From Raillietiella orientalis (taxonomy: Eukaryota), in contig JAYWIR010000091.1 in assembly GCA_036172245.1 (NCBI GenBank), positions 186,001 to 250,000 on the forward strand: a stretch of DNA of 64,000 nucleotides, given 5' to 3'. Below the pieces are notes generated by a model. That model ran no database searches. It was given only the letters and a program-made list of their open reading frames with translations, and had not been told where the DNA came from. The position numbers were made by a program, and so were the translations under genes. How positions within the stretch are numbered: the first letter of the stretch is position 1; each line of letters begins with the position of its first letter. Positions 1 to 64,000 of this stretch are shown here, one piece after another.

Positions 1-757
1 CCGATGTCCGAGATGATCTCGCACACCGTGAAAGGCTCGTCGAGGCTCCTTTTCTCCTCCTCCACGATCGCTGGAGCACCTTTCGGAAGCAGGAGTCGTA
101 AGATATCCCGCTCCGTAGGGGCTCTGGCGTACAGGGGGGAGTAAAATTTCCTAACTATCCCGCGCTTCTAAGCAGGATCCGAGTGCACCCGGCCCGGGTC
201 GTCCAGCAAGCTGGCCCACATGGATTGCCGAGATTGCCTCTCGGCTCCCGCTCGTTACTCCGCTAACCTGCGCATGTCGGTGGTCCTAGCGTGACAACAA
301 GTCAGCAGACAGGCTCGTTCGCTACGGACCCCGGTCCGAAAACCCGGAGGTAGGCGGTGCTGAGGGAACCGGTCACAAAACTCCTGGTCCCACCGCTTGA
401 AACGGTTTGAATCCTAAATTTTCTGCAGCCTAAAGCTCTGTATAAACGTGCGGAGATGTTTCGCCCCGTCTGAAAGCTTTAGCCAGTCCCCTGGAAGTCG
501 CCACGCTTACGAGGGAGGACCCCTGTCGCGGGGGTAAACCCCGAGGAAGATCGGGCGATGGACGGACAGCTCGCAGGGTAACTTGCCGCGCCTGCCCACG
601 CGAGGGCACACGTGCTGATCAAGGAACAAGTAGCCGATGCTGTCCTCCATCCTTGGTTCACTGGCCAACAAATTACAGGTGTGCGCAGCCATGCACACCT
701 CCTTGACCAGGTCATGCTTGTGATTCTGCCCATCTCGTTTCAGGCGAACGTTGAAAT
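1..757 (-). pseudogene. Non-LTR retrotransposon ORF2 fragment (APE C-terminus from FNVRL, linker, start of RT region), A/H-related; host of a B-related insertion
   Basis: Minus strand reads NFNVRLKRDG...NLLASEPRMEDSIGYLFLD...RDRGPPS and further on PKGAPAIVEEEKRSLDEPFT, homologous to other ORF2 copies in the window; broken by stops and frameshifts. Confidence 0.85.
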
Positions 758-1722
758 TTTTTTCCTCGTTCACGCCGGGACGTTGATTGATATAAACGAG
801 CTGGAAACAGTTGTTTCCAGCTTTCGACAATAAAAAGATGCAGCGGAGATTTACGCCTAGCACGCAGGCCAGGAAAACGGAAGAACATGGACGACTGAGG
901 GGTGTCAAAAAAAAAAAAATTGTAAACGGGAGGAGTGGGCCAGGGAACTTTGGTGACGCTCCACAGTCACAGGGAAAGTCAAATGTTTTGGCACCAAAAT
1001 CACTGCGGAGCGTAGAGGAAAAAGGACGCGAGAGGAAAAAAATCAATTGAAAATAAAATGAGGGCGGATCACCCGTTTCGTCGTTCTAAGCGGTTGCTCA
1101 TCCGGCGATGGATACCGGTTAGCTCATCCGTTGTGTCCTCCCATGAGTGTCGACACTCTGCCGCCAATCTGATGAAGTCAAGTTATTTCCTGGTGACATA
1201 ACATCGCCGTCCAGTGTTCTCGAGCACGTCTCGGATTGTGACGACGGCGCGGATGCAACCAACAGTGGAAATCATCGCAGCCATCGAAAGTCCTTGTGGC
1301 CGGAAGAACCGCCGCAGCACTTGTCTAGCGGTGCCCCCCGGTGGCGGGAGACCTTCTGCTAGCCTCCGCTACAGTTCGTGGAGGGCAGCGCCGTCCATAT
1401 CAGGGTGCGGGAACGAATCGTTCGCTTCGCACTGCGCACAGTAGAAAGAAGCCACCCCACCGGAATCCCGTTGTCGCCGCTCGTCGTAGCGCAATCCCCA
1501 GTGCAAGGAGAGCAAAACGTCTTGCTTTTATGCAGGGGGAAACATCGAACCGTACAAACACCAGGGAGGGACTATAAGTTCCTCGGGGGCAACACCAAGA
1601 GCTTCTTCCCACCGAAGTAACCCTTATGGTGTAGTACGAGGAGTGGCGGCATCCGCAATCTCGCTCGTGGCCCATTCGTTAACTGGTTTTGTTCTTCCTG
1701 CAATGATGCAGGAGGAACCTGC
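758..1722 (-). mobile_element. 3' portion of a divergent B-related non-LTR element (ORF2 C-terminus with CCHC finger, 3' UTR, terminus)
   Basis: SCIIAGRTKPVNEWATSEIADAATPR...HWG...DSGGVAS..CAQC; stop at ~1069; terminus (minus) AATCAACGTCCCGGCGTGAACGAGG-AAAAAA then host ATTTCAAC. Confidence 0.85.
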
Positions 1723-2556
1723 AGGGGGTGGCGTGTAAGTCTTCAGTGTAATATTCTTCAGAATAGGGGGCACTCCGGGATAGGTGTCCGCCCTTTGAAT
1801 CCAGGAAGGGCTCCGAGTCTGTTCCTCCCACGCTTGGGGAGGGATCCCCTCGGACGGAGGGTACGCACCTCCCACCCTGGTTGTCTTCAAAGATGAACCC
1901 CGAAAAGAATCTCCTTCCTCATTCTCTCTGGAGGAACACCCTCCTAATAAGGGATGTTCCTGTCCATTTCAATTTCTCCCGAAAAAGCCCGGAAAGGAGC
2001 TGCTTGTAGGAATTTCTTCTCCGGAGGTAACCCGCAGGGGAACCGTTCCTTTATTTATTCTGAAGAGAATCCCAAGGGACGCTTTCGAATTTCAGAAGGG
2101 GTGCTGCAGCTTCCCGCAGGGGAAAAGCTCTCGCTTGCTTCCTTGTGCTCTCTGTGAAGGGGCGATGACACGCAGAAACCAGCCCCCGCAACAGGGGTTC
2201 CGCTTCTTTGAACAACTGGAGAGGTGCCCGTGAGGGCTCCTGCTCCTTCTTGAAAGTGGAGGGCTCCCTCGGTGAAGGGTCCCGCTCCCCTTCGCACGAC
2301 AGGATTGGTAACTCCCCACTCCTGGATTCCTGAGAGGACTTGATGGTCCATACCCATTGTTACGGCCCTCATCGGTAGGCCTCCGGCTTTATCCATTGCC
2401 AGGGATAAAGCCGGAGGACACGCCCGTATGTCTTGGCCAACCTGCGCAATCTTCCAGGAAAAAGTCGGAACCCAAACGACGCAGTGACGACAGTTATCTA
2501 CCGAAGTATTCGAACCCGCGACGCACGATACCACACGCGGAAGCCTAATCCACAAG
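1723..2556 (-). pseudogene. Possible highly degraded ORF1 remnant (zinc-knuckle-like region and low-complexity tail)
   Basis: LWIRLPRVVSCVAGSNTSVDNCRHC...QVGQDIRACP loosely resembles the LW...CxxC..GH...C..C...GH...CP pattern of other ORF1s here. Confidence 0.35.
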
Positions 2557-2559
2557 GCC

Positions 2560-4865
2560 TCTGATGTGGGCCACAGTCTTAATCAGCTCGGAACAGACAT
2601 ACGGTTTTCCAGGGCGAAGCATAGAAGCAAACCTTTTCCACGCTACCACATGGTTAAAGTTCCAACAAAGGAGGGTCTTAATATGCAAACCGAATTGTGG
2701 TGCGTCCGTTAGTGGGAGACAAGATGGACGGCTGGGGGTGGGAGCCCTTGCGGTCGCAATCGACTTGCGTAAATCATTCGACAGCGTCGACCAGAATCCC
2801 CTGCTGGAGCTTCTGAATTGCCTGGGCTTCCCGTCCCCTTTCTTGGCCTACCTGCGCTCCAGTAGGCGTGACGGGCTTATTAAAGTGATTTCCAGCGGGC
2901 ATACCGTGCACGGTGTACCGTTGCGACGCGGCATACGGCATGGAGACAGCCTGAGCCCTTGCTCTTAAGCACCTATTATTGTTTAGAGCCGAGAGCGTAC
3001 AGGGAGACTCTGACGCACCTGCCGCGCGATTATCTCGGTACGCCTGCGGTTTTGGCATACGCGGACGATTTGCTGCGGCTACTCCCTATGTCCACCCCGC
3101 CTTCGGCGGTGGAGGAGTTCTCCGACCTGTTGAGTCGAGGGAAAGAATTAACGATGAACAGGGCGAAGTCGTCCGTAATGCCAAGCGGATCGGCGTATGC
3201 ACGGCAACAGGACTGGGTCCCTTTGGGGATCCCCACGGTGAGGTAATTGAAAAACATTGTTGTGCTGTTCGGGGATTATTCCTCTGCGGAGGCGTCGTCC
3301 GCCTGCCTTTAGAAGGTTGAGGCGGCGATCGGTCCGTTTCACGACGGCAGGTTCTTCCTTCAGGAACGGACCACGGCGTAGAAAGCGTTTGCAGCCCCCC
3401 TTCTTCGCCCCTTGCTTTTTGATTCCTCCTTGTTAGGGGAGTTAAAGAAGTGAACGAAGCACTTCCTGAGGATCGCAACTTGGGGAAGAGGGAGGCCCGA
3501 GTACGTCCTGTGGACTTGTGTGCTTCGCGTCGTGATGGTGATATGAGCCTGCTGACGCTGGAGCGGCTAAAGCTTCAGCTCAATTCCGGATATTTGACTC
3601 TATGGCAAAGAACTGGTGCACCCCTTGGTGCGTCCCTGCACGTCTCCTTGTCGAGCTGGCCTCCGCTACGCGGAACTGCCTTCTACTTTGTACTCCGAAG
3701 AACCATCTGCCACTGCGGCATTCAGCTCCGCAGGGAGGCCAAACTCGTGAAGAAAAACACGGGATCGATCTTTGTACGAACGCGAAAGGCTCTGCCTGAC
3801 TGCAGGAAGCCCTTCGCAGGTTAGCGATGACTCAGGAGCAGATCACACAACACAAGCGAATAGCTCTGTTGGGGCCGCACGACCACCGCACGCTCCAAGA
3901 AATCGTCGTGGATCCCCGGAGGAGAGCGTGGCTACAAAAAACCTCCCTTGCTGCGGTACTGCCTACTTTTTGAGAACATCTAAGCAGCGACATCGCGGCA
4001 CAATGGGAGGCTACTCTCAAGATCGTCAACAGGGTATAGAAGATCGGGGAATGGAGAACGGGCGAACTGATCAACGCTGCGACCCCGAGTTTCACATCGC
4101 ACGGACTTTTGTGCTGGGGTGAGCTACTGGATGTTCCAGAGGAACCTCTTGAGTGGCACCCGATGCTCATGGACTCGCACACCCTCCCCATGAACGGGCA
4201 AGCGTCGTAACCGCTGGTGTTGCATTGGGGCCTCCCCTGTATTTCTGCCGACAGCACTGTACGCGGGGGGGTGTCAACCCCAATTGTGTCAGGTGCGGGA
4301 AGAGGAAATACCTCCTCCACCAGTTAGTGGATTGTGTTGCCCTCCGTCCCTTGTGGGAACGCCTTGCCACGACCCCTGGTATCCCTGATGGTAACCCGAG
4401 AGACGCTTTGCGCTTCCTCTTCGTCCATGACGCCCTGCCTCCAGCAGCCTCTCTTGCAACCCTGTGCTGCCTACACGGTATCGTCATAGCATCGAACAAA
4501 ATGATGGGAGGATTCAGTGACAGGAATGACATCGCTTATTGCGCCTGCTTCGTGAGTCTGGCGACGCGATTGCCCCATCTGACATCCGCCATGCAGCAAC
4601 AGTTTCGCGTTATCCTCAAGAGGATGACGGACTCTCCCAGCAAACAGTGATCTCTTCCAGCTGTCTCCCCGGTTTTTGTTTATTATTGGTTTTCATTTGT
4701 TTTAAGTACCCTTCCCCTCTCCTGCCGCGATCAACCGCCACCGTTTGCGCACCGGGAGCCCGGAAGGCTGGAAGTTTGTAGCGCGTGTCTGGAATACTGG
4801 TCCAGTCACAGTTTGTAGAGTTTTCTAGGGAACAACATGCGCCTGTGTACAACCGAGTTTCAATT
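2560..4865 (+). mobile_element. 5'-truncated non-LTR element H' (A-related ORF2: RT to C-terminal zinc finger, 3' UTR), degraded
   Basis: EQTYGFPGRSI, DLRKSFDSVD, GIRHGDSLSP, AYADDL (~3055), CVRCGKRKYLLHQLVDC, stop 4650; degenerate 3' terminal motif ~4831-4860. Confidence 0.88.
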
Positions 4866-5431
4866 GAGATTGCAAACGGTGACGCCTCTCAGGAATTCGC
4901 GAAGTTGTTCTTTTGTACCTGAGAGTTGCCACGCTCTGGAAGGCGGACCCTTATCGCGTGGGCGCATTTCGAATATCTACCGGAAATGGTCAGACAGCTG
5001 CGACGCAACTTTCCCTCGCTTTCCGACTCGTAGGCGCAGGTCGATGTCGACGAGGACGTGATCGATGCTGCTGACCGTTTCCGGAAGATATCCTGACAAT
5101 TTGCGGGTGCGCGTGGCAGGGTACAACTCTTTAACCGTCCGCTCCTGTGCGCGAGGATTATCCGATAGCAGGCCAAGATTGAAGTCTCCCGCTATCAGCA
5201 AAGAACTGCACACGTTCGCCCCCACCAGCCAGTCGCTCTTCAGAGTTTTCAGGAACGCCTCACGATTCTGGTATCTGGCAGGACCGCTGAGAGCGTACAC
5301 GTTTGCTAAGTCGAGGTCGATCGTGTGGGACCATCTGCGAAACAGATGGCCGACTCGAGCGGCTTCGTCGAAGCGCACGCCTTTCACGTCAGCGTCGAAC
5401 GCCGGCTTCATGGAATACGCAAAAAAAACAG
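4866..5431 (-). pseudogene. APE endonuclease fragment of a C-like element; host for H' (at 4866) and D1 (at ~5432)
   Basis: ORF 4977..5519: KPAFDADVKGVRFD...NVYA...LIAGDFNLGLL...SSIDHVLVD...LSDHFR. Confidence 0.9.
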
Positions 5432-7581
5432 GTTTTTCACAAGGGTGAGCCGGGGCTTTTATTATTAAAATTTTCGCAATAACAAAAATTTCATAATAAA
5501 GTCTTATATTTTTATTCAATTGTTTTTCTTTTTAGGACATTTAGAAATTCACGGTTCCTCTGTGGCACTTGTTCTTACCGACCCGGAGGCCGATATGGTC
5601 GATCGCACTGAAGCAAAGAAAAAAAAAACAAAAATAAAAGAAAAAAAGAAAAACTCCTGGAGGACAATGTTTTTGGGGAAGCGGAGGGAGGGAACGAATC
5701 ACGGTACGCTGTGAGAAGGCCTTTGCATCCGGTCACGGATGCAGACGAGTGCTGTCAAATAGTTCTGAAGTCAACGCCAACGGCAGGCCTTCTCCAAAGA
5801 GATAGCTGCCCAGTGGATGACATTCCGACTTTTCCTATCTACCCTTGACGCGGTCCACTTGTCGAGGATCCCGCGTATGCAACAGAGCACTGCTAGCCAC
5901 CCGGAAGCTGGCAAGGCGTCCTGCGCTAGGAGGCGTTGAAATAAAGTTTTCGTGTCGCCGACCGGAATGTTCAGGAGCGACGAAAAGTCGGTCCCACATC
6001 TCCCGGAGAGCGACACACTCTAGAATCAGGTGAGGGAAGGTTTCTTGTTCCCCGCACTCTGTACACTGGGCATACACACTTTCCGATGTCCAGTGACACA
6101 GGCGTGCTCTGCTTAAAAGTGCCCAATGGAGCAGAAACAACGCCGTCCCCTGCCACTGCAGGGGAAGGGTGCCGCTGTCCCAAGACGCTGGCTGCCACTT
6201 CACCTCCTCCGGAGGTATACCGAGCAGCGCGCTTCAGCGTAAAAGTCCGTTCATCGGGACACTCGGGGTACTAGCGTCCGCTAGTTCCCTCGGCGTCCAC
6301 GCCTTCAGTGATTTTTTCCTGCCTCCGATGAGGCAGAACACTTCCCACGATGCCTGTTGGTTGCTATCCCGAACTTCCCTGAGGAAGGGCAGCACTGAAG
6401 CAAGGGGGGTGAAGGAAGCTTACAGAATTTTCCGTGGGTTGGAAACGATCTTTTGGAGTGGCTGACCAGCGTGCCTCCCTCTGCGGAGGCAGGAGAAGTC
6501 CTCATTGCTGATGCCATTGATCTTCACCCATGCGGATACGGACAACTGAAGCAGGTAGTCCAGTCCGCTGGGATGCAGGAGATCCAAGAGTTGTCTCTCA
6601 TCAGAGCAATCAAATCCCGCAGCTGATATCCGCATTGGTTCAGGCTGCGTTCGTGGACTACTAGGATTGTGGTCAATCCGAAGCAGCCGGTTGCCCTGTG
6701 AGCGAGGAGTCTTGAAGGTGCACACCAGGGTGCGATGCAATACATTGTTAAAAATGCAAGTTTTCTAAATAACATCTGTCGCTACATGAGCTCCAACGTC
6801 AGGAGACCAAGTCCACCGTCCCTGCGTGGAGCGCACAAGTCTTTGAGCCGGACGCAACGCCTCCGGTTGCCTTAGAGGGCTTTCCGTATAAGGCCCCTAG
6901 TCCGTGTCCGAATTTATTACGGAGTAGGGCACACAAAAAGTAGGGGCGAAGGAGGGGGGGCGCGAAAGCGTTTCACACGGCGTCCCGTTCCTGCAAGTAA
7001 AACTTGCCGTCCCGGAACGGACCCATCGCCAATTGCACCTTTTGGGGACAGATCAGGCTTCTGCAGAGCAGAAGTCCTCCGAGGGAACGCTAAGGTACTT
7101 GATATACCCGCCCGTATGGATCCCCAAGCGAATCCAGTCCGACCGTCCAGCCCGCGTCGAATCCGTTAATAGTAACAACGACTTCGTCCTTGTTTCCTCG
7201 ATGCCTGTCACGCGGTGCAGCAACCCGAAGAAATCCTTGAGCGCCGATGCCGGTCTCGACCAGGGAAGCAGGAGCAGAAGGTCTTCGGCATAAGCCGACA
7301 CGGCAGGCGTGCCGGGGCACGAGCTCGGAAAGGTTGCCAAAGTCTCACTGTATGCAATCAGCAAGAACTCAAAGTAGATGCTGAAGAGCAGGAGGGTGCG
7401 GCTGTCAACCTGCCTAATGCCGCGACGAACCGGCACGCCAAACACGTGGCTGCGCTGAAATTGATATTCATAAAAGCGAAGCGCCAGCAGGAGCGAAGGT
7501 AGGACAGGGAGACGGCCGGCAATCCCAAGCGTGACAGAAGCTTCAAAAGCACTTCCTGGTCGACGCAGTCGAAAGCCTACG
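5432..7581 (-). mobile_element. Family D copy 1: 3' half from RT KAFD to the 3' terminus
   Basis: KAFDCVDQEVLL, GIRQVDS, AYAEDL, CTECGEQETFPHLILEC; terminus AATAAAAGCCCCGGCTCACCCTTGTG-AAAAA; colinear with 33851-36003. Confidence 0.9.
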
Positions 7582-10280
7582 CCTCCCGAGCGGGATTTCT
7601 CACGAATCCTGCTTCCGAAAGGCGCTTATGCGATCAAGGAAGAGGAAAAAAAGTCACTCGACGAGTCTTTCACGATGGGCGAGATCATCTCGGCCATCGG
7701 AAAGCTCAAGATGCGAAAGGCTCCAGAGAGGACGGCCTGTCCGCGGAGTTTTATCAAACTTTCACGGCTGAGCCAACTCCCTGGTACATCAACTCACCTT
7801 GCTGATACGCGAGACAGGTGACGTTCCCGCCTCGTGTCGTTCGGCAAAGGTGCGGCTTCTCCCTAAGGGAGGAGATCTGAGGAGCATGAACAACTGGCGT
7901 CCCATCACAATAGTGAATGCGGATGCCAAGTTGATAGCTAAGGTTTGGGGTTAGCGTTTGGGACGGGTTGCAAACGCCTTCATCAGCCCGGAACAGACGT
8001 ATGTTGTTCCGGGGCGAAGCATGGAGGCGAACCTGTTCCACGCTTCCACCTGGCTAGAGCTCCAACACGAAAGGGCTTGATGCGCACCGGGAATTCCGGT
8101 GAGTCCGTCAGTCATGCGACGGATGGTCGGATGGGGGAGGGAGCAATTGCGGTCGCTGTCGACTTGCGTAAAGCATTCGCCAGCGTCGACCAGAATCTCC
8201 TGCTGGAGCTTTTGGAACGCTTGGGATTCCCGGCCTCATTATTGGCCTATCTGCGCTCTAGCTGGCGCGATGCGCTAATCAACGTTACTTTCAGCGGGCA
8301 TACTGTTCACGGCGTGCCGGTGCAACGTGGGATCCGGCAAGGAGACAGCCTGAGACCCTTGCTCTTGAGTACCTACTTTGAGTTGGTACTGAAAGCGTAC
8401 AGGGAAACTCTGGCGCACCTGCCACATGAATGCGCCGGAACGCCTGCGGTTTAAGCATATGCGGACGACCTACTGCTACTGCTCCCTATGTCCACCCCGG
8501 CTTCGGCGGTCGAGAAGTTCTTCGACCTGCTGAATCGAGGAACCGGGCTTACGGTGAACATGGCGAAGTCGTCCGTGATGCCAGTTGGTGCGGCGTGGGC
8601 AGGGCAGCAGGACTGGGTCCGTTTGGGGATCCCCACGGTGAGGTACTTCAAGTACCTTGGTGTGCCGTTGTGGGACTACTCCCCTGCGGAAGCGTGGTCC
8701 GGCTGCCTTCAAAAAGTAGAGACGGCTATCGGCCCGTTCCGAGGCGGCAGGTTTTTCCTGCCTGAACGGGCCGCGGTTTGGAACATGTTCGAGGCTTCTC
8801 TCCTCCGTTCCCTGCTTTTTGTTTGCCCCTCCACAGAGAGGATCAAAAAGCGGACGAAGGACCTCCTCCGTATCGCCCTTTGGGGCAACAAGAGGTCCCG
8901 AGTCCGCTTGAAGGAGTTGTGCGCTCCGCGTCGGGACGGTGGTCTCGGCCTCCTGACATTGGAGCGGCTGGAACTGCAGCTCCAGTTCCGGATTTTGGCA
9001 CTTGTGCCGGAGTTGTGGTGCACCTGTTGGTGCGTCACTGCACGTCTCCTCCTTCAGCAAGCCACCTGCAATCCGGGACTTACGTCGTTTCTTGCACTCC
9101 ATCGAAGCCGCATCAACCGAATTAGGCTTCAGCTACGGAGGGTGGCTGCGCTGGCAAGGAAAAATCAAGGATGGAGCACCTGTCTCCCCGCGAACGGTTG
9201 TGCCTGGTTGCAGGAAACCGTTCGTTCGTGGGGACAGTTCGGCATGCAAACCTCCCATCAGGAACGAAGGTTCCTGTTTGGGTGTTACAGAAGTTGCACG
9301 CTCCGTGAGATCCTGGAGGATCCTAAGTAGAGAGCGGGGTCAGGAGGAACTTCCCTCGCTGCTGCGCTGGACTTCCTAGTGGAACAACAGGACAGCGATG
9401 TTGAGGCGAAGTGGGAGGTTACAATATAAATCTCCGGGAAGGAGAAGAAGCAGAGAGAGTGGAAGACGGGCCAGCTAACTGATGCAGCGACCCCGAGTAC
9501 GCCTCCTAATGGACATCTGCGCTGGGTAGCGCTGCTGGATGTTCCGATTGAACATCTGAAGGGGCCCCCGTTTCTTATGAACACTTCCATCCTCCCCCTA
9601 AAATGGTAAGAGTCGGCATTCCTGTTGCAGGACTGGGGACTCCTCTGCAACGCCCGTCGACACCACTGGACCTGGGGAGCGGTGGATCCCAATTGTGTAA
9701 GGTGCGGGGAACGGGATTCCCTCCCCCACCTCCTAGTGGATTGTGTTGCCCTTCGGCCCCTTTGGTTCCGCTTTGCCGCGGCCATCGGTATCCCTTGCAG
9801 CAACCCCAGGGACGCACTAAAAGCCTTCTTCGTTGCCGACGCCCTGCGGCCAGCGTCCTCGATAGCAGCCTTGTGCTGCTTTCGTGGGATCGTCGCCGCC
9901 TGGAGCACGGCGACGGGAGGACCTAGCGATATTGACGCCATCTAGGGCGCCTCCCAATTCCTGAGGAGGGCGTCGCGATGGCGCCACCTGGATGTTCATT
10001 ACAAACAAGAGCTTGCCAGCATCCTGAGAGGGATGATGCGTCCCCAGCAGCAACAGTGATCTCTTCCCGTTCCCTCCCACCCTTTGTTTTTTTTTTTTGT
10101 TTAGTTTTATTGTTTTTCTTCTTTCCCCTGCTGCCTTGGAGGACCGTACCGGTCTGGAAACCGGTAAATTGGCAGGCACCGTGGTTCTTAGCTTCTCGCT
10201 GGAGCATTGCCACAGCCATTAATAATTTGTTTACAAAGTTTATTTTTTTAATAAACGACCCGGAGAAATCCGGGTGAAAA
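7582..10280 (+). mobile_element. Family A copy 0: 5'-truncated (ORF2 RT to 3' end), antisense in the KAFD codons of D1
   Basis: NWRPITIVNAD, DLRKAFASVD, GIRQGDSL, AYADDL, CVRCGERDSLPHLLVDC; flanked by TCGAAAGCCTACG (7569-7581) and TCGAAAGCTTTACG (10281-10294). Confidence 0.9.
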
Positions 10281-10294
10281 TCGAAAGCTTTACG

Positions 10295-11734
10295 TTAGCT
10301 AGAGCGGACGTGTTTCCTCGGTGCTTCTCGTGCCAAGAACCGTCCCTAGGTGTAGGCTTCGTGTGTGGTGGTGGTCGATCAGGCAGCAATGCCTGACACG
10401 ACCACCAGTGCGTGTCAGCGGGCGGTGGCAACGTCGCCTCCTGAAGAAATGGAGTGCCAGGTGGCGGCGGCAACGACGCCTCTAGAGAAGGTGGAGTGCC
10501 AGAAGGCGGCAGCAACGTTGCCTCCAGTGGAGAAGGAGGTGGAAGCGTCCGCCCCCACAAACCCGGTCCCCGCTCCAACGGGAGCGTGGAGCGCCGTCGT
10601 GTCGGAGCCATCGCCTGCAGCCGCGGCGGAACTATCTGCCTATGTCGAAGAGGGGTATAACCGATCACCATTCTACAAGGTATTAAATTTTGTATTCTTC
10701 TGAGTATGCGCGCGCCTTTTAGAAGGGGATGCGCGCTCTCGATGTTAAAGAGGAGCAGCTATGCGCTGTGACCATTCGTAGATAGGGGCAGGACGTAGAG
10801 GTGATCTGCAAACATGCAGATCTGGCCCAACGTCTGCTTACAACCCCCGTGGTAATGGGGACACGCAGACTCATTCCTGTTACGGCGGACCACAGTATGG
10901 TGGTCCACCTTTTAGGAGTTACCGCGCGGGTGCGGAAAGAAGAGTTACGCGCCGCGTTGGGAAAAGAAGGCACGGTCCATGCAATATGGAACAATCCTAG
11001 TCCTTTCGAGGACTATACCACAGTTTAGTGCGGCCTTACGGCTACCGTTGTAACCGTTCGGGAGGGCTCTACCTTTCCCCACAAATTGGTAGTCGGCGGA
11101 GAAAGCGTCGACCTCTGGTACGTGGGGAAGCCCAAATACTGTGGCTTCTGCAACACGTCGGGACACCTCAAAAGGAGGTGCCCCAACGTACAGTGCCTAA
11201 TATGCGGGACAATGGGCCACACGAAGGAAGTGTGTCCACAATCCGCTGTGGGCGTGTATTCCGCGAGGAACCTAAAAAAACGCACGCGGCTGCTACAGAA
11301 AAAACTGCCGTTGAAGGCTGCCGCTCAAGCTGTGCCACCCACTCCCGTGGTCCAGGCCTCAGCCGACACTCCGGCAACGAATGCCGAAAAGATCGACAAA
11401 ATCGGTCAGGTGTCGGAATGGCTAGAAGTCACAGCGAAAAAGAAAAAAAAGTCGATGAAAGAACGACGAATGGAGAACAAGCTCGCCTACCAAAATAAAA
11501 AACAGCAGGTTAGCGAGAATATAAAAGAATGCAGGCTCGTCGTGGAACGCGCCCCGCCGAACACCGCAAGGTAGAAATCGCTGCTACCGACGAGCAACCC
11601 ACTGTTGAAAATGTCAACAGCGTGGGTAGCAAACCGGCGGAAGCGTTCGTCATCGAGACCGTGATCGATGACGCCGCCTTCGAGCGTGCGGCGGAGGATC
11701 CGCCTGCATCGTTGCAGCCAGCCCCCTCCAAGGC
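10295..11734 (+). mobile_element. Family A copy 1: 5' end and ORF1 (ATG 10389), 3' part lost
   Basis: Starts TTAGCTAGAGCGGACGTG; ORF1 with CGFCNTSGHLKRRC and CLICGTMGHTKEVC knuckles; colinear with 31835-33850. Confidence 0.9.
10420..10540 (+). repeat. 39-bp (13-aa) coding tandem repeat in family A ORF1 N-terminus; ~3 copies here, ~4 at 33580-33725
   Basis: AVATSPPEEMECQ / VAAATTPLEKVECQ / KAAATLPPVEKEV. Confidence 0.85.
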
Positions 11735-13329
11735 CATTTGGAGGACTTTTTTTCCTTCACCCCTTAAAGGGTAGTAGGAAAGCGCTTTCTTGTGTGTGGT
11801 GTTTTGTGTACATCGTAAGTGTCCAATGGCCACGACGCCAGAGGACACCGCGATGGAGGTGGGAGTGGGGGAGGCTAGTTCGCCCCACAGAATACTGGAG
11901 CAGAGGCAGCCGCCCCGGAATCATCCCCGGCCACGCCGAGGACATGGAGCGCCATGGTGGCCGCGCCCAGCGCAGAAGCCATGGCGGAGATGGCCGCATA
12001 CAAGGCCTCCGGGTACAAGCCATCGCTTGTCTACCAGGTAGGCAACTTGTTCGACGGCCGGACAGCGCACGCCTTCAGCAAAGCGTTGAAGGACGCGAAT
12101 GTTACAGAGAAGGATCTGGACGGCCTCTCCGTCCTCAGCGGCGGGCAGCGGGTCGAGGTGGTCTGCAAAGATGTCACCTTGGCTCACCGCCTAATCCATG
12201 CGCCGCTGAACGTAGACGGCCGCAAGATCCTGCCAGTATCCATGGACCGCTTCGTGGTGGTCCACATGACTGGCATCACCAGCCGCATGACGCGGTCAGC
12301 GGTTGGTGAGGAATTGAGAAAGTACGGTGAGGTGCACGCACTGTGGCCGAAACCCTCCATTTTCGACGGCTTCGATAGCCATTTTGGTGGGCAGGCTGCA
12401 GCGCGGGTCACCGTACGGGAGAATTGTGGGCTTCCCCACAAACTACAGGTGGCGCAAGAAAACGTCGACCTGTGGTATGTAGGAAAGCCCCGGTATTGCG
12501 GGCATTGTGATACCGTGGGACACCTACGTAAAAGGTGTCCCAATATACAATGCCATTTGTGCGGGAGCGGGGCCACGTTCGGCGCGTGTGTCCCAAACGC
12601 CCCCCCCCGGTTCCCCCTGCCGCGAAAAAAGCGCAGGAGAAACGTGCTTCAAAGGTCTCTAGACCTAAAGTAGAAAAGGGCCAGCACAAGCTGCCAACAC
12701 CTCAACCTCCGGAGCGTAAGCCGGAGGATAAACCTTCTGAAACGGTGGAAGGCGAAGAGGGATGGCAGCTTGTAGAGGCCAGAAAGCCGAGGAAACTCCC
12801 ACCCGCGGAGAGCAAAGAGCGCAAGACGGCCGGTAAGCCGAAGAAACCCGGTCCGCGCTCGAAAACTTTGCGCGAGTGCACGGTAGCACTGCAACGAATC
12901 GTCGTTCCCGAGATTGCCACCCGGAGCGTCGATCCTCCCCTTGCCGTTTCCGCTGCGCCCGAGGCTCGCGACAGCGAACCCTCTGTTTACACAGAGGGTG
13001 AGCCGCGCGACATAGCGGCGGTCGAAGCCGCGGACGCCGCGTTCGCGCAGGCGGCGGAGGAGCTCGCGGTCACGCTGGCCGAGCGTGAGAACCCCTCGCG
13101 CAAGGCCGTGCGAAGGCCGGCTTTGGCGAAGAAGGCCCCCAAAGGTGAGTTAGACCTGGGGGCTGGAAGCACATCCTCCTACTCGGAGGCACCCCCCAGG
13201 AAGTCGGAACGCAAGTCCCAGAAGCCCAGGAGGCGCCTCCCCTCCACCAGCGAGGAGGAGAAGACGGAAGCCGTCGCCAGCGTGGGAAATTCGGAGGAGG
13301 AATTCCCACGCTCGGAAGCCGTCGATCCG

Positions 13330-13495
13330 GCCACCCCCATGGAGGAGGGTGAACAGGGGGGTGAAGTCCCTCCTGCAGGCGCCGACCCTGAAAAGCCCGC
13401 CCCCATGGAGGAGGGCGAACAGGTAGGCGCGACTCCACCTGCGGGTGATCCGGCCGACGCGCCGGCACCGATGGAGGAGGGGGACCAGGTGCCTT
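13330..13495 (+). repeat. ~66-bp coding repeat (PMEEGEQ..., 3 copies) in family C ORF1 C-terminus
   Basis: PATPMEEGEQGG / KPAPMEEGEQVG / APAPMEEGDQV; related copies at ~44340-44495 (minus). Confidence 0.8.
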
Positions 13496-14048
13496 CAGCA
13501 CCTGACCCCCCTGCTCCACCTAGCGTCCCGCCCCAGCAGGTGGCGGACGCCGCACTGCCATCTTCCCAGGAGTAACACCTGGGCTCGCCAGTCGCCGTCG
13601 GATTCGCGCGGCCTGTTAAAATGTCAACGGGCTGCGCGACAACGGTAACAGGCGAGATACAGCCGACACCCTGCGGGAGTTCGACCTGGCCCTGTTGCAG
13701 GAGATCCACGTGATCACCGCGGCAGACGTCCAGGAGATCGAGACGATCGCGGGGGGTCGGCTGTACTGGCAACGCGGCATCCGCACCACCTGCGGGGTCG
13801 CGTTCTTCGTGAAGCCGGCCATCGACGCTGCCGTGAAGGGCGTGCGCTTCGATGGCGACGGTCGGGTCGGTCAGCTGACTCTCGGCTGGTCCGACTTGAT
13901 CGATCTGATCGTCACGAATGTGTACGCCTTAACCAATCAAAAGGGATACAGCAACCGTACCCGGCTGCTTGAATCCCTGAAGCGCGACTGGCTGGCGAAC
14001 ACGAGCGTGCGGAAAGCTCACCTGATACCGGGAGATTTCAATCGAGTG

Positions 14049-14056
14049 CGGACGTG
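14049..14056 (+). promoter_or_regulatory. CGGACGTG 5'-terminal motif (DPE-like putative internal Pol II promoter element); representative copy
   Basis: Also at 10305-10312 (+) and, on minus, ~29020 (TGGACGTG), ~33833, ~37854, ~43767, ~46146, ~55577; matches DPE consensus RGWYV. Confidence 0.65.
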
Positions 14057-14121
14057 TTTTTCTTCGCTCTCGTCTCCGTGCTTTCATCCGCTTCATCTTG
14101 GCGTCGTACATTTTGACGACG

Positions 14122-16038
14122 ATGTCGACCCAACTTGAAGCTACTGAAGTTGGAGGAACAGCATCCGGATATGCAATCGCGGAACCGACGGCCGCCTCCA
14201 CTTCGTCTTTCTCGCCAATGCAGAGGAGTTTTGCTGACGTTGCTGCCACAGCAGCCGTCAAAGGGAAACCACTCGACGAGTCGGAGTTGCGGGCATACGT
14301 AGCCCAAGGCTATAGACCTGCTCTCCGATATAAGGTGAGTGGTTTTCTTTCTGCGCGCGACGGGAATGAGTTCAACGATGAACGGACCCGTGATGACGTG
14401 CGGGAGGAGGACCCTCTCGCCATTATGCCCGTAAAAGACATGGGCTATTTCAAAGTGCGTTGCAAAGACGCTGCACTTGTGCAACGCTTGCTGCGCACAC
14501 CGTTGTCGATCCGTGGCCAGAAGGTCTTCCCGACCGCCATGGACGACTCATTTGTGGCGGAGATTTTCGACATCGTGTCGGAAATCTCCGATATTGATAT
14601 TCGGAACGCTTTGCGAAATTCGCCACGGTCCATGCGCTGTGGAGGGTGCGTAGCAACCTCAAGGACTTCCCGTCCATACACAGCGGAGTCGCTGGAGTCC
14701 CGCTTACAATGCCTGATCGCCGTCGGCTGCACAGCAAATTACAGATGAAAGACACGGTCGTTCACCTGTGGTTCGTGGGCAAAGAAAGAACGTGCGAGCA
14801 ATGCTGGAAGGAGGGGCATTGTATGGATGAATGTCTCTCTGGAAAAAGCCGTTATTGCAAACTATCCGGGCACCAATTGTAAAATTGCCCGGATCTTTTG
14901 CAAAAAAAGGCAGCCGCGGAGCTCCATCTTAAAAAACAAAGCGCGGATAAAAAGAAAAAATTTGCGAAAAACCTGGAGACCCCACGGCAGAAATTCCTCA
15001 AAAACGCGAGGCGGAATATCGCCACAAAGTAGCAGGAAACCTCGCACGCGAAGCCCTGCGCGCCCCCTCTCGCGGCAGGTAAGCCGCAAAAGAAAGAGTG
15101 CGGAGAATCCGGGGCAATGGTAAGTCTCCCAAGGCGCAATAGCTGTCCTTCCCAAGCACGCCCGGCTCTTTCAGAGTTCGAGCAACCGGCGGGGACGTCA
15201 ATGGACAACGGCGGTAAGGACACTTCCAGTACCGTTAGATCCAATCCTTCACCTCCTGCAGTGACTGAGAAGCGCAAATCGGGTAAGAAGGGTTGTGCAG
15301 TGTCGACTTCGAAAGTCGGCAAAAAAGAATCCGCGTCGCGATCCAACACCGCGAAAGCGGAGAAAAATCTCACGCTGTCGCAGTCGGAGAGCAAGCTCTC
15401 GACTGGCGCGGATGCCATGCCAACGAAGGGATTAAAAGCCCTTCCGAAAGCAGCGTCCATGACGAGCGTGTCGGAGCCATCGAAAGTGCTCCCGTTTAAA
15501 GACACGGATGGCTTGAAAGATGGCAATGGAGCAGAATCTCCATATACGGCGCCACGCGAAGTGAGGAACCGTAATGAAGTAAAGAAGACTTCAGCAAAGC
15601 TCCCTCGTGCAACTGCGCGTGAGCACGCTGAGAACGCGCGCGCCGGGAAAGCAGCCGTCACCAAAAGCGATGGAGACGTAAAAATACAACAGGACAGCTG
15701 TCAATCCAGCAGAACCTGTCACTACTTCCCGGAAGGCCGAAACTCGATCGAACATGCGTCTGTCGAATTCCGAAATGGATTCCGTCCCGATCACCGAGAC
15801 GAGGACAACTCGTTCGAAAGCGTGTGCGCGCCGATCAAAAGTAGGCAGCCAGGCAACGCGAGCCGCGAAGCCACGCGAAGTCTCCACGAAACCCGACGGG
15901 GTTAAGCCTGGCGTGGATGCATTACATGCATGCAGCACGACAGAGGACGGTGGCGAACGTCCCCTCCAGCCAGTCGTGCAGCTCGCCGTCTGCTTGCCGG
16001 ATAAAGCGAGCAAAAAGCCGCCGCCTTCCCAGCAGTAA
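14122..16038 (+). pseudogene. B1 ORF1 (gag-like, two CCHC knuckles, long low-complexity tail), frameshifted
   Basis: MSTQLEATEVGG...CEQCWKEGHCMDEC...YCKLSGHQL...PVVQLAVCLPDKASKKPPPSQQ* spread over several frames. Confidence 0.9.
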
Positions 16039-19000
16039 TGCGGGGAATGGCGTCTTCTCGTCGTCTGTCCGTAACGTGTTGAAACGTGAACGGACTACAG
16101 AACGATGAGAAGAGACGATTAGTAGCCAACGCCCTGCGCCCCTTCGACCTCGCGCTCCTGCAGGAGATTCACGTAATCTCCGACGAGCAGAGAGCCGAAA
16201 TCGAGGAGCGCGCAGGCGAAACGCTACATTGGCGGTGCGACGGCGCACACACGTGCGGCGTCGCGTTCCTCGTAAGAGGAAAAATGGCGGAAGCGGTGCG
16301 TAGTGTTCGTTTCTATGACGACGGACGGATAGGCCAGCTTGTCATAAAGTGGTCCGATTCCATCGATCTCGTCGTTACGAACGTCTACGCGCCGAGTGGA
16401 TCTCGCTACCTCGGAGAAAGAGTAGCTTTCTTTGGTGAGGTGCAGAGTTACTGGCTCAAAAACTTTGGTTTCCAAGTGGCGCACCTCGTTGCTGGGGACT
16501 TCAACGTCCGCCTGCTCTCCGACGATTGGAGCCGCCCGAAAGAGCGCGCGCTGCCCATCGAGATGTGCGCGTCCGTGCACGCCGCCAACTTGATGGTCAG
16601 CAAACCTGGAATGGAAAGATCGCTCGATCACGTTTTCCTCGATGAAAACCTGCATTCGCGTGTGGGAGGAGAGTTAGATTGTTGACTAGGCTTTCTGACC
16701 ACCACAGGTTGGAGTTTGAGATCCTTCCGCCAGGCAGGGTACCTCAGTTGCAAAACTGAAGGATGCAGGCGGATTGGCTTAGCCAACCGGTGGCTGCGGA
16801 GCATCTACGTGGATACCTCCGAGGCTTTGCCATTCAAGAACTTGCGGACTGGGACGATCTCAAAAGATCTGTCCGCGAGTTCTGCTGCCAATTCCCCTTG
16901 CACCGGCTTCCACGCGGTTTTGGAGAGGGTGTGGCCAACAGTAGAGACTTTCTGCAGGCCCGCACGTGTTCGAGACGCGCCTATGTCGGGCGTCTGGCAG
17001 AGTACAAGGCGAGGTCCGAGCACCAGGTCTGGCAGTCCGGAGCAGCATGCCTGTTGGACGACAAGGGCCAGGAATGTTCGGCCCCAGCCGAAGTACGCCG
17101 CATTGTGAGACGCTATCACTCCTCTCTGTACGCGGAATCCCCGACGAAGGATATTCTTTCTGAGATACTCCTGTCTCAGGATGCTCGTGTTGTCGGCGAA
17201 GAGGAACGCGAACGTCTCGACGAGCCCTTCACGGCGGATGAATTTTCGTGCGCAATCGTTCGGCTGAAGAGACGAAAGGCGCCAGGCGAGGATGGGCTCC
17301 CTGCAGAGTTTTATCAGTGCTTTGCAGTGGAGCTCATTCCCTTGTTGCTGAAACTCGCGACGCTGATGAGTGAATCCGGGAATGTCCCTGATTCCTCCCG
17401 CTCAGCGAAGGTGCGTCTCATGCCGAAAGGCGTAGACTTGCGTCAACTTAACAACTGGCGTCCGATCACCTTGTTGAACTCGGACCTCAAGTTGTTTTCC
17501 AAGCTGTGGGTCGAGCGGTTAGGAAGTTTCGCGGAATCTGTGGTGAGCCCGCAACAAACCTGCGCGGTTCCGGGACGATCCCTGGAGGCGAACGTCATTT
17601 TCGCGCGTACATGGATGCAGCTGCAGGAAGTTGTGGCGCAGCAAAGCCAGGCTGCTGCGAAAGTCACTGCCGCAGGCAAGAAGAACAGGCGCCGACGGCA
17701 GGAGGGAACGCCAGGTGCCTTGTCGGTGGCAGTCGATCTCCTGAAGGCGTTCGACTGCGTAAACCAGAAGCTGCTTTTGGAGCTTATGGAACGCCTTAAG
17801 TTCCCGGTGCAACTCCTGCTGTATTTGCGCGCGAGCTGGCGCCACGCGCTAACCTGCATTACTTTCAGCGGCTGCCGCGTGTATGGTATTCCCGTTCGTA
17901 GCGGCATCCGTCAGGGCGACAGCTTAAGCCCGTTGCTCTTCAGCATCTTCTTTGGGTTGGCGCTAAGAGCATACAGGCTGATGCTGTCTTACTTGCCAAG
18001 CTCCTGCCCGGGAACGCCTGCCGTGGCCGCGTACACTAATAACCTGCTTCTTCTGCTCCCCATGTCCACCCCGGCGTCCAGTGTCGAGGATTTCTTCGAC
18101 CTGATTCGTCGGGGAGCGGGCGTGAGCGTGAACAGAGAGAAGAGCGTGAACGTTCCTGTGGGTACGTCGTCGGAGGGGCACTCCGACTGCATCCGCCTGG
18201 GGATCCCTACTGGCGGGTACTTTGAGTACCTTGGCGTTCCGTTGGGCTTTCGGCGCAGCCGAAGCGTGGGCGGACTGTCTTCAGAAAGCAGAGTTGGCCA
18301 TCAGCCCGTTCTTTAACGGCAAGTTTACCTTGAAAGAACGGGCGACTATTTGGAACACCATCGTGGCCCCCCTCCTCCGTCCCCTGTTCTTTGTTTTGGA
18401 CCCCCCCTATGCGGCAAAACAGCGGGCTAAGCGCCTGCTCAGGAACGCTCACTGGGGTCCAGCGAGATCCAGGATCCGCCTTAAAGATTTCTTAGCTCCG
18501 CGTCTGGATGCTGGTTTGGGTATCTTGACAATGGAGCGAATCGGACTGCAGGTGCAGTTCCGACTGCTGGCACTGTGTGCCCAGCAATGGACATCCCCCC
18601 TGTGTGTGCAAGCCCGCATTCTCCTGCGGAGATGCGCCGGCAGCGGAGGATTTCTCTCGCTTTTGCCGGGTACTCAATACAGGAAGCGGGGTTTCGGGTT
18701 TCCATTGCGGCAGTTGACCGCACTTCTGGAAGCACACCCTTGGATGTCCTGCCGCCCAATGAACTTTGAAGCTTGGCGGCAGGAGTCTGTTGAATCCTGG
18801 GCGGCGTTCCAAGGAATACGCCCTGAAGATCTTCGCCCCCTGCGCCAATTTTTTCCACGATCCTTGGAAGAAGTACTGCAGGACGAGGTGAAGTTTTCTA
18901 CCCTTGCTGCCACGCCTCTTGCCGCAGCGCTGTCTGCCCTCAGGGCAAAAAACGACAGTTACCAACCGGCGAGGTGGGAGGTTTCCTGCACGATAGCGGG

Positions 19001-19628
19001 AAGAACCAAACTCCTTGGCACCTGGAAGACAAGTGAGTTGGCGGACGCCGCCACTCTTCGTGTTACTGCAAAGGGACTCCTCCGGTGGACAGAAGAACTT
19101 GCTGTCACCCCCGAAGAACTTGTAGTCCCTCCACAGTGTATGGACAGTTCGCTGCTCCCCCTTGCTTGGAAACAAGCCGTTCTGCTTTTCGTTCACTGGG
19201 GTTTTCAGTGCAACGAGCGTTGGCATCGTGACTCCGGGGGACTTGCGTCTGAGAATTGCGTTCGGTGCGGATCGACGGAGTCGATTCCGCACCTACTTCT
19301 GGACTGCGGTGTCCTACAAGGACTGTTGCGTAGGCTGGCAACAGCACGAATGCATCCCGTGGACACCGCAAGAGACTTGCTGCGACGATTCTTCACGCCG
19401 AGCGGGCTTTCACTAAGCGCAAGGATTGCAACCATCGGTTGCATACGCGCGATAGTTTCCGTCCGCCAGGCGTTGGTAATCAACGGACGGCACCAAGAGG
19501 TAATCAGCAAAGCATCCTTCTACATGGGAGCATCCGCTAGATGGCCTCATTTGACAGAGGAGACAAAGAGTAATCTCGCCGCAATACACCGCCGGTTGAC
19601 ACACCCTCATCAGCGGACAACCCGGTGA
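16038..19628 (+). pseudogene. B1 ORF2 (APE endonuclease - RT - CCHC), few disablements; YADD altered to YTNN
   Basis: ORFs 16086..16685, 16763..18316, 18222..19628: QEIH, NVYAP, GDFN, LDH, KAPGEDGLP, NWRPITLLNSD, DLLKAFD, QGDSLSP, CVRCGSTESIPHLLLDC. Confidence 0.95.
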
Positions 19629-19911
19629 TCATTGCTCTACCCTCCATAAACTAAATATGTATTTTCTTTTTACACCCGCATCCCCATAGGCTCCGGAACA
19701 TGTTAGGTGCTCATCGTATAAATCCCCGTGAGTACGGAGCCTAACCAAAAACCCGTTACCCTTCGCTCCAGTTTTTGATTTTTGTTTGTTTCCCCTCATT
19801 CCTCCCGCGCTGCGAGCGGTTTGTTTACCAGGCCTGCGTGCCGGTAATTTTTCTATGTTCTCTGTCGTTCTGTTGGTTAAGGACATTGTCCCTGACCAGT
19901 TTATTATTATT

Positions 19912-19941
19912 AATAAACGCCCCGGCGTGACCGGGTGATAA
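19912..19941 (+). terminator. 3'-terminal AATAAA plus CCCGG..CCGGG stem-loop; representative copy
   Basis: Recurs at the end of every 3'-intact element, in several lineages with otherwise dissimilar 3' UTRs. Confidence 0.75.
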
Positions 19942-22900
19942 ATTTCAATGTCCGCCTGCTAACAGGTGAGCCGGAAACACATGTGAACGCGATGAACGGG
20001 TTGTGCGCCACGATGCGTGAGCGCAACTTGTTCGCGTGTGAGAGAGGAATGGTCCGCAGCATCGACCACGTCTTCCTGGACGCTGACCTGTGTTCACGAG
20101 TCGGCAAACGGGGGAGGGTTGCGTCGACGTTGTCGTTCCATTCCCGGTTAATTTTCGAGATGCGGCCTCGCGACAAAGGACCGCCATCCAGGGATTGGCG
20201 TCTGCCGGGGGACTGGACGCGACTCTCAGGTGCGAAGGAAAACCTTCGCGAATACCTGAGAGGCGTCACGCTCCGGAATCTCCAGGACTGGGACCTTTTT
20301 AAAGAATCGGTCCGCGAGTTCTGTGAGAAGTTCCCCCTGGATCGCCTGCCCCCCGGATTCAACAAGGGTGCTCGCAACCATTGGGCCTATTTACAGGCTG
20401 GTAGGTACGCGAGAACCTTTAATGTTCGTCGCCTGGCCGAGTACCGCGCCGGGGCCGAACGCCAAGCCTGGCAATCCGGGTCGGCCAGCTTGCTGGACGA
20501 CCAAGGCCGGGAATGTTCGTCCCCGGCGTCGGTACGGCATCTCGTGCGGAGTTTCTATTCCTCCCTTTACGCCAGGGAGCCCCCGGATCGAAACGCCTCT
20601 CGGCGCTTGCTTCCGGATGGCGCCCCGGCAATAGGGGAGGAGGAGATGAAAAGCCTCGAGGAGCCTTTTACCACCGGCGAAATTCTCGCCGGTATCAAAA
20701 GGCTCAAGAGGCGTTAAGCTCTAGGGGAAGACGGCTTGCCCGCGGAGTTCTTTCAGAGCTTCGCGGAAGAGCTGGCACCCCTGCTGCTTAAGTTGATCAG
20801 GCTGATCCGAGACGAAGGCGATGTTCCCGCCTCGTTTCGGTCAGCCTGAGTGAGGCTCCTTTTGAAAGGGGGAGACCTCAGGGATTTAAAGAACTGGCGT
20901 CCGATCACGATCGTGAATACGGACGGCAAGTTGATAGCAGGGCTATGGGCTTCGCGTCTGGGGCAGGTGGCAGAATCGGTAATTAGCCCGGAGCAGACTA
21001 ATGCTGTTCCCGGGCGAAGTATGGATGCCAACCTCTTCTTCGCAAGCACATGGGTGCACTTGCAGGGAAGAGAAAAGAAAGGGATAGGGAAAGTCGGCAA
21101 CCCCACATTGGGGCCGCAAGCCGGGCTGGGAAGGGACCCCCGGGCGGGGAAGGGGGCCCTAGCGCTCGCAGTCGATCTCCACAAGGCGTTCGACTTTGTA
21201 GACAAGGAACTCCTCTTGGAGCTCCTGGGTCGCATGGGCTTTCCACCCTCCCTGATTTCCTACCTGCGCTCTTGCTGGCGGAATGCGATAATTACGGTCT
21301 CTTTCAGCGGTCACAAGGTGCATGACGTGCCGGTGCGGCGGGGCATTAAGCAGGGAGATAGCCTCAGCCCCCTGCTATTCAGCACCTACTTTGATTTGGT
21401 GCTGAGAGCGTACAGGGTGACTCTAGCCCCATTGCCGAGCTCGTGCCCCAGCACGCCCGCCGTTACAGCGTACGCCGACGATCTTCTGCTCTTGTTGCCA
21501 ATGTCCACCCCGGCAAAGGCGGTCGGAGACTTCTTCGATCTGCTCAGTCGCAGGAACTGACTGCAGGTTAACAAGGCGATGTCGTCGGTTGTGCCAATAG
21601 GAGCGGCGTTGGCAGGGCAGCAGGACTGGGTCCGTGATGGGATCCCCACGGCGAGGTGCTTCAAGTACCTTGGTGTGCCGTTGGGGGACTACTCCCCTGC
21701 GGAAGCGTGGTCCAGCTGCCTCCAAAAAGTCGAGACGGCGATCGGCCCGTTCCTGGAAAGCAAGTTTCACTTGCCGGAACGGGCCGCGGTTTGGAACGCC
21801 TTCGCGGCCCCCATCCTCCGCCCTTTGCTTTTTGTTTGCCCCTTCACCGTGGAATCCAAGAAGAGGACGAAGGACCTCCTCCGTATCGCCCTTTGGGGCA
21901 AGGGGAGGCCCCGAGTCTCACTGAAGGACTTGTGCGCTGCGCGTTGGGACGGCGGTCTTATCCTCCTGACGCTGGAGCGCGTGGAGAAGCAGCTGCGGTG
22001 GCGAACCCTCGCCATCGAAGCGAAGATGTGGAGCACCCCTTGGTGCACTCCGGCCCGCCTTCTGGCCAGGCATGTGTCCCGGTGCGATGGACTCGCGTCT
22101 TTTTTTTCTGAGCCGTGGCCCGAAGATGCAAAGATGCGGCCTACTGCTCGGGCGCATGGCAACATTGGCCAAGGAGAACAGCTGGATGGTTTGCTGCCCA
22201 GCCAACTCCCCCGCCTGGCTGGAGGAGAATATTGGAACGTGGGCAGTAGTTAACCAGAGAAGCCACGAGACGTGGAATCGTCTCCCATGCAGCCCCTACG
22301 CCCGCTGCACGCTGCGAAATCTCCTGGAGAGTCCAGCAAGATGCACGTGGGCAGAGACGACCTGCCTAGCTACGGCGCTGCCCTTCCTCAGGAGGCACTT
22401 CACAGCAGACGGACGCCAAGGTGGCAAGTCTCCTGCTGCATCGAGGGACGCGAAAAATTGATCAGCGGCTGGACAACAGGAGAACTAGCCGACGCCACGA
22501 CCCAGAGCGTCCAGCCGCGAGGATTATTAAGATGGGACGAGCTGCTCGCTATCCCCAGGGATGAGCTGAAGTGGCCCCCGGTGATGAAAGAATCCAGGAT
22601 CCTGCCCCTTAAGTGGCAAGAGTCGGCGTTGCTTCTGTTGCACTGGGGTCTACCCTGCAACGCGCGCCGCTTCCACTGCACGAGGGGAGCTGTGGATCCC
22701 GCGTGTGCCAGGTGCGGGGAGCGGGAGTCGCTTCCCCACCTTATTGTGGATTGTGCTGCCCTCCGACCCCTTTGGGAACGGTTTGGGACGACCCTCGGGC
22801 TACCTACAGGCAGCACACCCAGAGACGTTCTTCGGCCCCTCTTCGTGAAGGACGCACTGCAGCCAGCCGCAGCCATCGCAGCCTTGTGCTGCATCCGAGG

Positions 22901-23283
22901 TATCGTGGCGGCATGGAGCGACGCCAACAACGAAGGAGTGGGTCCACAGGGGAAAGATGTCATCCCGTATGCCCAACGCTTCTTGCGGAGAGCTGCCGGA
23001 TGGCCCCAACTGGGGAATATGCAGACTGACCTCGAGGGCTTCGTTCGACGAATGGGCCCTCCCCACAGCGACCAGTGATCCCTTCCCTGCCCTCCAACTT
23101 CTTTTTGTTTGTTTCTTGTTATTTTTCTCTTTGTCTTATCCCCATCTGCCTTCCCTGTCGGAGAGTGCGACGCCGGGCTGCGTTCCGTTGTCCCGACAGG
23201 TCGCGTGTTTACGGCCGTGGTGGGGCCTCGTACCACGCATATAGAGTTTACAAATAAACGCCCCGGGCGTACCCGGGTGACAA

Positions 23284-23517
23284 CGCCGAATCCCCATTGC
23301 AGACGTTTCACAGGGAACTTTTTGCAGAACTCCCGGACCGAGTCCTTAAATAGATCCCAATACGCGAGTCTCTGGAGGCTGACGCCTCGCAGGAATTCGC
23401 GAAGATGGTCTTTCGCTCCTGACAGGCGCGTCCAGTCCCCTGTCATACGCCAATCATTGGATGGCGGTCCCTTGTCGCGAGGAGGCATTTCGAATAATAA
23501 CCGGAAATGGTCCGTCA
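23284..23517 (-). pseudogene. Short inverted family C ORF2 linker fragment (TDHFR to GFG), host of the C1 3' end
   Basis: Minus strand reads MPPRDKGPPSNDWR...VREFCKKFPVKRLQWGFG. Confidence 0.85.
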
Positions 23518-26299
23518 GCCGGGAACGTTCGTCCCCGTCTGCGGTACGGAATCTCGTGCGGTGTTTTTATTCCTCCCTTTACGCCAAAACACCACACGAA
23601 CAAGACGCCTCGCGACGAATGCTCATGAGTGGTACCGTGGGGATAGGGGAGGAGGAGAGAGAAAGCCTCGATGAGCCTTTCACGACAGGTGAAATTCTCG
23701 CCGTTAACAAAAGGCTCAAGAGGCGTAAGGCGCCAGGGGAGGACGGCTTGCCCGCAGAGTTCTTTCAGAGTTTCGCGGAAGGGCTGGCACCCCTGCTGCT
23801 TCAGCTGACAAGGCTGATCGGAGACGAAGGCCATGTTCCAGCCTCGTTTCGGTCAGCCAGAGTGAGGCTCCTTTCGAAAGGGGAAGACTTTAGAAATTTG
23901 AACGACTGGCGTCCGATCACGATTGTGAACACGGACGCCAAGTTGATTGCCGGGCTGTGGGCTTCGCGATTGGGGCAGGTGTCCAATTCCATAATTAGCC
24001 CGGAGCAGAGTTACGCTGTTGCCGGGCGAAGTATGGAGGACAACCTCTTTTTCGCGAGCACGTAGATGCACGCGCAGCGGAGTAATAAAGAAGGGAAAGG
24101 AAAAATTTTCAACCTTACTTAAGGGCTGCCAGTGGGACAGGGTAGAATCCCTCATGCGGGAAAGGGGGCCTTAGCGATCGCAGTCGACCTCCATAAGGCA
24201 TTCGACTGTGTTGACCAGGAACTCCTATTGGAGCTCCTGGTTCGCATGGGCTTCCCACCCTCCTTGATTACCTACCTGAGCTTTTGCTGGCGGAACGCGA
24301 TAATCTCAATTACTTTCAGTGGAAAAAAGGTGTTAGGCGTGCCAGTGCGGCGGGGCATAAGGCAGGGAGACAGCTTCAGCCCCCTGCTTTTTAGCACCTA
24401 CGCTGAGCTGGTGCTGAGAGCGTACAGGGTGACTTTGGCCCCCTTGCCGAGCTCCTGCCCCGGCACGCCAGCTGTAGCGGCGTATGCCGACGATCTTCTG
24501 CTCCTCTTACCTATTTCCACCCCGGCGAAGGCAGTCGGAGATTTCTTCGAACTGCTTAGCCGTGGGGCGGGATTACAGGTTAACAGGTCGAAGTCGTCAG
24601 GGTTGCCAGTTGGAACGACGTGGGCAGGGCAGCAGGACTGGGTCCGTCTTGGGATCCCCACATTGAGGTGCATCAAGTACCTCGGTGTGCCGTTAGAGGA
24701 CTTCTCCCTTGCGGAAGCGTCGTCCAGCTGCCTCCAAAAAGTCGAGACGGCGATCGGCCCGTTCCTGGAAGGCAAGTTTCACTTGCCGGAACGGGCCGCG
24801 GTTTGGAACGCCTTCGTGGCCCCCATTCTCCGCCCCTTGCTTTTTGTTTGCCCCGCCCCCGTGGAATCAAAAAAGCGGACGAAGGACCTCCTCCGCATAG
24901 CTCTTCGGGGCAAGGGGAGGCGCCGAGTCCCACTGAAGGACTTGTGCGCTCCGCGTCGGGACGGCGGTCTTGGCCTCCTGACACTGGAGCGCGTGGAGAA
25001 GCAGCTGCGGTGGCGAACCCTCGCCATCACAACGAAGATGTGGAGCACCCCTTAATGCACCTTGGCCCGCCTCCTGGCCAGCCGTGTGTCCCGGTGCGAT
25101 GGACTCGCGTCGTTTCTTCTGAGCCGTGGCCGGAAGATGCGAAGATGCGGCCTACTGCTCGGGCGCATGGCAACATTGGCCAAGGAGAACAGCTGGATGG
25201 TTTGCTGCCCCGCCAACTCCCCCGCCTGGCTGGAGGAGAATATTGGAACGTGGGCAGCAGTTAACCAGAGAAGCCACGAGACGTGGAATCGTCTCCCATG
25301 CAGCCCCTACGCCCGCTGCACGCTGCGGAATTTCCTGGAGAGTCCAGGAAGATGCGCGTGTGCAGAGACGACCTGCCTAGCTACGGCGCTCCTCTTCCTG
25401 AGAAGGGCACTTCACAGCAGCCGAACGCCAATGTGGCAAGTCTCCTGCTGCATCCAGGGACGCGAGAAGTTGATCAGCGTCTGGACAACAGGAAAACTGG
25501 CAGACGCCACGACACCGAGCGTCCAGCCGCGAGGTCTAAGAAGATGGGGCGAGCTGCTGGCCATCCCTATGGATGTGCTGAAGTGGCCTCCGTTTCTTCA
25601 GGAATCCAGGATGCTGCTCCTTAAGTGGAAAGACTCGGCGTTGCTGTTGTTGCATTGGGGGTTACCCTGTAATGCACGCCGCTCTCACTGGACTAGAGGA
25701 GTTGTGGATCCTGCTTGTGTCAGGTGCGGAGAAAGGTAATCGCTCTCCCACCTTATTGTGGACTGTGCTGCCCTTCGTCCCCTTTGGGAACGATTTGGGA
25801 CGATCCTCGGTCTTCCTACGGGCAGTTCCCCTACAGACGTTCTTCGGCCCCTCTTCGTGAAGGACGCCCTGCATCCAGTCGCAGCCCTTGCAGGCTTGTG
25901 CTGCGTCCGAAGCATCGTGGCGGCATGGAACGACACCAACAAGGAAGGAGTGGGTCAACCCGTGAGGGATGTCGTCCCATATGCCCAACGCTTCTCTTGG
26001 AGAGCTGCTGAATAACCCCAACTGGGGAATGCACAGATGGACCTCAAGGGCTTCCTTCAACGGATGGGCCCTCCTCTCAGCGAACAGTGATCCCTTCCCT
26101 GCCCCCCAACCTCATTTGTTTGCTTGCCTTCTTGTTTTCATTTTTGTTTTTCCCCATCCCCTTTCGCTGCCGGGGAGTGCCACGCCGGGCTGCGTCCCGG
26201 CGTCCCGGTAGGTCCCGTGGGTAAGGCCGTGAGCGGGGCCTGGTACCGCGATTGTAGAGTTTTTTATAAATAAACGCCCCGGGAGTACCCGGGTGGCAA
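23518..26299 (+). mobile_element. Family C copy 3, 5'-truncated (RT to 3' end)
   Basis: KAPGEDGLP, DLHKAFD, AYADD (~24480); colinear with ~20510-23283; terminus AATAAACGCCCCGGGAGTACCCGGGTG-GCAA. Confidence 0.92.
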
Positions 26300-29033
26300 C
26301 GCCGAATCCCCCGGGCAGACGTTGCACAGGGAACTGTTCGCAGAACTCCCGGACCGAGTCCTTAAATAGGACCCAATTTGCGAGACTCTAGAGGCTGACG
26401 CCTCGCAGGAATTCGCGTAGATGTTCTTTCGCTCCTGACAGGCGCGTCCAGTCCCCTGAAATACACCAATCCCTGGATGGGGGTCTCTTGTCGCGAGGGC
26501 GCATCTTGAATAATAACCGGGAATGTTCCGACAGCGCCGATCCAAGTGTCCCTCGTTTTCCGACCCGTGTGCACAGGTCTTCGTCGAGGAAGACGTGGTC
26601 CACGCTGCTGACCATCCCGCATATTTCTGTCAACAAGTTGCGCGCGCGCATGGCGGCGCACAACTCGTTGATCGCGTTACCCTGTGCTCCATGCTGATCT
26701 GAGAGCAGACGGTCGTTGAAATGCCTTGCTATCAGATGCGCCTTTCGCACGTCCGCGTCCACCATCCATTCGCGCTTCAAGGTTTCCAGAAAGCGTTGCG
26801 CTGCTGGTATCCCTGTTTACAGCTAGGAGCGTACACATTGGTGACGATGAGTTCGATTGAATCGAACCATCTGAGAATCAGTTGGCCGATCCGTCCGTCG
26901 TCCCCAAAGCGCACGCCCTTTACGGCCGCGTTAATGGCTGGCTTTAGAAAGAACGCGACCCCACAAGTGTTGCGGGCGCCGCATCGCCAGTACAACCGCC
27001 CTCTTGCGACCGTTTCGTTCTCCTGGGAGTCTTTTGCGGTGATCACGTGGATCTCCTGCAAAAGCACCAGGTCGAAATCTCGCAAGGTGGCGTCTGTATC
27101 TCGTCTGTTTCCGTCGTCGCGCAGCCCATTAACATTCCAACTGGCCGCGCGGATCCGACGGAGACATGCGAGTCCAGGTGTTATTCCTAAGAACCTGGCG
27201 GTGGTGCTCCCGCCACCTTTTGGGGCGGGTCGCTGGACGGGGTTGGCGTCTTGCTAACCAACTCCCCATCCTTCTTTCGTGCCGACGTCTCCGGCTGCCC
27301 GTGCGAAGGGGGTGTTGTTCGTACCTGTTGGCCCACATCCATTGGTGCGGGTGTTTCAGGTTCGGCGGTTTCAGAGGCCATTTCTGACCCCTGGTTACCC
27401 TCCTCCATTGGAGTCGCCTCCTCGTGGGCTTCCGCACGTGAGTGATGCTCGACTTGGGCTCCCACACTGCCATCCACTGGTTCTTCCACCAATGCATCCC
27501 CCTCGCGCGGAGGCGGAATGCACCTTCGGGGTTTCTGGGATTTTCGCCCCGCTTTCCTTGGTGGTGCTTCCGCAGAGAACGATGCACTTCCGGCCTCCCG
27601 GTCCGACTCACCTGCGGAAGCCTCTTTAGCCGCTGCATGCCTACGCAACCCCTTTCGCAAAAGTTTCTCGCGTTCGGCAAGCGTTGCCGCAAGCTCCTCG
27701 GCGGCCTTCTCGGAAGCTGAGTCCTTGGTTTCGGCGATTTGGTCGTCCGGCTGACCCTCTTCGCAAGCAGGGGTTGGGTTTTCGCGCGCATCCGTCGCGG
27801 CGGGAAAATCGATCGAAGCCGTATCGCCTCCGGTGGTGTCGGCGGGAACGTCAATGCGCTCCAGCGTAACCGTGCATTCTCGGAGAGTTTTTACACCCGA
27901 CACGGATTGATCTTTTGTTCCGGCCGCCGTCTTCTCTCCTTTCTTCGGTACATGCTTGTCTATTTTCTCTTTTTTGGCTTTGACTAGCTGCCAGCCCTGT
28001 TCTCCCTCTGCGGTTTCAAGAAGATTTTTCTCCGATGCCGCGCTTGGAGCTTGGGTTATTGGAAGCTTTTCTCGGCCAGTTTCACGGTTTTCCAATTTTT
28101 CGTTCCCCGCGCGTTTCCCTTGCGCCTTTTTGGCGGCCGAGGAAATTGGGGTGGGGCGTTTAGGGTACACGCAACGGACGTGTCCCTTCTCCCCGCACAA
28201 GTAGGATACGATGTTTGGACACCTCTTTCGGATGTGTCCGACCGCATCGCAGTAGCCGCTATACCGTGGCTTGCCCGCATATTAGAGGTCTACCGGTTCT
28301 CCCGCGACCTCAAGTTTGTGGAGTAGCTTCGCTTCGTTTTTTAGGGTTACGCGTGCCGCGGCGAGGCCCCCGAAGTGGCGTCCGTAGCCCTCAAAGATTG
28401 TGGGCTTCGGCCACAGCGCGTGTACGTCCCCGTACTTACTTAATTCTGCTTTTACGGCAGTGCGCGTCATGCGCTTGGATATTCCTGTCAAGTGGACCAC
28501 TACCGAGTGGTCCATTGACACCGGGAAGATCTTACGGCAGTCCATGATCAGCGGGGTATTTATAAGGCGATCGGCCAGGCTAATGGTCTTGCACACCAGC
28601 TCAACCCGCTGCGCCCCGCTGAGCACGCACAGACCTTCCAGATCTTCCTCAAGGACATTAGCATTTTGAAGCGCTCTGCTGAAAGAGCGCGCCAAGTTCC
28701 CTTTAAACAAAGGGCCTACCATGCATACAAGGGATGGCTCGTATTAAGAGGCCCGATAGGCGGCTTCCTCGGCCATGGCCTCCGCACTGGGGGCGACGAC
28801 CATTTCACTCCAAGTCTTCGCCGGCTGCGAAGACGTTTCAGGGACTATTGCCCACATAGCTGTAGGTCTTGTAGTAGGACTTGCCTTCCCCACAACTACA
28901 TCTATCGCGGTGTCCTCTGGCACGGCTGCCAACGGACACCGACGACCCACTCTTTACACCTGACTACACTGAAAACTCCGGCTGCTTCCCAGACAAGCGC
29001 TGGCGGAGCGACCAAAAAACACGTCCACTCACA
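26300..29033 (-). mobile_element. Family C copy C': 5' end, ORF1 and APE up to the GFG site
   Basis: 5' TGTGAGTGGACGTG; ORF1 PEDTA...WSEMVVAPSAEAMAE...; APE QEIH, NVYAP, VDH; ends LPGGFG. Confidence 0.9.
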
Positions 29034-29046
29034 CCAGGTTTCGGCG

Positions 29047-30379
29047 ATTCCACCCGGATACGCCGGGACGTTTATTGAGAAACATTTCAACGGTCAATAC
29101 AAAACGTGGTACAAGGCCCCACTGACGGCCACGCAATACCGGAACTGCCGGGACACCGGGACGCAGCCCGGTGTGGCTCTCCTCGGCAGTGGAGGGGGAT
29201 GAGGGAGAAAACAAAAATAAAATAAAAGAGAAAAAAAAAATACAAAAAAAAGTTTGGAGGGCCGGGAAGAAATCACAGAAGACTGCTGGGAGCGCCCATC
29301 CTTTGCAGGATGCCTACTAGTTCCATTTTCAGTTTTCCTAGATTCTGCCATCGGGTAGTTCTCTGCAGGAAGCGAGAAGCATACTCGATGACGTCCCTCA
29401 CGATGCAGCCTTCATCTTCGGCATCACTCCCGGCCGCCACAATACCACGAATGCAGCAAAGTGCTGCCAGGGCTGCGGCTGGACTGAGGGCGTCCCGCAC
29501 GAAGACATGACTGAAGACACATCCAACATTTCCACCATCCGGTATCCGAAGGGCTATTTTCAGACGATCCCAAAGAATCTGGACGGCAGGACATTCATCT
29601 AAGAGGTGGGGGAGCGACTTCCGCTCTCCACACCTGGCAAACGCAGAATTTACTCCTTCCCGCGTCCAGTGGAGGCGACCAGCGTTGCAGGGTAGACCCC
29701 AATGCAGCCACACAAGCGCCGATTCTTGCCACTTCAGGGGAAGAATCCTGGATCCAAGTAGAACCGGGGGCCACTTCAGGTCATCCCATCGAATCCCGAG
29801 CAGCTCGCCCCATCTCCTTAATCCACGCGGCTGGAGACTAGGGGTCGTTGCATCTGTCAACTCTCCCATGGTCCAGCCGCTCATCATCTTCTCTCTGCCT
29901 GCGATAGGCAGCAGACTTGCCACCTTGGCTTCCGGCTTTCGTGAAGCGCCCTTTGGAGGAAGGGCATTGCCGTAACAAGAAGTGTGCCTTCCGCCCATGT
30001 GCAACTCGGTGGAAATTCAAGAATTCCACGGAGAGTTCGGCGGGCTTAAAAGCCGACTCGCAGGCAGTTCATCCGTCCTTGCACCTCTGGTTCTGCTTGG
30101 CCCAGGTGCCAGCAGTCTCTTCCAGTCAAACGGAAAAGGTGGCAGGACCACAAACCATCCAGTTATTCTCCTTTGCCAGGGTTGCCATGCGGCCGAGCAG
30201 TAGACCGCATCTTCGAAGCTTCCGGCCAGGGCACAGAAGAAACGATGCGAGTCCTTCGCAACGGGACACACGCCGGGCCAGGAGGCGGGCCGCAATGCAC
30301 CAAGCGGTGCTCCACATCTGCGCTGCGATGGCGTGGGTCCGCCATAGCAGCTGGATTTCCACGCGCTCCAGCGTCAGGA
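29047..30379 (-). mobile_element. Family C copy 5, 3' part, head-to-tail with C'
   Basis: LTLERVE...HWGLPCN...ARCGERKSLPHLLDEC; terminus AATAAACGTCCCGGCGTATCCGGGTG-GAAT; closely similar to ~47775-49107. Confidence 0.9.
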
Positions 30380-31834
30380 TGCAGGCTTGCGCATTCTCGA
30401 CTTAAACAGCATCGAACTGCAAGTGCAGTTTTGCATGCTGCGGCTCTGTGCCAAGCTGTGGTTTACGCCGTTGTGCTTACCCGAACGCCTTATATAGAGG
30501 CGCTGCACGGGAAGAGAGAGATTGCTTTCGTTGCTACCCGAATTTCGGCACACCAGAATAGGGTTTGGCTTCCCGCTGAGGCAGCTGTCCTCACTGCTGG
30601 AAGCCCAAAGCTGGATCTCCTGCCGCCCCATGAACATTAATGCATGGCGGCAGGAATCTTTTTCATCGTGGGCAGCTTCCGAAGGAACGCGCCTGGAAGA
30701 TCTTCGACGCCTGCGACTTCTCTTCAGTCATCAAATGGACGAAGTCATGCAGGACAAGAAGTTGTCGCATCGTCTGGCCGCCACACCACTCGCCGCAGCG
30801 CTGTCTGCCCTCAGGGCAAGCAACGACGGTTGCCTACCGGCGGAATGGGAGTTCTCCTGCAAAATAGCGGGAGTCAGTAAGCTTCTTGGCATCTGGAGGA
30901 CAAAGGAGCTGGTGCAAGCCCTCACCCCTCGGAATCGGGCAAAGGGCCTGCTTCGGTGGAGCGAACATTTAAGTGTGCCCCCCGGAGAGATAGTGGTTCC
31001 CCTCGTTTGTTTGGACAGCTCCGTGTTCCCCCTTAAGTGGAAACAAGATGTGCTGCTCTTTTTACATTGTGCATTTCACTGTAATAGGCAGCGAAGCATC
31101 GTTTCCGCGGGAGCTGCTTTGCCAAACTGTTTAAGGTACGTAGAGATCGAGTCTTTTCCGCACCTTTTGCTGGACTGCGGTGACCTCCGGGAACTGTGGC
31201 GAAGGCTCACTTCGGCCATCATGCCACAAGGAGGCACTGCCATTGATGTGCTGCGGAGCTTCTTCAGCAGAAATGGACTTTTGGTTGGCGCGATTGTCGC
31301 AACCATGTGTTGCGTTCTCGCCATCGTGAAGGCCCGCTACACCCTGGAGTTGTCATCGCAGCGAAGGGAGGCTCACCTGCTTGCAGATCAATTCATGGAG
31401 AAGGCTTCAAGGTGGTCTCATCTTCGTGACAAGGTGAATGAGGACATCACCGGCATACATCGCCGGTTTACACACCTTTGAGAACGGCGTAATCCGGTGA
31501 TCCCTGCGACCTCTCGCCCACCCATACCCCGTCCCCGTTCGCTCGGTAAAATTTCCGGTGCCCATGCTTTTATCACCGTGTCTTCCAGAGCGATCCCAAA
31601 GACCGTTATCCCGTCCTCCTTATTCATTGTTTTTATTTTATTTTGGTTTCTTTGTGTTTTCCGCCCCCCCACACCGTTCAAGAAACTGTTACTCCGGCCT
31701 GCGTGCCAGCAATATTCTCTTCATTCTTGTTAAGTTGTCGGTTGGAAGTTTGGTTCCCAACTGGTTTATATTGTATAATTGCTTTTTTTGGTTATGTTAT
31801 ATGGAATAAACGCCCCGGCGTGACCAGGTGAGAA
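30377..31834 (+). mobile_element. Family I (B-related) 3' part
   Basis: ORF 30522..31481 GFPLRQL...LAATPLAAAL...NCLRYVEIESFPHLLLDC; terminus AATAAACGCCCCGGCGTGACCAGGTG-AGAA. Confidence 0.9.
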
Positions 31835-33850
31835 ATCTCCTGCGCTTGTTCTGCAGAGACCACATGGATCTCCTGCCGCAGCGCAACGTCGAACGATCCT
31901 AGAATGGAGGCCATGTCTCGTCTCCTGCCGGCGTCTGTCATGCCGTTCACGTTCCAAACGGCGATGCGCAGACGACGGCGGGAGGAGATTCCCGGCATTA
32001 CTGCCGGGAAGACGACGGTGTGGGGGAACCCGCCTCTTCCGAGGCGGGTGAGATGACCATTAGGGTTTCAGCCTCCTCAGGCACCTTGGGTACCTTTCCG
32101 GCTCCAATCCCCTCCATCTCCTCCGTGTCAGTGCGTGGTGGTCTCTCTTGTGACGATTCCCGGGATTCTCCCACGCTCATGGCACCCTCGCAGTCGGAAG
32201 TGCTCTCCACGACTTCGACCTGGAGAGGGGATTTCCAGTGTTTGCTGGACTTCCTTCCAGCCTTCCGGCGGGGTGCCGCGGAGATGGAAACTTGGTTTCC
32301 GGTCTGCGCTTCGGGGTCGGAAGTTACCGACTCCTCGGTGGAGGCCGAACGCCTCACTGCCTGTTTGCCAGCCTTGGAGGGGTCTGGCTGCAACGCTGCA
32401 GGCAGCTTCTCCGCCGCACGCTCGAAGGCGGCGTCATCGATCACGGTCTCGATGACGGACTCTTCCGCCGGTTCCATCCCCACGCTGTTGACATTTTCAA
32501 CAGTGGGTTGCTCGTCGGTAGCAGCGATTTCTACCTTGCGGCGTTCGGCGGGGACGCGTTCCAGGACGACGCTGCATTCTTTTAAATTCTCGCTAACCTG
32601 CTGTTTTTTATTTTGGTAGGCGAGCTTTTTTTCGATTCGTCGTTCTTTCTTCGACTTTTTTTTTTTTTTCGCTGACTTCTTGCCACTCCAACACCTGACC
32701 GCTTTTGTCAATCTTTTCGGCATTCGTTGCCGGGGTGTCGGCTGAGGCCTGGACCACGAGAGTGGGTGGCACAGCTTGAGCGGCAGCCTTCGCCGTCAGT
32801 TTTTTCTGAAGCAGCCGCGCGCGTTTTTTTAGGTTCCTCGCGGAAACCACGCGCACAGCGGATTGTGGACACACTTCCTTCGTGTGGCCCATTGTCCTGC
32901 ATACCAGGCACTGTACGTCGGGGTACCTCCTTTTGACGTGTCCCGACGTGTTGCAGAAGCCACAGTATTTGGGCTTCCCCACGTATCAGAGGTCGACGCT
33001 TTCTCCAACGACCACCAGTTTGTGGGGAAGTGTAGAGCTTTCCCGAACGGTTACACGGGCAGCCGTGAGTCCGCACTGAGCTATGGTATAGTCCTGGAAA
33101 GGACTAGGCTTGGTCCATACTGCATGGACCGTGCCTTCTTTTTTCAACGCGGCGCTTAACTGTTCTTTCCGCATCCGCGCGGTAACTCCTAAAAGGTGGA
33201 CCACCATACTGTGGTCCGCCGTAACGGGAAGAAGCCTGCGTGTCCCCATTACCACGGGGGTTTTAAGCAGACGTTGGGCCAGATCTGTATGTTTGCAGAT
33301 CACCTCTACGTACTGCCCCCCGCTACGAATGGTCATAGCGCAGAGCTCCTCTTCTTTAACATCGAGAGCGCGCATCCCCTTCGAAAATGCGCGCGCACAC
33401 TCAGCAGAATACAAATTTCCTACCTTGTAGAATAGTGATGGGTTATACGCCTCTTCCACATAGGCAGATAATTCTGCCGCGGCTGCAGGCGATGGCGCCG
33501 ACACGACGGCGCTCCACGCCCGCGCTGCAGCAGGGACCGGTTTTGTGGGGGCGGACGCCCTCACCTCCTTCGCCACTCAAGGCGACGTTGCCGCCGCCTC
33601 CTGGCACTCCACCTTCTCTAGAGGCGACGTTGCCGCCGCCACGTGGCACTCCACCTTCTCTAGAGGCGACGTTGCCGCCGCCACGTGGCACTCCATTTCT
33701 TCAGGAGGCGACGTTGCCACTGCCCTCTGACACGTAGTGGTGGTCGTGTCAGGCATTGCTGCCTGATCGACCACCTCAACACACGAAGCCTACACCTAGG
33801 GACGGTTCCCGGCACGAGGAGCACCGAGGAAACACGTCCGCTCTAGCCGA
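31835..33850 (-). mobile_element. Family A copy 2: 5' end, ORF1 (33756-31998) and APE start
   Basis: 5' TCGGCTAGAGCGGACGTG; CGFCNTSGH knuckle; TAATG then MPGISSRRRLRIAVWNVNG...QEIH. Confidence 0.92.
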
Positions 33851-36003
33851 CGTAAAGCTTTCGACTGCGTCGAACAGGAGCTCCTTCTTTAGCTAATGGA
33901 ACGCTTGGGATTTCCGCCCGTCTTCCTGGGCTACCTGCGTTCTTGCTGGCGCTTCGCGTTCATCAATATTAATTTTAGCGGCCGGCACGTGTTCGACGTG
34001 CCGCTTCGTCGTGGCATCCGGCAGGGTGACAGCCTCAGGCCCCTGCTCTTCAGCATCTACTTTGAATTGGTGCTGAGAGCATACAGGGAGACTTTGGCAA
34101 CCCTGCCGAGCTCGTGTCCCGGCACGCCAGCCGTTTCGGCCTATGCCGACGATCTTGTGCTCCTGCTTCCCGGGTCCACCCCGGCATCGGCGCTCGAGGA
34201 TTTCTGCGTGTTGCTATACCGTGGGATAGGCCTCCAGGTGAACAGGACGAAGTAGTCGTTGCTTTTCACCGACTCGACGAGGGCCAGACGATCGGAATGG
34301 ATCCGCATGGGGATCCCCACGTGCAGGTGCATCAAGTACCTTGGCGTTCCGTTGGGGGACTTCTGCTCTGCAGAAGCCTGGTCCGACCGTCTACAAAAGG
34401 TGGAGCTGGCGATCGGCCCGTTCCGGGACGGCAAGTTCCACTTGCAGGAACAAGCCACGGTATGGAACGCTTTCGCGGCCCCTCTCCTTCGCCCCCTACT
34501 TTCTGTGTGCCCTACCCTTTATCGAATTAGGACACGAGCTAGGGGCCTTATACGGAAAGCCCTCTGGGGCAACCGTAAGCCTCGCGTCCGGCTCAAAGAC
34601 TTGTGCGCTTCACGCATGGACGGTGGACTTGGTCTCCTGACGTTGGAGCGCATGGAGCGACAGCTCCAATTTAGAAAACTTGCCCTTGTGTCAAAGTTTT
34701 GGACAGCACCCTGGTGTGCTCCAGCAAGACTCCTTGCTCACAGGGCAACCGGCTGCTTCGGATTGACTTCAATCCTGGTAGCCAACGAACGCAGGCTGAA
34801 CCATTGTGGTTATCAGCTGCGGGATTTGGTTGATCTGATGAGAGACAACCCTTGGATCTCCTGCATCCCAGCGGACTGGACTACCTGGCTTCAGGAATCC
34901 GTATCCGCATGGGCGAAGATCAATGGCACAAGCAATGAGGTCTTCTCCTAGCTCCGCAGAGGGAGGCACGCTGGTCAGCCACTCCAGGAGATCGTTTCCA
35001 TCCCACGGAAACTTCTGTAAGCTTCCTTCACCCCCCTTGCCCCTGTGCTGCCTTCCCTCAGGGAAGTTCGGGACAGCCACCAACAGGCATCGTGGGAAGT
35101 GTCCTGCCTAATCGGAGGCACTAAAAAATCACGGAAGGCGTGGACGCCGAGGGAACTAGAGGACGCTAGTACCCCGAGTGTCCCGCAGAACGGACTTTTA
35201 CGCTAAGGCGCGCTGCTCAGTACACCCCCGGAGGAGGTGAAGTGGCCCCCAGCGTCATGCGACAACGGCACCCTTCCCCTGCAGTGGCAGGAGACGGCGT
35301 TGCTTCTGCTTCACTGGGGACTTTTAAGCAGAGCACGCCTGTCTCTTCGGACATCAAGGAATGTGGATGCTAGTTGTGCAGAGTGCGGAAAAAGGGAGAG
35401 CTTCCCTTACTTGATTCTGGAGTGTGTTGCCCTCCACGAAATTTGGGAGACACTCTCGTCGATCCTCAACATTCCGGAGGGTCAACTGAAAAATCTATTC
35501 AGACGCCTTCTAACGCGAGACGGCTTGCCAGCCTCCGGGAGCGTAGCACTGCTTTGCTGCATACGCGGTATCCTGGAGAAGTGGACCGCGTCTAGGAGAG
35601 GAAGGACCAGCCGGAATGCCATCCACTGGGCAGCGATCTCCTTGGAGAAAGTGTGCCGTTGGCGCTGACTTCAAAATCATTTGCCAGCACTTGTTGGCAT
35701 CCGAAACCGGATGCAAAGGCCGCTTCACGGCGCACCGTGATCCCCCCCTCCCTCCCCCTTTCCAAAAAACTTTGACTTCAGGACGTTTTTCTTTTTTTGT
35801 TTTTGTTTTCTTCAATTTTTCCCGTCCCGGCGACAGTGAAAGACCTTATCGACCTCCGGGTCGGTAAGGACAAGTGCTACTGAACTTCTGAACTAAACCT
35901 CTGACGTCGTAAAAAAAAAAATCTTATCAACATATACTTTGTTACAAAATCCTGTAATTTCAAAATTTTAGCAATAAAAGCCTTGTCTTACCAGGGTGAA
36001 AAA
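33851..36003 (+). mobile_element. Family D copy 2: 3' half from RT KAFD to terminus
   Basis: RKAFDCVEQELL, GIRQGDSL, AYADDL, CAECGKRESFPYLILEC; terminus AATAAAAGCCTTGTCTTACCAGGGTG-AAAAA. Confidence 0.92.
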
Positions 36004-37867
36004 CCCCGTCGGGTTTCGTGGAGAATTCGCGTGGCTTTGCGGCTCGCGATGCCTGGCTGCCTACTTTTGATCGGCGCGCACACGCTTTCGAACAAGTTGT
36101 CCTCGTCTCGGTGATCGGAACGGAATCCATTTCGGAATCCGACAGGCGCATGTTCGATCGGGATTCGGCCTTCCGGGAAGTAGTGACAGGTTCCGCTGGA
36201 CTTACAGCTGTCCTGTTGTCTTTTTCCGCCTCCAGAGCAACGCTTTTGGTGACGGCTGCTTTCCCGGCGCGCGAGTTTTCAGCGTGCTCACGCGCAGTTG
36301 CACGAGGGACCTTTGCTGAAGTCTTGTTTACTTCATTACGGTTCCTCACTTCGCGTGGCGAAGTAAATGGAAATTGTCCTCCATTACCATCATTGAAGCC
36401 ATCCGCGTCTATAAACGGGAGCAGTTTCGATGGCTCCGAAACGCTCGTCATGGACGCTGCCTTCGGAACTGCTTTTAATTCCTTCGTTGGCATGGAATCC
36501 GCGTCAGTCGAGACCTTGCTCTCCGACTGCGACGGCGTGAGATTTTTCTCCGCTTTTGCGGTGTTGGATCAAGACGCGGATTTTTTTTGCCGACTTTCGA
36601 AGTCGACACGGCTCAACCCTTCTTACCCGATTTGGGCTTCTCAGCCACTGCAGGAGGTGAAGGAATGGATCTGACGGTACTGGAAGTGTCCTTACCGCCG
36701 TTGTCCATTGACATCCCCGCCGGTTGCTCGAACTCCGAAAGAGTGGGACGTGCTTGGGAAGGACAGCTATTGCGCCTAGGGGGACTTACTATTGCCCCGG
36801 ATTCCCCGCACCCTTTCTTTTGCGGCTCCCCTGCCGCGAGAGGGGGCGCGCAGGGCTTCGCTTGCGATTTTTCCGGCTGCTTTGGGGCGACGTTCCGCCT
36901 TGCGTGTTTTCGGAATTTCTGCCGTGGGGTCTCCAGGTTTTTCGCAGATTTTTTCTTTTTATGCGAGCTTTGTTTTTAAAGATGGAGCTCCGCGGCTGCC
37001 TTTTTTCGCAAAAGATCCGGGCAATTTTTCAATTGATGCCCGGATAGTTTGCAATAACGGCATTTTCCAGAGGGGCATTTATCCAAACAATGCCCCTCCT
37101 TCCAGCATTGCTCGCACGTTCTTACTTTGCCCACGAACCACAGGTGGACGACCGTGTCTTTCATCTGTAGTTTGGTGGGCAGCAGACGGCAGTCCGGCAT
37201 TGTAAGCCGGACTCCAGCGACTCCGCTGTGTATGGACCGGAAGTCCTTGCGGTTGCTACGCACCCTCCACAGCGCATGGACCGTGGCGAATTTCGCCAAC
37301 GCGTTCCGAATATCAATATCGGAGATTTCCGACTCAATGTCGAAAATCTCCACCACAAATGAGTCGTCCATGGCGGCCGGGAAGACCTTCTGGCTACGGA
37401 TCGACAACCGGGTGCGCAGCAAGCGTTGCGCAAGTGCAGCGTCTTTGCAACGCACCTTGAAATAGCCCATGTCTTTTACGGGAATAATGGCGAGAAGGTC
37501 CTCCTCCCGCTCGCCAACACGGGTCAGTTCATCGTTGAACTGATTCCCGTCGCGCGCAGAAAGAAAACCACTCACCTTATATCGGAGAGCAGGTCTATAG
37601 CCTTGGGCTACGTATGCCCGCAACTCCGACTCGTCGAGTGGTTTCCCTTTGACGGCGGCTGTGGCAGCAACGTCAGCAAAACTCCTCTCCATTGGCGAGA
37701 AAGACGAAGTGGGGGCGGTCGTCGGTTCCGCGATTGCAGATCCGGATGCTGTTCCTCCAACTTCAGTAGCTTCAAGTTAAGTCGACATCGTCGTCAAAAT
37801 GTACGACGCCAAGATGGAGCGGATGAAAGAACGAAGACGAGAGCGAAGAACAACACGTCCGCACTCG
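36004..37867 (-). mobile_element. Family B copy 3: 5' end and most of ORF1, cut by D2
   Basis: 5' CGAGTGCGGACGTG; ORF 36976..37692 with CEQCWKEGHCLDKC and CRYCKLSGHQLKNC. Confidence 0.93.
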
Positions 37868-37875
37868 ATTGAAAT

Positions 37876-40800
37876 TTATCACCAGGTCACGCCCGGCCTT
37901 TTATTAATAATAATAAACTGGTCAGGGACAATGTCCCCAACCAAGAGAACGACAGAGAACATAGAAAAATGACCGGCACGCAGGCCTGGTAAACAAACCG
38001 CTCGCAGCGTGGGGGGAATGAGGGGAAACAAACAAAAATCAAAAACTGGAGCGAAGGGTAACGGGTTTTTGGTTAGGCTCCGTACTCACGGGGATTTATA
38101 CGATGAGCACCTAAAATGTTCCGGAGCCTATAGGGACGCGGGTGTAAAAAGAAAATACAAATTTAGTATATGGAGGGTAGGGCAATGATCAACGGGCTGG
38201 CCGCTGCTGAGGGTGTGTAAACCGGCGGTGTATTGCGGCGATTTTCCGTTTTGTCTCCTCTGTCAAATGAGGCCATCTAGCGGATGCTCTAATGTAGAAG
38301 GATGCTTTGCTGATTACCTCTTAATGCTGTCCGTTGATTACCAGCGCCTGGCGGACGGAAACTATCGCGCGTATGCAACCGATGGTTGCAATCCTTGCGC
38401 TTAGTGAAAGCCCGCTCGGCGTTAAGAATCGTCGCAGCAAGTCTCTTGCGGTGTCCACGGGATGCAATAGTGCTGTTGCCAGCCTCCGCAACAGTCCTTG
38501 TAGGACACCGCAGTCCAGAAGTAGGTGCGGAATCGACTCCGTCGATCCGCACCGAACGCAGTTCGGAGACGCAAGTCCCCCGGAGTCACGATGCCAACGC
38601 TCGTTGCACTGAAAACCCCATTGAAAGAAAAGCAGCACGTCTTGTTTCCAAGCAAGGGAGAGCAGCGAACTGTCAATACACTGTGGAGGGACTACAAGTT
38701 CTTCGGGGGTGACAGCAAATTCTTCTGCCCACCGGAGGAGTCCCTTTGCAGTAACACGAGGAGTGGCGGCGTCCGCCAACTCACTCGTCTTCCAGGCGCC
38801 AAGGATTTTGGTTTTTCCCGCTATCGTGCAGGAAACCTCCCACCTCGCCGGTTGGTAACTGTCGTTTCTTGCCCTGAGGGCAGACAGCGCTGCGGCAAGA
38901 GGCGTGGCAGCCAGGGTAGAAAACTTCACCTCGTTTTGCAGTACTTCTTCCAAGGATCGTGGAAAAAATTGACGCAGGGAGCGAAGATCTTCAGAGCGTA
39001 TTCCTGGAACGCCGCCCAGGATTCAACAGACTTCTGCCTCCAAGTTTTAAAGTTCATTGGGCGGCAGGAGATCCACGAGTGAGCTTCCAGAAGTGCGGTC
39101 AACTGCCGCAATGGAAACCCGAAACCCCGCTTCCTGTATTGAGTGCCCGGCAAAAGCGAGAGAAATCCTCCGCTGCCGGCGCATCTCCGCAGTAGAATGC
39201 GGGCTGGCACACACAGGAGGGACGTCCATAGCTGGGCACACAGTGCCAGCAGTCGGAACTGCACTTGCAGTCCGATTCGCTCCAATGTCAAGATACCCAA
39301 ACCAGCATCCCGACGCGGAGCTAACAAATCTTTAAGGCGGATCCTGGATCTCGCCGGACCCCAGATAGCGTTCCTGCGCAGGCGTTTATCCCGCTGTTTT
39401 GCCGCATAGGGGGGGTCCAAAACAAAAAACAGGGGACGGAGGAGGGGGGCAACAAAGGTGTTCCAAATAGTCGCCCGTTCCTGCAAGGTAAACTTGCCGT
39501 TAAAGAACGGGCTGATGGCTAACTCAGCTTTCTGAAGACAGTCCGCCCACGCTTCCGCTGCGCCGAAAGCGCCCAACGGAACGCCAAGGTACTTAAAGTA
39601 CCCGCCCGTGGGGATTCCCAGGCGGATCCAGTCGGACTGCCCCTCCCACGACGTACCCACAGGAACTACCACGCTCTTCTCTCTGTGCACGCTCACGCCC
39701 GCTCCCCGACGTATCAGGTCGAAGAAATCCTCGACACTGGACGGCGGGGTGGACATGGGGAGCAGAAGAAGCAGGTCATCAGCGTAGGCGGCCAAGGCAG
39801 GCGTTCCCGGGCAGGAGCTTGGCAAGTGAGACAGCGTCAGCCTGTATGCTCTTAGCACCAACTCAAAGAAGATGCTGAAGAGCAACGGGCTTAAGCTGTC
39901 GCCCTGTCGGATGTCCCTACGACCGGGAATACCATACACGCGGCAGCCGCTAATAGTGATGCAAGTTAGCGCGTGGCGCCAGCACGCGCGCAAATACAGC
40001 AGGAGTTGCGCCTGGGACCCAGGGCGTTCCATAAGCTCCAAAAGCAGCTTCTGGTTTACGCAGTCGAACAACTTGTGGAGATCGACCGCGACCGCCAAGG
40101 CACCTGGCGTTCCCTCCTGCCGTCGGCGCCTGTTCTTTTTGCCTGCGGCAGTGACTTTCGCAGCAGCCTGGCTTTGCTGCGCCACAACTTTCTGCAGCTG
40201 CATCCATGTACGCGCGAAAAGGATGTTCGCCTCCATGGATCGTCCCGGAACCGCGTAGGTTTGTTCCGGGCTCACCACAGATTCCGCGATACTTCCTAAC
40301 CGCGCGACCCACAGCTTGGAAAACAACTTGACGTCCGAGTTCACCAAGGTGATCGGACGCCAGTTGTTAAGTTGGCGCAAGTCTCCGCCTTTCGGCAGGA
40401 GACGCACCTTCGCTGAGCGGAAGGAATCGAGGACATTCCCGGATTCACTCATCAGCGTCGCGAGTTTCAGCATCAAGGGAATGAGCTCCACTGCAAAGCA
40501 CTGATAAAACTCTGCAGGGAGCCCATCCTCGCCTGGTGCCTTTCGTCTCTTCAGCCCAGCGATGGCGGACAAAAATTCATCCGCCGTGAAGGGCTCGTTG
40601 AGACGTTCGCGTTCCTCCTCGCCGACAACACGAGCATCCTGAGACAGGAGTATCTCAGAAAGAATATCCTGCGTCGGGGATTCCGCGTAGAGCGAGAAGT
40701 AGTAGCGTCTCACAATGCGGCGTACTTCCGCTGGGGCCGAACATTCCTGGCCCTTGTCGTCCAACAGGCATGCTGCTCCGGACTGCCAGACCTGGCGCTC

Positions 40801-43780
40801 GGCCCTCGCCTTGTACTCTGCGAGACGCCCGACATCCGCGCGTCTCGAAAACGTGCGGGCCTGCAGAAAGTCTCTACTGTTGGCCACACCCTCTCCAAAA
40901 CCGCGTGGAAGCCGGTGCAAGGGGAATTGGCAGCAGAACTCGCGGACAGATCTTTTGAGATCGTCCCAGTGCGCAAGTTCTTGAATGGCAAAGCCTCGGA
41001 GGTATCCACGTAGATGCTCCGCAGCCACCGGTTGGCTAAGCCAATCCGTCTGCATCCTTCAGTTTTGCAACGGAGGTACCCTGCCTGGCGGAAGGATCTC
41101 AAACTCCAACCTGTGGTGGTCAGAAAGCCTAGTCAACAATCTGCCTCTCCTCCCCACACGCGAATGCAGGTTTTCATCGAGGAAAACGTGATCGAGCGAT
41201 CTTTCCATTCCAGGTTCGCTGACCATCAAGTTGGCGGCGTGCACGGACGCGCACATCTTGATGGGCAGCGCGCGCTCCCTCGGGCGGCTCCAATCGTCGG
41301 AGAGCAGTCGGACGTTGAAGTCCCCAGCGACGAGGTGCCCCACTTGGAAACCGGAGTTGTTGAGCCAGTGGCTCTGCACCTCACCAAAGAAGGCTACTCT
41401 TTCTTGGAATTAGCGAGAGCCACTCGGCGCGTAGACGTTCGTAACGACGAGATCGATGGACTCGGACCACTTGATGACAAGCTGGCCTTTCCGTCCGTCG
41501 TCATCGAAACGAATACTACGCACCGCTTCCGCCATTTTTCCTCTTACGAGGAAGGCGAAGCCGCACGTGTGTGCGCCGTCGCACCGCCAATGTAGCGTTC
41601 CGCCTGCGCGCTCCTCGATTTCGACTCTCTGCTCATCGGAGATTACGTGAATCTCCTGCAGGAGCGCGCGGTCGAAGGGGTGCAGGGCGTTGGCTACTAA
41701 TCGCCTCTTCTCATCGTTCTGTAGTCCGTTCACGTTCCAACACGTTACGGACAGACGACGAGAAGACGGGATTCCCCGCATTACTGCTGGGAAGGTGGCG
41801 GCTTTTTGCTCGCTTTTTCCGGCGAGCAGACGGCGAGCAGCACGACTGGCTGGAGGGCACGGTCGCCACCGTCCTCTGTCGTGCTGCAAGCATGTAATGC
41901 CTCCACGCCAGGCTTAACCCCGTCATGTTTCGTGGAGACTTCGCGTGGCCTCGCGGCTAGCGTTGCCTAGCTGCCTACTTTTGATCGGCGCGCACACGCT
42001 TTCGAACGAGTTGTCCTCGTCTCGGTGATCGGAACGGCATCCATTTCGGAGTCCGACCGGCGCATGTTCGATCGGGTTTCCGCCTTCCACGAAGTAGTGA
42101 CAGGTTCTGCTGGATTGACAGCTGTCCTGTTGTCTTTTTCCGTCTCCAGAGCATCGCTTTTGGTGACGGCTGCTTTCCCGGCGAGCGCGTTTTCAGCGTG
42201 CTCACGCGCAGTTGCACGAGGGACCTTTGCTGAAGTCTTCTTTACTTCATTACGTTTCCTCACTTCGCGTGATGCCGTAAATGGAGATTGTGCTCCATTG
42301 CCATCTTTCAAGCCATCCGTGTCTTTAAACGGGAGCAGTTTCGATGGCTCCGACACGCTCGTCATGGACGCTGCCTTCGGAAGGGCTTTCAATCCCTTCG
42401 TTGGCATGACATCCGCGCTAGTCGAGAGCTTGCTCTCCGACTGCGACGGCGTGAGATTTTTTTCCGCTTTCGCGGAGTTGGATCGCGACGGGGATTTTTT
42501 TTTGCCGACTTTCAAAGTCGACACGGCACAACCCTTCTTACTCGATTTGGGCTTCTCAGCCACTGCAGGAGGTGAAGGAATGGATCTGACTGTACTGGAA
42601 GTGTCCTTACCGCCGTTTTCCATTGACGTCTTCGCCGGTTGTTCGAACTCCGAAAGAGCCGGGCGTGCTTGGGAAGGACAGCTATTGCGCCTAGGGGGAC
42701 TTACCATTGCCCCGGATTCACCGCACCCTTTCTTTTGCGGCTCCCCTGCCGCGAGAGGGGGGCGCAGGGCTTCGCGTGCGAGGTTTCCTGCTGCTTTGGG
42801 GCGACATTCCGCTTCGCGTTTTTACCGAATTTCTGCCGTGGGGTCTCCAGGTTTTTCGCAGATTTTTTCTTTTTATCCGCGCTTTGTTTTTTAAAATGTA
42901 GCTCCGCGGCTGCTTTTTTTCGCAAAAGATCCGGGCAATTTTTCAATTGGTGCCCGGATAGTTTGCAATAACGGCATTTTCCAGAGGGGCATTTATCCAA
43001 ACAATGCCCCTCCTTCCCGCATTGCTCGCACGTTCTTACTTTGCCCAGGAACCACAGGTGAACAACCGTGTCTTTCACCTGTAGTTTGGTGGGCAGCAGA
43101 CGGCGGTCAGGCATTGTAAGCCGGACTCCAGCGACTCCGCTGTGTATGGACGGGAAGTCCTTGAGGTTCGTTCGCACCAACCACAGCGCATGGACCGTGG
43201 CGAATTTCGCTAACGCGTTCAGAATATCAATATCGGAGACTTCCGACTCGAAGTCGGAAATCTCCGCCACAAATGAGTCGTCCATGGCGGTCGGGAAGAC
43301 CTTCTGTCCACGGATCGACAACGGGGTGCGCAGCAAGCGTTGCACAAGTGCAGCGTCTTTGCAACGCACCTTAAAATAGCCCATGTCTTTTACGGGAATA
43401 ATGGCGAGAAGGTCCTCCTCTTGCACGCCAACACGGGTCACTTCATCGTTAACTGATTTCCGTCGCGCGCAGAAAGAAAACCACTCACCTTATATCGGAG
43501 AGCAGGTCTATAGCTTTGGGCTACGTATGCCCGCAACTCCGACTCGTCAAGTGGTGTCCCTTTGACGGCTGCTGTGGCAGCAACGTCAGCAAAACTCCTC
43601 TCCATTGGCGAGAAAGACGAAGTGGAGTCGGCCGTAGGTTCCGCGATTGCAGATCCGGATGCTGTTCCTCCAACTTCAGTAGCTTCAAGTTGGGTCGACA
43701 TCGTCGTAAAAATGTACGACGCCAAGATGTAGCGGATGAAAGCACGGAGACGAGAGCGAAGAAAAACACGTCCGCACTCG
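37876..43780 (-). mobile_element. Family B copy 2, full length (~5.9 kb), flanked by ATTTCAAT on both sides
   Basis: ATTGAAAT at 43781-43788 and 37868-37875; ORF1 43701-41781, ORF2 41781-38189. Confidence 0.96.
38926..41055 (-). pseudogene. Longest open RT reading frame in the window (709 aa, part of B2 ORF2)
   Basis: KAPGEDGLP, NWRPITLVNSD, QGDSLSP, AYADD, KYLGV; APE upstream broken by stops, frameshift downstream. Confidence 0.95.
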
Positions 43781-46164
43781 ATTGAAATCTCCCGCTATCA
43801 GGTGATTTTTTCGCACATTGGTATCTGCCAGCCAGTCGCGCTTCAGGGTTTCCAGCAGCCTGGTGCGGTCGCGGTAACCCTGTTTGCCGCTGGGGCCATA
43901 CACGTTTGTGACGATTAGGTCGTTCGAGTCGGACCAGCTGAGAATCAGCTGACCGATCCGACCGTCGTCATCAAACCGCACGCCCTTTACGGCAGCGTCG
44001 ATGGCCGGCTTCACGAAAAACGCGACCCCGCAGGTGTTGCGGGGGCGGCATCGCCAATACAGCCGACCCCCCGCGAACTTCTCGATCTCCTAGGCGTCTG
44101 CCGCGGTGATCACGTGGATCTCCTGCAGCAGCGCCAGGTCGAGCTGACGCAGGGTGTCGGCCGTATGTCGCCTGTTGCCGTCGTCGCGCATCCCGTTGAC
44201 GTTCCAACAGGCCGCGCGAATCCGACGGCGACTGGCGAGCCCAGGTGTTAGTCCTGGGAAAACGGCGATGCGGCGTCCGCCACCTGCTGGGGCGGGACAC
44301 TAGGTGGAGGGGGAGGGGAGACAGGTACTGAAGGCACCTGTTCCTCCTCCTGCATCGGTGCCGGCGCGTCGGGCGGATCACCTGCAGGTGGAGTCGCGCC
44401 TACCTGTTCGCCTTCCTCCATGGGTTCGGGCTGCTCAGGTTTCGCGACTGCAGGGAGGACTTAACCCCCCTGCTCTCTCTCCTCCATGGGGGTGGCCGAC
44501 TCGACGGCTTCCGGGCGTGGGTATTGCCCCTCCGGGATTCCCACGCTGCCGCTTCCTTCCGGTTTCTCCTCCTCGCTGGTGGAGGGGAGGCGCCTCCTGG
44601 GTTTCTGGGACTTGCGTCCCGACTTCCTGGGGGGTGCCTCCGAGGAGGATGATCTGCTTCCGGCCCCCAGGTCGCACTCACCTGCGGGGGCCTTCTTTGT
44701 CGGAGCCGACCTGCGTACGCCCTTGCGCGACGGGGTTTCGAGCTCGGCGAGCGTTGCTGCGAGCTCCTCCGCCGCTTTGTCGAAGGCCGCGTCTTCGCCA
44801 GCGGCGACCGTTGCCGCGGGCTGCCCCGCGACTTTATCGAGCGCGGCGTCCTGGCTGTCGGCGCGCTAGTCTCGCGTCTCACCCTCTAAACGTAGATTGG
44901 GCACGTCCACGCGAGTATTCATCCCGTCTGCATCAGCTGTTCCGTGAACATTGCCGCGGGCGGACTCGGCAGGAACGGCTAAGCGTTCCAGTGCCACCGA
45001 GCATTCGTAGAGCTGCTTTTTTTTGAAAGCGGCGCAACTTTTTTCTTGTTGCCGGCAGTTTTCTTCTCCGACATTTCTTCTGGCATTAATTTCTTTTTTG
45101 TTTCTTTTTTGTCCTGAACCAGCTGCCAACCCTCCTCCATTTCCGCGTTCACATGAGCTATTTGCTCCGACGTCTGTACGGGAGGAAGGGAGGCTGGCAG
45201 TTGGGAACGGCCATTTTCGCTAGGTGGTCTTTCTACCAGCTTTCCACGTTTTCCCTGCGCCTTTTTGGCAGCAGGGGGCACCGGGGTGGGGCGCTTGGGG
45301 CTCACGCGTGAACGTGACCCTTTTTGCCGCATTTGACACACAATGTTAGGGTACCTTTCTCGTAGATGCCCTACTGCATTGCAGTAGCCACAAAATTGGC
45401 GTTTCCCCACGTACCAGAGGTCCACCGCTTCTTGGCAGACCTCCAGCTTGTGGGGAAGCGCACCACTCTCTTTTACTGTGATACGCGCCGCAGCTTGACC
45501 TCCGAAAAGGCTATTGTAGCCTTGGAAAATCGTGGACTTCGGCCACAACGCGTGCACTTCTCCGTGCTTTTGTAGCTGTTTTCGAACCTCTGACCTTGTC
45601 ATACGACTGGAGATCCCAGTGAGATGGACCACCACCGAGCGGTCCATCGTTATCGGCAAGATCTTCCGACCATCAACGATCAGCGGGTCGGTGATCAGAT
45701 GTCGGGCCAAGGTGATATCCTTGCATACCACCTTGACCCGCTGCCCGCCGCTGAGGACGCAGAGGCCGTCGACATCTTTTTCAAAAATATTGGCGTTCTG
45801 CAGCGCCTTCGTAAAGGCTCGTGCAGTTCGCCCATCGAAAAGGTTGCCTACCTTGTAGACGAGCGAGGGATTATACCCCGCTTTCTTGTAGGCTTCCATC
45901 TCGGCCATGGCTTTCACGCTAGGCGCGGCCACCATGGCGCTCCATGACCTCGGCGTCGCCGGGGACGATTCCGGGGCGGATGCCCCTGATCCAGTAGGCT
46001 GTGGGGACGAACAAGCCTCCATCACGCCTACATCCATCGCGGTGTCCTCTGGCAACGCTGCCATCGGACATTGACGATGTGCACGCACAAATCACTCAAT
46101 AAGAAAAAACACTCGCTTTGCCACGCAGGCGGAGCGCAGGAAAAGCACGTCCGCTCTCCACAGC
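43781..46164 (-). mobile_element. Family C copy 2: 5' end, ORF1 (46064-44248) and APE up to GDFN
   Basis: 5' CTGTGGAGAGCGGACGTG; MAALPEDTAMDVG...CGYCNAVGH; APE WNVNG, QEIH, NVYGP, LIAGDFN. Confidence 0.92.
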
Positions 46165-49107
46165 GGGGATTCGGCGAAGGGGCTCGTAACAAACGCGCGT
46201 ATTTGCACGTGCGTCTTCACGAGAGGAACCCCAATGTCCGTCGCCTGGCCGAATACCGCGGCGGAGCCGAGCGACAAGCCTGGCAATCCGAGTCAGACAG
46301 CATGCTGGATGACCTGGGCCGGGAACGTTCGTCCCCGTCTGCGGTACGGAGTCTCGTGCGTTGTTTTTATTCCTCCCTTTACGCCAAAACACCACCCGAA
46401 CAAGACGCCTCGCGGCGATTGCTCATGAGTGGTTCCGTGGCGATAGGGGACGAGGAAAGAGAAAGCCTCAAAGAACCTTTCACGACCGGTGAAATTCTCG
46501 GGGGTATCAAAAGACTCAAGAGCCGTAAAGTGCCAGGGGAGGACGGCTTGCCTGCGGAGTTCTTTCAGAGTTTCGCGGAAGAGCTGGCCCCCCTGGTGCT
46601 CGAGTTGACAAGGCGAATCCGAGACGAAGGCGATGTTCCCGCCTCGTTTCGGTCAGCCAGAGTGAGGCTCCTCCCGAAGGGAGGAGTCCCAAGGAAACTT
46701 TGCAACTGGCGTCCGATCACGATTGTGAACACGGACGCCAAGTTGATTGCCGGGCTGTGGGCGTCGCGATTGGGGCATGTGTCCAATTCCATAATTAGCC
46801 GGGAGCAGACTTACGCTGTTCCCGGGCGAAGTATGGAGGACAACCTCTTCTTCGCGAGCACATGGATGCACGCGCAGCGGAGCAATAAAGAAGGGACAGG
46901 GAAAATTTGCAACCCTACTTTGGAGCCGCCAGTGGGACAGGGTAGGGACCCTCATGCGGGAAAGGGGGCCTTAGCGATCGCAGTCGACCTCCATAAGGCA
47001 TTCGACTGTCTTGACCAGCTACTCCTCTTGGAGCTCCTGGGTAGCATGGGCTTCCCACCCTCCTTGATTACCTACCTGCGCTCTTGCTTGCGGAACGCGA
47101 TAATCTCAATTACTTTCAGTGGACAAAAGGTGTATGGCGTGCCGGTGCTGCGGGGCATAAGGCAGGGCGACAGCCTCAGCCCCCTGCTTTTTAGCAAATG
47201 CGCTGATTTGGTGTTAAAAGCGTACTGGGTGACTTTGGCCCCCTTGCCGAGCTCGTGCCCCGGCACGCCAGCTGTAGCGGCGTATGCCAACGATCTTCTG
47301 CTCCTCTTACCTATGTGCACCCCGGCGAAGGCGGTCGGAGATTTCTTCGACCTGCTTAGCCGTGGGGCCGGATAACAGGTTAACAGGGCGAAGTCTTCAG
47401 TGTTGAAAGTTGGAGCGACGTGGGTAGGGCAGCAGGAATGGGTCCGTCTAGGGATCCCCACAGTGAGGTGCATCAAGTACCTCGATGTGGCGTTGGGGGA
47501 CTTCTCCCCTGGGGAAGCGTGGTCCAGCTGCCTCCAAAAAGTCGAGACGGCGATCGGCCGTTCCTGGAAGGCAAGTTTCACTTGCCAGAACGGGCCGCGG
47601 TTTGGAACGCCTTCGCGCCCCCATCCTCCGCCCCTTGCTTTTTGTTTCCCCTGCCCCCGTGGAATCAAGAAAGCGGACGAAGAACCTCCTCCGCATAGCT
47701 CTTTGGGGCAAGGGGAGGCCCCGAGTCCATTTGAAGGACTTGTGCGCTCCGCGTCGGGACGGCGGTCTTGGCCTCCTGACGCTGGAGTGCGTGGAGAAGC
47801 AGGTGCGGTGGCGAACCCTCGACATCGCAGCGAAGATGTGGAGCACCGCTTGGTGCATTCCGGCCCGCCTCCTGGCCAGGAATGTGTCCCGCTGCGAAGG
47901 GCTCGCATCGTTTCTTCTGTGCCCTGACCGGAAGATTCGAAGATGCGGTCTATTGCTCGGCCGCATGGCAACCCTGGCAAAGGATAACGACTGGAAGGTA
48001 TATGGCCCTGCCAACTCCTCCGCTTGGTTGGAAGAGTCTGCTGGCACCTGAGCAAAGCACAACAAGAGGTGCGAAGTCCGTTTAAACTGCCTGCGAGTCG
48101 GCTTTTACGCCCGCCGCACTCTCCGTGAAATTCTTGAATTTCCACCGAGTTGCACGTGGGCGTAAGGCACACCCCTTGTTAGGGCGATGCCCTTCCTTCA
48201 AAGGGCGCTTCACGAAAGCCGGAAGTCAAGGTGGCGAGTCTGCTGCCGTATCGCAGGGAGAGAGAAGATGATGAGCGTCTGGACCATGGGAGAGTTGACA
48301 GATGCAACGACCCCTAGTCTCCAGCCGCGTGCATTAAGAAGATGGGGCGAGCTGCTCGGCATTCGATTGGATGACCTGAAGTGGCCCCCGGTTCTACTTG
48401 GATCCAGGATTCTTCCCCTGAAGTGGCAAGAATCGGCGCTTCTGTGGCTGCATTGGGGTCTACCCTGCAACGCGCGCCGCTTCCACTGGACGCGGGGAAG
48501 AGTAAATCCTGCGTGTGCCAGGTGTGGGGAGCGGGAGTCGCTCCCCCACCTCTAAGTTGAATGCCCTGCCGTCCAGATTCTTTGGGATCGTCTGAAAACG
48601 GCCCTCCGGATACCGGATGGTGGCAATGTTGGATGTGTCTTCAGTCTTGTCTTCGTGCGGGACGCCCTCAGTCCAGCCGCAGCCCTGGCAGCACTATGCT
48701 GCATTCGTGGTATCGTGGCGGCCTGGAGTGATGCCGAAGATGAAGAGTGCATCGTGAGGGACGTCATCGAGTATGCTTCTCGCTTCCTGCAGAGAGCTAC
48801 CCGATGGCTCCATCTAGGAAAGCTGAAAAGGGAACTAGAAGGCATCCTGCAAAGGATGGGCGCTCCTAGCAGTTTTCTGTGATCCCTTCCCGGCCCTCCA
48901 AATTTTTTTTTGTGGTTTGTTTTTCTCCTTTATTTTATTTTTGTTTTTTCCCCCATCCCCCTCCACTGTCGAGGAGAGCCACACCGGGCTGCGTCCCGGT
49001 GTCCCGGCAGTTCCGGTATTGCGTGGCCGTCAGTGGGGCCTTGTACCACGTTCTGTATTGACCGTTGAAATGTTTTTAATAAACGTCCCGGCGTAACCGG
49101 GTGGCAA
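46165..49107 (+). mobile_element. Family C copy 4: from the GFG site through RT to 3' terminus
   Basis: GFGEGARN...DLHKAFD...AYAND...CARCGERESLPHL; terminus AATAAACGTCCCGGCGTAACCGGGTG-GCAA. Confidence 0.92.
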
Positions 49108-51715
49108 CGCCGAAACCTGGAGGAAGTTGATGGAGGGGAAACTGGTCACAGAACTCTCGGACTGAGCGTTTTATTTTGTCCCAGTCAGCGAGAGTCTGCA
49201 GTTCGCAACTACGCAGGAATGCGCGCAGATGTTGGCGCGCTCCTGCGAGTCGCAACCAGTCCCCCGGCAGGCGCCACGCTTCGGAGGGTGGACCTCTGTC
49301 GCGCGGATGAATGTTGATCACTAGCCGAGGGTGATCGGACAGCTCCGACGCAATTGCTCCTCGAGTCCCCACCCGCGTACACAAGTGGTTATCGAAGAAC
49401 ACGTGGTCGATTCTGCTTCTCGCCCCGGCTTCATCGGCCAACAAGTTGCGTGTGTGCATAGCCGCACACAACTCGTTGACCAATTGTGCTCGTATGTCGG
49501 GCGCTTCCGACAGCAGGCGGACGTTGAAGTCTCCCGCTATCAGATGCGCCCGCCGCACGCCTGCTTCGGCCAGCCAGTCTCGCCGCAGGGTTTCGAAGAA
49601 CGCAGTGCATTCTGCGCGCCGGTGGCTGGTGCAGGGCGCGTACAGGTTCGTGACTACGAGGTCGATCGATTCGGGCCACTTAAGGACTAGTTGTCCGACT
49701 CGACCTTCCTCGTCGAACTGTGCACTGCGCACCGCATTGGCGACGGCCGGCTTCAGCAGGAAAGCCACTCCGCGGAAGTGGTCTCCTCAACCACGCCAAA
49801 GTAGCCTCCCTCGTGTGAGCCTCTCGATTTCCTGGACGTCCTCTGCTCTGAGGGCATGCACCTCTTGAAGAAGTGCCAGATCGAAAGGTCGCAGTGTGTC
49901 GGCCACGCTACGCCTCTTGCTCTCGCTACGCAGCCCGTTGACATTTCAACAGGCTATACGCAGCTGCCGGCAAGAGGCGATTCCACGCATCTTACTAGTG
50001 ATGGTGGTGGCGTGTGTATTGCCGCCTCCTGTTCGGGAGGCGGCTGGTCGTTGTCCATCTGCGGTGGTGGCGTTTCGGCAACGACCGGAACGTCTGCAGC
50101 CGGACTGAGGTCGATAGGAAGGACCGACCGGATGCTGTCGATGGAGGGATCCCGCGACCTCGCGGACATCGCCTCCTCGCTATCCGAGCGCATCTCCTCC
50201 TCCTCAGCCTGAGGGGGAGCGACGCGCATAGGGTTGCGCGACTTCCGGCCCGCCTTCCTCTTCGGAAGGGCGACGGTGGGAGGGTTTCTAGCTTCCGCCT
50301 TGGACCCGGAAGTTTCCGGGCCCTTAACTTCCGCCGGACGTCTGACGGCCTTCTTTGCAGCCTTAGGCGACTGCATTAAGGTGGCCGCGAGTTCCTCCGC
50401 CGCCTTCGCGAAGTTTTTCTCGTCGCTGCTGCTCGCGTGTTTGTCGCAGGATTGCTGCGGCGGTTCGGCGGCGTTCGCGACGGTTGCGGGAGTCGCGTTC
50501 GCCGATCGACGCTCGATCGACGGAACGCGCTCGATTGTAACGCGGCATTCCTTTATGGACTCGCGCGGCGAAATTTTTGGTTTGCCGACCGCGGGTTTTT
50601 TGGGAACGCTCGCGTTCTGATTTGTATTACTATTATTTTATTTGTAGAGTTTTTGTTTTTTTTGTGTTTCCTTTGTTTTTTTTTTCGACACGACTTTCCT
50701 GTTTTCCTCGTCGGCAGTTGGCTCAGAAGTCTCCTTTTGAGGCTCCTGCTCCTTGTGCACGACTTCTTCTGAGGTCGGCTGTTGGTCGCTCGTTCTTTGG
50801 TTTACTGCCTTCTTCCCCTGATTTGTCGAAGGGGCTGAAGACGTTTTCGCGGCGTTTTTCGGGCACACAGCACTAGTGTGGCCCTTCGCGCAGGAGGTTG
50901 GGCATATGGCATCCGGGCATCTCTTTTGAAGATGCCCGAATGTGTTGCACAGCCCACAGTATTTTTTCCTCCTTACGTACCAGAGGTCGACGAGGTCGTC
51001 GTTGACTTCAAGCTTGTGAGGAAGTTCTTTATTTTCGCGGAGAGTTACGCGTGCGTCCACTCGCCCACTGAATGCGCCTCGATAAGTGAAGGCGTTGGGC
51101 TTTGACCACATCGCGTATATCTCCGCGAATTTGTTGATTTCAGTGCGGATGGCTTCATCGGTCATCCGCACCGTTGTACCCCTGAGGTGGATCACCATAG
51201 AGTGATCCACCGTGTGTGGGAGGAGATTCCGCCCTTCGAACGGAACGGGCGTGCAGAGCAATTTGTGTGTGAGCGCTGCATCTTTGCAGATCAGCTCCGC
51301 GAACTGCACGCCGCTCCGAATCGAGAAGCAAAGAATCTCCTCGTCAGAGATTTCCATCCTACGGATGGCGTTTCCAAATTTCCGCGTTGTAAGCGGTGAA
51401 TAAAGATTTCCTACCTTGTAAAGGAGGGCTGGGTTGTAGCCCTCCTTTATGTAGGCCTGCACTTTGGCGGCCACGTCCGGCGGAGCCGCCGCGGCCACCT
51501 TGTTCCACGCCCTCGCCGGGATGGCGGGGGCTGATTTTCTGGTGAAGCATGACCCTACCTCCATAGGTTGGGGAGACGTGGGCCTCACGTTTCCCGTCGC
51601 AGGTACTGCGGCGTCTTTAGGCATTTCTGCCTTCCAACGGCCGCACTTCCAATCCACGCAACAACCTCTCTTGGTTCCGCTCACGGGAGCTGACCAAAAA
51701 CGCGTGCGGCACCGG
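49108..51715 (-). mobile_element. Family G: ORF1 (51624-49992) and APE up to the GFG site
   Basis: CGLCNTFGHLQKRC; APE NLYAP, GDFNVRLL, SRIDH, LSDH; ends LPPGFG; 5' end degenerate and approximate. Confidence 0.88.
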
Positions 51716-51730
51716 CGCAGGTTTGCCGCA

Positions 51731-52413
51731 TTCAACAGTGGGTTGCTTGTCCTTAGCAGCTATTTCTACCTTGCGGCGTTCGGCGGGAACGCGTTCCACG
51801 ACGACGCTGCATTCTTTTAAATTCTCGCTAACCTGCTATTTTTTTTTTGGTAGCCGTGTTTTTCTTCAATTCGTCGTTCTTTCTTCGACTTTTTCTTTTT
51901 CGCTGTGGCTTCTTGCCATTCCGACACCTGACCGCCTTTGCCGATCTTTTCGGCATCCGTTGCCGGGGTGTCGGCTGCGTCCTGGACCACGGGTGTGGGT
52001 GGCACAGCTTGAGCGGCAGCCCTCACAGGCAGGCATTTCTGTAGCAGCCGCGCGCGTTTTTTTAAGTTCCTCGCGGAAACCACGCTCACAGCGGATTGTG
52101 GACACACTTCCTTTGTGTGGCCCATTGTCCCGCATACCTGACACTGTACGTTGGGCACCTCCTTTTGAGGTGTCCTGACGTGTTGCAGAAGCCACAGTAT
52201 TTGGGCTTCTCCACGTACCAGAGGTCGACGCTTTCTCCGCCGACCACCAGTTTGTGGGGAAGGGTAGAGCCTTCCCGAACGGTTACACGGGCAGTTGTGA
52301 GGCCGCACTAAATTGTGGTATAGTCCTCGAAAGGACTAGGCTTGTTCCATACTTCATGGACCGTGCCTTCTTTTCCAAACGCGGCGCGTAACTTTTCTTT
52401 CCGCATCCGCGCG
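51731..52413 (-). mobile_element. Family A copy 3: internal ORF1 fragment with its truncated 5' end joined antisense to the AFD codons of element E
   Basis: Colinear with ~32495-33180; junction CCGCATCCGC-GCG-TTCGACAGC with GCG microhomology. Confidence 0.88.
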
Positions 52414-54468
52414 TTCGACAGCGTAAAGCAGGAACTCCTTCTGGAGCTTCTGGGACGCTTGGTCCTCCCAACGCACCTCATCGCATACTTGCGCTCGTGC
52501 TGGCATTGCTGCGTTTCTTTCAACGGAAGCCACGTGTACGGCGTTCCAATACGGCGGGGTATCAGGCTGGGAGACAGCTTAAGTTCCTTGCTCTTCAGCA
52601 TCTTCTTTGATTTGGTGCTGAGGGCGTCCAGTCTGATGCTTTCCAACCTGTCGAGCTCATGCCCGGGAACTCCTGCCGTGGCCCCCTATGCTTTCGATCT
52701 TATCCTGCTGCTACCCATGTCCACCCCGGCGTCCATGCTGGAAGGCTTCTTCGAGTTCATTCGTCGGGGAGCGCTCGTGACAGTCAGCAGAAGTAAATAA
52801 ACCGTTGTGCCGGTTGGTTCCACGAGGGAGGGGCAGTCTGACTGGATCCGCCTTGTGATTTCCCTACGGGCAGGTGCTTGAAATACCTTGGTGTTCCCTT
52901 GGGCGCCTGCAGTCCAGCAGAGGCGTGGTCGGACTGCCTTCACAAGGCCGCGACTGCTCTGGGCTCGTTCCAAGGCGGCAAATTCCTCCTTTTGGAACGG
53001 ACCTTCCTGTGGAACATTTTCTTTGCCCCCCTCCTCCGTTCCCTTTTTTTTGTTTGTCCCCCTCCCTACTCGGCTAAGCGCCGGGTGCAACGCCTGTTCC
53101 GGAACGCCTTGTGGGGACCGGCGAGGTCCAGGATCCCCCTCAAGGACTTGACGGCTACTCGGCTGGATGCAGGATTGGGCATCCTGACGTTGGAGCGGAT
53201 CGCACTGCTAGTGCAGTTCCGCATGCTGGCACTTTGTGTCCAGCTATGGCCTACTCCCTGGTGTGCCCCAACACGGGTGCTGCTGCGCCGCTGCACGGGT
53301 GGCGACGGATTACGTTCCTTGCACCTGCGCACGGAGCGCGTCCGGAGAGGATTCGGCTTCCCCCTGAAGTAGCTCTCCTCGCTCCTTGGGAAGCATTCGT
53401 GAATCTCCTGCCGGCCGACGAACTTCAACTCCTGGAGGCAGCAAGCCTTAACGTTTTGGGCATCGCAACACGATGTTTCCCGTTTGGAACTCCATTGCCT
53501 GAAACTTTCCCCATACGGTCCAGTGGGGGAGGTGCTGGAAGACCAGGACCAGTGGACACGCCTAGCCGCTACGCCACTCGCCGAAGCACTGTGTGCACTG
53601 ATGGTGCGAGATGAAAGTGACCTGCCAGCTAGGTGGGAGATCACTTGCGAAATCGCAGGCGAAACCCGACTGCTGGGCGGCTGGCGGACTTGCGAAGTGG
53701 CAGACGCTGCCACACCTCGCATTCTCGCGAAAGGGCTTCTTCGGTGGAGTGAGCTTCTCGGGGTGCCCACCGATGAACTTGTGGTTCCTTCTGCGTGTTT
53801 GGACGCGACTCTCTTCCCCCTTCGGTGGAAGCGGGACGCTTTTCTGCTGGTGCATTGGGGTTTGTACTGCAACCAGCGGGCGCACCTGATTTCCGGGGGA
53901 GTTGCGTCCCCGAACTGTGCCAAATGCGGAGCGATGGAATCGCTTTCGCATTTGCTGTTTGAATGCGGTGCCCTTCAGGAGCTGTGGCGGCGGCTGTCTT
54001 CAGCGTTCCTGCACCCCGGACACACCGCACTGGATTGGATGCGCCGCTTCTTCACGCGTGGCGGTCTTTCTCTTGGAGCGGTCGTGGCAATCATCTGCTG
54101 CGTCCGCGCCATTGTCAGGGCCCGCCACGTATTGTAGATGCAAGCGTTCCCAACCTCGGTCCCCAATACTGCAGCCTGCAACCTGCAAATTTCTGCCGGG
54201 TGGCTGCACCTCGGAAAAGAAGTAAAAACGGAGATTGCCGGCATTCACCGCAGGTTTTAAGAAACGGAACGGCGAAACTGCATACCCCTATCCCCACCGT
54301 CCCAAACTATTTATTTATCTATTGTCCCTCCCCCTCCTCCCGTTCCGAACTCTCATTGTCCCCGGCCTGGTGCCGGGAACCATTCTTCCAATCATATGTT
54401 CCCCCTGCCTGGGAACCCAGTTCCCAGATGCCTTTAGTAATAAACGTCTTGGCGCAACCGGGTAACAA
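52411..54468 (+). mobile_element. Family E (B-related) 3' half from RT AFD to terminus
   Basis: AFDSVKQELL, GIRLGDSL, KYLGV, CAKCGAMESLSHLLFEC; terminus AATAAACGTCTTGGCGCAACCGGGTA-ACAA. Confidence 0.9.
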
Positions 54469-55590
54469 ACAACGACGCAGCAACTTTTAGTATCTACGCG
54501 GCGCGGTGCATTTTCGCTCCGCTTCGCGCTTTTCCGTGCCTTGGTGGCAGTTTTCTTTTTGCAGTTGACCTCCTGCTAACGAGGCTCTTGGCTGTAGCCC
54601 TCAACCTTTTCTGCGATTTTCGCCGTGGTCTCGGAACTAGCCTTCGTCTCAGTGGCGGAGGTGACCTCCCGAGCTGCAGCACGAGCTGCCAGCTTCTTTT
54701 GTTTCTTAGCCGCGCGCTTTCTCGCGTTTTTTGCGGACGCAACACAGACTGAATTCTGGGGGCACACGAGACGGGTGTGCCCCGCTTGCTTGCAATGCTG
54801 GCACTGCACGCTCGGTTACATCATTTTGAGGTGTCCACAGCTGCTGCAGCAGCCGCAGAACTTATGTTTTCCCACGTACCACACGTCGACGGCTTCACCG
54901 TTGACAGTGAGTTTGTGAGGAAACTCAGATCGCTCGCGTAGTGTGACTCGCACTGCGCCCAGTCCGCCAAGCAACCCGTCGTAGTCCACGAACGTGGTGG
55001 GCTTACCCCTAAGCGCGTGCACGGTCCCCACTTTTTCAATTTCGTTCCGGACGGCCTCCTTGCTCATCCGGTACGTAATGCTGGTCAGGTGGATAATCAC
55101 CGACCGGAAGAAGCCACCGGCTGCCCATTATTACGGGGTTCGGAGAAGTCTCTGCGCAAGAGTTGCCTCCTTGCAGATAACTTCGACGAATTGTCCTCCG
55201 CTTCTTATGGACATTGCCAGAAGCTCCTTTTTTTTGATTCCGTGAACGCGCATCGCCTGCGAAAAGGCGCGCGCGTACTCGGGAGAATACAATCCGCCTA
55301 CCTTATATAAGAGGGAGGATAGTACCCCTCCTCCAGGTAGGCGCGAATCTCCGCCATAACCGCCGCCGTAGGCGCAGCAACCACGGCGTCACAAGCACTA
55401 GGTAGAACCAGGGGCGCATCAGTGGGGCAGGGGCCCCCACTTCCATCTCCTCCTAAGGCAATGGAATCATCGCCCCCGGAATCTCACCGGTGGTAAGATC
55501 AGGCATTGCTACCTTATCCTCCACCCACACAACACAAAACAGCACCGGAAATGAGACCTCAGGAGCAGCGACAGGACACGTCCGTTCGAA
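54469..55590 (-). mobile_element. Family H (A-related): 5' end and partial ORF1 (ATG 55506)
   Basis: 5' TTCGAACGGACGTG; MPDLTT...; CGCCSSCGH and CQHCKQAGHTRLVC knuckles. Confidence 0.88.
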
Positions 55591-56040
55591 GCTCCAGGCT
55601 CTAGAAGATTGGGACCTTCTTAAGGCCTCAGTCCGAGAGTTCCGCGAGTAGTTCTCACAGGACCGCCTGCCCCCCGAATTTGGTGAGGGCACTTGCAAAC
55701 ATCGGGCCTGTTTACTGGCCCGTTGGTACGAGAGAACCTCAAATGTCCGTCGCCTTCCTGAGAACCGCGCCGGAGCCGAAAGCCAAGCCTGGCAATCCGG
55801 ATAGGCCAGCTTGCTCGACGACCAGGGCCGGGAATGTTCGTCCCTGGCGTCGGTACGGCATCTCTTGAGCTGTTTTTATTCCTCTTTTTACGCCAGGAGC
55901 CCCCGGATCGAGATGCCTCTCGGCGTTTGCTTCCGGTTGGTGTCCACGCAATAGGGGAGGAGGAAATGTGACAAGTCTACGAGCCTTTTACCACCGGCGA
56001 AATTGTCGCCGGTATCAAAAGTCTCAAGAAGCCTAAAGCT
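55591..56040 (+). pseudogene. C-like ORF2 linker fragment, host of H, abutting the satellite
   Basis: LQALEDWDLLKASVREF...DRLPP...LLDDQGRECSS...EPFTTGEIVAGIKSLKKPKA; colinear with ~20270-20720. Confidence 0.88.
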
Positions 56041-59000
56041 CGAATCATATCGAACTCAAGATGTGCATCCATTGCACTTCTGCTCTTCTTCAAGAAGCAT
56101 TGATTTGCGGCATGAGGCAAACTACCGTTATGGATCACCGCACAGCCTTGCAATTTCCAGGTTTCAGAGGTGCAATAAGAAGAGACCGACATTTAATCTC
56201 GGCGAGGCACTTTGTAAGCTGTGTTCTTTTCATGGCAACCTGTCTCGGAATTAGAAAGGGAATGTTTTCCTTCGATCTGATTGATTATGCGGTGCAACTT
56301 TACATCATTAACTGGATTGTAATCAATTTGAAATGAGGTGATTTCACCATTGAACTTTTGCGCTTTTTCACGAAGCATCCATTTGCAGTGAGCTGCAAAT
56401 TCACGGAATGCAGCCGCACATCATTGAAATTTCATGGATTCTGAGAATGACTAAGAGGATTCCTACATTTCAATAGAGTGGGGCTCATTGCACATTGTGT
56501 TGTTTTCATAGCTACCAGTGTTGCAGTTAGAAAGGGTATGTTTTCCTTCGATCTAATTCATGATGACGTAAAAATTTGCATCTTTTGTTTGTATGTAATC
56601 AAATCGAACTCAGGATGTTCATCCATTGCACTTTTGCTCTTCTACAGGAAGCATTCATTTGCGGCGTGAGGCAAACTACCGTTGTGGATCAGCGCACAAC
56701 CTAGCAATTTCCTGGTTTCAGAGGTGGAATAAGAAGGGCCCGATATTTCATCTCGGCGGGGCACTTTGTAAGCTGTGTTCTTTTCATGGCAACCCGTCCC
56801 GGAATAAGTAAGAGAATTTTTTCCTTCGATCTGATTCATTATGTGGTGCAACTTTACATCATTTCCTGGATTGTAATCAATTCGCAGTGGGAAGATTTCA
56901 CCATTGAACTTTTGCGCTTTTTCGCAAAGCATCCATTTGCAGTGAGTGGGAAATTCACTGCATGGAGCCGCACATCATTTTAATTTCATGGTTTAGGAAG
57001 ATGACTAAACGGGTTCCCAGATTTCATTATAATGGAGTACTTTGGACTTACTGTTGTTTTCATGGTATCCAGTGTCGCAAGTAGGTAGGGAGTGTTTTCC
57101 TTCGATCCGATTCAGTATGAGGTCCAAATTTACATTTTTTGCTGCCTTGTAATCATTTCGAAATTAGGTGATTTCACCATTGCACTTTTGCGCTTATTTG
57201 CAAAGCATCCATTTTCAGTGAGTGGCAAATTCACAGAATTGCGCCGCACATCATTCCAAGTTTCTGGTTTCAGACTATGAATAAGAAGATTCCTACATTT
57301 AATTAGGGTGGGGCACTTTTGACACTTCGTTGTTTTCATGGCAACCAGCGTCGGAAGAGGAAACGTAGTGTCTTCCTTCGTTCTGATTTATTTTAAGGTA
57401 CAAATTTACATTTTTTGTTGGTTGGTAATCAATTCGAAATGAGGTGGTTCAATCATTGAACTGTTGCGCTTTTTCACGAAGCATCCATTTGCAGTAAGCT
57501 GAAAATTCCCGGAATGGAGCCGCACATCATTTTAATTACATGTTTTAGGAAAATGATTGAACAAGTTCCTAGATGTCCTTATAATGGGGTACTTTGGACT
57601 CTTTGTTGTTTTCTTGGTAACCAGTGTCGCAACTAGGTAGACAGTGTTTTCCTTCGATCTGATTCTTTATGAGGTCCAAATTTACATGTTTCGCTGGTTT
57701 GTTATCAATTCGAAATAAGGTGAACTCACCATTGCAATTTTGCATTTTTTGACGAAGCACCCATTTGCAGTGAGCTGCAAATTCACGGAATGGAGCCGCA
57801 CATCATTCCAATTTCCTGGTTTCAGTGGATGACTAAGAGGATTCCTACATTTCGTTAGAGTGGGCCACTTTGCACTTTGTGTTGTTTTCATGGCTACCAG
57901 TGTTTGAGTTAGAAAAAGTGTGTTTTCCTTGGATCTGATTCATTATAACGTCCATATTTGCATCTTTTGTTGGTTTGTAATCAATTCCAAAACAAGATCT
58001 TCATCCATTGCGCTTTTGCGCTTGTTCAGGGAGCATCCAATCGCAGCGAGATGCAAACAACCGTTATGGATCACCTCACAACCTTGCAATTTCCTGGTTC
58101 CAGAGGTGGAATAAGAAGAGTGCGACATTTCATCTCGGGGGGGCACCTTAAACGCAGTCTTCTTTTCATGGCAACCCATTTTGGAATTAGAAAGGGAATG
58201 TTTTCTTTCGATCTGATTCATTATGTGATGCAAGCTTACATCATTACCTGGTTTGTGAGCAATTAGAATTAAGGATGATTAAGAAGATTCGTAGATTTCA
58301 TTATAATGGGGCACTTTGCAGTCTGTGTTGTTTTCATGGTAACCAGTGTCGCAATTAGGTAGGGAGTGTTTTCCTTCGATCTGATTCATTATGAGGTCCA
58401 AATTTACATCTTTTGCTGGCTTGTAATCAATTGGAAATGAGGTGATTTCACCGTTGCACTTTTGTATTTTTCCACGAAGCACCCATTTGCAGTGAGCTGA
58501 AAATTCACGGAGTGGAGCTGCACATCATTCCAATTTCCTGGTTTCAGAGGATGACTAAGAGGATTCCTACATTTCATTATGGTGGTCCACTTTTGACTCT
58601 GTGCTGTATTCATGGTAACCAGCGTCGGAATTAGAAAGCGAATGTTTTCCTTCAATCTGATTCATTATGTGGTCAAAATTTACATATTTTGAGGGTTGTA
58701 ATCAATTCCAAATCAGGAGATTTCACCATTGCACTTTTCCGCTTTTTCCCGAAACATCTATTTGCAGTGAGCTGCAAATTCACGGAGTGGAGCCACAGAT
58801 CATTCCATTATTTTGGTTTCAGAGGATGACTAAGAGGATTCCTACATTTCAATAGAGTGGGGCACTTTGCACTTTGTGTTATTTTCATGGCTATCAGTGT
58901 TGGGGTTAAAATTGGTATGTTTGCCTTCGATCTGATTCATTATGTTGTCAAAATTAAAATCTTTTGTGGGTTGTAAATAATTCGAAATCACGAGATATCA

Positions 59001-59560
59001 CCATTGCACTTTTGCTCTTTCTCGCGAAGTATCCATTTGCAGTGAGCTGCAAATTCAGGGAATGGAGCCGCACATCATTCCAATTTCCTGGTTTCAGAGG
59101 ATGACTAAGAGGATTCGCACATTTCATTATGGTGAGGCACTTTTTACTCTGTGCTGTTTTCATGGCAACCAACGTCGGAATTAGAAGGCGAATGTTTTCC
59201 TTCGATCTCATTCATTATGTGGTCAAAATTAACAACTTTTAAGGGTTGAAATCAATTAGAAATCAGGACATTTCAACACTGCACTTTTGCTCCTTCTCGA
59301 GAAGCATTCATTTGCAGTGAGCTGCAATTTCACGGAGTGGAGCCGCATATCATTCCAATTTCTTGGTTTCCGAGGATGACTAAGAGGATTCCTACATTTC
59401 ATTTGAGTGGTTCACTTTTGAATCTGTGCTGTTTTCATGGCAACCAGTGTCGGAATTAGAAAGCGAATGTTTTCCTTCGATCTGATTCACGATGTGGTCA
59501 ACATTTACATCTTTTGTGAGTTGTTTTGTGGGTTGTTATCAATTCGAAATCAGGAGATTT
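56041..59560 (+). repeat. Satellite array, left arm, ~275-278 bp monomers of two subtypes
   Basis: TTCGATCTGA-like anchor at 56271, 56547, 56825, 57101, 57377, 57653, 57929, 58207, 58375 (short unit), 58651, 58926, 59201, 59476. Confidence 0.97.
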
Positions 59561-62500
59561 ATTGTGTGGAGCGAATTTGCTCCACACAATGAATCACATC
59601 GAAGGGGAGAATGCGATTTCTAATTCCGACACTGGTAACCATTAGAACAACACGGACTGCGAAGTGACCAACCCTATTGAAATGTCGGACACATTTTGAA
59701 TATCCTCTGACACCAGGAACTTGTAAGGTTGTGCGGTGATCCATACGGTACTATGCCTCTCACTGCAAATTGATGCTTCTTCAAGAAGCGTTAAAGTGCA
59801 GTGATGAAATCTGCTCATTTCGAATTGATTAAGTAGCATCAGAAGATGTAAATTTGGATCACATAATGTAATCAGATCGAAGGAAAAGATATTCTTTGTA
59901 ATTCCGACCTTGGTTACCATAAAAAAAACACAGACTGCAAAGTGCACCGCCCTAATAAAATGTTGGACTCTTCTTAAATATCCTGTGAAACCAGGAAATT
60001 CTGAGGTTGTGCGGTGATTTATGACGGTACTTTGCTCCTCACTGCAAATGGAGGCTCCTTGAAAAAGGTCAAAGGTGCAATGGTGGAATCTGCTCATTTC
60101 GAATTAATTTCAAACCATACGAAGATGTAAATTTGGACCACAAAATGAATCACACCGAAGGAAAGAATTTTATTTCTAATTCCGACACTGGTAACCAGGA
60201 AAACAACACAGACTACAAAGCGCCCAGCCCAAATTAAATATCGGACTCTTTTTAAATATCCTTTGAACCCTGGAAATTGTAAGGATGTGCTCTGATCTGT
60301 CACGGTACTTTGCCTCTCACTGCAAATGGATGCTTCTTCAAGAAGCGTAAAAGTGCACTGATGAAATCCGTTCAGTTCGAATTGATTAAAAACCATCAGA
60401 ACATGTAAATTTGGACCACTTATGGAAAAAGATGAAAAGAAAAAATTCAGTTTCTAATTGCTGGATTGATTACCATGAAAACAACACAGACTGCAAAGTG
60501 CCCAACGCTAATTAAATGTCGGACACTTCTTAAAAATCCTGTGACACCAGGAAATTGTAAAGTTCTGCGGGATCCATAAGGGTACTTTCCCTCTCAATGC
60601 AAATGTATGCTCCATGAAGAAGGGCAAAACAGCAATGGTAAAAAAAGATGTATTGGAATTGATTACAAAACCCGCAAAAGTTGCAAATTTGGACTTCATA
60701 ATGACGCACATCAAAGGAAAAAATTCCCTTTGTATTTCGGACACTGGTTACCATGGAAACAACACAGACTGCAAAGAGCCCCGCCCTAATGAAATGTCGA
60801 AGTGTTCTTAGATTTCCTGTGAAATCTGGAAATTCTAGGGTTGTGCGGTGATCCATGACGGTACATTGCCTCTGATAGCAAATGGATGCTCCTTGAAGGA
60901 GGGCAAAAGAGCATTGGTGAAAGAATATGTGTTGAAATATATTGCAAAACCCCCAAAAGTTTCAAATCTGCACTCCACAATGAATCAGATAGAAGGAAAA
61001 AATTCCTTTTATAAATCCTAGACTGGTTTTCAAGAAAGCAACACCGACTGCGAAGTGCCCCGCTTTAATCAGATGTCGGACACTTCTTAAACATCCACTG
61101 AAACCAGGAAATTGTGAGGTTGTGCGGTGATCCACGACGGTACTTTGATCTTCACTGCAAATGGATGCTCCTTGAAGAAGGGCTAAAGTGCAATGGTGAA
61201 ATCTGCTTATTTCGCATTGATTAAAACCCATGAGAAGATGTAACTTTGGACCACATCATGAATCAGATCGAAAGAAAAAATTCCATTTCTTAGTCCGACA
61301 CTGGTTACCATGAAAACAACACATTCTCCAAAGCGCCCAGCCCAAATCAAATACCGGACTCTTTGTAAATATCCTGTGCATCCTGGAAATTGTAAGGATG
61401 TGCTATGATCTGTGAAGGTACTTTTCCTCTCACTGCAAATGAATGCTCATTGAAGAAGGACAAAAGACCAAAGGTGAAAGAAGTTGTTCTGGAATTGATT
61501 ACAAAACCCCCAAAAGTTGCAAATTTGGACCACATAAAGAATCACATCGAAAGAAATAATTCCCTTTCTAATTCCAACACTGGTAACCATGAAAACAACA
61601 CGGACTGCAAAGTGTCCAACCCTAATGAAATGTCGGACACATTTTGAACATACTTTGAAACCAGGAAATTGTAAGGTTGTGCGGTTATCCATGACGCCAC
61701 TATGCCTCTCGCTGCAAATGGATGCTACTTGAAGAAGGGCAAAGGTGGAGTGTTGAAATCTGCTAATTTCGCATTGATGATAAACCATCAGAAGATGTAA
61801 ATTTGGAACACATAATCAATCAGATGGAAGGAAAAGATTCTCTTTGTAATTCGGATCTTGGTTACCATGAAAAGAACATAGACTGCAAAGTGCCCCGCCC
61901 CAATGTAATGTCGGACTCTTCTTAGATATCTTGTGGAGCCCGGAAATTGTGAGGTTGTGCGGTGATCCATGACGCTACTTTGCCTCTCGCTGCAAATGGA
62001 TGCTACTTGAAGAACGGCAAAGGTGCAACGATGAAAGAAGATGTATTGGAATTGATAACAAAACCCCCGAAAGGTGCCAAATAAGATCACAAAATTGATC
62101 ACATCGAAGGAAAGAGTTCCCTTTCTAATTCCGACACTGGTAACCATGAAAACCACAGAATCCAAAGTGCCGAACCCTAATGAAATGTCAGACGTTTTAT
62201 AAACAACCTTTGAACCCAGGAAATTGTATGGTTGTGCGGCGACCCATGACGGTACTTTTCCTCTCACTGCAAATGAATGCTCATTGAAGAAGGGCAAAAG
62301 ACCAAAGGTGAAAGAAGTTGTACTGGAATCGATTACAAAACCCTCAAAACTTGGAAATTTCACCAGAAAACGAATCAGATCAAAGAAAAAAATTCAGTTT
62401 CTAATTCCTAGGCTGGTTACCATGAAAACAACACAGACTGCAAAATGCCCAGCCCTAATGAAATGTCCGAGTCTTCTTAAACATCCTCTCAAACCAGGAA

Positions 62501-64000
62501 ATTGTAAGGTTGTGCGGTGATCTATGACGGTACTTTGCCTCTCACTGTAAATGGATGTCAGTTGAAGAAGGGCAAAAGAGCGATGGTGAAAGAAGATGTA
62601 TTGGAATTGATTACAAAACCCCCAAAAGTTGCAAATTATCTCCACATAATGAATCACATCGAAAAAAATAATTCCTTTTCTAATTCCGACACTAGTAACC
62701 ATGAAAACAACACAGACTGAAAAAGTTCCCCGCCCCAAAGAAATGTCGGAATCTTCTGAAATATGCTGTGCAACCAGGAAATTGTAAGGTTGTGCGGTGA
62801 TCCATGACGGTACGTTGCCTGTGACAGCAAACTGATCCTCCTTGAAAAAGCGCAAAAGTGCACTCATGGAATCTGCTCATTTCGAATTAAATGAAAACAA
62901 GCAGAAGATGTAAATTAGGACCACAAAATGAATCACATCGAAGGAAAGAATTCCCTTTTTAATTCCAACACCGGTAACCATGAAAACAACACGGACTGCA
63001 AAGTGCCCAACCCTAATGAAATGTCGGACACATTTTAAACATCCTTTGAAACCAGGAAATTGTAAGGATGTGCGTTTATCCATGACGCTATTATGCCTCT
63101 CGATGAAAGAGGTTGCTACTTGAAGAAGGGCATAGGTGGAGTGTTAAAATCTGCTCATTACGCATTGATGATAAACCATCAGAAGATGCAAATTTGGAAC
63201 ATATAATGAATCAGATCGAAGGAAAAGATTCTCTTTGTAATTCGGACCTTGGTTACCATGAAAAGAACATAGACTGCAAAGTGTCCCGCCCCAATGAAAT
63301 GTTGGACTCTTACTAGATAACCTGTGGAGCCCGGAAATTGCGAGGTTGTGCGGTGATCCATGACAATACTTTGCCTATCGCTGCAAAGGGATGCTACTTG
63401 AAGAAGTGCTAAGGTGCAATGGTGAAATCTTCTCATTTCGAATTGATTAAATTCCATCAGAAGATGTAAATTCGGATCACATAATAAATCAGATCGAAGG
63501 AAAAAATCCTCTTTGTAATTGCGACCCTGGTTACCATGAAAACAACGAAGACTGCAACGTTGCCCGCCTCAATGAAATGTCGGAATCTTCTTAAATATCC
63601 TGTGCAACCAGGAAATTGTAAGCTTGTGCGGTGATCCATGACGGTACCTTGCCTGTGACAGCAAATGGATTTTGCTTGAAGAAGCGCAAAAGTGCACTGA
63701 TGGAATCTGCTCATTTCGAATAAAATGAAAACAAGCAGAAGATGTAAATTAGGACCACAAAATGAATCACATCGAAGGAAAGAATTCCCTTTCTAATTCC
63801 GACACTGGTAACCATGAAAACAACAGACTCCAAAGTGCCTAACCCTAATGAAATGCCGGACTCTCCTTAAACATCCTTTGAAACCAGGAAATTGTAAGGT
63901 TGTGCGGTGATCAACGACGGCACTTTGCTTCTCACTGCAAATGGATGCTGCTTGAAGAAGGCAAAAAGAGCAATGGTGAAAGAAGATGTATTGGAATTGA
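59561..64000 (-). repeat. Satellite array, right arm, inverted, ~278 bp monomers; runs off the window
   Basis: Reverse-complement anchor (C)GAAGG at 59601, 59879, 60157 and onward; recurring GGTTGTGCGGTGATCCATGACGGTAC. Confidence 0.97.

Follow-up and report, generated by a model that had tools for sequence, protein, structure and literature searches.

Several groups of LINEs are bound to defined landing sites. R1 and R2 reside in 28S rDNA and TRAS/SART elements in telomeric repeats, which are multicopy, slowly evolving and safe targets. These elements have precise 3' junctions and variable 5' truncations, and R1 and R2 occupy different positions of one target unit. Tx1L, in turn, sits in the Tx1D DNA transposon. 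Transposons are also among the target classes listed for target-specific LINEs in the excerpts of PMC4640811. Clusters of L1-type LINEs are formed by Zepp in Chlorella/Coccomyxa and by ZeppL in Chlamydomonas and its relatives, and the excerpted parts of PMC8226300, PMC3446292 and PMC9940879 confine them to putative centromeres. According to the same excerpts, these clusters exceed the genome in GC content (PMC3446292), some of them are flanked by satellites (PMC9940879), and the phylogeny of EN and RT is the criterion for the Zepp grouping (PMC8226300).

The window analysed here, the whole stretch of 64,000 nucleotides, holds an island of nested LINEs in which at least three lineages, A, B and C, appear to insert at lineage-specific, nucleotide-precise ORF2 sites of related LINE copies, a reading supported by the element junctions within this one stretch of ~55 kb. 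Like R1, R2, TRAS and SART, the island elements have multicopy landing sites, precise 3' junctions and several lineages per target unit. However, the targets of the former are maintained by the host, while the island target is maintained solely by transposons, so that the niche is created by its occupants. Tx1L and Tx2L, target-specific LINEs of the Tx1 clade, are likewise APE-type with strict sequence targets, but the known transposon target of this clade is an unrelated DNA transposon, whereas in the island it is the coding sequence of sister LINEs that serves as target; moreover, unlike Tx1-clade LINEs, several island lineages partition sites in one common host gene. Independent copies with the same flanking target and the same orientation, as expected of target-specific LINEs, were found in the window for A, B and C and, with only two termini, for a putative fourth lineage, H. 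With Zepp and ZeppL the island shares its clusters of nested LINE copies. In the excerpts, Zepp and ZeppL arrays consist mostly of 3' ends, and a species has a single family, as C. reinhardtii does with ZeppL. Here we see several lineages instead, each bound to its own site in APE, linker or RT codons with nucleotide precision, and three of these lineages insert antisense. The excerpts of PMC8226300, PMC3446292 and PMC9940879 name no defined target sequence for Zepp or ZeppL; the early Zepp papers (Higashiyama 1997, Yamamoto 2003) might state one.

Structure of the island and anatomy of its elements

Self-BLAST and translated tiling resolved positions 1–56042 as a nest of related APE- and RT-encoding LINEs of the L1 superfamily, with ~27 element pieces in 56 kb and every piece adjoining another element. 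The LINE island (~55 kb) adjoins a satellite array at 56043–64000, which is AT-rich, has a period of 275–278 bp and switches orientation between 59524 and 59574. The island LINEs have in common a 5' end reading ..GGACGTGTTT and a 3' end composed of AATAAA, a short GC stem-loop and GTGRNAA, without poly(A). All 11 aligned 3' ends carry AATAAA, a 5-bp GC stem-loop and GTGRNAA with no A-run, and neither a poly(A) nor a simple-repeat tail is present in them. Such a tail-less terminus resembles a "stringent" 3' end.

In ORF2, the APE lies upstream of the RT: PF03372 (Exo_endo_phos) was found in B at 16083–16682 (E 4.3e-10) and in C1 at 13620–14039 (E 1.7e-5), in both cases with RVT_1 downstream in the same element, and RVT_1 was detected in 4 of 30 long frames. 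The best solved relative of the RT is human L1 ORF2p (E 4e-37 to 1e-37; 1e-11 for R2 proteins), in a comparison that covered solved structures only and does not separate the L1 from the Tx1 clade. The KLFD of the elements aligns with EKAFD of L1, and GDFN with GDVN of exonuclease III. For ORF1, zf-CCHC scored E 0.009 and 16.5 bits, under the 20.8-bit cut-off, and a C-x2-C-x4-H-x4-C string is readable in ORF1 of A. The closest public protein, P0015, shares 68% identity with C1 and 56% with B; the second-closest stands at 37%, and a protein-atlas search returned generic RVT_1 clusters only. All copies in the window are interrupted by stops or frameshifts. Rfam gave zero matches at gathering score over the whole window, and what it returned at the 5' ends was miRNA-like noise under the threshold; a 5' ribozyme is thus unsupported. 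A metagenome scan with the 3'-end pattern yielded 30 loci, of which blastn and tblastn related none to the window.

It might be argued that the nest is an assembly artefact, in which repeats were misjoined at short common sequences. The region is highly repetitive, and the Logan contigs of X1, the one run (with 25% of words) returned by a sequencing-run search that listed no RNA runs, cover the stretch in pieces, none spanning it. On 7000–26999, the contigs of X1–X3 included 787 from X1, at 80–99% identity, and the loose ends among the matches listed fall mostly at a low-complexity spot (10083–10124). However, the junctions join non-homologous sequences, since the termini of elements meet coding sites in the interior of others, and they come with target duplications, which assemblers do not invent; in addition, the copies differ by 6–30%, which long reads can separate. 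Two X1 contigs (3,755 and 1,040 letters) also extend from B into the same flanks at 96–98% identity, by 26 and 19 letters, which is under the 31-letter bridging threshold. We regard such an artefact as extremely improbable.

Insertion sites of lineages A, B and C

Nine of the 13 recognisable 3' ends in the window adjoin one of four short targets, as do 8 of the 10 full-length 5' ends and two truncated 5' ends, so that 16 places account for 19 termini. Inside every target class the orientation is constant. Chance does not produce such a pattern: we put the odds that one more insertion into a ~6-kb element meets the same 14-bp window in the same orientation at about 1 in 1000. The pile-up of junctions in four homologous windows with an orientation fixed per lineage, proposed in a preliminary description of this DNA, is therefore borne out by these counts.

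Lineage B inserts in sense at the APE codons G-D-F-N (site GGAGATTTCAAT^GTCCGC), with an 8-bp duplication. The full-length copy B1 (14043..19941, + strand, 5.9 kb) lies within the GDFN codons of C1, whose 5' half (11735..14042, +; ORF1 and APE up to GDFN) and 3' half (19942..23283, +; the remainder of APE, TLRNL and GFN sites that are both intact, RT and the 3' end at 23283) carry the two 8-bp target copies, 14035–14042 and 19942–19949. Another full-length copy, B2 (37876..43780, −), is 94.3% identical to B1 and has its longest open frame at 38926–41058 (710 aa, RT). A single GDFN target copy, ATTTCAAT (37868..37875, −), separates it from B3 (36003..37867, −), a B copy represented by its 5' part of 1.9 kb and the second member of the tandem; both are hosted by Y2, a C-family 5' half (43781..46160, −), the 5' end of which adjoins GFG of C3x. 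An old B-lineage copy is preserved as a 3' part (758..1740, −), its 3' end at 758 adjoining ATTTCAAC GTTCGCC (750–757). The host in this case, S1, is A-like (1..757, −), runs from GDFN of APE via the linker to the RT start, carries the target copy 750–757, and is 82% identical over 1–119 to 7700–7582. In the tree, the old copy groups with B1 and B2 (support 97/97), apart from D and F. Co-transcription or gene conversion as a source of the 1-kb host flank common to B1 and B2 was considered and dropped: the flank is 86% identical and comes from two C-family hosts, in a part of APE that is better conserved. As an argument against separate insertions, gene conversion among B copies could lift insert identity over flank identity.

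Lineage A inserts antisense at R-K-A-F-D of the RT (site TCGAAAGCTTTACG), codons adjacent to RT motif A, with a 14-bp overlap of the 5' and 3' flanks. One target copy (TCGAAAGCTTTACG, 10281..10294, +) stands between a 5'-truncated A (7582..10280, +; RT to 3' end), which adjoins KAFD of E2, and the full-length 5' part of another A (10295..11734, +; 5' UTR and ORF1 with a CCHC-like knuckle), interrupted at 11734 by the 5' end of C1. A(i) (31835..33850, −), continuous to the APE N-terminus, adjoins KAFD of E1 with its full-length 5' end, and a 5'-truncated A (51731..52413, −) adjoins KAFD of F at a junction ~6 bp short of the other A junctions. The class comprises one 3' end, 10280(+), full-length 5' ends at 10295(+) and 33850(−), and truncated ones at 7582(+) and 52413(−). 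At KAFD, the 5' end of A takes three forms, being full length or truncated to the RT start or to ORF1 position 629, in hosts of which E1 and E2 are 84% alike and F 72%.

Lineage C inserts antisense at G-F-G of the APE–RT linker, with a 13-bp overlap of the 5' and 3' flanks; occupied sites read CGCCGAAWCC, and empty ones deviate from this flank at no fewer than two bases. Its 3' ends lie at 23283, 26299 and 49107 (+) and at 29047(−), its 5' ends at 29033(−) and ~46160(−). The 3' end of C1 is flanked by a C-like APE fragment upstream of GFG (23284..23517, −). C4, a C-family 5' half (26300..29033, −) running from its full-length 5' end (29033) to GFG (26300), with an empty, degenerate GDFN site at 26716–26722, is separated by a single target copy, CGCCGAAACCTGG (29034..29046, −), from C5x, a C-family 3' part (29047..30380, −). 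The latter is 93.6% identical to C3x (46161..49107, +), the host of Y2, which extends from GFG to the 3' end and is itself inserted at GFG of G (49108..51715, −; 5' end to GFG, with an empty GDFN at 49523–49534). G belongs to a divergent family, with 29–40% aa identity to C in ORF1. Between the inserts C1 and C3x, the alignment spans 3.1 kb with an identity of about 78%; their hosts, C copies and G, share just those 29–40% aa. The two C subgroups cluster together in the tree (support 88/95), and C also inserts into C-family copies.

The remaining C junction belongs to C2 (23518..26299, +), the second unit of a 3,013-bp direct duplication (20506–23519 = 23518–26535, 85%) that includes both insert and flank. 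Flank identity between C1 and C2 is 88–90% and insert identity 85%, and C2 is a mosaic with a C3x-like RT and a C1-like 3' half. Junctions 23283 and 26299 are one event copied by the 3-kb tandem duplication. This pair is an actual case of what another explanation of the whole island assumes, namely that a few one-off chance nestings were later copied within the repeat island, through duplication (segmental or tandem) as well as unequal crossing-over and gene conversion. The mosaic C2, the unclean order of pieces and the old B copy, which resembles B1 about equally in insert (71.6%) and flank (69.7%), speak for it. However, B1 and B2 share 94.3% of the insert but 86.2% of the 5' flank (over 994 bp); C3x and C5x are 93.6% identical between flanks that are unrelated beyond the 13-bp target; and A shows three 5' ends at one host site, with hosts 72–84% alike and one junction ~6 bp off. 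Furthermore, each of the three head-to-tail tandems has exactly one target copy between its members (10281–10294, 29034–29046, 37868–37875), as described before, and hosts at one site differ in copy and family, B being found in C-family and A-like hosts and C in the C family and G. We therefore consider multiplication by duplication unlikely. Separate insertion of the copies agrees with the inserts being younger than their hosts in all cases. Taken together, insert-versus-flank identity, differing 5' truncation points and differing host families point to about 15 separate insertions, with ~4 independent events for A, ~4 for B, 5 for C and 2 for H within the window. A single duplicated event behind each junction class, which the preliminary description had named as the outcome that would speak against it, is seen only for the pair C1/C2.

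Lineage H and termini outside the four targets

The H class consists of two termini, a 3' end at ~4865(+) and a 5' end at 55590(−), both antisense in T-L-R-N-L of the linker. H1 (2570..4865, +), from a sister lineage of A, covers the RT to a degenerate 3' end without the canonical stem-loop; its flank is the antisense TLRNL of a C-like APE fragment (4866..5432, −), which has an empty GDFN near 5178–5189 and ends upstream at the 3' end of E2. H2 (54469..55590, −), composed of the 5' UTR and ORF1 with a full-length 5' end, adjoins TLRNL of a C-like fragment (55591..56042, +), which continues via an intact GFG-equivalent site to the RT start and is cut off by the satellite. H probably inserts antisense into TLRNL as its own target; of the earlier claim, the two antisense junctions stand, but they may belong to different lineages.

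The junctions had also been described as falling into only four windows. Nineteen termini do so, but six canonical ones lie elsewhere: four of the 13 3' ends (5433, 31834, 36002 and 54468) and two of the 10 full-length 5' ends (11735 of C1 and 51715 of G). D, a 5'-truncated B-clade lineage (30372..31834, +), reaches with its 3' end into the N-terminal part of the APE of A(i), in antisense. The E-family copy E1 (33851..36002, +; RT from KAFD to the 3' end) ends antisense in B3, while its relative E2 (5433..7581, −; RT to the 3' end, interrupted at KAFD by A) ends in sense in the TCGVAFF stretch of APE. F, another B-clade lineage (52411..54468, +; RT from KAFD to a canonical 3' end), is flanked by antisense ORF1. 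A common E target was considered by comparing the flank of E2 (TCGVAFF of APE, sense) with that of E1 (position 1862 of B, antisense), and it is unsupported, with zero APE sites scoring >=12 versus the E1 flank. Such termini suggest that some lineages are non-specific, have other targets or were rearranged.

These outlying termini, together with the satellite array next to the island and the restriction of Zepp and ZeppL clusters to putative centromeres in the excerpts of PMC8226300, PMC3446292 and PMC9940879, would also suit a scenario where the elements aim at a chromatin domain, for example a centromeric or heterochromatic one, and the shared junctions reflect weak local nick preferences in a LINE-made region. 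However, such a scenario predicts neither the same nucleotide, orientation and duplication length in ~4 events per lineage nor single-target tandems. We judge it very unlikely, although regional targeting may work in addition to sequence-specific insertion.

The order of pieces is that of an unclean nest: E1, C3x, G and Y2 are each present as one half without its counterpart, and the head-to-head join of D and C5x falls at a coordinate that is homologous (30372–30380). Together with the recombinant C2 within the 3-kb tandem duplication, the unclean order indicates that recombination does shift junctions in the island.

Proposed mechanism and properties of the targets

It seems probable to us that a related L1-superfamily clade has split, and that at least three of its lineages integrate by target-primed reverse transcription, each at its own short ORF2 site of relatives. 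A nick by the lineage-specific APE would set the 3' junction, and a second nick 8–14 bp away would yield the target duplication. In the tandems, the duplicated target beside a resident copy may have been used again, and the 3' stem-loop may act as the recognition signal for the RT. New target sites would arrive with every insertion; since each insertion adds targets, the island would feed itself and stay clustered. Later tandem duplication and recombination obscure the nest.

Going further, it is tempting to suppose, though we do so with more doubt than confidence, that we are dealing with a self-sustaining transposon ecosystem. Here, sister LINEs would partition each other's ORF2 (APE catalytic codons, two linker sites and RT motif-A codons) into sites that each have an orientation and a duplication length of their own, and target switching as between A and H would create niches. 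Sequence homing rather than chromatin tethering would keep Zepp-like, possibly centromeric clusters compact, while each new copy would destroy a resident ORF2 and supply targets. That an insertion kills a competitor is conjecture. As for the multi-family network put forward earlier, lineage-specific sites of A, B and C and varied host families agree with it, but the targets are largely relatives from the same clade. Since C goes even into C copies, the island has more in common with the self-nesting of Zepp than with a guild whose members are strangers.

If the pattern held genome-wide, ORF2-targeted endonucleases would explain the formation of such islands, their singleness and compactness, and the coexistence of several LINE lineages. 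It would give a sequence-level mechanism for Zepp-like nesting and would supply APE domains that are close relatives and yet differ in specificity, with no fewer than three targets of 8–14 bp among them, a set useful for work on the evolution and retargeting of LINE endonuclease specificity.

Finally, the targets had been thought to be hard-to-mutate catalytic codons. Between-family conservation agrees with this for GDFN (97th percentile) and KAFD (89th), but not for GFG (38th) and TLRNL (15th): the strongly conserved stretches among the targets are GDFN and KAFD only, and neither linker target is one. Uninterrupted, empty target copies are present in every class, with 5 of 8 for GDFN, 7 of 10 for KAFD, 5 of 9 for GFG and 7 of 9 for TLRNL by our tally.

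Junctions within the ORF2 of relatives

The LINE lineages of the island are designated A to H, with digits or suffixes for single copies (B1, C3x, A(i)), and our junction census covers all recognisable termini in the window. One of four targets, named by their ORF2 codons (GDFN in the APE, GFG and TLRNL in the linker, KAFD in the RT), comes next after 9 of 13 3' ends and stands immediately before 8 of 10 full-length 5' ends. Together with two 5'-truncated copies adjoining a target, this gives 19 termini at 16 places, bearing out the earlier observation that junctions recur in four target windows, with lineage H represented by two termini only.

Lineage B lies in sense within GGAGATTTCAAT^GTCCGC, that is, G-D-F-N of the APE, which aligns with GDVN of exonuclease III. 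Copy B1 (14043-19941, plus strand) is flanked by an 8-bp duplication, and its removal restores a continuous host reading frame. Lineage C is antisense, and its flank CGCCGAAWCC is the antisense of G-F-G, some 135 codons downstream of GDFN. Lineage A sits antisense at TCGAAAGCTTTACG, whose opposite strand encodes R-K-A-F-D; in B2 the homologous motif, KLFD, aligns with EKAFD of human L1 ORF2p. Lineage H is antisense at T-L-R-N-L of the linker. The 3' end of H1 is degenerate, and H1 (a 3' part) and H2 (a 5' part) are placed in one lineage only tentatively. The three proposed tandems, each formed by two head-to-tail copies of one lineage around a single target copy, are exact (10281-10294, 29034-29046 and 37868-37875).

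The preliminary description went too far in admitting only four windows, since four canonical 3' ends and two full-length 5' ends lie elsewhere. The 3' end of E2 is in sense in the TCGVAFF stretch of the APE, whereas those of E1, D and F are antisense: upstream of the APE of B3 (the 5' part of a B copy, 36003-37867, minus strand), at the APE N-terminus of A(i), and in ORF1, respectively. The E1 and E2 flanks were considered as look-alike sites and rejected on comparison. The full-length 5' ends of C1 (11735) and G (~51715) both adjoin, in sense, the 3' portion of an A-family ORF1, at points that differ by ~115 bp in A coordinates. Either a loosely defined fifth target region or deletion of target bases at the 5' junctions could account for them.

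Repeated insertion, copying and recombination

We estimate the chance of each additional match to the same 14-bp window and orientation at about 1 in 1000; the recurrent junction pattern is real, and chance is excluded as its origin. Multiplication of the junctions by copying rather than by repeated insertion does hold for one pair. C1 and C2 lie within a direct tandem duplication (20506-26535, 3.0 kb) whose 3,013-bp unit carries insert and flank, namely the C 3' part (85% identical) and 235 bp of host flank (88-90%). C2 is a recombinant, the second unit being a mosaic that is C3x-like (84-95%) in its RT half and C1-like (82-98%) in its 3' half.

Derivation of a junction class from one copied event fails in the other cases. 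B1 and B2 are 94.3% identical over 5.9 kb, whereas their host flanks reach only 86.2% over 994 bp. C3x and C5x are 93.6% identical, but their flanks are unrelated outside the 13-bp target. The inserts C1 and C3x share ~78% over 3.1 kb, while host G and the C-family hosts are merely 29-40% alike in ORF1 amino acids. At KAFD, A shows three different 5' ends in the hosts E1 and E2, which are 84% alike, and in the B-clade element F (72%); one of these junctions is short by about 6 bp. Hosts at one site vary, as had been suggested; B occupies an A-like copy, 82% identical at 1-119 to the start of the A RT, besides two copies of the C family. Our count comes to about 15 independent insertions (four for A, four for B, five for C and two for H), across which inserts are invariably more alike than hosts, as expected when young elements enter old ones.

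We consider it likely that at least three sister LINE lineages integrate target-specifically at short sites within the ORF2 of their relatives, and that duplication and recombination were overlaid later. The latter has reshaped the island: its pieces do not follow the order of a clean nest, the halves that should complete them are absent, and D (plus) and C5x (minus) diverge head to head at a homologous ORF2 coordinate (30372-30380, within 30365-30380, ~15 bp overlap). This meeting resembles the trace of inverted relatives that recombined, or of an inversion, and does not look like a product of transposition.

Occupancy, conservation and known systems

By our tally for the window, the occupied copies number 3/8 for GDFN, 3/10 for KAFD, 4/9 for GFG (three events) and 2/9 for TLRNL. 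GFG sites read CGCCGAAWCC if occupied and differ by at least two bases if empty. Two of the three occupied GDFN sites, those with a visible upstream copy, read GATTTCAAT; at the third, the downstream copy alone survives (ATTTCAAC). The GDFN site within B copies themselves reads GACTTCAAC, and the KAFD of A itself has two base differences from the E-type target, site counts being too small to claim self-immunity. The idea that the targets are hard-to-mutate catalytic codons agrees with between-family conservation for GDFN (97th percentile) and KAFD (89th), but not for GFG (38th) or TLRNL (15th). Insertion as a means of killing competitors is a conjecture, as is Tx1 membership of these LINEs.

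The phenomenon belongs with known kinds, namely target-specific LINEs and Zepp-type nesting. 'Transposons' are listed among the targets of the former in the introduction of PMC4640811. Excerpts describe Zepp-type clusters as a single nested cluster on each chromosome (PMC3446292) and call the structure of ZeppL regions worth further study (PMC9940879); the portions consulted of PMC11005252 and a 2025 CENH3 preprint hold nothing further on a target sequence. A search confined to the literature (full text, with papers judged mostly by title and abstract) found no account of LINE lineages that target ORF2 codons in their sister elements.

Element anatomy, relatives and surroundings

Both termini are common to all lineages: the 5' end reads ..GAG[C/T]GGACGTGTTT, and the 3' end runs from AATAAA through a 5-bp GC stem-loop to GTGRNAA and lacks poly(A). 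This 3' architecture is present in 11/11 aligned ends; its stem is conserved rather than covariation-proven, given compensatory change at only one of five pairs. An Rfam search of the window sequence found no ribozyme or other family, and a scan of metagenomes with the 3'-end pattern found nothing related to the window. The first long frame of B (14043-14745) is open from the element's second base, a 5' UTR not being evident, and in B1 it is offset by one base from the interrupted host APE frame.

RT and C-terminal trees gave a B clade (F,(B1,B2)), in which the old copy of B (a 3' part ending at 758, minus strand) is sister to B1/B2 (97/97), D and F falling outside this group; other groupings were (E1,E2), (A,H1) and, for C, (C1,C2) plus (C3x,C5x). 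RVT_1 matched 4 of 30 scanned long frames, and both B1 and C1 carry Exo_endo_phos in their APE frames. Among solved structures, the longest frame (38926-41058, 710 aa) comes closest to human L1 ORF2p (E about 1e-37), with R2 proteins far behind (E 1e-11). The LINE family is isolated among public protein sets: 1.84 billion representatives include only two close relatives, P0015 (by tblastn 56% identical to B and 68% to C1) and the fragment P0100, the next nearest being at 37%.

Contigs of three sequencing runs were compared with 7000-26999. X1 holds many diverged copies, its 787 contigs comprising 18 at ≥99% identity, 82 at 95-99%, 185 at 90-95% and the remaining 502 under 90%; two contigs pass from B into the same flanks by 26 and 19 letters, below the bridging threshold. 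X2 and X3 contain almost none of this stretch apart from a low-complexity spot rich in T and A (10083-10124, 3' region of A), with tens of thousands of depth units, probably from unrelated simple sequence.

Self-BLAST and tiling with six reference pieces (DNA and protein) resolved the GC-rich part (1-56042, 52-63% G+C) into pieces of related non-LTR retrotransposons that lie in both orientations; 1741-2569 (~830 bp, separating the old B copy from H1) has no detectable DNA or protein similarity to the window's element pieces. Directly adjoining the island is an AT-rich satellite (56043-64000, 40% G+C) with a period of 275-278 bp, whose monomers switch orientation between 59524 and 59574 and are mutually only 71-82% alike.

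Follow-up and report, generated by a model that had tools for sequence, protein, structure and literature searches.

Lineage A, a LINE with a predicted APE-type endonuclease to which three copies (A1, A2 and A3) and perhaps a fourth (A0) belong in the stretch of DNA analysed here (the window, 64,000 nucleotides), is best explained as a sequence-specific element. It probably targets the DNA coding for motif A, (R)KAFD, of the reverse transcriptase (RT) in the other L1-like lineages that share its genome. At least two further lineages, K and H/G, have fixed insertion sites of their own. Ten RT copies in the window span the position of motif A in the RT alignment. The motif A codons are intact in seven of them and broken in the remaining three (D1, D2 and E), each of which is adjoined by lineage-A sequence in antisense, in two cases at a full-length A 5' end and in one at a 5'-truncated copy. 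The elements and target copies concerned are the following:

5433..7581, minus strand: D1, a host LINE extending from its 3' end (reverse complement ..GTGAAAAA, at about 5433) to RT motif A and broken after the R(K)AFD codons
7569..7581, plus strand: left target copy (TCGAAAGCCTACG), its initial 8 nt belonging for certain to D1 and its final 5 to either D1 or A0 (microhomology)
7582..10280, plus strand: A0, a 5'-truncated LINE with the RT from just upstream of the fingers, the C-terminal region, the 3' UTR and the 3' end AATAAACGACCCGGAGAAATCCGGGTGAAAA (RVT_1, tblastn)
10281..10294, plus strand: right target copy (TCGAAAGCTTTACG), antisense of CGT AAA GCT TTC GA (R K A F D)
10295..11734, plus strand: A1, with the full-length A 5' end (TTAGCTAGAGCGGACGTGTTTCC), 5' UTR and ORF1; 91.4 % identical to A2
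31836..33850, minus strand: A2, with the full-length A 5' end, complete ORF1 and the first ~40 codons of ORF2 (alignment, tblastn)
33851..36003, plus strand: D2, a host LINE from CGTAAAGCTTTCGAC (RKAFD) to its 3' end ..GGGTGAAAAA, with the target 14-mer at 33851-33864
51731..52410, minus strand: A3, a copy of A 5'-truncated at A1 position 10923, about 91 % identical to A1 and A2
52411..54469, plus strand: E, a second host family, from GCGTTCGAC (AFD) to the 3' end; sister to K in the RT tree

All four junctions that an earlier note on this DNA had described were found where it had placed them. D1 reads ...GCAG TCGAAAGCCTACG up to the start of A0. The 3' end of A0, ...CCGGGTGAAAA, is followed by TCGAAAGCTTTACG and then directly by the A1 5' end TTAGCTAGAGCGGACGTG; on the minus strand, the same 14-mer separates D2 from the A2 5' end. 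E and A3 meet at GTCGAACGC / GCGGATG with a microhomology of about 3 nt, 52411-52413 (CGC) being common to both. The D2 and E matches begin at the same residue (329) of the K2 RT query in tblastn searches. The site is indeed RT motif A, as had been proposed, since KLFD of K2 aligns with EKAFD of human L1 ORF2p, and the antisense orientation of the A insertions is borne out at D1, D2 and E.

The exact 14-mer occurs twice in 64 kb, each time at an A 5' end, for a chance expectation of about 0.0005 by our own arithmetic. A similar calculation, also our own, gives a probability of about 1e-6 that, in an element of about 5.8 kb, two more junctions would lie no farther than about 6 bp from the first and share its orientation. 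When up to three mismatches are allowed, the 14-mer has seven matches; these are at chance level because 6.5 are expected, and four of the seven represent the corresponding motif A codons in X, A0, G2 and G3. Six other GCTTTCGA 8-mers in the window carry no insertion, and the site of E is identical to the empty sites of K1 and G1, which means that sequence alone does not predict occupancy. The position in the host is fixed while the 5' side of A varies, two copies being full-length and two truncated at different places. Independent copies share target and orientation at four junctions in two host families.

Could these junctions descend from a single event? One ancestral D-A junction might have been copied as DNA, through a segmental or an inverted duplication, or else through a chimeric RNA in which antisense A is joined to the KAFD-to-3'-end part of D; in either case A0 and the E-A3 junction would coincide by chance. 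D1-A1 and A2-D2 do face each other as an inverted pair, a 3-kb tandem repeat with 85 % identity (20506-23519 and 23518-26535) testifies to DNA-level duplication nearby, and the ORF1 sequences of A1 and A2 have a TGA and a frame break in common. Nevertheless, such a history is very unlikely. D1 and D2 are 82.1 % identical over 2139 aligned nt, and their K2P distance (0.205) is twice that of A1 and A2 (0.091), the divergence of D being concentrated in the UTR (windowed identity 0.71-0.78 in the 3' UTR, 0.81-0.91 in coding sequence). The homology of D1 and D2 ends exactly at the D 3' terminus, beyond which the flanks are unrelated. E belongs to another family (62–64 % identical to D) and is broken in the same codons against a different position of A, and A0 is bracketed by repeats of the site. 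On these grounds we retain the view of the earlier note that the events were independent. The three A copies with ORF1 sequence (A1, A2 and A3) are mutually equidistant at about 9 %.

The roles of host and invader could also be reversed, D and E being the inserters, 5'-truncated at motif A by an RT pause or an RNA end, which landed beside A 5' ends. All three hosts indeed start at motif A and retain nothing but the sequence from there to their 3' ends. Their 5' halves, whose absence from the window the earlier note had overlooked, do not turn up in tblastn: of the 12 hits covering the RT before residue 329, none stops at motif A, so that neither D1, D2 nor E can be followed across its insertion to the other side. 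Moreover, 5' truncation is common in LINE copies. Still, this reversal is the most improbable of the alternatives: it needs three landings exactly at an A boundary (a full-length end or the 10923 truncation) as well as three truncations in the same codon, and it explains neither the flanking repeat of A0 nor the 14-mer beside A1, which follows the A0 3' end rather than lying within D.

The earlier note had claimed a target-site duplication of about 14 bp. A0 is bracketed by direct repeats of the target site of 13 and 14 nt. The left repeat, of 13 nt, reads CCTACG where the other copy has CTTTACG, and because Y, an A0-like copy, carries CCTACG at the homologous place, the left repeat may in part be A0 sequence. 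This leaves 8 nt of the duplication as secure and the full 14 nt as probable. Both the duplication and the precise 3' junction are seen at A0 alone, which has the sole A-type 3' junction in the window.

Of the earlier interpretation, the site, the antisense orientation, the independence of events and the A0 repeat are upheld. A0 may belong to the lineage which owns the A ORF1, the only support consisting of its tandem position, the shared target and congruent ORF1 and RT trees; in the window, no part of the element is covered both by A0 and by the A copies. A link was sought through Y and Z at the start of the window and none was found, positions 1790-2570 matching nothing even at E = 10. The A0 ORF at 7942-8451 matches RVT_1 just above the Pfam cut-off (E 4.4e-7, 30.2 bits; cut-off 29.6), and the tblastn match between A0 and the K2 RT spans query residues 127-684. 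In the RT tree, A0 and X form a separate lineage. The A0-type 3' tail is ..GGGTGAAAA, and the motif A codons of A0 itself, CGTAAAGCATTCGCC, read KAFA instead of KAFD.

A1, A2 and A3 document the 5' part of lineage A. ORF1 of A1 contains an RRM-like region and two CCHC knuckles, and the A ORF1 is homologous to ORF1 of H and K. A1 breaks off at 11734, where about 40 nt of filler lead over to the H1 element; A2 is interrupted at 31835, where it meets the 3' end of element N; A3 departs from A1 and A2 at A1 position 11609, where the full-length H-type element H4 starts. The ORF2 start in A2 is the start of an endonuclease (LRIAVWNVNG..LRQE), residues 1-41 of the K1 endonuclease matching 31953-31831 in tblastn (E 5e-8). 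A 5'-terminal motif, GAG(A/T)GCGGACGTG(T/C)TTT, starts A1, A2, K1, K2, K3, H2 and H3 at their own junctions, these seven element 5' ends being among 25 regular-expression matches. Because this motif also opens K and H elements, 10295 and 33850 are true 5' ends.

Several other readings of the A sequences were set aside. A 43-nt GT..AG intron (10680-10722), which would restore the A ORF1 frame, was rejected because the segment aligns with 14 coding residues of H2 and H4 and is thus decayed coding sequence. With TAA and TAG treated as sense codons, the A0 frame extends over 745 codons (7 TAR, 0 TGA), and the homology-defined frames hold 33 TAA, 27 TAG and 15 TGA in 13,663 codons. A variant genetic code is unsupported, since a simple mutation model expects 27 % TGA (p = 0.16) and antisense frames lengthen too. 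A metagenome scan for the A 5' end returned 0 matches. Two joints from a sequencing run, 7573>10213 (depth 2, side 20) and 10334>8825, were set aside as weak and confounded by RT cross-matching; the run contains 10 % of the words and, at 80 % likeness, yields only short diverged contigs of 200-450 nt.

Judged by its sequence, lineage A is an L1-like non-LTR retrotransposon with a predicted RT of LINE type. It fits LINE features in its CCHC ORF1, in the variable 5' truncation of A3 and A0, and in the repeats that flank A0. The K2 RT matches human L1 ORF2p at E 4e-37 and R2 proteins at about 1e-11 in a PDB search. Pfam identified Exo_endo_phos and RVT_1, with full Exo_endo_phos domains in K and H, as well as a zf-RVT match in the D1 ORF at 5838-6233. 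The endonuclease of lineage A is visible only as the first ~40 codons in A2, A0 being truncated downstream of it. A protein search with the K2 RT yielded nine matches, the best with 56 % identity and none named, and the ESM Atlas gave generic RVT_1 clusters only. Twelve elements have the 3' end AATAAACG.CCCGG..CCGGGTGA.AA in common; none of the 12 ends in poly(A), all finishing in ..GGGTGA.AA. The 3' hairpin has 88 % of its cells paired, with covariation not above that of shuffles (101 of 500). A metagenome scan for this shared hairpin found eight loci, seven of which represent one shared non-LINE sequence context; the eighth (L003) shows no likeness to the window by blastn or tblastx.

Lineages K and H/G, whose like behaviour the earlier note had overlooked, insert elsewhere in ORF2, as seen in the following elements:

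14043..19942, plus strand: K1, a complete 5.9-kb lineage-K LINE lying in sense in the GDFN codons of the H1 endonuclease; H3 provides the uninterrupted host
37875-43781, minus strand: K2, in the GDFN site of H2
36004-37874, minus strand: K3, in tandem behind the K2 3' end with ATTTCAAT between them (K3 and K2 together, 36004..43781)
46159..49107, plus strand: G3, the RT/3' part of an H/G-lineage element, whose left edge GGGGATTCGGCG adjoins the H2 5' end (minus strand)

K1 is flanked by an 8-bp duplication, ATTTCAAT, at 14035-14042 and 19943-19950. K1 and K2 are 94.3 % identical, their host flanks 85.5 %. Three of the eight GDFN sites are occupied and all three read GATTTCAA, as against GACTTCAA in four of the five empty ones. 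The 3' end of G3 adjoins CGCCGAAACC of H4 (minus strand), at the endonuclease-RT linker site (CGCCGAAWCC), which is the H/G target in antisense. The tandems K2, ATTTCAAT, K3 and G4, TCGCCGAAACCTGG, H3 mirror the arrangement of A0, 14-mer and A1.

From about 2570 to 56041, every junction examined sets LINE against LINE, and this LINE island probably grows by elements inserting into one another. Its history does not reduce to clean nesting. A1 and A3 are both cut in ORF1 with H-type elements next to them, which simple nested insertion does not explain, and the G4 and N elements, joined head-to-head at 30365-30382, are both broken at one and the same place in the RT. A reconstruction by hand as one nested ('onion') series fits 30365-56041, but the mirror halves are missing from the window. 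No telomeric repeat was found in the window. Such irregularities could mean that breakpoints recur through repair or recombination within a cluster of homologous LINEs, with no sequence-specific endonuclease at work. Breaks might capture cDNA, templates might be switched, or ends might be joined through microhomology at a quasi-palindrome (AAAGCTTT) prone to breakage; the microhomology at E-A3, and possibly at D1-A0, would agree with this. We consider it unlikely, given that the insertion of K1 into H1 is of textbook form, the host continuing on either side and a duplication being present, that each lineage has its own site and orientation, and that the 3' junction is exact to the base in three K copies and four G copies.

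Targeted insertion of lineage A could proceed as follows. The endonuclease would nick the sense strand of the host after ..AAAGCTTTCGA^C, and the freed 3'-OH would prime reverse transcription at the RNA 3' end, which consists of a hairpin (CCCGG..CCGGG) and then TGAAAA, without poly(A). The second strand would be cut 14 nt away, after ..AAAGCTTTACG^; as the core AAAGCTTT is palindromic, one specificity could make both nicks. Full-length cDNAs would join at the 14-nt position and truncated ones 8-9 nt in, via microhomology. A new insertion would restore the target site on both flanks, so that a second copy could land upstream of the first and give the A0-A1 tandem. The same logic may apply to lineage K at the endonuclease GDFN codons, in sense and with an 8-bp duplication, and to lineage H/G at the endonuclease-RT linker site, in antisense.

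More tentatively, and with more doubt than confidence, we suggest that the island houses a guild of related L1-like lineages, each with its endonuclease retargeted inside the ORF2 of rival LINEs. Two of the sites are codons of indispensable motifs in catalytic domains (RT motif A for A, GDFN for K), a target that could not mutate away without crippling the host. It would therefore offer the invader a permanent safe harbour, each insertion disabling a competitor and the island growing beside satellite DNA; the KAFA codons of A0 might then be an escape variant of its own target. Should the targeting of motif codons in other LINEs prove true genome-wide, it would be a clear instance of one transposon parasitizing another, with selection on the victim keeping the target in place, and would supply a mechanism for the growth and confinement of LINE islands beside satellites. 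It would also provide a few close relatives among the APE endonucleases that between them recognize three different long sites, which would be useful for understanding how such enzymes read their targets and for designing programmable insertion tools.

LINEs with a specific target have been described for rRNA and small RNA genes, for telomeric and for simple repeats, and for a single DNA transposon; examples are R1 in 28S rDNA, TRAS/SART in telomeric repeats and Tx1L in the Tx1D DNA transposon. Self-nesting LINEs are known as well. A literature search found no LINE described as homing to DNA that encodes a conserved motif of a catalytic domain in LINE lineages other than its own. Like the Tx1 and R1 clades, the elements described here use one defined sequence in a multicopy target and show variable 5' truncation and tandem copies. 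They probably also have in common with those clades an APE endonuclease, fixed-length duplications and a precise 3' junction, the last exact in K and G copies and seen at the motif A site in A0 only. This likeness is one of behaviour; the PDB search places the RT as L1-like rather than R2-like. Unlike in those clades, the DNA that is entered codes for protein, being the antisense strand of a conserved motif in a catalytic domain of other LINEs, and one island contains three or more related lineages, each with a site of its own within LINE ORF2. 'Transposons' are named among LINE targets, and Tx1 and R1 as the APE-bearing specific clades, in PMC4640811.

The closest parallels in island architecture come from Zepp and ZeppL of green algae, L1-type elements which form islands by insertion into existing copies, with arrays rich in 3' parts and, for ZeppL clusters, satellites that can flank them (PMC8226300; bioRxiv 10.1101/2022.06.16.496473). 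The cluster in the window is likewise built by insertion into resident copies. In contrast to Zepp, which is described as one self-nesting family with poly(A) ends, diverged lineages here cross-target one another at defined codons, and their 3' ends carry a conserved hairpin and no poly(A). Cnl1 of Cryptococcus is said to prefer inserting within itself, giving nested arrays with many 5'-truncated copies (PMC9942834). The nesting of Cnl1 is subtelomeric and keeps a tandem orientation, whereas A and H/G elements enter other lineages in antisense.

The four junctions of lineage A, the inserting LINE, with the KAFD codons of other LINE copies, as claimed in an earlier note, are all present as described when the sequence is re-read. 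That KAFD is motif A of the reverse transcriptase (RT) follows from the alignment of VDLHKLFDCVNQ in the RT of K2, a lineage K copy, to SIDAEKAFDKIQQ of L1. The disrupted hosts are D1 and D2, two copies of family D, and E, which belongs to a family other than D:

3' end at ~5433, antisense: host copy D1, which stops at ..GCAG TCGAAAGCCTACG (7569-7581)
7582 to 10280: A0, an RT/3' copy with the 3' end ..CCGGGTGAAAA
10281-10294: target copy right of A0, TCGAAAGCTTTACG, with the canonical 5' terminus of A1 directly after it
33851-33864: target in D2, same 14-mer on the other strand (sense CGT AAA GCT TTC GA, i.e. RKAFD), adjoining the 5' terminus of A2
52411: junction in E, GCGTTCGAC (AFD) joined to A3

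The 5'-truncated A3 starts at A1 position 10923 and has 3 nt (CGC) in common with E. Ten RT copies span the motif A position (X, D1, A0, K1, G1, G2, D2, K2, G3 and E); the motif is intact in seven and broken in three, all of which adjoin A sequence. Query residue 329 is where both the D2 and the E match begin in tblastn. The window contains just two exact copies of the 14-mer, each next to an A 5' end, and its nearest unoccupied look-alikes, with 2 mismatches each, are the motif A codons of A0 (8167-8180) and of X (2768-2781). The corresponding residues are RKAFASVD in A0 (KAFA, not KAFD) and RKSFDSVD in X. The junction pattern at motif A is real and far beyond chance, and its first interpretation is right in substance.

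The window is eukaryotic sequence in which non-LTR retrotransposons are nested without a break from ~2570 to 56041. Many of the stop-to-stop ORFs have Pfam matches to Exo_endo_phos and RVT_1, and two to zf-RVT. The RT ORF of K2 (710 aa), the best preserved, matches human L1 ORF2p with an E value of 4e-37 versus only ~1e-11 for R2 proteins. In-frame stops in the homology-defined LINE frames are TAA or TAG in 60 cases versus TGA in 15, and A0 (7822-10056) runs for 745 codons without a frameshift or a TGA. A code reading TAA and TAG as sense in these LINEs is not supported (p = 0.16 against a simple mutation model). The LINE nest is followed by 8 kb of satellite, with a G+C content of ~40 % versus 55–60 % in the LINE island:

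56069-59524 and 59574-63981: satellite of 276-278-bp units, two blocks in opposite orientation

The sole non-LINE stretch to the left of this satellite, ~780 nt (1790-2570) between X and Z, a distant K-like copy, resembles nothing elsewhere in the window, even at E = 10.

A0 is 5'-truncated between endonuclease and RT, while what is present of the A copies is limited to the 5' UTR and ORF1, plus ~40 endonuclease codons in A2, and the two have no overlapping sequence. The nearest neighbour of A0 in the RT tree is X (76 % identity), followed by G (75–77 %), the RT/3' part of lineage H/G, with D and E+K farther away; ORF1 of A and of the A-like copy W is nearer to that of H, the 5' part of the same lineage, than to that of K. 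Both trees thus agree with the placement of A and A0 in a single lineage, and no element in the window other than A0 has its 3' junction at the motif A site. On these grounds A0 is likely to belong to lineage A. The proposed ~14-bp target site duplication stands in part: copies of the site flank A0 on either side, and both full-length A copies join after 14 nt of it, but the left repeat reads CCTACG versus CTTTACG on the right, and its last part may be A0 sequence. Since Y, an A0-like copy at the window start, has CCTACG at the homologous place, microhomology may have placed the junction of the truncated A0 8 nt inside the site, as in the case of A3 and E.

Independence of the insertions was tested directly because duplication at the DNA level does occur in the window:

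20506-23519 and 23518-26535: direct tandem duplication of 3 kb, 85 % identity

This unit includes 235 nt of antisense H together with the 3' portion of a G element, so that the G1|H6 and G2|H3 junctions represent one event copied at the DNA level. D1 and D2 are 82.1 % identical (K2P 0.205), with the lowest identity in the 3' UTR (0.71–0.78) and higher values in coding sequence (0.81–0.91), whereas A1 and A2 are 91.4 % identical (K2P 0.091), evenly along their whole length; A1, A2 and A3 are mutually equidistant at ~9 %. Moreover, D1-D2 homology stops exactly at the D 3' terminus, past which the flanks are unrelated (sense H-type endonuclease in D1 versus antisense K3 in D2). D1 and D2 are therefore separate older insertions, each later hit by a younger A. 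E is only 62–64 % identical to D, and its junction with A3 is distinct in both host family and A breakpoint. Together with the bracketed A0, these observations bear out the claim of independent events and indicate at least three insertions at motif A, most likely four.

All lineages share a 5' terminus, ..GAG(A/T)GCGGACGTG(T/C)TTT (7 element starts among 25 regex hits), and a 3' terminus, AATAAACG.CCCGG..CCGGGTGA.AA, without poly(A) and seen in 12 elements, so that element ends can be placed with single-base precision. The hairpin at the 3' end is conserved, with 88 % of cells paired, but its covariation does not exceed that in shuffled controls (101 of 500). The junctions show that the host position is fixed, the orientation antisense, the 5' ends variable and the 3' terminus exact, and that a repeat brackets one copy. 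The mechanism proposed from this is target-primed reverse transcription, which would be started by a nick in the host sense strand after ..AAAGCTTTCGA^C, and the second strand would be cleaved after ..AAAGCTTTACG^. As the AAAGCTTT core is palindromic, one specificity could make both nicks, giving the 14-bp duplication. A further junction lies at the end of the nest:

54470-55585, minus strand: W, A-like, with ORF1 47-69% identical to A ORF1
55586-56041, plus strand: V, an H/G-like fragment ending at the satellite start

The 5' end of W adjoins ..GGAGCTTCGA of V, another LINE, a single case that fits one specificity for both nicks.

Lineage K is found at the GDFN codons of the endonuclease:

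14043-19942: K1, a complete element, sense, inside the GDFN codons of the H1 endonuclease

Both host flanks of K1 are present, with an 8-bp duplication, ATTTCAAT (locus 14035-19950). K2 occupies the same position in H2, with K3 in tandem behind it (36004-43792), as does Z in Y (ATTTCAAC; 757-800). K1 and K2 are 94.3 % identical versus 85.5 % for the adjoining host kilobase and are therefore independent hits as well. Three of eight GDFN sites are occupied, all of them GATTTCAA (GAT TTC AA); four of the five empty ones are GACTTCAA (GAC TTC AA).

Lineage H/G, in turn, is joined to the endonuclease-RT linker of H-type copies:

23283/23284, 26299/26300, 29031-29047, 46147-46170 and 49107/49108: H/G junctions, antisense insertion

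The 3' ends of G1, G2 and G3 adjoin CGCCGAA(T/A)CC, which is GGGGATTCGGCG of the linker read in antisense; given the tandem duplication, G1 and G2 are counted as a single event. Between the G4 3' end and the H3 5' end lies TCGCCGAAACCTGG, and the H2 5' end adjoins the same linker site in G3. A0|site|A1, K2|site|K3 and G4|site|H3 are tandems of one kind, such as a site-specific element would produce on re-entering the duplicated site beside a resident copy.

Several features do not fit. For D1, D2 and E the upstream half is missing from the window, where none of 12 hits covering RT before residue 329 ends at motif A. ORF1 of A1 and of A3 breaks off in its C-terminal part (at 11734 and 11609, 125 nt apart in A coordinates; loci 11609-11776 and 51660-51731), and a near-full-length H-type element follows each in the same orientation, with ~40 nt of filler before H1 and a degenerate H site, GCGGCAAACCTG, before H4. 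These cut-offs could stem from a chimera made by template switching or from an insertion accompanied by a deletion. G4 (minus) and N (plus), both 5'-truncated, lie head to head at 30365-30382, their ends no more than ~15 nt from one homologous RT position, and thereby form a local palindrome. Nested insertions can explain the right half of the island but not all of it; deletion, template switching, or the joining of two nicked sites in adjacent copies must have played a part as well. These misfits lower confidence in the details, not in the recurrence of the site. Apart from them, the N 3' end adjoins the A2 endonuclease in antisense (31835/31836), 8 codons past LRQE of A2 (LQE motif region), a single case that may represent a further motif-linked site.

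No description of such LINE targeting was found in the literature searched, which took in few subscription journals and not the original paper on Zepp. Transposons are already among the LINE targets listed in one source (PMC4640811). New here are the type of target, which consists of codons for conserved ORF2 motifs in other lineages, the insertion in antisense, and the presence side by side of at least three lineages that have three different sites. In their mode of action, the elements of the window would resemble the target-specific, APE-type LINEs of the clades Tx1 and R1.

Follow-up and report, generated by a model that had tools for sequence, protein, structure and literature searches.

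How can a LINE of the L1 type end without a poly(A) tract? Elements of the L1 type are the standard example of template choice that is relaxed and depends on poly(A). Lineages with a defined 3′ tag are few, and they matter for the question of whether stringent recognition was the ancestral state of the L1 group. A stretch of Raillietiella orientalis DNA 64,000 nucleotides (nt) long, here called the window, raises this question many times over. An earlier, sequence-only reading had noticed the same cassette of about 30 nt, made of AATAAA, a pair of GC-rich complementary arms and a short tail, at 12 element ends, and had proposed that it is a stem–loop stringently recognised by the ORF2 protein (ORF2p). 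We find the cassette at all 12 ends and weigh what it may do.

A nest of L1/Tx1-like elements

Bases 1–56042 of the window are a nest of LINE fragments with a GC content of 0.53–0.63, and bases 56043–64000 are a 275–278-bp satellite with a GC content of 0.40. The coding parts of the LINEs comprise an ORF1 with CCHC knuckles, which has weak Pfam matches only (0.0063 and 0.021), an APE endonuclease and a reverse transcriptase (RT). The endonuclease lies N-terminal to the RT in ORF2 (Exo_endo_phos, 4.3e-10, at 16083–16685), and the RT domain is matched by RVT_1 (3.8e-16 and 3.4e-15; Pfam). A C-terminal CX2CX7HX4C motif is found upstream of 8 of the 12 cassettes; the corresponding Cys-His motif of L1 and Tx1 elements is CX2–3CX7HX4C. 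The Pfam match to zf-RVT is weak (E = 0.042). When the RT was compared with solved structures, human LINE-1 ORF2p was closest (4e-37), followed by R2 proteins (1.9e-11). The nearest database proteins share 21–28% identity and the architecture PF03372+PF00078(+PF13966). One database RT fragment is 56% identical to the window RT; loci related to that fragment are distant (22–35% identity, plus one 28-residue match at 61%), and the ESM Atlas returned generic RVT_1, zf-RVT and Exo_endo_phos clusters only. The elements are thus probably APE+RT LINEs of L1/Tx1-like type, a clade assignment read from domains and from structure and database matches, not from a tree.

All LINE copies examined are old and broken, being interrupted by stops or frameshifts. 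Similarity over the last 400 nt places the cassette-bearing copies in families B, G1, G2 and F, with two copies each (within-group identity 93.5%, 81%, 93% and 74%, respectively), and in the single-copy families E, H, I and J; over the same length G1 is about 70% similar to G2. ORF2 segments of these lineages share 34–62% identity (tblastn). The cassette is therefore common to about eight diverged lineages.

One cassette at the ends of diverged families

Read from 5′ to 3′, the cassette consists of a U-rich run, AATAAA, (C/A)G, N (N19), CCCGG, a loop of 4–6 nt, CCGGG, TG and NNAA, after which the target-site duplication begins (Table 1). The hexamer is intact in 11 of the 12 copies, its last A lies 24–25 nt before the last base of the element, and the sequence upstream of it is U-rich in every copy. 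Identity between families is highest for AATAAA and the next 2 nt (0.93), intermediate for the 5′ arm (0.77) and the 3′ arm (0.72), and lower for the loop (0.56) and N19 (0.29). The sequence-only description of a conserved stem around a variable loop is thus right in outline but loose, and two old copies, Fb and J, no longer form the stem. The tails hold up as first read out: each is NNAA or a run of A, and at the junctions mapped against uninterrupted host copies each abuts the target directly. No A tract in the 12 copies is longer than about 7, so the 3′ poly(A) typical of L1 is absent. CCGG is self-complementary, and the two arms consequently also form a direct repeat of CCGG.

Table 1. Cassettes and adjoining target copies in the window, in order of position.
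Feature	Position	Strand	Details
Family J cassette	758–788	−	Decayed: AATCAA, 3′ arm ACGAG, run of 6–7 A; flank ATTTCAAC, a GDFN-type target as in B
Possible 13th terminus	4832–4866	+	Strongly decayed; recognised by neither covariance model
Family F cassette, copy Fb	5433–5463	−	3′ arm decayed (CCTTG), stem lost; A-run tail
Family E cassette	10250–10280	+	AATAAA, CG, A, CCCGG, loop, CCGGG, TG, AAAA
E target copy TCGAAAGCTTT	10281–10291	+	Antisense of RT KAFD codons; 5′ end of a second E copy at 10292
Family B cassette, copy B1 (element 14043–19941)	19912–19941	+	Tail ATAA
B1 3′ target-site duplication, 8 bp, ATTTCAAT	19942–19949	+	GDFN codons of host endonuclease; 5′ copy at 14035–14042
Family G1 cassette	23253–23283	+	6-bp stem CCCGGG/CCCGGG, loop CGTA, tail ACAA; flank CGCCGAATCC, antisense of GFGEG codons
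Family G1 cassette, second copy	26269–26299	+	Loop AGTA, tail GCAA; same target as first G1 copy
Family G2 cassette	29047–29076	−	Tail GAA(T); then 13-nt target copy CGCCGAAACCTGG (29046–29034), then 5′ end of another G2-type copy
Family H cassette	31805–31835	+	3′ arm CCAGG, one C:A mismatch; tail AGAA(A)
Family F cassette, copy Fa	35973–36003	+	Arms CCTTG/CAGGG (U:A for G:C, one U:G), 6-nt loop, A-run tail
Family B cassette, copy B2	37876–37905	−	Arms CCGGG/CCTGG, G:U keeps pairing; tail ATAA; then ATTTCAAT, then 5′ end of another B copy
Family G2 cassette, second copy	49078–49107	+	Tail GCAA; same target as first G2 copy
Family I cassette	54439–54469	+	Arms CTTGG/CCGGG (two U:G), TA for TG, tail ACAAA

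The recurrence of the cassette far exceeds chance. A strict pattern, AATAAA-N(0–12)-CCCGG-N(1–12)-CCGGG, matched the window 6 times against an expectation of 0.01, and none of 100 shuffles reached 6. With the 12 copies as training set, a covariance model run unfiltered over both strands recovered these 12 sites and had no further hit up to E = 10. In a held-out test, a model built from six copies only (B, G1 and G2) gave the other six termini the next-best scores below the copies it was trained on (H, 6.9e-5; E, 3.7e-4; Fb, 0.013; I, 0.039; Fa, 0.083; J, 1.1), and its two remaining matches both had E = 9.3. Starting from the coding side, tblastn located 13 ORF2 C-termini in the window, 12 of which have a cassette 161–330 nt downstream. 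The 13th (ending at 4629, + strand) is followed only by a decayed look-alike; the TTTCAAT after it was considered as carried-over target and rejected, as it is partly host sequence.

The untranslated regions in front of the cassettes are as dissimilar as had been claimed, blastn similarity between families in the last 400 nt being mostly limited to the terminal 26–45 nt. With 12 copies from about eight lineages, and the held-out ones recovered, we conclude that a 3′-terminal sequence is conserved across diverged lineages. No Rfam family attains its gathering score at any point in the window, and the cassette pattern had no matches in metagenome contigs. Ten matches in genome contigs were all bacterial, about the number that we estimate for chance, with neither RT homology nor an NNAA tail, and were set aside as unrelated.

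Hairpin potential of the arms

Folded alone, 10 of the 12 copies form the expected stem. Compared with shuffled sequences, only E folds clearly better (7-bp stem, GAAA loop, −13.2 kcal/mol, z = −3.95); z values for the other 11 range from −1.64 to +0.45. When 30 nt of upstream context are included, 6 of the 12 copies have the hairpin in their minimum-energy fold, and in several copies the AATAAA hexamer can pair with the upstream U-rich run. With 150 nt of context the hairpin is in the best fold of 4 of 12 copies, and its pair probability in B1 is 0.02.

Covariation of the stem had been set beforehand as a test of the stem–loop proposal, and it was not significant: the score was 0.161 and the shuffled mean 0.124, and 110 of 500 shuffles scored at least as high. 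Paired cells made up 86.7%, compared with 85.1% in shuffles, and both sides had changed in 1 of 60 cells of an ungapped alignment, a count of low power given that the arms hardly vary. This alignment puts E and Fa out of register. RNAalifold, run on the model-fitted alignment, returned the same five pairs with a covariation term of +0.3. Some differences between lineages preserve the helix or extend it. A sixth G:C pair, with a loop of 4 nt, is present in both G1 copies, and E has an A:U extension that closes its GAAA loop; among substitutions, Fa has U:A for G:C (in its own fold) and B2 has G:U for the C:G of B1. The Fa, G1 and E cases are single and post hoc, and retention of G:U in decayed copies is what C-to-T decay yields alone.

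As the arms are conserved as sequence, a sequence-specific role is as allowed as a structural one. The arms might act as a DNA or RNA motif, two CCGG half-sites 9–10 nt apart to which a protein would bind or which would serve on the cDNA or second strand, with the hairpin as a by-product of the palindrome. Such a motif would fit arms that are nearly invariant, a covariation score within the range of shuffles and a hairpin that is often out-competed in longer folds. It sits poorly with the changes in loop length (4, 5 or 6 nt), which alter the spacing of the half-sites, with G1 and E, which lengthen the helix instead of keeping that spacing, and with Fa, which swaps G:C for U:A on both arms; we regard it as highly improbable. 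What these analyses establish firmly is that a sequence able to form a hairpin is conserved and lies at a constant distance from the element end. The proposal of a stringent, ORF2p-recognised stem–loop therefore stands in part: the fixed geometry, the missing poly(A) and the conservation across lineages fit it, whereas the covariation result gives it no clear support and the hairpin dominates the folds of only some copies.

Junctions, target sites and the end of the transcript

We mapped the 3′ junctions against uninterrupted copies of the host elements. The end GTGAAAA of E is followed by TCGAAAGCTTT, antisense to KAFD codons, at two junctions (the second at 33864–33854, − strand). The end GTGATAA of B is followed by ATTTCAAT, and B and J share the target ATTTCAA(T/C) in GDFN codons (three junctions). 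In G1 and G2, GTG(A/G)CAA is followed by CGCCGAAWCC, antisense to GFGEG codons, a target common to both (four 3′ junctions and one 5′ junction); the final T of one G2 copy may belong to the target. GTGAGAA(A) of H precedes TCTCCTG, and GTGAAAA(A) of F precedes CC. Target-site duplications measure 8 bp in B, 11 bp in E and 13 bp in G, the E and G values being read from the target copy between two head-to-tail elements. At least three families are thus site-specific for codons in other LINEs. The sites of F, H and I are shared by no second copy, and I has no host copy for comparison. The mapped junctions show no systematic microhomology between the tail and the pre-insertion target. A complementarity of the cassette to a shared 5′ motif, considered by eye, was set aside because it had too many gaps.

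Since one cassette is common to families with at least three different targets, it does not itself set the target, and endonuclease specificity would be the simpler account of target choice.

The sequence-only reading had taken the closeness of AATAAA to the element end, about 24 nt, as a sign that transcripts may run on into the downstream target copy. This does not follow. In eukaryotic 3′ processing, cleavage usually occurs 10–30 nt from AAUAAA, and as the observed gap of 24–25 nt is within that distance, transcripts probably end at the last As of the element. In the read-through priming which that reading put forward, and from which it derived family-specific homing, the transcript would extend into the duplicated target, and the extension would anneal to the nicked bottom strand and fix the start of the cDNA, the hairpin being a binding site or incidental. 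This would explain the exact junctions, with the tail abutting the target at every junction that can be checked against an uninterrupted host and with poly(A) missing from all 12 ends. The site specificity of at least three families means that every donor is followed by a target copy, and at 3 of 12 termini only a target copy separates the cassette from the next element copy. Copies inserted on target would carry no footprint of read-through, as the annealed stretch is the recipient's own DNA.

Several features nevertheless speak for a cut at the element end. The retention of AATAAA at the canonical distance in 11 of 12 copies suggests that at most a few target nucleotides would be included in the RNA. 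All tails end in AA, be the first target base T, A or C, which resembles a poly(A) junction. F, inserted at two different sites, has the same precise end at both and has carried over no foreign bases; at its two 3′ junctions and that of H no donor-derived bases were found, the first flanking bases matching the uninterrupted host. R2 is transcribed together with its host gene and is not known to have an AAUAAA poly(A) signal. We therefore think read-through priming unlikely at these ends, although R1Bm and R2Ol do use the annealing of an RNA extension derived from the target (PMC7265360, PMC6530143).

If transcripts are cut at the element end, the cassette might be a 3′-end processing module and nothing more, in which AAUAAA and an adjoining structure would define or protect the mRNA end amid foreign downstream sequence, and RT would recognise something else or start at the junction of RNA body and poly(A). 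The hexamer with its next 2 nt is indeed the best-conserved part of the cassette, it has U-rich sequence upstream and a constant distance to the end, and its pairing with the U-rich run in several copies suggests regulated access. Processing alone, however, leaves the missing A tract of the integrated copies unexplained: retroposed mRNAs with the same signal geometry keep theirs. So do relaxed L1s (PMC3747384). We hold this account to be quite unlikely.

A proposed template tag between the poly(A) signal and the element end

The reading that we put first, with about even confidence, is that the cassette is a hairpin tag of the stringent type, recognised by ORF2p, which would set the start of the cDNA while the poly(A) signal directs cleavage at the element end. 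In this model the cassette would be the common 3′-terminal module of a guild of related L1/Tx1-type APE+RT LINEs nested in one another. Its first part, AAUAAA with the U-rich sequence upstream, would direct cleavage and polyadenylation at the terminal NNAA, as the geometry suggests; the element end would then be the mRNA cleavage site, and the terminal As the start of the poly(A) tail. Its second part, a GC hairpin of 5–7 bp between signal and end, followed by UG, would be bound by the ORF2 protein and would fix the first nucleotide to be copied at 6 nt past the stem. No more than 0–2 As of any poly(A) tail would be reverse-transcribed, leaving copies that end in stem-TG-NNAA flush with the target-site duplication. 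Target choice would be set outside the cassette, which serves all families alike, and most simply by the endonuclease.

A bolder extension, which we consider very doubtful, is that one RNA tag couples 3′-end processing to target-primed reverse transcription, the position of the hairpin between AAUAAA and the cleavage site letting ORF2p seize the nascent 3′ end. To this would be added either target nucleotides from late cleavage that act as an inherited homing address, or cross-mobilisation between families of different endonuclease specificity.

Comparison with known elements

Most likely, then, the cassette represents a known strategy, a defined 3′ tag, that is uncommon among relatives of L1. 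Stringent L1 lineages, L2-type tails and the precise ends of R1 and R2 are known already; what is new is the combination of a hairpin set between the poly(A) signal and the element end with the sharing of the whole module by sister families that have different targets. We found no description of an AATAAA–hairpin–TGNNAA end for L1/Tx1-type elements in the open-access literature that was searched. The shared tag, together with family-specific targets, separates template recognition from target recognition, and would offer a compact setting in which to test how the first copied nucleotide is fixed by an APE-type LINE; its practical value will be modest until an active copy and RNA data exist.

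One comparison is with the stringent L1 lineages. In the monocot L1 lineage 1a (LINE1-1_ZM), as in L1-1_CR of Chlamydomonas, a conserved 3′ stem–loop is taken as evidence of specific template recognition by RT (PMC3472496; PMC3747384; Ohshima 2012/2013), and both are, like the elements here, L1-type with a conserved 3′ terminus that can fold into a hairpin. The plant elements differ in that compensatory changes are reported for them and partner SINEs share their tail, whereas in the window the arms do not vary, no significant covariation is seen and no SINE shares the cassette. L1-1_CR ends in poly(A), in contrast to the present elements, which have no A tract and whose hairpin lies between AATAAA and the end.

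The L2 clade offers a functional precedent. The ORF2p of ZfL2 binds its own 3′ stem–loop (PMC4176376), and in UnaL2, ZfL2-1 and ZfL2-2 a short stem–loop near the end is bound by ORF2p and required for retrotransposition in elements with no poly(A) (PMC4176376; PMC3747384). These elements belong to another clade and end in short repeats such as TGTAA that serve template slippage, whereas here a single TG-NNAA is preceded closely by a poly(A) signal. R1Bm and R2 (R2Ol) also resemble the window elements: they insert at specific sites, their 3′ junction is exact and poly(A) is lacking. They are set apart by their clades (R1 and R2), their rDNA targets and, in R2, a restriction-like endonuclease, and the elements here by a conserved AATAAA at cleavage distance.

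Mammalian L1 has AATAAA shortly before its end, as here, and the human ORF2p is the closest solved RT, but mammalian L1 depends on a long poly(A), which it retains, under relaxed recognition (PMC3747384), compared with at most a few As in the window. The Tx1 clade (Tx1L, Keno, Kibi, Koshi and Tx1-Mar) is APE-type and L1-related and has fixed targets, several of them inside other transposons (PMC4494074), a likeness by features and not by tree. Every SINEU family for which mobilisation by Tx1-Mar is inferred carries polyA at its 3′ end (PMC4494074). Unlike those of the Tx1 clade as covered in that source, the targets in the window are coding motifs of sister LINEs.

Conserved termini of the LINE families

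The roughly eight L1/Tx1-like LINE families nested in one another here share more than the approximately 30-nt 3′ cassette, in which AATAAA is followed by a predicted GC-rich hairpin. Within the window, their 5′ ends have in common the motif GAG(C/T)GGACGTG(T/C)TTT, which lies 5–25 nt inside the 5′ junction, and the guild is therefore conserved at both termini while the interior untranslated regions differ. The motif may act as a promoter or an initiator; alternatively, it may be an element recognized at the 5′ end.

Folding indicated that in four copies (E, B1, G1a and G2b) the AAUAAA(C) hexamer of the cassette is able to pair with a U-rich run (GUUUAUU...) immediately 5′ of it, giving a second, AU-rich hairpin that adjoins the GC hairpin. 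This pairing may reflect trivial A/U complementarity.

Database searches with the family B reverse transcriptase (RT) returned a single close relative beyond the window, P0015, a 619-amino-acid RT fragment of JGI source that is 56% identical to the query.

Coordinates of repeated, terminal and satellite features
Feature	Position	Strand	Details
Target copy between tandem elements	10281–10291		11 nt
Target copy between tandem elements	29034–29046	-	13 nt
Target copy between tandem elements	37868–37875	-	8 nt
5′ motif	10304, 14048	+	
5′ motif	46154, 43775, 37862, 33841, 29028	-	
AU-rich hairpin regions 5′ of cassettes	about 10228–10256, 19895–19919, 23276–23259		
6.9-kb repeat, first copy	13033–19949		92.8% identity between copies
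6.9-kb repeat, second copy	37868–44793	-	
Satellite	56043–64000		275–278-bp units, GC 0.40

Tandem and duplicated elements

At three of the 12 termini, only a single copy of the target-site sequence separates the cassette from the 5′ end of the next element, which belongs to the same family, so that these three pairs are head-to-tail tandems. Renewed insertion into the duplicated target would be expected to give this arrangement, as would some other route of dimer formation. On a larger scale, a 6.9-kb stretch comprising a family B element and 1 kb of its upstream host occurs twice in the window; it is either a segmental duplication or the product of two insertions in sister hosts.

Insertion sites and the edge of the nest

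The two family F copies (5433, minus strand; 36003, plus strand) occupy unrelated host positions, each with a flank beginning CC. Compared with B, E and G, family F therefore seems to insert with less site specificity.

B1 lies within a G1 element that spans about 11741–23283 (positions concerned, 11735–11745 and 23284). Its 5′ flank is ORF1 sequence of an E copy and its 3′ flank is antisense ORF2 sequence; because these flanks are not contiguous in any single host, they suggest a rearrangement or irregular 5′ joining.

The LINE nest ends abruptly at 56042, within the N-terminal region of an RT, and the adjoining satellite consists of blocks in opposite orientations that switch near 59560.

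Follow-up and report, generated by a model that had tools for sequence, protein, structure and literature searches.

A LINE probably specific for codons of the catalytic endonuclease motif in related LINEs

Our analysis of a 64,000-nucleotide stretch of DNA (hereafter the window, meaning the whole stretch that was analysed) indicates that a family of LINEs, here called B, inserts at one position within the protein-coding sequence of other, related LINEs. We consider it probable that B is a sequence-specific LINE of the APE/L1 type with a target of about 12–20 bp, GGGAG|ATTTCAAY|GTYCGCCTG, a site that owes its existence to coding for the conserved catalytic stretch G-D-F-N (V-R-L) in the endonuclease of these related LINEs. 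The sample comprises three B copies proper and one relative, all located within 64 kb. Both flanks are visible in one copy only, B1 (14043..19941, plus strand), which is enclosed by the octamer ATTTCAAT at 14035..14042 and again at 19942..19949, both on the plus strand. The left octamer consists of bases 2–3 of the Asp codon together with the Phe and Asn codons of GDFN in the host element C1, and the right octamer is followed by the host codons VRLLTGE. Accordingly, the host reads ...HLIPGDFN before B1 and (N)FNVRLLTGE after it, and removal of B1 in silico rejoins the C1 frame as ...PGDFN|VRLL..., within the catalytic motif of the endonuclease, for which GDVN is the alignment counterpart in exonuclease III. 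The original prediction of a perfect 8-bp target site duplication around B1, and of an excision that restores GDFNVRLL, therefore holds for both parts.

By its sequence, B is classified as an APE-type non-LTR retrotransposon (LINE), with APE followed by RT in ORF2, an 8-bp duplication and neither LTR nor TIR; terminal direct or inverted repeats were sought in B1 and none were found. B1 is a full-length element of 5899 bp with a 5′ end common to the sister families, an ORF1 with CCHC knuckles, an APE endonuclease, an RT, a C-terminal domain carrying a CX2CX8HX4C motif and a 3′ hairpin, and its ORF2 domains follow the order APE–RT–C-terminal domain. Pfam searches of B1 returned Exo_endo_phos (E 4.3e-10) and RVT_1 (E 3.4e-15), and among solved structures, which cover few LINE groups, its RT is nearest to human L1 ORF2p (E 4e-37, compared with 2e-11 for R2). 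B1 is now broken by one in-frame stop and several frameshifts, and every B copy seen in the window is broken. The 3′-terminal module of B1 (19897..19941, plus strand) contains AATAAA, a 5-bp stem with a 6-nt loop and then GTGATAA. This module could be aligned in all LINE 3′ ends of the window (12/12), 11 of which are preceded by AATAAA, which is not known to be the usual polyadenylation signal of green algae. A poly(A) tail as is typical of L1 proper, Zepp and L1-1_CR is absent from these 3′ ends, which read ...GGGTGA(N)AA with only 2–6 A; the conserved hairpin in place of poly(A) represents the stringent type of 3′ end. Rfam reported zero families at gathering score in the whole window and nothing credible at the 5′ end of B1, and hence there is no sign of an R2-like 5′ ribozyme.

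The remaining junctions place further copies at the same nucleotide. On the minus strand, the first base of B2 (37876..43780), a second full-length copy, lies at 43780 directly after gcgggagATTTCAAT (43788->43781) in a second C copy, C2; here the octamer ATTTCAAT (43781..43788, minus strand) is preceded by gcgggag of the C2 GDFN codons, and the B2 5′ end was thus confirmed at the same base as in C1. Likewise, the predicted tandem of B2 and B3 around one octamer was recovered: a single ATTTCAAT (37868..37875, minus strand, read 37875->37868) separates the last base of B2 (37876) from base 1 of B3 (37867), in a head-to-tail arrangement. B3 (36004..37867, minus strand) covers B positions 1 to ~1861 and is truncated where another LINE, E2 (plus strand), abuts with its 3′ end. 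The fourth copy, B′ (758..1740, minus strand), represents the 3′ portion of a B-lineage member that has diverged deeply, with 49% amino acid identity to B1 over 216 aa. As had been proposed for a divergent B-related element in a different host, its 3′ end directly adjoins an octamer, ATTTCAAC (750..757, minus strand), which read from 757 to 750 and continued as ATTTCAAC gttcgcctg gives FNVRLKRD in the host endonuclease. This host (12..749, minus strand) retains the APE from VRLKRD onward plus the RT N-terminus and belongs to a family other than C, while on the 5′ side of B′ the region 1741–2566 has no detectable similarity to the rest of the window. For C2 the host half on the 3′ side is missing, and for B′ the junction on the 5′ side. 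All three B 5′ ends begin at the same base, the octamer directly adjoins each of the three 3′ ends of the lineage that can be seen, and all four copies (B1, B2, B3 and B′) are in sense orientation. B1, B2/B3 and B′ represent independent copies that entered the target in one orientation and at an identical nucleotide, at three target sites.

The octamer ATTTCAAY occurs 19 times in the window compared to 4.5 expected, and owing to this excess its presence as such counts as weak evidence. Chance does not account for homologous codons being entered at one and the same nucleotide by three insert ends with a uniform sense orientation. B-type ends are found at five of the 19 octamers; since the 14 others lack a B end, recognition should extend beyond 8 bp. 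One C-related copy (26715–26726) has kept ATTTCAAC with 3/4 upstream and 2/9 downstream bases changed, and is empty. As originally noted, the site of B itself differs from the target and is unoccupied: the GDFN codons of B1 read GGGGACTTCAAC (16494..16505, plus strand), with three synonymous differences from the target GGAGATTTCAAT, and are uninterrupted, as are those of B2 (41314..41325, minus strand). The Asp codon is GAT in 3/3 occupied sites and GAC in 4/4 intact empty sites including B's own, these sites being few and non-independent. We hypothesize that B could avoid itself by such codon changes at its own site. The empty C1 site is flanked by a 17-nt inverted repeat with 82% complementarity. 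A palindromic target was considered and rejected, as the ungapped self-complementarity of the 56-nt site (20/56, random 56-mers 14.1 +/- 4.8) was not significant.

How B might reach this site can be outlined by analogy to target-primed reverse transcription in R1, Tx1L and L1, from which the protein and bases that would provide specificity, the order of the nicks and a role of RNA pairing are inferred. The B endonuclease would nick the antisense strand at the left boundary of ATTTCAAT, and the freed 3′ end (...ATTGAAAT) would serve as primer for reverse transcription of the B RNA, for which the conserved 3′ hairpin may provide the hold, possibly with additional pairing via read-through AUUUCAAU. 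A second nick in the sense strand 8 bp away would then result in the 8-bp duplication. As each insertion regenerates the octamer on both sides, head-to-tail tandems such as B2–B3 become possible. Insertion of B splits the host endonuclease and leaves a host ORF2 which stops 31 codons into B, so that the host copy is inactivated.

Rather than by its protein, site choice could be guided by RNA, in that a loosely specific endonuclease acts where the target pairs with the host-derived AUUUCAAU and beyond on the B RNA. A host-derived pairing sequence could be carried on a read-through or co-transcribed B RNA, since B has no poly(A) and is in every case immediately followed by the octamer, and its sense orientation within the host ORF makes co-transcripts possible. 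Moreover, all three B 5′ ends are exact, and downstream target sequence on the RNA is known to sharpen insertion of R1 and R2. However, the same 8 nt of possible pairing are available at the 14 unoccupied octamers of the window, and Rfam finds no ribozyme or other family at the B 5′ end. In the intact empty sites, differences from the target lie mostly in or beside the octamer, a pattern that protein recognition would similarly predict. We therefore regard RNA guidance as unlikely, and favour sequence-specific targeting by the B element.

The hosts of B1 and B2 allowed us to examine whether these insertions arose separately. Upstream of the insertion, the C1 APE (13620..14034, plus strand) shares 48% amino acid identity with residues 1–152 of the B1 APE; downstream, C1 continues through the rest of the APE, the RT, the C-terminal domain and its own 3′ hairpin (19950..23283, plus strand; end ~23283). 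The 5′ part of C2 (43789..46158, minus strand) starts with the 5′ end motif at 46158 and reaches as far as the GDFN codons. At the junction, the C1 and C2 flanks are 85.5% identical over 1002 nt (95% CI 83.5–87.8; endonuclease part 84.6%), and farther upstream, in the C 5′ regions, only ~75%. B1 and B2 are 94.25% identical over 5896 nt (CI 93.6–94.8; B endonuclease part 93.7%). B3 is 93.2% identical to B1 and 93.0% to B2, and the mutual identities of the three copies (93.0–94.3%) are star-like. In 100-nt bins, the last two host bins show 77% and 83% and the first three B bins 98%, 96% and 97% identity, and the step falls exactly at the host/B junction. This comparison of insert and host identities, which the original prediction had proposed as a check on its impression that the C hosts differ more than B1 and B2, gave non-overlapping bootstrap intervals (14.5% host versus 5.75% insert divergence) and speaks against a duplication. 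Together with the step at the junction, the higher identity of the inserts bears out the view that the insertions of B in C1 and C2 were independent events.

The same numbers bear on a spread of B by homology, that is, by ectopic gene conversion or recombination via the C flanks and without any specificity of the endonuclease. The hosts are homologous, a dense array of related repeats makes ectopic exchange plausible, and such a process would likewise reproduce the flanking octamer. Conversion tracts normally take the flank along, yet the 100 nt adjoining the insert are only 83% and the next 100 nt 77% identical, which speaks against co-converted flanks. Furthermore, the B2–ATTTCAAT–B3 tandem would be left unexplained, and B′, with its 49% amino acid identity, sits at the same codons in a host too diverged to act as a homology arm. 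Overall, a homology-driven origin is very improbable. Least credible of all is a segmental or inverted duplication of a single C::B composite with an inherited position, for although one collinear alignment spans flank and insert (13033–19949 versus 44793–37868, 92.8%) and the nest does contain duplicated composites (e.g. 20506–23519 versus 23518–26535, 85%), equal divergence would be predicted where we found 14.5% in the host and 5.75% in the insert with a step at the junction, the 3′ contexts are unlike (host after B1, B3 after B2) and B′ lies in a different host family.

Site-specific insertion by B has to be seen in its genomic context, as positions 1–56040 of the window consist almost wholly of nested fragments of related LINEs, adjoining a satellite with a 276–278-bp unit. 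At least five related LINE families coexist here. In a tree of the C-terminal domain with 13 rows, B′ joins B1 and B2 (91/90), so that its original description as B-related holds, and C and D form a sister pair (95/95) with another target in common. This grouping shows that the target is inherited within the B lineage. It is not fixed across the wider B clade, since two of its members are not at the GDFN site, namely B″, which terminates near residue 41 within APE codons read in antisense, and E3, whose flank is unexplained. Judged from these sequences, B is one of several sister lineages, each found in other LINEs at one fixed, conserved motif of ORF2. The B lineage occupies GDFN of the endonuclease in sense, B″ a position near QEI of the endonuclease in antisense, the F/G lineage the (K/R)AFD motif of the RT in antisense, and the C and D lineages a site just after GFG in the RT N-terminus, also in antisense. 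More tentatively, and with somewhat less than even confidence, we propose that at least four related lineages of site-specific LINEs form a guild in which each homes to a different conserved ORF2 codon motif of the others, whereby the LINE island beside the satellite would grow by LINE-on-LINE parasitism and synonymous changes of target codons (GAT->GAC at the catalytic Asp) might represent escape or immunity alleles in an arms race. At the RT (K/R)AFD site of family F, a corresponding escape pattern was sought and there was no clean split between occupied and empty sites.

The closest known relatives in kind are sequence-specific APE LINEs such as Tx1L and R1. The known targets of sequence-specific LINEs are rDNA, telomeres, small RNA genes, microsatellites and one DNA transposon (PMC4640811, PMC1950540). 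Tx1L/Tx2L of Xenopus laevis are APE-type LINEs with a highly specific endonuclease and one site inside another transposable element (PMC1950540, PMC6719617). Like Tx1L, a member of the Tx1 clade in the L1 group, B is probably L1-like, with an RT nearest to L1 ORF2p among solved structures. However, the target of Tx1L is a repeat in the DNA transposon Tx1D, whereas that of B is the coding sequence of a catalytic motif in a sister LINE. The endonuclease of R1 (e.g. R1Bm) cuts both target strands (PMC1919474, PMC1950540). B resembles R1 and other rDNA- or telomere-specific APE LINEs in its fixed target, orientation and duplication, its precise ends and its multicopy conserved target. In contrast to R1, which inserts into a host gene (28S rDNA) and kills a copy of it, B inserts into the enzyme gene of another mobile element and kills a competitor. 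The nest at 1–56040 beside a satellite is similar to the self-nesting clusters of Zepp/ZeppL, L1-type LINEs of green algae which enter pre-existing copies of themselves and so give rise to nested clusters and tandem arrays at putative centromeres, sometimes satellite-flanked (PMC8226300, PMC3446292, PMC9940879). Two differences emerge: Zepp and L1-1_CR carry (A)n tails (PMC3747384), whereas the LINEs of the window end in a hairpin and 2–6 A, and Chlamydomonas has a single ZeppL family (PMC9940879) versus at least five related families in the window. In a full-text literature search, the scope of which excluded the original Zepp papers from 1997 and 2003, no LINE targeting the endonuclease codons of another LINE was found.

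A fixed target in the catalytic-motif codons of sister LINEs would amount to a different ecological strategy. Target drift is limited because a far-reaching change kills the targeted element; in addition, with every insertion a competitor is eliminated, and the host genome remains unharmed. Moreover, the B insertions offer a mechanism at the nucleotide level for the building of self-nesting LINE islands beside satellites, islands of a type known in green algae as candidate centromeres. A set of closely related APE endonucleases that differ in their long recognition sites within one genome would provide a natural series for studying how sequence is read, which is relevant to targeted DNA insertion, and the GAT/GAC pattern makes an arms race between transposable elements directly testable.

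Public sequence data were also searched for B. A metagenome scan for the 3′ hairpin plus octamer gave 0 matches, the Atlas contained generic RT clusters only, and a scan for related loci returned four loci which, at 24–36% identity, are too distant for use. Two public runs, X2 and X3, contributed 0 and 4 short matching records, respectively. In a further run, X1, all five listed contigs over position 19950 are aligned across the B 3′ end and carry C instead of G; in these short contigs, the C at 19950 fits another C host or a B–B tandem alike. None of the six joints listed for X1 skips the B insert (0/6), and one contig of 1040 nt covers 18921–19960 with 25 differences; the X1 contigs lend limited support to the original interpretation. 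A public protein search yielded nine matches, one of which is close (56% identity, on a 2.9-kb contig).

Our comparison of the LINE copies in the window supports family B as a probable sequence-specific LINE of the APE (endonuclease) type with an unusual target, judging from the few copies present in this stretch. The full element B1 (14043-19941) is inserted in C1, a host LINE of family C, between two copies of the octamer ATTTCAAT (14035-14042 and 19942-19949). The left flank reads ...AHLIPGDFN in the frame of the host and the right flank (N)FNVRLLTGEPE. Excision of B1 with one octamer therefore gives back ...PGDFNVRLL... in the C1 endonuclease domain, in agreement with the original prediction of a perfect 8-bp target-site duplication and a rejoined frame. 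In an alignment with exonuclease III, GDFN falls opposite GDVN; enzymes of this family, among them the L1 endonuclease, use the Asp and Asn of the motif for catalysis. Since the host ORF2 reads 31 codons into B and then meets a stop, the host copy is left with an incomplete endonuclease and without its reverse transcriptase (RT). B1 encodes an ORF1 with CCHC knuckles, an APE domain (Pfam E 4e-10), an RT (E 3e-15; nearest solved structure, human L1 ORF2p) and a C-terminal domain with a CX2CX8HX4C motif; we found no LTR or TIR in it. The copy is dead, with an in-frame stop ahead of the APE domain and several frameshifts.

Further copies and relatives of B abut such octamers. B2 (43780 to 37876, minus strand) is full length, and its first base directly follows gcgggagATTTCAAT of C2, the second C copy, which is the position anticipated for it. 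B3 (37867 to about 36004, minus strand) begins with its base 1 directly after the ATTTCAAT that follows the last base of B2, so that the two lie head to tail with one octamer between them, as had been proposed; B3 is cut off where the 3′ end of another LINE adjoins. The diverged relative B′ (1740 to 758, minus strand) shares only 49% protein identity with B1. Its end directly precedes ATTTCAAC gttcgcctg, which encodes FNVRLKRD in the endonuclease of another family, and in a maximum-likelihood tree built from the C-terminal ~217 residues of 13 window elements, B′ groups with B1 and B2 (support 91/90). The claim of a B-related element in a different host is thus upheld by both junction and tree.

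The insertions were also claimed to be independent, with hosts more diverged than inserts, and the identity test bears this out. Identity is 94.25% between B1 and B2 (5896 nt, bootstrap CI 93.6-94.8), 93.2% between B3 and B1 and 93.0% between B3 and B2, compared with 85.5% for the C1 and C2 flanks (1002 nt, CI 83.5-87.8); over the endonuclease region alone, the flanks reach 84.6% and the corresponding region of B itself 93.7%. Scored per 100 nt, the last two host bins up to the junction reach 77% and 83% and the first three bins of B 98%, 96% and 97%; further upstream the C copies are only about 75% identical. Gene-conversion tracts would usually extend into the flank, which is not observed. 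Duplication of a C::B composite would leave host and insert equally diverged, and they are not. Within-family identity is highest for B, followed by D1/D2 (91.6%), F (89-90%), C (85%) and E (82%), and B is the youngest layer in both local nests. Taken together, junctions, identity test and tree confirm the original observation and support its interpretation. In the alignments of B1, B2 and B3 and of C1 and C2, transitions are about as frequent as transversions (for example, 160 and 179 between B1 and B2), a ratio unusually low for decaying repeats.

The junctions show directly that nucleotide, orientation and 8-bp duplication are all fixed in B insertions. ATTTCAAY octamers occur 19 times in the window versus 4.5 expected by chance; B-type ends lie at five of them and the other 14 are without, and the octamer alone is therefore insufficient. 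Eight endonuclease sites in the window are homologous to GD(F)N. The three occupied ones (C1, C2 and the host of B′) all have T in the third position of the Asp codon, whereas this codon is GAC in all four intact empty sites, namely B1's own, which had been noted as unoccupied, B2's own, an F-family copy at 49534 and a copy at 5189. At 5189, the third base of the Asp codon is the sole difference from the core target. A fifth empty site, in a C-related copy (26715-26726), retains ATTTCAAC with 3/4 upstream and 2/9 downstream bases altered. This pattern fits a putative recognition sequence of roughly GGGAG/ATTTCAAY/GTYCGCCTG in which the T of GAT would be important. Self-avoidance by B is plausible, and we put it forward as a hypothesis because the sites are small in number and share ancestry.

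The 5′ end of B is exact in all three copies, and the 3′ ends of the B lineage carry no poly(A) tail. All 12 aligned LINE ends, from all families, share a 3′ module (for example, 19897-19941, 23240-23284 and 49063-49107) with, in order, AATAAA (11/12), a CCCGG/CCGGG stem of 5 bp with one compensatory pair and a 6-nt loop, and GTGA(N)AA, and all lack a poly(A) tail; a 5′ end motif, GAG(T)GCGGACGTGTTT, is likewise common to the LINE families. Shared termini with different targets suggest one RT-recognition system that diversified only in target choice. Following the established TPRT model for APE LINEs, a first nick at the octamer's left edge would open the antisense strand and reverse transcription would be primed from ...ATTGAAAT-3′. 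The B RNA would be recognised via its 3′ hairpin, read-through AUUUCAAU possibly pairing with the primer, and a second nick would cut the sense strand 8 bp to the right. The octamer is 6/8 self-complementary, and a 17-nt inverted repeat (14016-14032 and 19955-19971, 82% complementary) brackets the empty C1 target. Self-complementarity of this target was not significant in an ungapped test (20/56 versus 14.1 ± 4.8), and the repeat may therefore be due to chance.

The targets of some other families are likewise fixed and lie within LINE coding sequence. F/G elements are inserted antisense in the codons for (K/R)AFD, an RT motif, of three different hosts (E1, E2 and E3), with junctions at 7576/7579, 10281-10299, 33857-33864 and 52405-52413. 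Their 5′ ends differ, being full length at 33864 and truncated at different points at 52413 and 7579, and G and F1 form a head-to-tail tandem with a 19-nt spacer, TCGAAAGCTTTACGTTAGC. F/G is a second site-specific lineage, for which the support is arguably stronger than for B. The 3′ ends of C and D (~23283, ~26299, 49107 and, on the minus strand, ~29048) are followed by CGCCGAA(T/A)CC, antisense of ...GFG(E) at the RT N-terminus of host LINEs. The same sequence precedes two C/D 5′ ends (46158 and ~29030, both minus strand), which implies that about 17 bp were duplicated. B″, which belongs to the wider B clade (30354-31834, plus strand; junction 31834/31835), shares its last 30 nt with B1 and ends in antisense endonuclease codons near QEI (…AQEI, residue ~41) rather than at GDFN. 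C and D are sisters in the same tree (95/95), as are B and B′, and targets therefore follow lineage. Not every family is site-specific, since the two family E 3′ ends (36003/36004 and 5431/5430) have unrelated flanks, the first running into B3 ORF1 in antisense and the second into endonuclease codons, in sense, near residue 55; E seems to be without the strict specificity of its neighbours. B looks like part of a guild of mutually targeting LINE lineages. Segments 20506-23519 and 23518-26535 form a tandem pair (85% identity), each unit comprising the 3′ part of a C element together with ~235 nt from the RT N-terminus of the host in antisense; the pair arose either by duplication of a composite or by two insertions. 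A simple TPRT model does not explain why its second C copy begins at RT residue ~104, immediately behind the host fragment.

One public sequencing run, X1, contains 31% of the region's sampled words, and 155 of its contigs align to the window at a likeness of at least 85%. Base 19950 is C in X1 versus G in the window in 5/5 covering contigs among the matches listed. Two contigs, of 1040 nt (18921-19960) and 3755 nt (14016-17761), carry 25 and 159 differences from the window, respectively; none of the six X1 joints listed skips the B insert. These contigs indicate that at least one other B 3′ end adjoins the octamer in that sample, with either C host sequence or a further B behind it. The loose contig ends at 19912 and 19943 resemble additional copies of the B″ junction (compare 31790-31870 of the window).

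Known LINE targets, as far as they are described in the passages cited here, include rDNA, spliced-leader exons, tRNA and snRNA genes, transposons, microsatellites and telomeres (PMC4640811, PMC1950540). APE-type specialists are described there in the Tx1 and R1 clades (PMC4640811), and Tx1L is said to target one sequence in the DNA transposon Tx1D (PMC1950540, PMC6719617). In green algae, Zepp and ZeppL are reported to enter existing copies and form nested clusters at putative centromeres (PMC8226300, PMC3446292, PMC9940879); they are described as carrying (A)n tails (PMC3747384), unlike the elements of the window. In the full-text literature, the 1997 and 2003 Zepp papers aside, we found no LINE with the catalytic codons of another LINE as its fixed target.

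Positions 1-56040 consist of related LINE fragments on both strands, nested almost without break: tblastn with pieces of the B1 ORFs matched APE, RT, C-terminal or ORF1 segments throughout, and comparison of the window with itself revealed many partial copies at 75-94% identity. A satellite of ~28 units of 276-278 bp (56043-64000; 71-82% matches) directly adjoins this nest, with a G+C content of ~40% versus 52-63% in the LINE part. The orientation of its units seems to flip near 59560. At the other end, the segment between B′ and the next LINE (1741-2566) has no tblastx similarity to the rest of the window and contains a long hairpin-like palindrome near 2390-2430.

Follow-up and report, generated by a model that had tools for sequence, protein, structure and literature searches.

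The L1/Tx1-type LINEs nested in the window, by which we mean the whole 64,000-nucleotide stretch of DNA analysed here, probably encode an ORF2 whose APE-type endonuclease (EN) combines a complete catalytic set with an ancestral, natural deletion that removed the B2 helix, the B6 strand and the B6-B5 hairpin. In the arrangement that we propose, a loop of 7-9 residues would join strand B4 straight to strand B5 and take the place of helix B2, of B6 (the strand of T192 in L1) and of the protruding hairpin, and the loop following the GDFN motif, which bears the equivalent of L1 R155, would be trimmed too. Catalysis would be canonical, because the N/E/Y/D/N/D/D-H residues are retained on an L1-EN-like fold, and the hold on the DNA immediately 3' of the nick would be reduced.

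The LINE nest and its endonuclease copies

The window is a eukaryotic nest of decayed non-LTR retrotransposon copies inserted into one another, with a G+C content of 52-63% up to the end of the nest near position 56,000, where it falls to 40%. Copy B (Table 1) is ordered as an EN ORF, a reverse transcriptase (RT) ORF with an RVT_1 match and a C-terminal ORF, in which a match to zf-RVT is weak and under the cut-off (E 0.057). Among solved PDB chains, L1 ORF2p is the closest to the RT ORF (E 4e-37), with R2 proteins at 1.9e-11, and a profile of the EN relatives also matches L1 ORF2p (E 3.6e-67). As the closest solved RT is that of human L1 ORF2p, the elements of the nest are LINEs of the L1/Tx1 superfamily; one of the EN relatives (P0184) carries the name YTX2-like.

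The EN of copy B matches Pfam Exo_endo_phos (PF03372) with 40.1 bits (E 4.3e-10) and that of copy G with 30.7 bits, for a cut-off of 24.5, and EN identity between the families of the window is 33-51%. The equivalents of L1 N14, E43, Y115, D145, N147, D205, D229 and H230 are all found in B2, G and X5 where these copies cover them. The retention of the catalytic motifs, already put forward in the initial annotation, is therefore confirmed, with the qualification that in copy B the SDH motif (16694-16702) comes into frame only after a 1-nt frameshift near 16670. Copy B also carries a TGA at the Trp codon directly before NVNGL; its sister B2 reads through both the TGA and the frameshift sites. None of the copies in the window is free of damage, and no intact active element is present in it. 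Since several TGA codons fall at Trp positions, we considered that TGA might be read as Trp; this is ruled out by the 64 in-frame stops, which are of all three kinds (27 TAA, 23 TAG, 14 TGA) and align to many residues, pointing to ordinary decay.

Table 1. Coordinates of LINE copy B, of the elements of its endonuclease and of the other endonuclease copies in the window
Feature	Position	Strand	Basis or remark
LINE copy B	14043..19941	+	flanking 8-bp duplication ATTTCAAT at 14035-14042 and 19942-19949
EN ORF of copy B, 200 aa	16083..16685	+	Pfam Exo_endo_phos; domain runs on in the +2 frame to SDH
Loop after the catalytic Tyr, copy B (YAPSGSRYLGERVAFF), 3 residues above the mode of the relatives	16386..16433	+	Y-to-FF spacing
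GDFN catalytic motif, copy B (L1 D145/N147)	16494..16505	+	alignment
Post-GDFN loop, copy B, 10 aa up to the helix (control 16)	16506..16535	+	DSSP of models, alignments
Predicted 16-aa helix, copy B (control 12 aa)	16536..16583	+	model residues 160-175
Sole 3-residue strand LMV, copy B, placed like B4 of L1-type ENs	16590..16598	+	model E178-180; control E177-179
9-residue loop at the predicted place of the B2 helix, the B6 strand and the B6-B5 hairpin (control 25 residues)	16599..16625	+	models, MAFFT
LDH motif and strand B5, copy B (D is L1 D205)	16623..16643	+	model E190-195, alignment
EN of sister copy B2, single frame with one TAA stop; modelled sequence	41074..41760	-	alignment, model
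EN of copy G, spacing 38 aa, two in-frame TGA stops	49343..49966	-	motif count
EN of copy X5, 5'-truncated, spacing 38 aa	4980..5450	-	motif count
Host EN C1, 5' part, broken by B at the GDFN codons	13620..14042	+	motif map
Host EN C1, 3' part beyond B, spacing 38 aa	19950..20129	+	motif map
Further EN copy (~26.8 kb), GDFN decayed to RHFN, frameshifted, spacing 38 aa	26559..27136	-	motif count
Further EN copy (~0.7 kb), 3' part, spacing 38 aa, catalytic D changed to G	573..758	-	motif count

Spacing between the catalytic Asn and Asp

In copy B, 40 codons (16506-16625) separate the N of GDFN (16503-16505) from the D of LDH (16626-16628), and the same count is obtained for B2 (41325, minus strand). 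The spacing is 38 in G (GDFN at 49534, minus), in X5 (5189, minus), in C1, whose GDFN at 14031 is followed by the resumption of the gene at 19950, and in the EN copies at 26.8 kb and 0.7 kb, so that 38 or 40 residues are found in all seven copies that span this stretch, from at least four subfamilies. In human L1, 57 residues separate N147 from D205, as counted in the alignment to PDB chain 8uw3_A. These counts agree with the initial annotation, which had given 40 residues for B, 38 for G, similarly few for the C copies and roughly 57 for L1. The distance between this Asp and the SDH His, 25 residues in the window EN, equals that in L1, and the entire deficit therefore lies between the two catalytic motifs.

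A phmmer search with the EN of copy B against 1.84 billion representatives gave 73 matches at E up to 1e-3. Only one of them is below 1e-10, a 106-aa N-terminal fragment from a member of the lineage that ends before the short region, and nearly all 73 alignments cover query residues 1 to ~145 only, stopping at GDFN. For the 40 of 72 relatives in which both Asn and Asp are aligned, the spacing is 42-68, mostly 57-60, and never 40 or less. With a profile built on 20 relatives, 2486 proteins were retrieved at E up to 1e-10; among the best 120 of these 2486, which as top scorers against a canonical profile are biased against short forms, the Tx1-like ENs have a spacing of 54-64 in every case (120/120). 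A spacing of 40 or less, which the initial annotation had considered might prove common in non-specific Tx1/L1 elements, thus occurs in none of the 160 relatives measured (the 40 from phmmer and the best 120 of 2486), in a survey that covered L1/Tx1-like relatives only. The shortest relative, P0012 (spacing 42), is without the L.D.WR..NP segment but keeps FT...SRID; its shortening is of a different kind from that of the window EN, and may be a gene-model artefact.

The sequence motifs of the missing segment lead to the same picture. The motif L.D.WR..(N/H)P....(F/Y)T of the relatives is absent from the alignment of all window copies, and tblastn of residues 140-240 from five relatives against the window gave nothing better than E 0.5, no canonical EN being present in it; the D.(W/Y)R..HP...YT(F/W) segment had indeed been described in the initial annotation as unrecognisable. 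The column of L1 T192, nearly invariant in alignment A5 and occupied by Thr (112) or Ser (8) among the best 120 of 2486, lies inside a gap in every window copy, leaving the window ENs without the Thr anchor. In the post-GDFN loop, the D-R of the relatives (L1 D154/R155) is unconserved among the window families. Beyond the window, no longer proteins related to the EN of B were found among 1044 candidates, a database search with the RT ORF gave only 8 matches (one at 56% identity, the others at 27% or less), a metagenome scan with the C-terminal EN alignment returned 596 pattern matches, none of them related, and the ESM Atlas returned generic Exo_endo_phos clusters only.

Between families, the EN has a dN/dS of 0.20-0.39 in 8 of 10 pairs, with dS largely saturated; the exceptions are C1-X5 (0.73) and B-B2 (0.44). 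Because the same spacing recurs across subfamilies that diverged at a dN/dS of 0.20-0.39, the short form is ancestral to the group and was retained during the diversification of the families as coding sequences. One could suppose instead that the short segment is a functionally meaningless deletion that arose by decay in dead copies, all of which do carry stops or frameshifts, with stops of three kinds over many residues. We give this supposition next to no credence: a decay of single copies is ruled out as the cause by the agreement of all seven copies from at least four subfamilies at 33-51% identity, and both the low dN/dS over saturated dS and the L1 length kept from D to SDH argue against it.

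Predicted structure of the shortened segment

The EN of B2, with its lone TAA read as X, was modelled by AlphaFold on the MAFFT alignment, and the canonical relative P0078, modelled from the same sequence set, served as the control. The B2 model (mean pLDDT 90.2) runs from GDFN at 146-149 through a loop to helix H160-175, strand E178-180, loop 181-189 and strand E190-195; the coordinates of this helix in copy B were obtained via the 8-residue B2/B offset. The control (mean pLDDT 92.8), in which numbering equals that of L1 from T192 to D205 and the GDFN Asn is N146 vs N147 in L1, has H163-174, E177-179, H180-184, the hairpin strands EE193-194 and EE201-202, and E205-210. Compared element by element, the interval from B4 to B5 is 9 residues in the window EN vs 25 in the control (16 fewer), the loop after the GDFN Asn is 10 vs 16 (6 fewer) and the helix is 16 vs 12 (4 more), a net loss of 18 that accounts for the spacing of 40 vs 58. 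The loss of about 18 residues over the hairpin region, as the initial annotation had it, is thereby recovered from the MAFFT gap and the AlphaFold secondary structure, and the comparison of predicted structures that it had proposed places the shortening on the segment that bears helix B2, B6 and the B6-B5 hairpin in L1, Tx1L, TRAS1 and R1Bm.

The replacing loop reads SEPGMERSL in the modelled B2 and SKPGMERSL in B. MAFFT sets NLMVSEP of the window family opposite the L.D.WR strand of the relatives, with a 16-column gap over ..NP....FT.... up to GME-RSLD and a smaller gap in the post-GDFN loop; note that the model was built on this already gapped alignment, so that model and alignment evidence are not independent. 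No strand pair is found between the helix and B5 in the model, vs EE193-194/EE201-202 in the control, pairing being read here from DSSP strings and not from coordinates. The best Foldseek match of the model is 1vyb_B (E 5.6e-17). VIA aligns 210 residues of it to L1-EN 6..238 (Z 25.6, rmsd 2.3) and gives Z 23.5-25.7 to L1-EN, ExoIII homologues and APE1, as for a four-layer alpha/beta sandwich of the EEP fold. Overall, the predicted fold is L1-EN-like except that a short loop takes the place of three elements, namely helix B2, the edge strand B6 (which bears the conserved Thr) and the hairpin. The modelled window EN has neither the hairpin nor the Thr anchor, both regarded as typical features of LINE ENs.

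We also weighed the reading that the hairpin is kept in a reduced form, in which the LMV strand, the Pro-Gly loop and B5 would still probe the minor groove; the residues lost would then be those of B4 and helix B2, together with some from the helix and some from the first loop. The alignment of family and relatives' profiles by hhalign has gaps scattered in three places (6+6+7 columns), differs from MAFFT in the exact gap position and sets SKPGMERSLD against the distal half of the hairpin, with the FT strand still in a gap. The loop matches in length (9 residues) what lies between T192 and S202 in L1, so that, with its Pro-Gly turn and anchored on B4, it could reach the groove in a reduced form; P0012 illustrates a loss of B4/B2 with FT..SRID kept, and the pLDDT of the loop block is only ~75. 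Several observations nevertheless make a reduced hairpin unlikely. DSSP gives no ladder in 181-189 and one strand only between the helix and B5; the LMV strand begins 2 residues after the helix, exactly as B4 does in the control; and the T192 column, Thr or Ser throughout the best 120 of 2486, has no counterpart in the window copies. Moreover, a sheet without its interior strand B4 would be discontinuous, and the remaining strand must therefore occupy the B4 position. If the loop merely substituted for the hairpin, the window EN would be a modest structural variant. 

Insertion, target choice and known endonucleases

The 8-bp duplication ATTTCAAT around copy B lies within the GDFN codons of its host C1. 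A second locus has the order B2, the same 8 bp, and the 5' end of a third copy, B3; all three copies (B, B2 and B3) adjoin ATTTCAAT, inside or beside GDFN codons. The putative target reads GGAGATTTCAAT/GTCCGCC, and the synonymous variant within B's own gene is GACTTCAAC. Positions 13033-19949 and 44793-37868 are 92.8% identical over 6929 bp, ~1 kb of host flank included; since the host flank is shared at the same identity as the element, the number of independent events in the window is two at most. B and B2 may go back to one insertion that was later duplicated, and the sole sign of a second insertion at the same site is the tandem B2-TSD-B3 junction. The pattern fits staggered EN nicks and re-use of the site, the evidence for site specificity within the window being thin.

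The deletion is common to subfamilies under purifying selection and an 8-bp TSD surrounds B, from which we infer that the enzyme still nicks. An EN without its hairpin could instead be weak or inactive, the families then using nicks or flaps supplied by the EN of another LINE or by replication or repair intermediates. This draws on the engineered L3G variant of L1-EN, in which significant nicking is absent and retrotransposition is impaired (PMC1950540). We hold it to be very unlikely, because purifying selection would not be expected to keep the catalytic residues across families in a domain without use, the TSD is a precise 8 bp at one and the same sequence, as a pair of staggered EN nicks would leave it, and the window contains no canonical EN.

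The initial annotation had taken site specificity without the hairpin to suggest a different targeting determinant; target choice could indeed lie, as we suggest more weakly, on other surfaces. One candidate within the EN is the loop that follows the catalytic Tyr, which is enlarged here and corresponds in position to R1Bm Y98 and L1 N118: its Y-to-FF spacing is 13 in all four window subfamilies, whereas of 70 relatives 46 have a spacing of 10 and 6 have at least 13, and it is 13 in 1 of the best 120 of 2486. Outside the EN, one candidate would be base pairing between the nicked target and the 3' end of the RNA, and another the C-terminal domain of ORF2. Note that the papers describe the L1 hairpin as serving mainly activity and the probing of DNA shape and not base read-out (PMC1950540, PMC8565326), so that its loss alone demands no new targeting determinant. 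A more far-reaching version, which we regard as possible but rather doubtful, is a minimal APE EN that lacks the whole 3' grip (hairpin, B6, Thr anchor and R155-type loop) and yet cuts one defined sequence, the choice having moved to the post-Tyr loop or out of the EN, e.g. to pairing of the element RNA with its target. If true, it would explain how sister families each gained a target of their own inside one another's genes.

The structural literature treats the B6-B5 hairpin as a hallmark of LINE ENs that is needed for nicking and offers a handle for redesigning target choice. Its natural loss in a lineage that stayed under selection and left precise TSDs would mean that an L1-type scaffold can do without it. 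Such a compact EN would let one ask what else sets cleavage specificity, a question that bears on Tx1, R1 and TRAS-type elements and on tools for targeted integration.

The structures of the R1Bm and TRAS1 ENs are PDB 2ei9 and PDB 1wdu. Both are compact, sequence-specific APE-type enzymes; neither stood among the PDB matches listed, and they were compared here via papers only. The hairpin is described as common to LINE ENs, and in R1Bm the cleavage pattern is altered by Y98, a residue of the loop that follows the catalytic Tyr and an analogy for the enlarged loop of the window EN; unlike the window EN, however, R1Bm (hairpin 176-183) and TRAS1 keep the hairpin, mutation or deletion of which changes the cleavage pattern, and R1Bm does so although its EN is short overall (residues 5-219) (PMC1919474).

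Tx1-clade ENs (Tx1L of Xenopus, and the YTX2-like P0184) come closest in sequence to the window EN over its N-terminal two thirds, and the window insertion resembles those of this clade in that it looks site-specific, has a short TSD and shows no poly(A) tail at the 3' end of B. The Tx1-like relatives differ from the window EN in their spacing of 54-64 (best 120 of 2486) and in their L.D.WR..NP....FT motif, and Tx1L in its hairpin loop of 11 residues (PMC1950540). In plant RTE-clade LINE ENs the hairpin is reported to be naturally shortened, with a discussed effect on the cleavage signature; these are only 2 residues shorter and the hairpin and B6 remain (PMC6007223), both of which the window EN loses in the model. 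This 2-residue shortening is the nearest case that we found, no description of a natural hairpin-less LINE EN having turned up in the open-access literature searched.

Human L1-EN (PDB 1vyb, 7n8s, 8sp7) is the best structural match, with the same catalytic residues and the same 25 residues from D to SDH. Its 57 residues include helix B2, B6 with T192 and a hairpin (193-202) entering the minor groove, where it places P197/H198 and forms, with loop 117-120, a cleft for the cut strand (PMC8565326); the window EN has 38-40 residues and no such arm in the model. An engineered counterpart is the deletion or shortening of the hairpin in L1-EN L3G and LR1 (PDB 2v0s), in which, as predicted for the window EN, the hairpin is cut on an L1-type scaffold (VIA Z 25.5 for LR1, among the best structural matches). 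Removal of the hairpin in L3G abolishes significant nicking, swaps of the hairpin sequence change specificity little, and these laboratory constructs keep B6 and lose activity (PMC1950540), whereas the predicted loss in the window is natural, larger in taking both B6 and helix B2, spread over several families and apparently compatible with transposition.

Insertion of the B-type copies

The LINE copy B lies within the host endonuclease C1 and is bordered on both sides by the 8-bp duplication ATTTCAAT, which falls within the GDFN codons of the host. At a second locus, the same 8 bp recur after the sister copy B2, and there they abut the 5' end of a third copy of B (B3); this tandem B2-duplication-B3 arrangement suggests that the same target was used again. 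B and B2 themselves may however represent a segmental duplication instead of two independent insertions, as they align in inverted orientation in a single contiguous match of 6929 bp (92.8% identity) that includes ~1 kb of flanking host element in addition to all of B. The GDFN codons of B itself, GGGGACTTCAAC, differ from the host site that it occupies, GGAGATTTCAAT, at synonymous third positions, and the exact target is thus absent from B's own gene. Where the LINE nest ends, the G+C content falls abruptly from about 57% to 40%.

Positions of the features in the window
Feature	Position	Strand
8-bp duplication on either side of B	14035-14042, 19942-19949	
Second locus (B2, 8-bp duplication, B3)	37868-37875, 43780-43800	
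Host site occupied by B	14031-14042	
GDFN codons of B	16494-16505	
GDFN codons of B2	41314-41325	minus
Contiguous B/B2 match	13033-19949 versus 44793-37868	inverted
CCHC-type zinc knuckle region	14598-14882	+
ORF1-region ORFs	14026-14748, 15033-15905	
In-frame TGA, B	16757-16759	
In-frame TGA, B2	about 41059-41061	minus
G+C fall	about 56000	

Coding content and in-frame stops

Upstream of the endonuclease, B encodes a CCHC-type zinc knuckle (CWKEGHCMDEC), and this region is probably its ORF1; a Pfam scan of the two ORF1-region ORFs gave no match. Between endonuclease and reverse transcriptase, both B and B2 carry an in-frame TGA at the place where the further copy G has Trp (TGG), while the Trp codon preceding NVNGL is TGA in B and G and TGG in B2. 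Recoding of TGA was considered and set aside, since the 64 in-frame stops across the copies are of all three kinds and align to many residues, which looks like decay.

A short-spaced database relative

P0012 (326 aa), a Tx1-like endonuclease with the shortest spacing among the relatives, has only 42 residues from GDFN to RID. It lacks the L.D.WR..NP segment and keeps FT...SRID; its short form stems from either a natural deletion of another kind or an artefact of the gene model.

Follow-up and report, generated by a model that had tools for sequence, protein, structure and literature searches.

Organization of the LINE Cluster

The window, meaning the whole 64-kb stretch of Raillietiella orientalis DNA analyzed here, carries a nested cluster of LINEs at positions 1-56040 that adjoins a ~275-278-bp satellite. 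As is typical of nested Zepp and ZeppL clusters, this one is richer in GC than its surroundings (0.53-0.63, mostly 0.55-0.60, compared to ~0.40 in the satellite). The features relevant to LINE family C are listed in Table 1. All element copies seen bear stops or frameshifts, and one public run contained only short contigs of diverged relatives.

Family C can be assigned to a class by its protein domains. The APE (exo-endo-phosphatase) endonuclease domain PF03372 is found in C' (26780-27253, E 1e-7) and in the host LINE H3 (49079-49786), RVT_1 is found in C1, C2, and C3, and the endonuclease domain lies upstream of the reverse transcriptase in ORF2. Residues 39-352 of C3 match residues 386-678 of human LINE-1 ORF2p (E ~1e-36, compared to ~1e-9 for R2), and the best database proteins for C are L1-type sequences with zf-RVT that are 29-31% identical. 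The reverse transcriptase and linker are closest to L1 ORF2p, which places C in the L1 superfamily. For the CCHC zinc knuckle characteristic of ORF1 in plant-L1/Tx1-type elements, a zf-CCHC match in ORF1 of C' (E 0.0063, 17 bits) falls under the 20.8 cut-off.

Several copies have been split by later arrivals. Y and C1 are the two parts of one C-lineage element that is interrupted by the unrelated LINE G (14035-19941). The 5' end of Y is similar to those of X and C', and the sequence upstream of it (11735) belongs to an unrelated LINE, T, rather than to a GFG site. C1 has a single reading frame from 19917 to 23075 with a few stops, and its 3' UTR terminates in a hairpin followed by GACAA. Similarly, X sits antisense in the GFG site of C3 and is itself interrupted at its GDFN motif by G'. 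C3 is a host (for X) as well as an insert (in H3), and H3 has its own 5' end in a T-family element. C' is interrupted exactly after ...LPGGFG.

Table 1. Elements, target-site copies, and variant sites in the window
Feature	Position	Strand	Description
Variant site GGTTTTCGGA (G-F-R)	335..344	-	Empty; in LINE at 3-755
Y	11735..14034	+	5' part of C-lineage element (5' UTR, ORF1, endonuclease to GDFN motif); C1 is its 3' part
Variant site GGTTTTGGAG in LINE G	16916..16925	+	Empty; G-F-G protein kept, other codons
C1	19942..23283	+	C-family copy, GDFN motif to 3' end
C1 own linker site GGATTCAACA (G-F-N)	20355..20364	+	Variant, uninterrupted
CGCCGAATCCCC beside C1 3' end	23284..23295	+	Proposed upstream copy of C2's 12-bp TSD
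H1	23284..23519	-	235-bp antisense endonuclease-linker segment, ends ...QWGFG
C2	23518..26299	+	5'-truncated C copy
CGCCGAATCCCC beside C2 3' end	26300..26311	+	Target in host C'; downstream TSD copy
C' (H2)	26300..29033	-	C-family host; full-length 5' end, ORF1, APE endonuclease
GGTTTCGGCG	27727..27736	+	Sole exact match outside linker context; in C' ORF1 region, opposite strand, unoccupied
13-bp spacer CGCCGAAACCTGG	29034..29046	-	Between C5 3' end and C' 5' end; target copy common to head-to-tail tandem
C5	29047..30382	-	5'-truncated C copy
Variant site GGTTTTGGAG in G'	40893..40902	-	Empty
X	43788..46164	-	C-lineage 5' part, full-length 5' end
GGGGATTCGGCG	46165..46176	+	C3's own GFG site, taken by X 5' end
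C3	46165..49107	+	C copy, own GFG site to 3' end
CGCCGAAACCTGG beside C3 3' end	49108..49120	+	Target in host H3
H3	49108..51730	-	Host LINE of different lineage, interrupted after ...LPPGFG
Variant site GAATTTGGTG (E-F-G)	55676..55685	+	Empty; in C-like fragment 55592-56040

A Common Target Site at C Junctions

All four C 3' ends in the window directly adjoin CGCCGAAWCC at the same nucleotide, with ..AA on the element side, so that separate insertions share one target nucleotide. A previous sequence-only reading had proposed that CGCCGAATCCCC comes directly after the ends at 23283 and 26299 and CGCCGAAACCTGG after those at 49107 (plus strand) and 29047 (minus strand), that the 5' end at 46164 adjoins GGGGATTCGGCG, and that C5 and C' form a tandem around CCAGGTTTCGGCG (29034-29046). 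Direct reading of the junctions confirms each of these statements, and also that C inserts antisense to the host GFG motif. The 5' end at 46164 is on the minus strand, and CCAGGTTTCGGCG separates the 3' end of C5 from the 5' end of C', which is full length. In antisense, the 10-mer corresponds to the host-LINE codons for G-F-G, located 3' of the APE endonuclease, between this domain and the reverse transcriptase. Two full-length C-type 5' ends, at 29033 and 46164, are found 12-13 bp downstream within this site. Of the three full-length 5' ends of the C lineage, two are at the target, with Y being the exception.

Exact copies of CGCCGAAWCC occur six times in the window against an expectation of 0.47, and 0 of 100 shuffles reach six. 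Five of these copies are located at element junctions. The sixth, in the ORF1 region of C', is away from any junction, and its emptiness implies either that 10 bp are insufficient or that this site simply was never struck.

Within the window, no single C element displays both ends simply in undisturbed host DNA. Therefore, the proposed 12-13-bp target site duplication (TSD) stands only as deduced from two tandem spacers, from the X 5' junction, and, if H1 is accepted as the inverted 5' part of C2, from C2 as well. The identification of hosts as C copies and family G holds in part: C' and C3 are C-family hosts, and the supposed G host, H3, belongs to a separate lineage. Overall, 5-6 C insertion events can be counted at 3-4 host sites, and all junction and occupancy counts refer to these events in this one window.

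The four exact GG(A/T)TTCGGCG linker sites (H2, H3, C3, and the C5/C' spacer) are all occupied, and none of the five variant linker copies is (C1, G, G', and the copies at 3-755 and 55592). When these five are taken as four independent variants, the difference (4/4 vs. 0/4) gives a Fisher p=0.029, in agreement with the earlier claim that insertion depends on site sequence. As had also been noted, the linker site of C1 itself is altered; it is uninterrupted and therefore empty.

A different explanation would be that C homes to a chromatin compartment, namely a centromere-proximal LINE island, and that the shared site reflects a weak nick preference combined with survival in dead LINEs. The proximity of the cluster to the satellite fits this proposal, and parts of PMC8226300 and PMC3446292 describe Zepp and ZeppL clusters at putative centromeres. 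However, a weak preference would neither put all four 3' ends at one nucleotide nor leave all five variant linker copies empty, and this explanation is considered very improbable.

Recombination or template switching at a short conserved motif, whether the reverse transcriptase switches from one LINE RNA to another or breaks in a LINE-dense array are mended through microhomology, could also create recurrent joins that are not endonuclease directed. Other odd joins do exist in the cluster (T/Y at 11734-11735, T/H3 at 51731-51730, and the head-to-head H1/C2 join with its 2-nt microhomology), and C2 is a mosaic whose 5' 1.2 kb is ~90% identical to C3 and whose 3' 1 kb is ~82% identical to C1. Yet at every junction C stops precisely at its 3' terminus or at its full-length 5' terminus and never at an internal position, the C 3' end (..GGCAA) has no microhomology to the site, and 3' and 5' junctions are offset by 12-13 bp, the signature of staggered nicks. 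A recombination origin therefore seems quite unlikely.

Independence of the Junctions

If one or two ancestral C/host junctions had spread through a recombining repeat array by tandem and segmental duplication, recurrence of the motif would be uninformative regarding target choice. Some pairs do look like duplicates. The self-alignment of 20506-23519 with 23518-26535 (85%) crosses junction J1/J2 with a period of ~3015 bp, and the differences between H1 and H2 lack a significant codon bias (11/79, 5/78, and 12/78 at positions 1, 2, and 3; p=0.18), making this pair alone compatible with duplication. C3 and C5, which are 91.6% identical and have a 13-bp flank in common, differ evenly across codon positions (6/6/7.5%, p=0.71) and could be duplicates of one insertion. 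Together with G and G' (~6.2/4.5/6.4%, no bias), they provide neutral controls.

The remaining pairs argue against this explanation. C1 and C2 differ at 108/856, 87/857, and 183/856 of the first, second, and third codon positions (12.6/10.2/21.4%), with a bias that is evident by segment (p=3e-7 and 2.6e-5), and at 44/208 positions of the 3' UTR (21%). Such an excess at third positions and in the UTR supports divergence of these copies under purifying selection, although some of the codon bias could instead come from gene conversion among copies. Moreover, the flanks H1 and H2 differ at only 28/235 positions, below both the UTR (p=0.0098) and the third positions (p=0.0006) of C1 and C2, and over 1.2 kb C2 resembles C3 more than it does C1. 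H2 and H3 represent different lineages, with differences of 29/22/51% across codon positions (p=5e-7) and ORF1 regions that are ~40-55% identical and essentially unalignable.

The partners at the site also vary, being the host body in two cases, the C' 5' end in one, and the X 5' end in another. Comparable junctions of family G are found in hosts that are more diverged than the inserts (14% for the hosts compared to 5.7% for G vs. G', p=4e-18). Descent of all junctions from one duplicated ancestor, which had been named as one outcome fatal to the targeting claim, fails given the divergence of C1/C2 and H2/H3 under selection, and multiplication of one or two ancestral junctions is unlikely.

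A Model for Targeted Insertion

The probable explanation is that family C is an L1-like, APE-type non-LTR retrotransposon lineage that is sequence specific for GG(A/T)TTCGGCG^A, the G-F-G codons in ORF2 of related LINEs, including its own family. We infer that the C endonuclease itself is specific for this site. It would nick the host coding strand directly after GGCG, with a predicted nick at GGATTCGGCG^AAGGGG that should be preferred over AACA and TTTGGAG variants. The exposed 3'-OH would then serve as the primer for copying the C RNA from its terminus, immediately past a conserved hairpin and 2-3 A residues, and priming from the nicked coding strand would leave the new copy antisense to its host. 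In folding, the terminal hairpin of C shows no advantage over shuffled sequence (z -1.7 to +0.4). Cleavage of the other strand 12-13 bp away would duplicate CGCCGAAWCC(NN). Because this duplication restores the site, later copies could land beside earlier ones, which would yield the head-to-tail pairs C1-C2 and C5-C' seen in the cluster. Copies with altered sites would escape, as with GFN in C1, the different codons of G, and the GFR and EFG copies.

The model might also account for H1, which is 88% identical to H2 and meets C2 head-to-head at the 5' truncation of C2. The join is clean, ~150 bp are absent between the two segments, and H1 begins exactly at the target site. Although H1 could alternatively be a truncated host copy, we favor a 5' inversion of C2 that arose by twin priming at the G-F-G site of C2 itself, a mechanism that predicts such a start. 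When the GFG site within the incoming RNA is intact, a second primer (...CGCCGAATCCCC-3') would be complementary to it and could prime there, giving the inverted 235-bp segment before C2. If so, C2 has the 12-bp duplication on both sides. A fixed start of the inverted 5' segment is deduced from this single case.

Family G shows comparable targeting at GGAGATTTCAAT (GDFN), and GDFN sites with GAC replacing GAT are empty. A broader proposal, which is offered tentatively, is that sister LINE lineages form a network in which each endonuclease is specific for different conserved codons in the genes of the others and in its own. C would insert antisense at G-F-G in the linker, G would insert sense at G-D-F-N in the endonuclease with an 8-bp duplication, and T and others would use further sites. 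These mutual parasites might build a self-contained LINE island beside the satellite and engage in an arms race through synonymous or conservative target escape (GGC→GGA in G, GFG→GFN in C1, and GAT→GAC at GDFN), with 5' inversions in C being forced by target-RNA self-complementarity.

Implications

Known targets of site-specific LINEs comprise rDNA, telomeres, small RNA genes, microsatellites, and one DNA transposon. If a LINE does land in a conserved LINE coding motif, this would explain at the nucleotide level how "nested, self-targeting" LINE islands arise. In the case of Zepp and ZeppL and of Cnl1, the target is left undefined in the relevant portions of PMC8226300, PMC3446292, and PMC12810828. 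Such an element would also illustrate how transposons can stay within a niche where they do no harm and put competitors and siblings out of action, and how they might give rise to repeat blocks next to centromeres. Furthermore, these LINEs would be a source of new APE endonucleases that recognize ~10-13 bp, which could be useful in tools for targeted DNA insertion. Escape of one transposable element from another can be tested directly through the site changes found in empty copies.

Comparison with Known Systems

R1, R2, TRAS, and SART are site-specific LINEs of rDNA and telomeric repeats that have precise 3' junctions, fixed short TSDs, head-to-tail tandems at the regenerated site, and a multicopy "safe" target. 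C resembles them in its precise 3' junctions, tandems, and multicopy target, and in its proposed short duplications, but their targets are host multicopy genes or repeats, whereas those of C are other retrotransposons. R2, which carries a restriction-like endonuclease, matches C weakly.

Twin priming by human L1 leaves an inverted 5' segment joined to a direct segment that is truncated at its 5' end; the join shows microhomology, and a short internal stretch is deleted. H1 and C2 have the same arrangement, including the missing segment. In contrast to L1, the second primer of C would find a perfect 12-nt match in the copy of the target that the element itself carries, and the inversion of C2 would for this reason start at a fixed position, in the one case available.

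Zepp ends in a poly(A) tail, whereas C ends in a hairpin and 2-3 A residues. Like C, the elements Zepp (Coccomyxa/Chlorella) and ZeppL (Chlamydomonas) are GC-rich L1-type LINEs in nested clusters, which lie at putative centromeres according to the sections of PMC8226300 and PMC3446292 that treat them; these sections give no defined target sequence, whereas the site, strand, and offset of C are defined to the nucleotide. Cnl1 of Cryptococcus is reported to build subtelomeric LINE arrays by preferential insertion into its own copies (PMC12810828). C shares this habit but is L1-like and has a defined site.

Specificity of the R1Bm endonuclease has been reported (excerpts of PMC1950540 and PMC1919474). 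Tx1L of Xenopus laevis, also covered in the former excerpt, is an L1-superfamily APE LINE whose highly specific endonuclease directs it to a single site inside the DNA transposon Tx1D. C is comparable in being an APE-type LINE with an L1-like reverse transcriptase region and a landing site within another transposable element. Unlike Tx1L as described there, C inserts antisense into the coding sequence of related LINEs, including its own family, and several sister families in its array use other ORF2 or ORF1 sites.

Family C ends at a coding motif of LINE elements

Four copies of the LINE lineage called family C (C1, C2, C3, and C5) share a C-type 3′ untranslated region (UTR), and the junction coordinates and strings that the sequence-only reading assigned to this family are each correct (see table). 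Exact CGCCGAAWCC occurs six times in the window, compared to 0.47 expected, with 0 of 100 shuffles reaching six, and five of the six occurrences are C junctions. Translation of the flanks reveals this motif to be the antisense of the G-F-G codons at the end of the endonuclease-proximal portion of host ORF2. The sequences flanking the C 3′ ends terminate at the site as ...RLQWGFG (H1), ...RLPGGFG (H2, also called C′), and ...QLPPGFG (H3). Residue 39 of C3, whose start reads GFGEGARNKRAYL, aligns with residue 386 of human LINE-1 ORF2p, and therefore the site lies between the endonuclease and reverse transcriptase (RT) domains. When distant L1-type proteins are aligned, the residues after GFG coincide with a conserved 'GE(K)xxKxF' stretch of these proteins. 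Both the flank translation and the alignment of C3 with ORF2p thus support the earlier placement of the site in the linker between these domains.

Coordinates of family C junctions, linker sites, and family G copies (3′ junctions in element orientation; X is a C-lineage 5′ part at the C3 site)
Feature	Position	Strand	Sequence	State of site
C1 3′ junction	23283/23284	+	...GGGTGACAA/CGCCGAATCCCC	
C2 3′ junction	26299/26300	+	...GGGTGGCAA/CGCCGAATCCCC	
C3 3′ junction	49107/49108	+	...GGGTGGCAA/CGCCGAAACCTGG	
C5 3′ junction	29047/29046	-	...GGGTGGAAT/CGCCGAAACCTGG	
C′ full-length 5′ end	29034/29033	-	CGCCGAAACCTGG/TGTGAGTGGACGTG	
X full-length 5′ end	46165/46164	-	CGCCGAATCCCC/GCTGTGGAGAGCGGACGTG	
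Linker site, H1, H2, C3			GGATTCGGCG	occupied
Linker site, H3, also C5/C′ spacer			GGTTTCGGCG	occupied
Linker site, C1			GGATTCAACA	empty
Linker site, G and G′			GGTTTTGGAG	empty
Linker site, further copy	3-755		GGTTTTCGGA	empty
Linker site, further copy	55592		GAATTTGGTG	empty
Family G copy	14035-19941	+		
Family G copy, G′	43787-37868	-		
Family G copy, G′′	37867-36002	-		
Family G 3′ end	about 758-788	-		

For family C, we infer a target-site duplication (TSD) of 12-13 bp and a sequence-specific endonuclease. No TSD was seen at the C5 5′ truncation (30382/30383). A model in which the 3′ end of the RNA pairs with the primer and so guides target choice was rejected, because the sequence shows no such complementarity unless transcripts extend into the flank.

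Every copy seen is degenerate. Y is the 5′ portion of the element that resumes as C1 after the G insertion. Its 5′ end adjoins a LINE of family T and not the GFG site, and the 5′ end of H3 likewise lies within T. At 11734/11735 and 51731/51730, the full-length 5′ ends of Y and H3, which belong to different LINE lineages, are joined in sense orientation to internal T points 125 bp apart in T coordinates. These joins may reflect recombination between many similar copies, or template switching.

Independence of the junctions

Self-alignment matches 20506-23519 with 23518-26535 at 85% across the junction, as a 3-kb tandem duplication would predict. Such a simple duplication relating C1 plus H1 to C2 plus H2 was, however, rejected in view of codon bias, the mosaic structure of C2, and the divergence of the flanks relative to the elements. 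These features, together with the distance between H2 and H3, also argue against the descent of the junctions from one duplicated ancestor, an alternative that the sequence-only reading had named.

The C1 reading frame is unbroken from 19917 to 23075, and the C1–C2 differences in this frame number 108/856, 87/857, and 183/856 at codon positions 1, 2, and 3, respectively, with 44/208 in the UTR. The bias is present both in the 3′ kilobase adjoining the junction (11.1/11.4/24.0% by codon position, p = 2.6e-5) and in the 5′ 1.2 kb (16/12/27%, p = 3e-7). Two control pairs expected to be neutral are flat, at 6.0/6.0/7.5% (p = 0.71) for C3/C5 and at about 6.2/4.5/6.4% (four frames summed) for G/G′. 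Given the third-position excess in C1/C2 and its lack in the neutral pairs, C1 and C2 diverged partly as active lineages and arose by separate retrotranspositions.

C2 is a mosaic, with its first 1.2 kb about 87-96% identical to C3 versus 75-87% to C1, and its last 1 kb about 82% identical to C1 versus 60-78% to C3. The H1 and H2 flanks differ at 28/235 positions, a lower rate than in the C1/C2 UTR (p = 0.0098) or at third positions (p = 0.0006), and equal to that of positions 1 and 2 (p = 0.80). H2 and H3 differ by 29/22/51% across codon positions (p = 5e-7), their ORF1 and 5′ regions are only about 40-55% identical and thus unalignable, and their 5′ ends sit in differing contexts. Because of this divergence and these contexts, the C insertions in H2 and H3 are separate events. 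Two more events, with another type of junction, are X at the C3 site and C′ behind C5, and C3 and C5 may represent one event or two. The count is five to six insertion events at three to four host sites, namely the C′ site (C1, C2), the H3 site (C3), the C5/C′ spacer, and the C3 site (X).

Occupancy and site sequence

A translated search with a site-spanning C1 segment yielded nine linker sites that carry the G-F-G position. A tenth fragment of a homologous LINE (5183-4863, minus strand) stops short of the site and was left out. Occupancy had been proposed to depend on site sequence, with the variant site in C1 being empty, and this holds within the window: by a conservative count, exact sites are occupied in 4/4 cases versus 0/4 for independent variants (p = 0.029), small numbers in which the occupied sites were found via their occupants. 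Including an empty exact 10-mer at 27727, in a non-linker context, changes the comparison to 4/5 versus 0/4 (p = 0.048).

H1 and the 5′ end of C2

H1 (23284-23519) begins exactly at the site, carries 235 bp of endonuclease-linker sequence in antisense orientation, and meets the C2 5′ truncation head-to-head with 2 nt of microhomology, while the direct part of C2 starts about 150 bp downstream of the site. This arrangement has the topology of L1 5′ inversion by twin priming. H1 is probably such an inversion of C2, the mechanism being read from one case, although illegitimate recombination may instead have joined a truncated copy of a host to C2. Twin priming would be expected at a family C site because a second nick would create a free end, ...CGCCGAATCCCC-3′, perfectly complementary to GGGGAUUCGGCG of the incoming C RNA. 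Under twin priming, C2 would have the same 12-mer as its flank at either end (23284-23295 and 26300-26311), with A versus C as the next base, and C1 would be a tandem copy upstream of C2.

One of the hosts, H1, is thus probably part of the C2 insert. The observation is real, and with this amendment the proposal that family C targets the linker GFG motif is likely to be correct, as judged from a single window.

Families G and T

G and G′ are inserted in sense orientation at GGAGATTTCAAT, the G-D-F-N codons of the endonuclease, and an 8-bp duplication, ATTTCAAT, is present on both sides of the family G insert. A further copy, starting at 37867, lies in tandem with G′ (G′-G′′), and a G-type 3′ end near 758 directly precedes ATTTCAAC. 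The inserts G and G′ differ by 5.7%, versus 14% (endonuclease part) to 32% (ORF1 part) for their hosts Y and X (p = 4e-18). Because the hosts are more diverged than the inserts, a segmental duplication was rejected, and G and G′ are read as hits that struck one site independently. Where the GDFN site reads GACTTCAA or CATTTCAA (5183, 16500, 26720, 41319, and 49528), it is empty.

In family T, TCGAAAGCTTTACGT separates a T-type 3′ end from a T 5′ end and also precedes another T 5′ end (10250-10320, plus strand; 33839-33880, minus strand). This pattern suggests a further site-specific family that inserts in tandem.

Composition of the window and shared LINE ends

Positions 1-56040 form a dense nest of non-LTR retrotransposon fragments on both strands, with a GC content of 0.53-0.63 (mostly 0.55-0.60) and with RVT_1 and Exo_endo_phos domains in open frames. 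From 56043 to the end of the window, a satellite of ~275-278-bp monomers has a GC content of about 0.40. The array (56041-64000) consists of three blocks, one inverted relative to the first two, and follows directly on a C-like LINE fragment whose truncation lies at 56040. The transition at 56040/56041 looks like a LINE-island/satellite boundary of the centromeric or pericentromeric type.

All LINE families of the window share 3′ ends that fit AATAAACGNCCCGG-N4-6-CCGGGTGNNAA (10 matches versus 0.73 expected) and a 5′ end around GAG(N)GGACGTGYTTTT. Their 3′ ends carry AATAAA ~25 nt before the end and a 5-6-bp CCCGG/CCGGG hairpin 6 nt before it, followed by family-specific last bases (four to five) and only two to four terminal A residues, with no poly(A) tail. 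The hairpin is not more stable than shuffled sequence, and only its conserved position hints at a role. The same hairpin is present at other LINE 3′ ends (31805-31860 and 54439-54500, plus strand; 5400-5463, minus strand), which differ in their last bases (GAGAA, AACAA) and in their flanks (ATCTCCTGCGC..., ACAACGACGC...) and may represent additional families, each with a site of its own.

Relatives and comparison with known elements

The RT region of family C resembles that of L1 (E about 1e-36 against human ORF2p versus about 1e-9 against R2). Identity to the closest database proteins does not exceed 31%, except for one unnamed 619-aa protein at 63%. A comparison against protein clusters gave generic RT clusters only. 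A 257-aa site-spanning segment had no match among 1324 candidate proteins of 141-450 aa, and two in 1.84 billion representatives. The best match, P0036, is 63% identical to C3 and starts 46 residues after GFG, and therefore is uninformative regarding the site. A metagenome scan for the CCGGGTGNNAWCGCCGAAWCC junction pattern gave 78 loci, of which 0/78 had BLASTN similarity to the window and one carried a hairpin-like arm upstream that was considered coincidental.

Contigs of a public run (X1, 0.09 of sampled words) gave 400 records at ≥80% to 19900-30400, with 247 less than 90% alike and most ~300 bp. None of the loose ends (6 of 280) and pieces (8 of 422) listed lies at a C junction. One contig has C1-like sense sequence to 20284, then TTGAA, then, in antisense, the terminal hairpin belonging to a C-like 3′ end (29052), with a 25-letter side. 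This single contig would correspond, in the genome of a relative, to antisense insertion of a related element about 70 bp upstream of the GFG site.

Only about 40 residues separate the GDFN and (S/R)IDH motifs of the endonuclease at 19944-20100 and in its homologues, a spacing that is presumably shorter than in the human L1 endonuclease. The endonuclease beta-hairpin loop, which one study links to target choice (PMC1950540), may be short or absent in the endonucleases of the window.

The full-text literature covered, which lacks most subscription journals, gave no description of a LINE with a LINE coding motif as its defined target. From the sequence of this single window, family C is a putative site-specific APE LINE whose class of target would be new. 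Its behavior is closest to that of Tx1L, an APE LINE whose endonuclease is highly specific and which inserts within the transposon Tx1D (PMC1950540), and it also resembles site-specific LINEs of the R1/TRAS type. In outcome, family C is like Cnl1, which inserts into itself and for which the 'precise sequence specificity ... undefined' is reported (PMC12810828).
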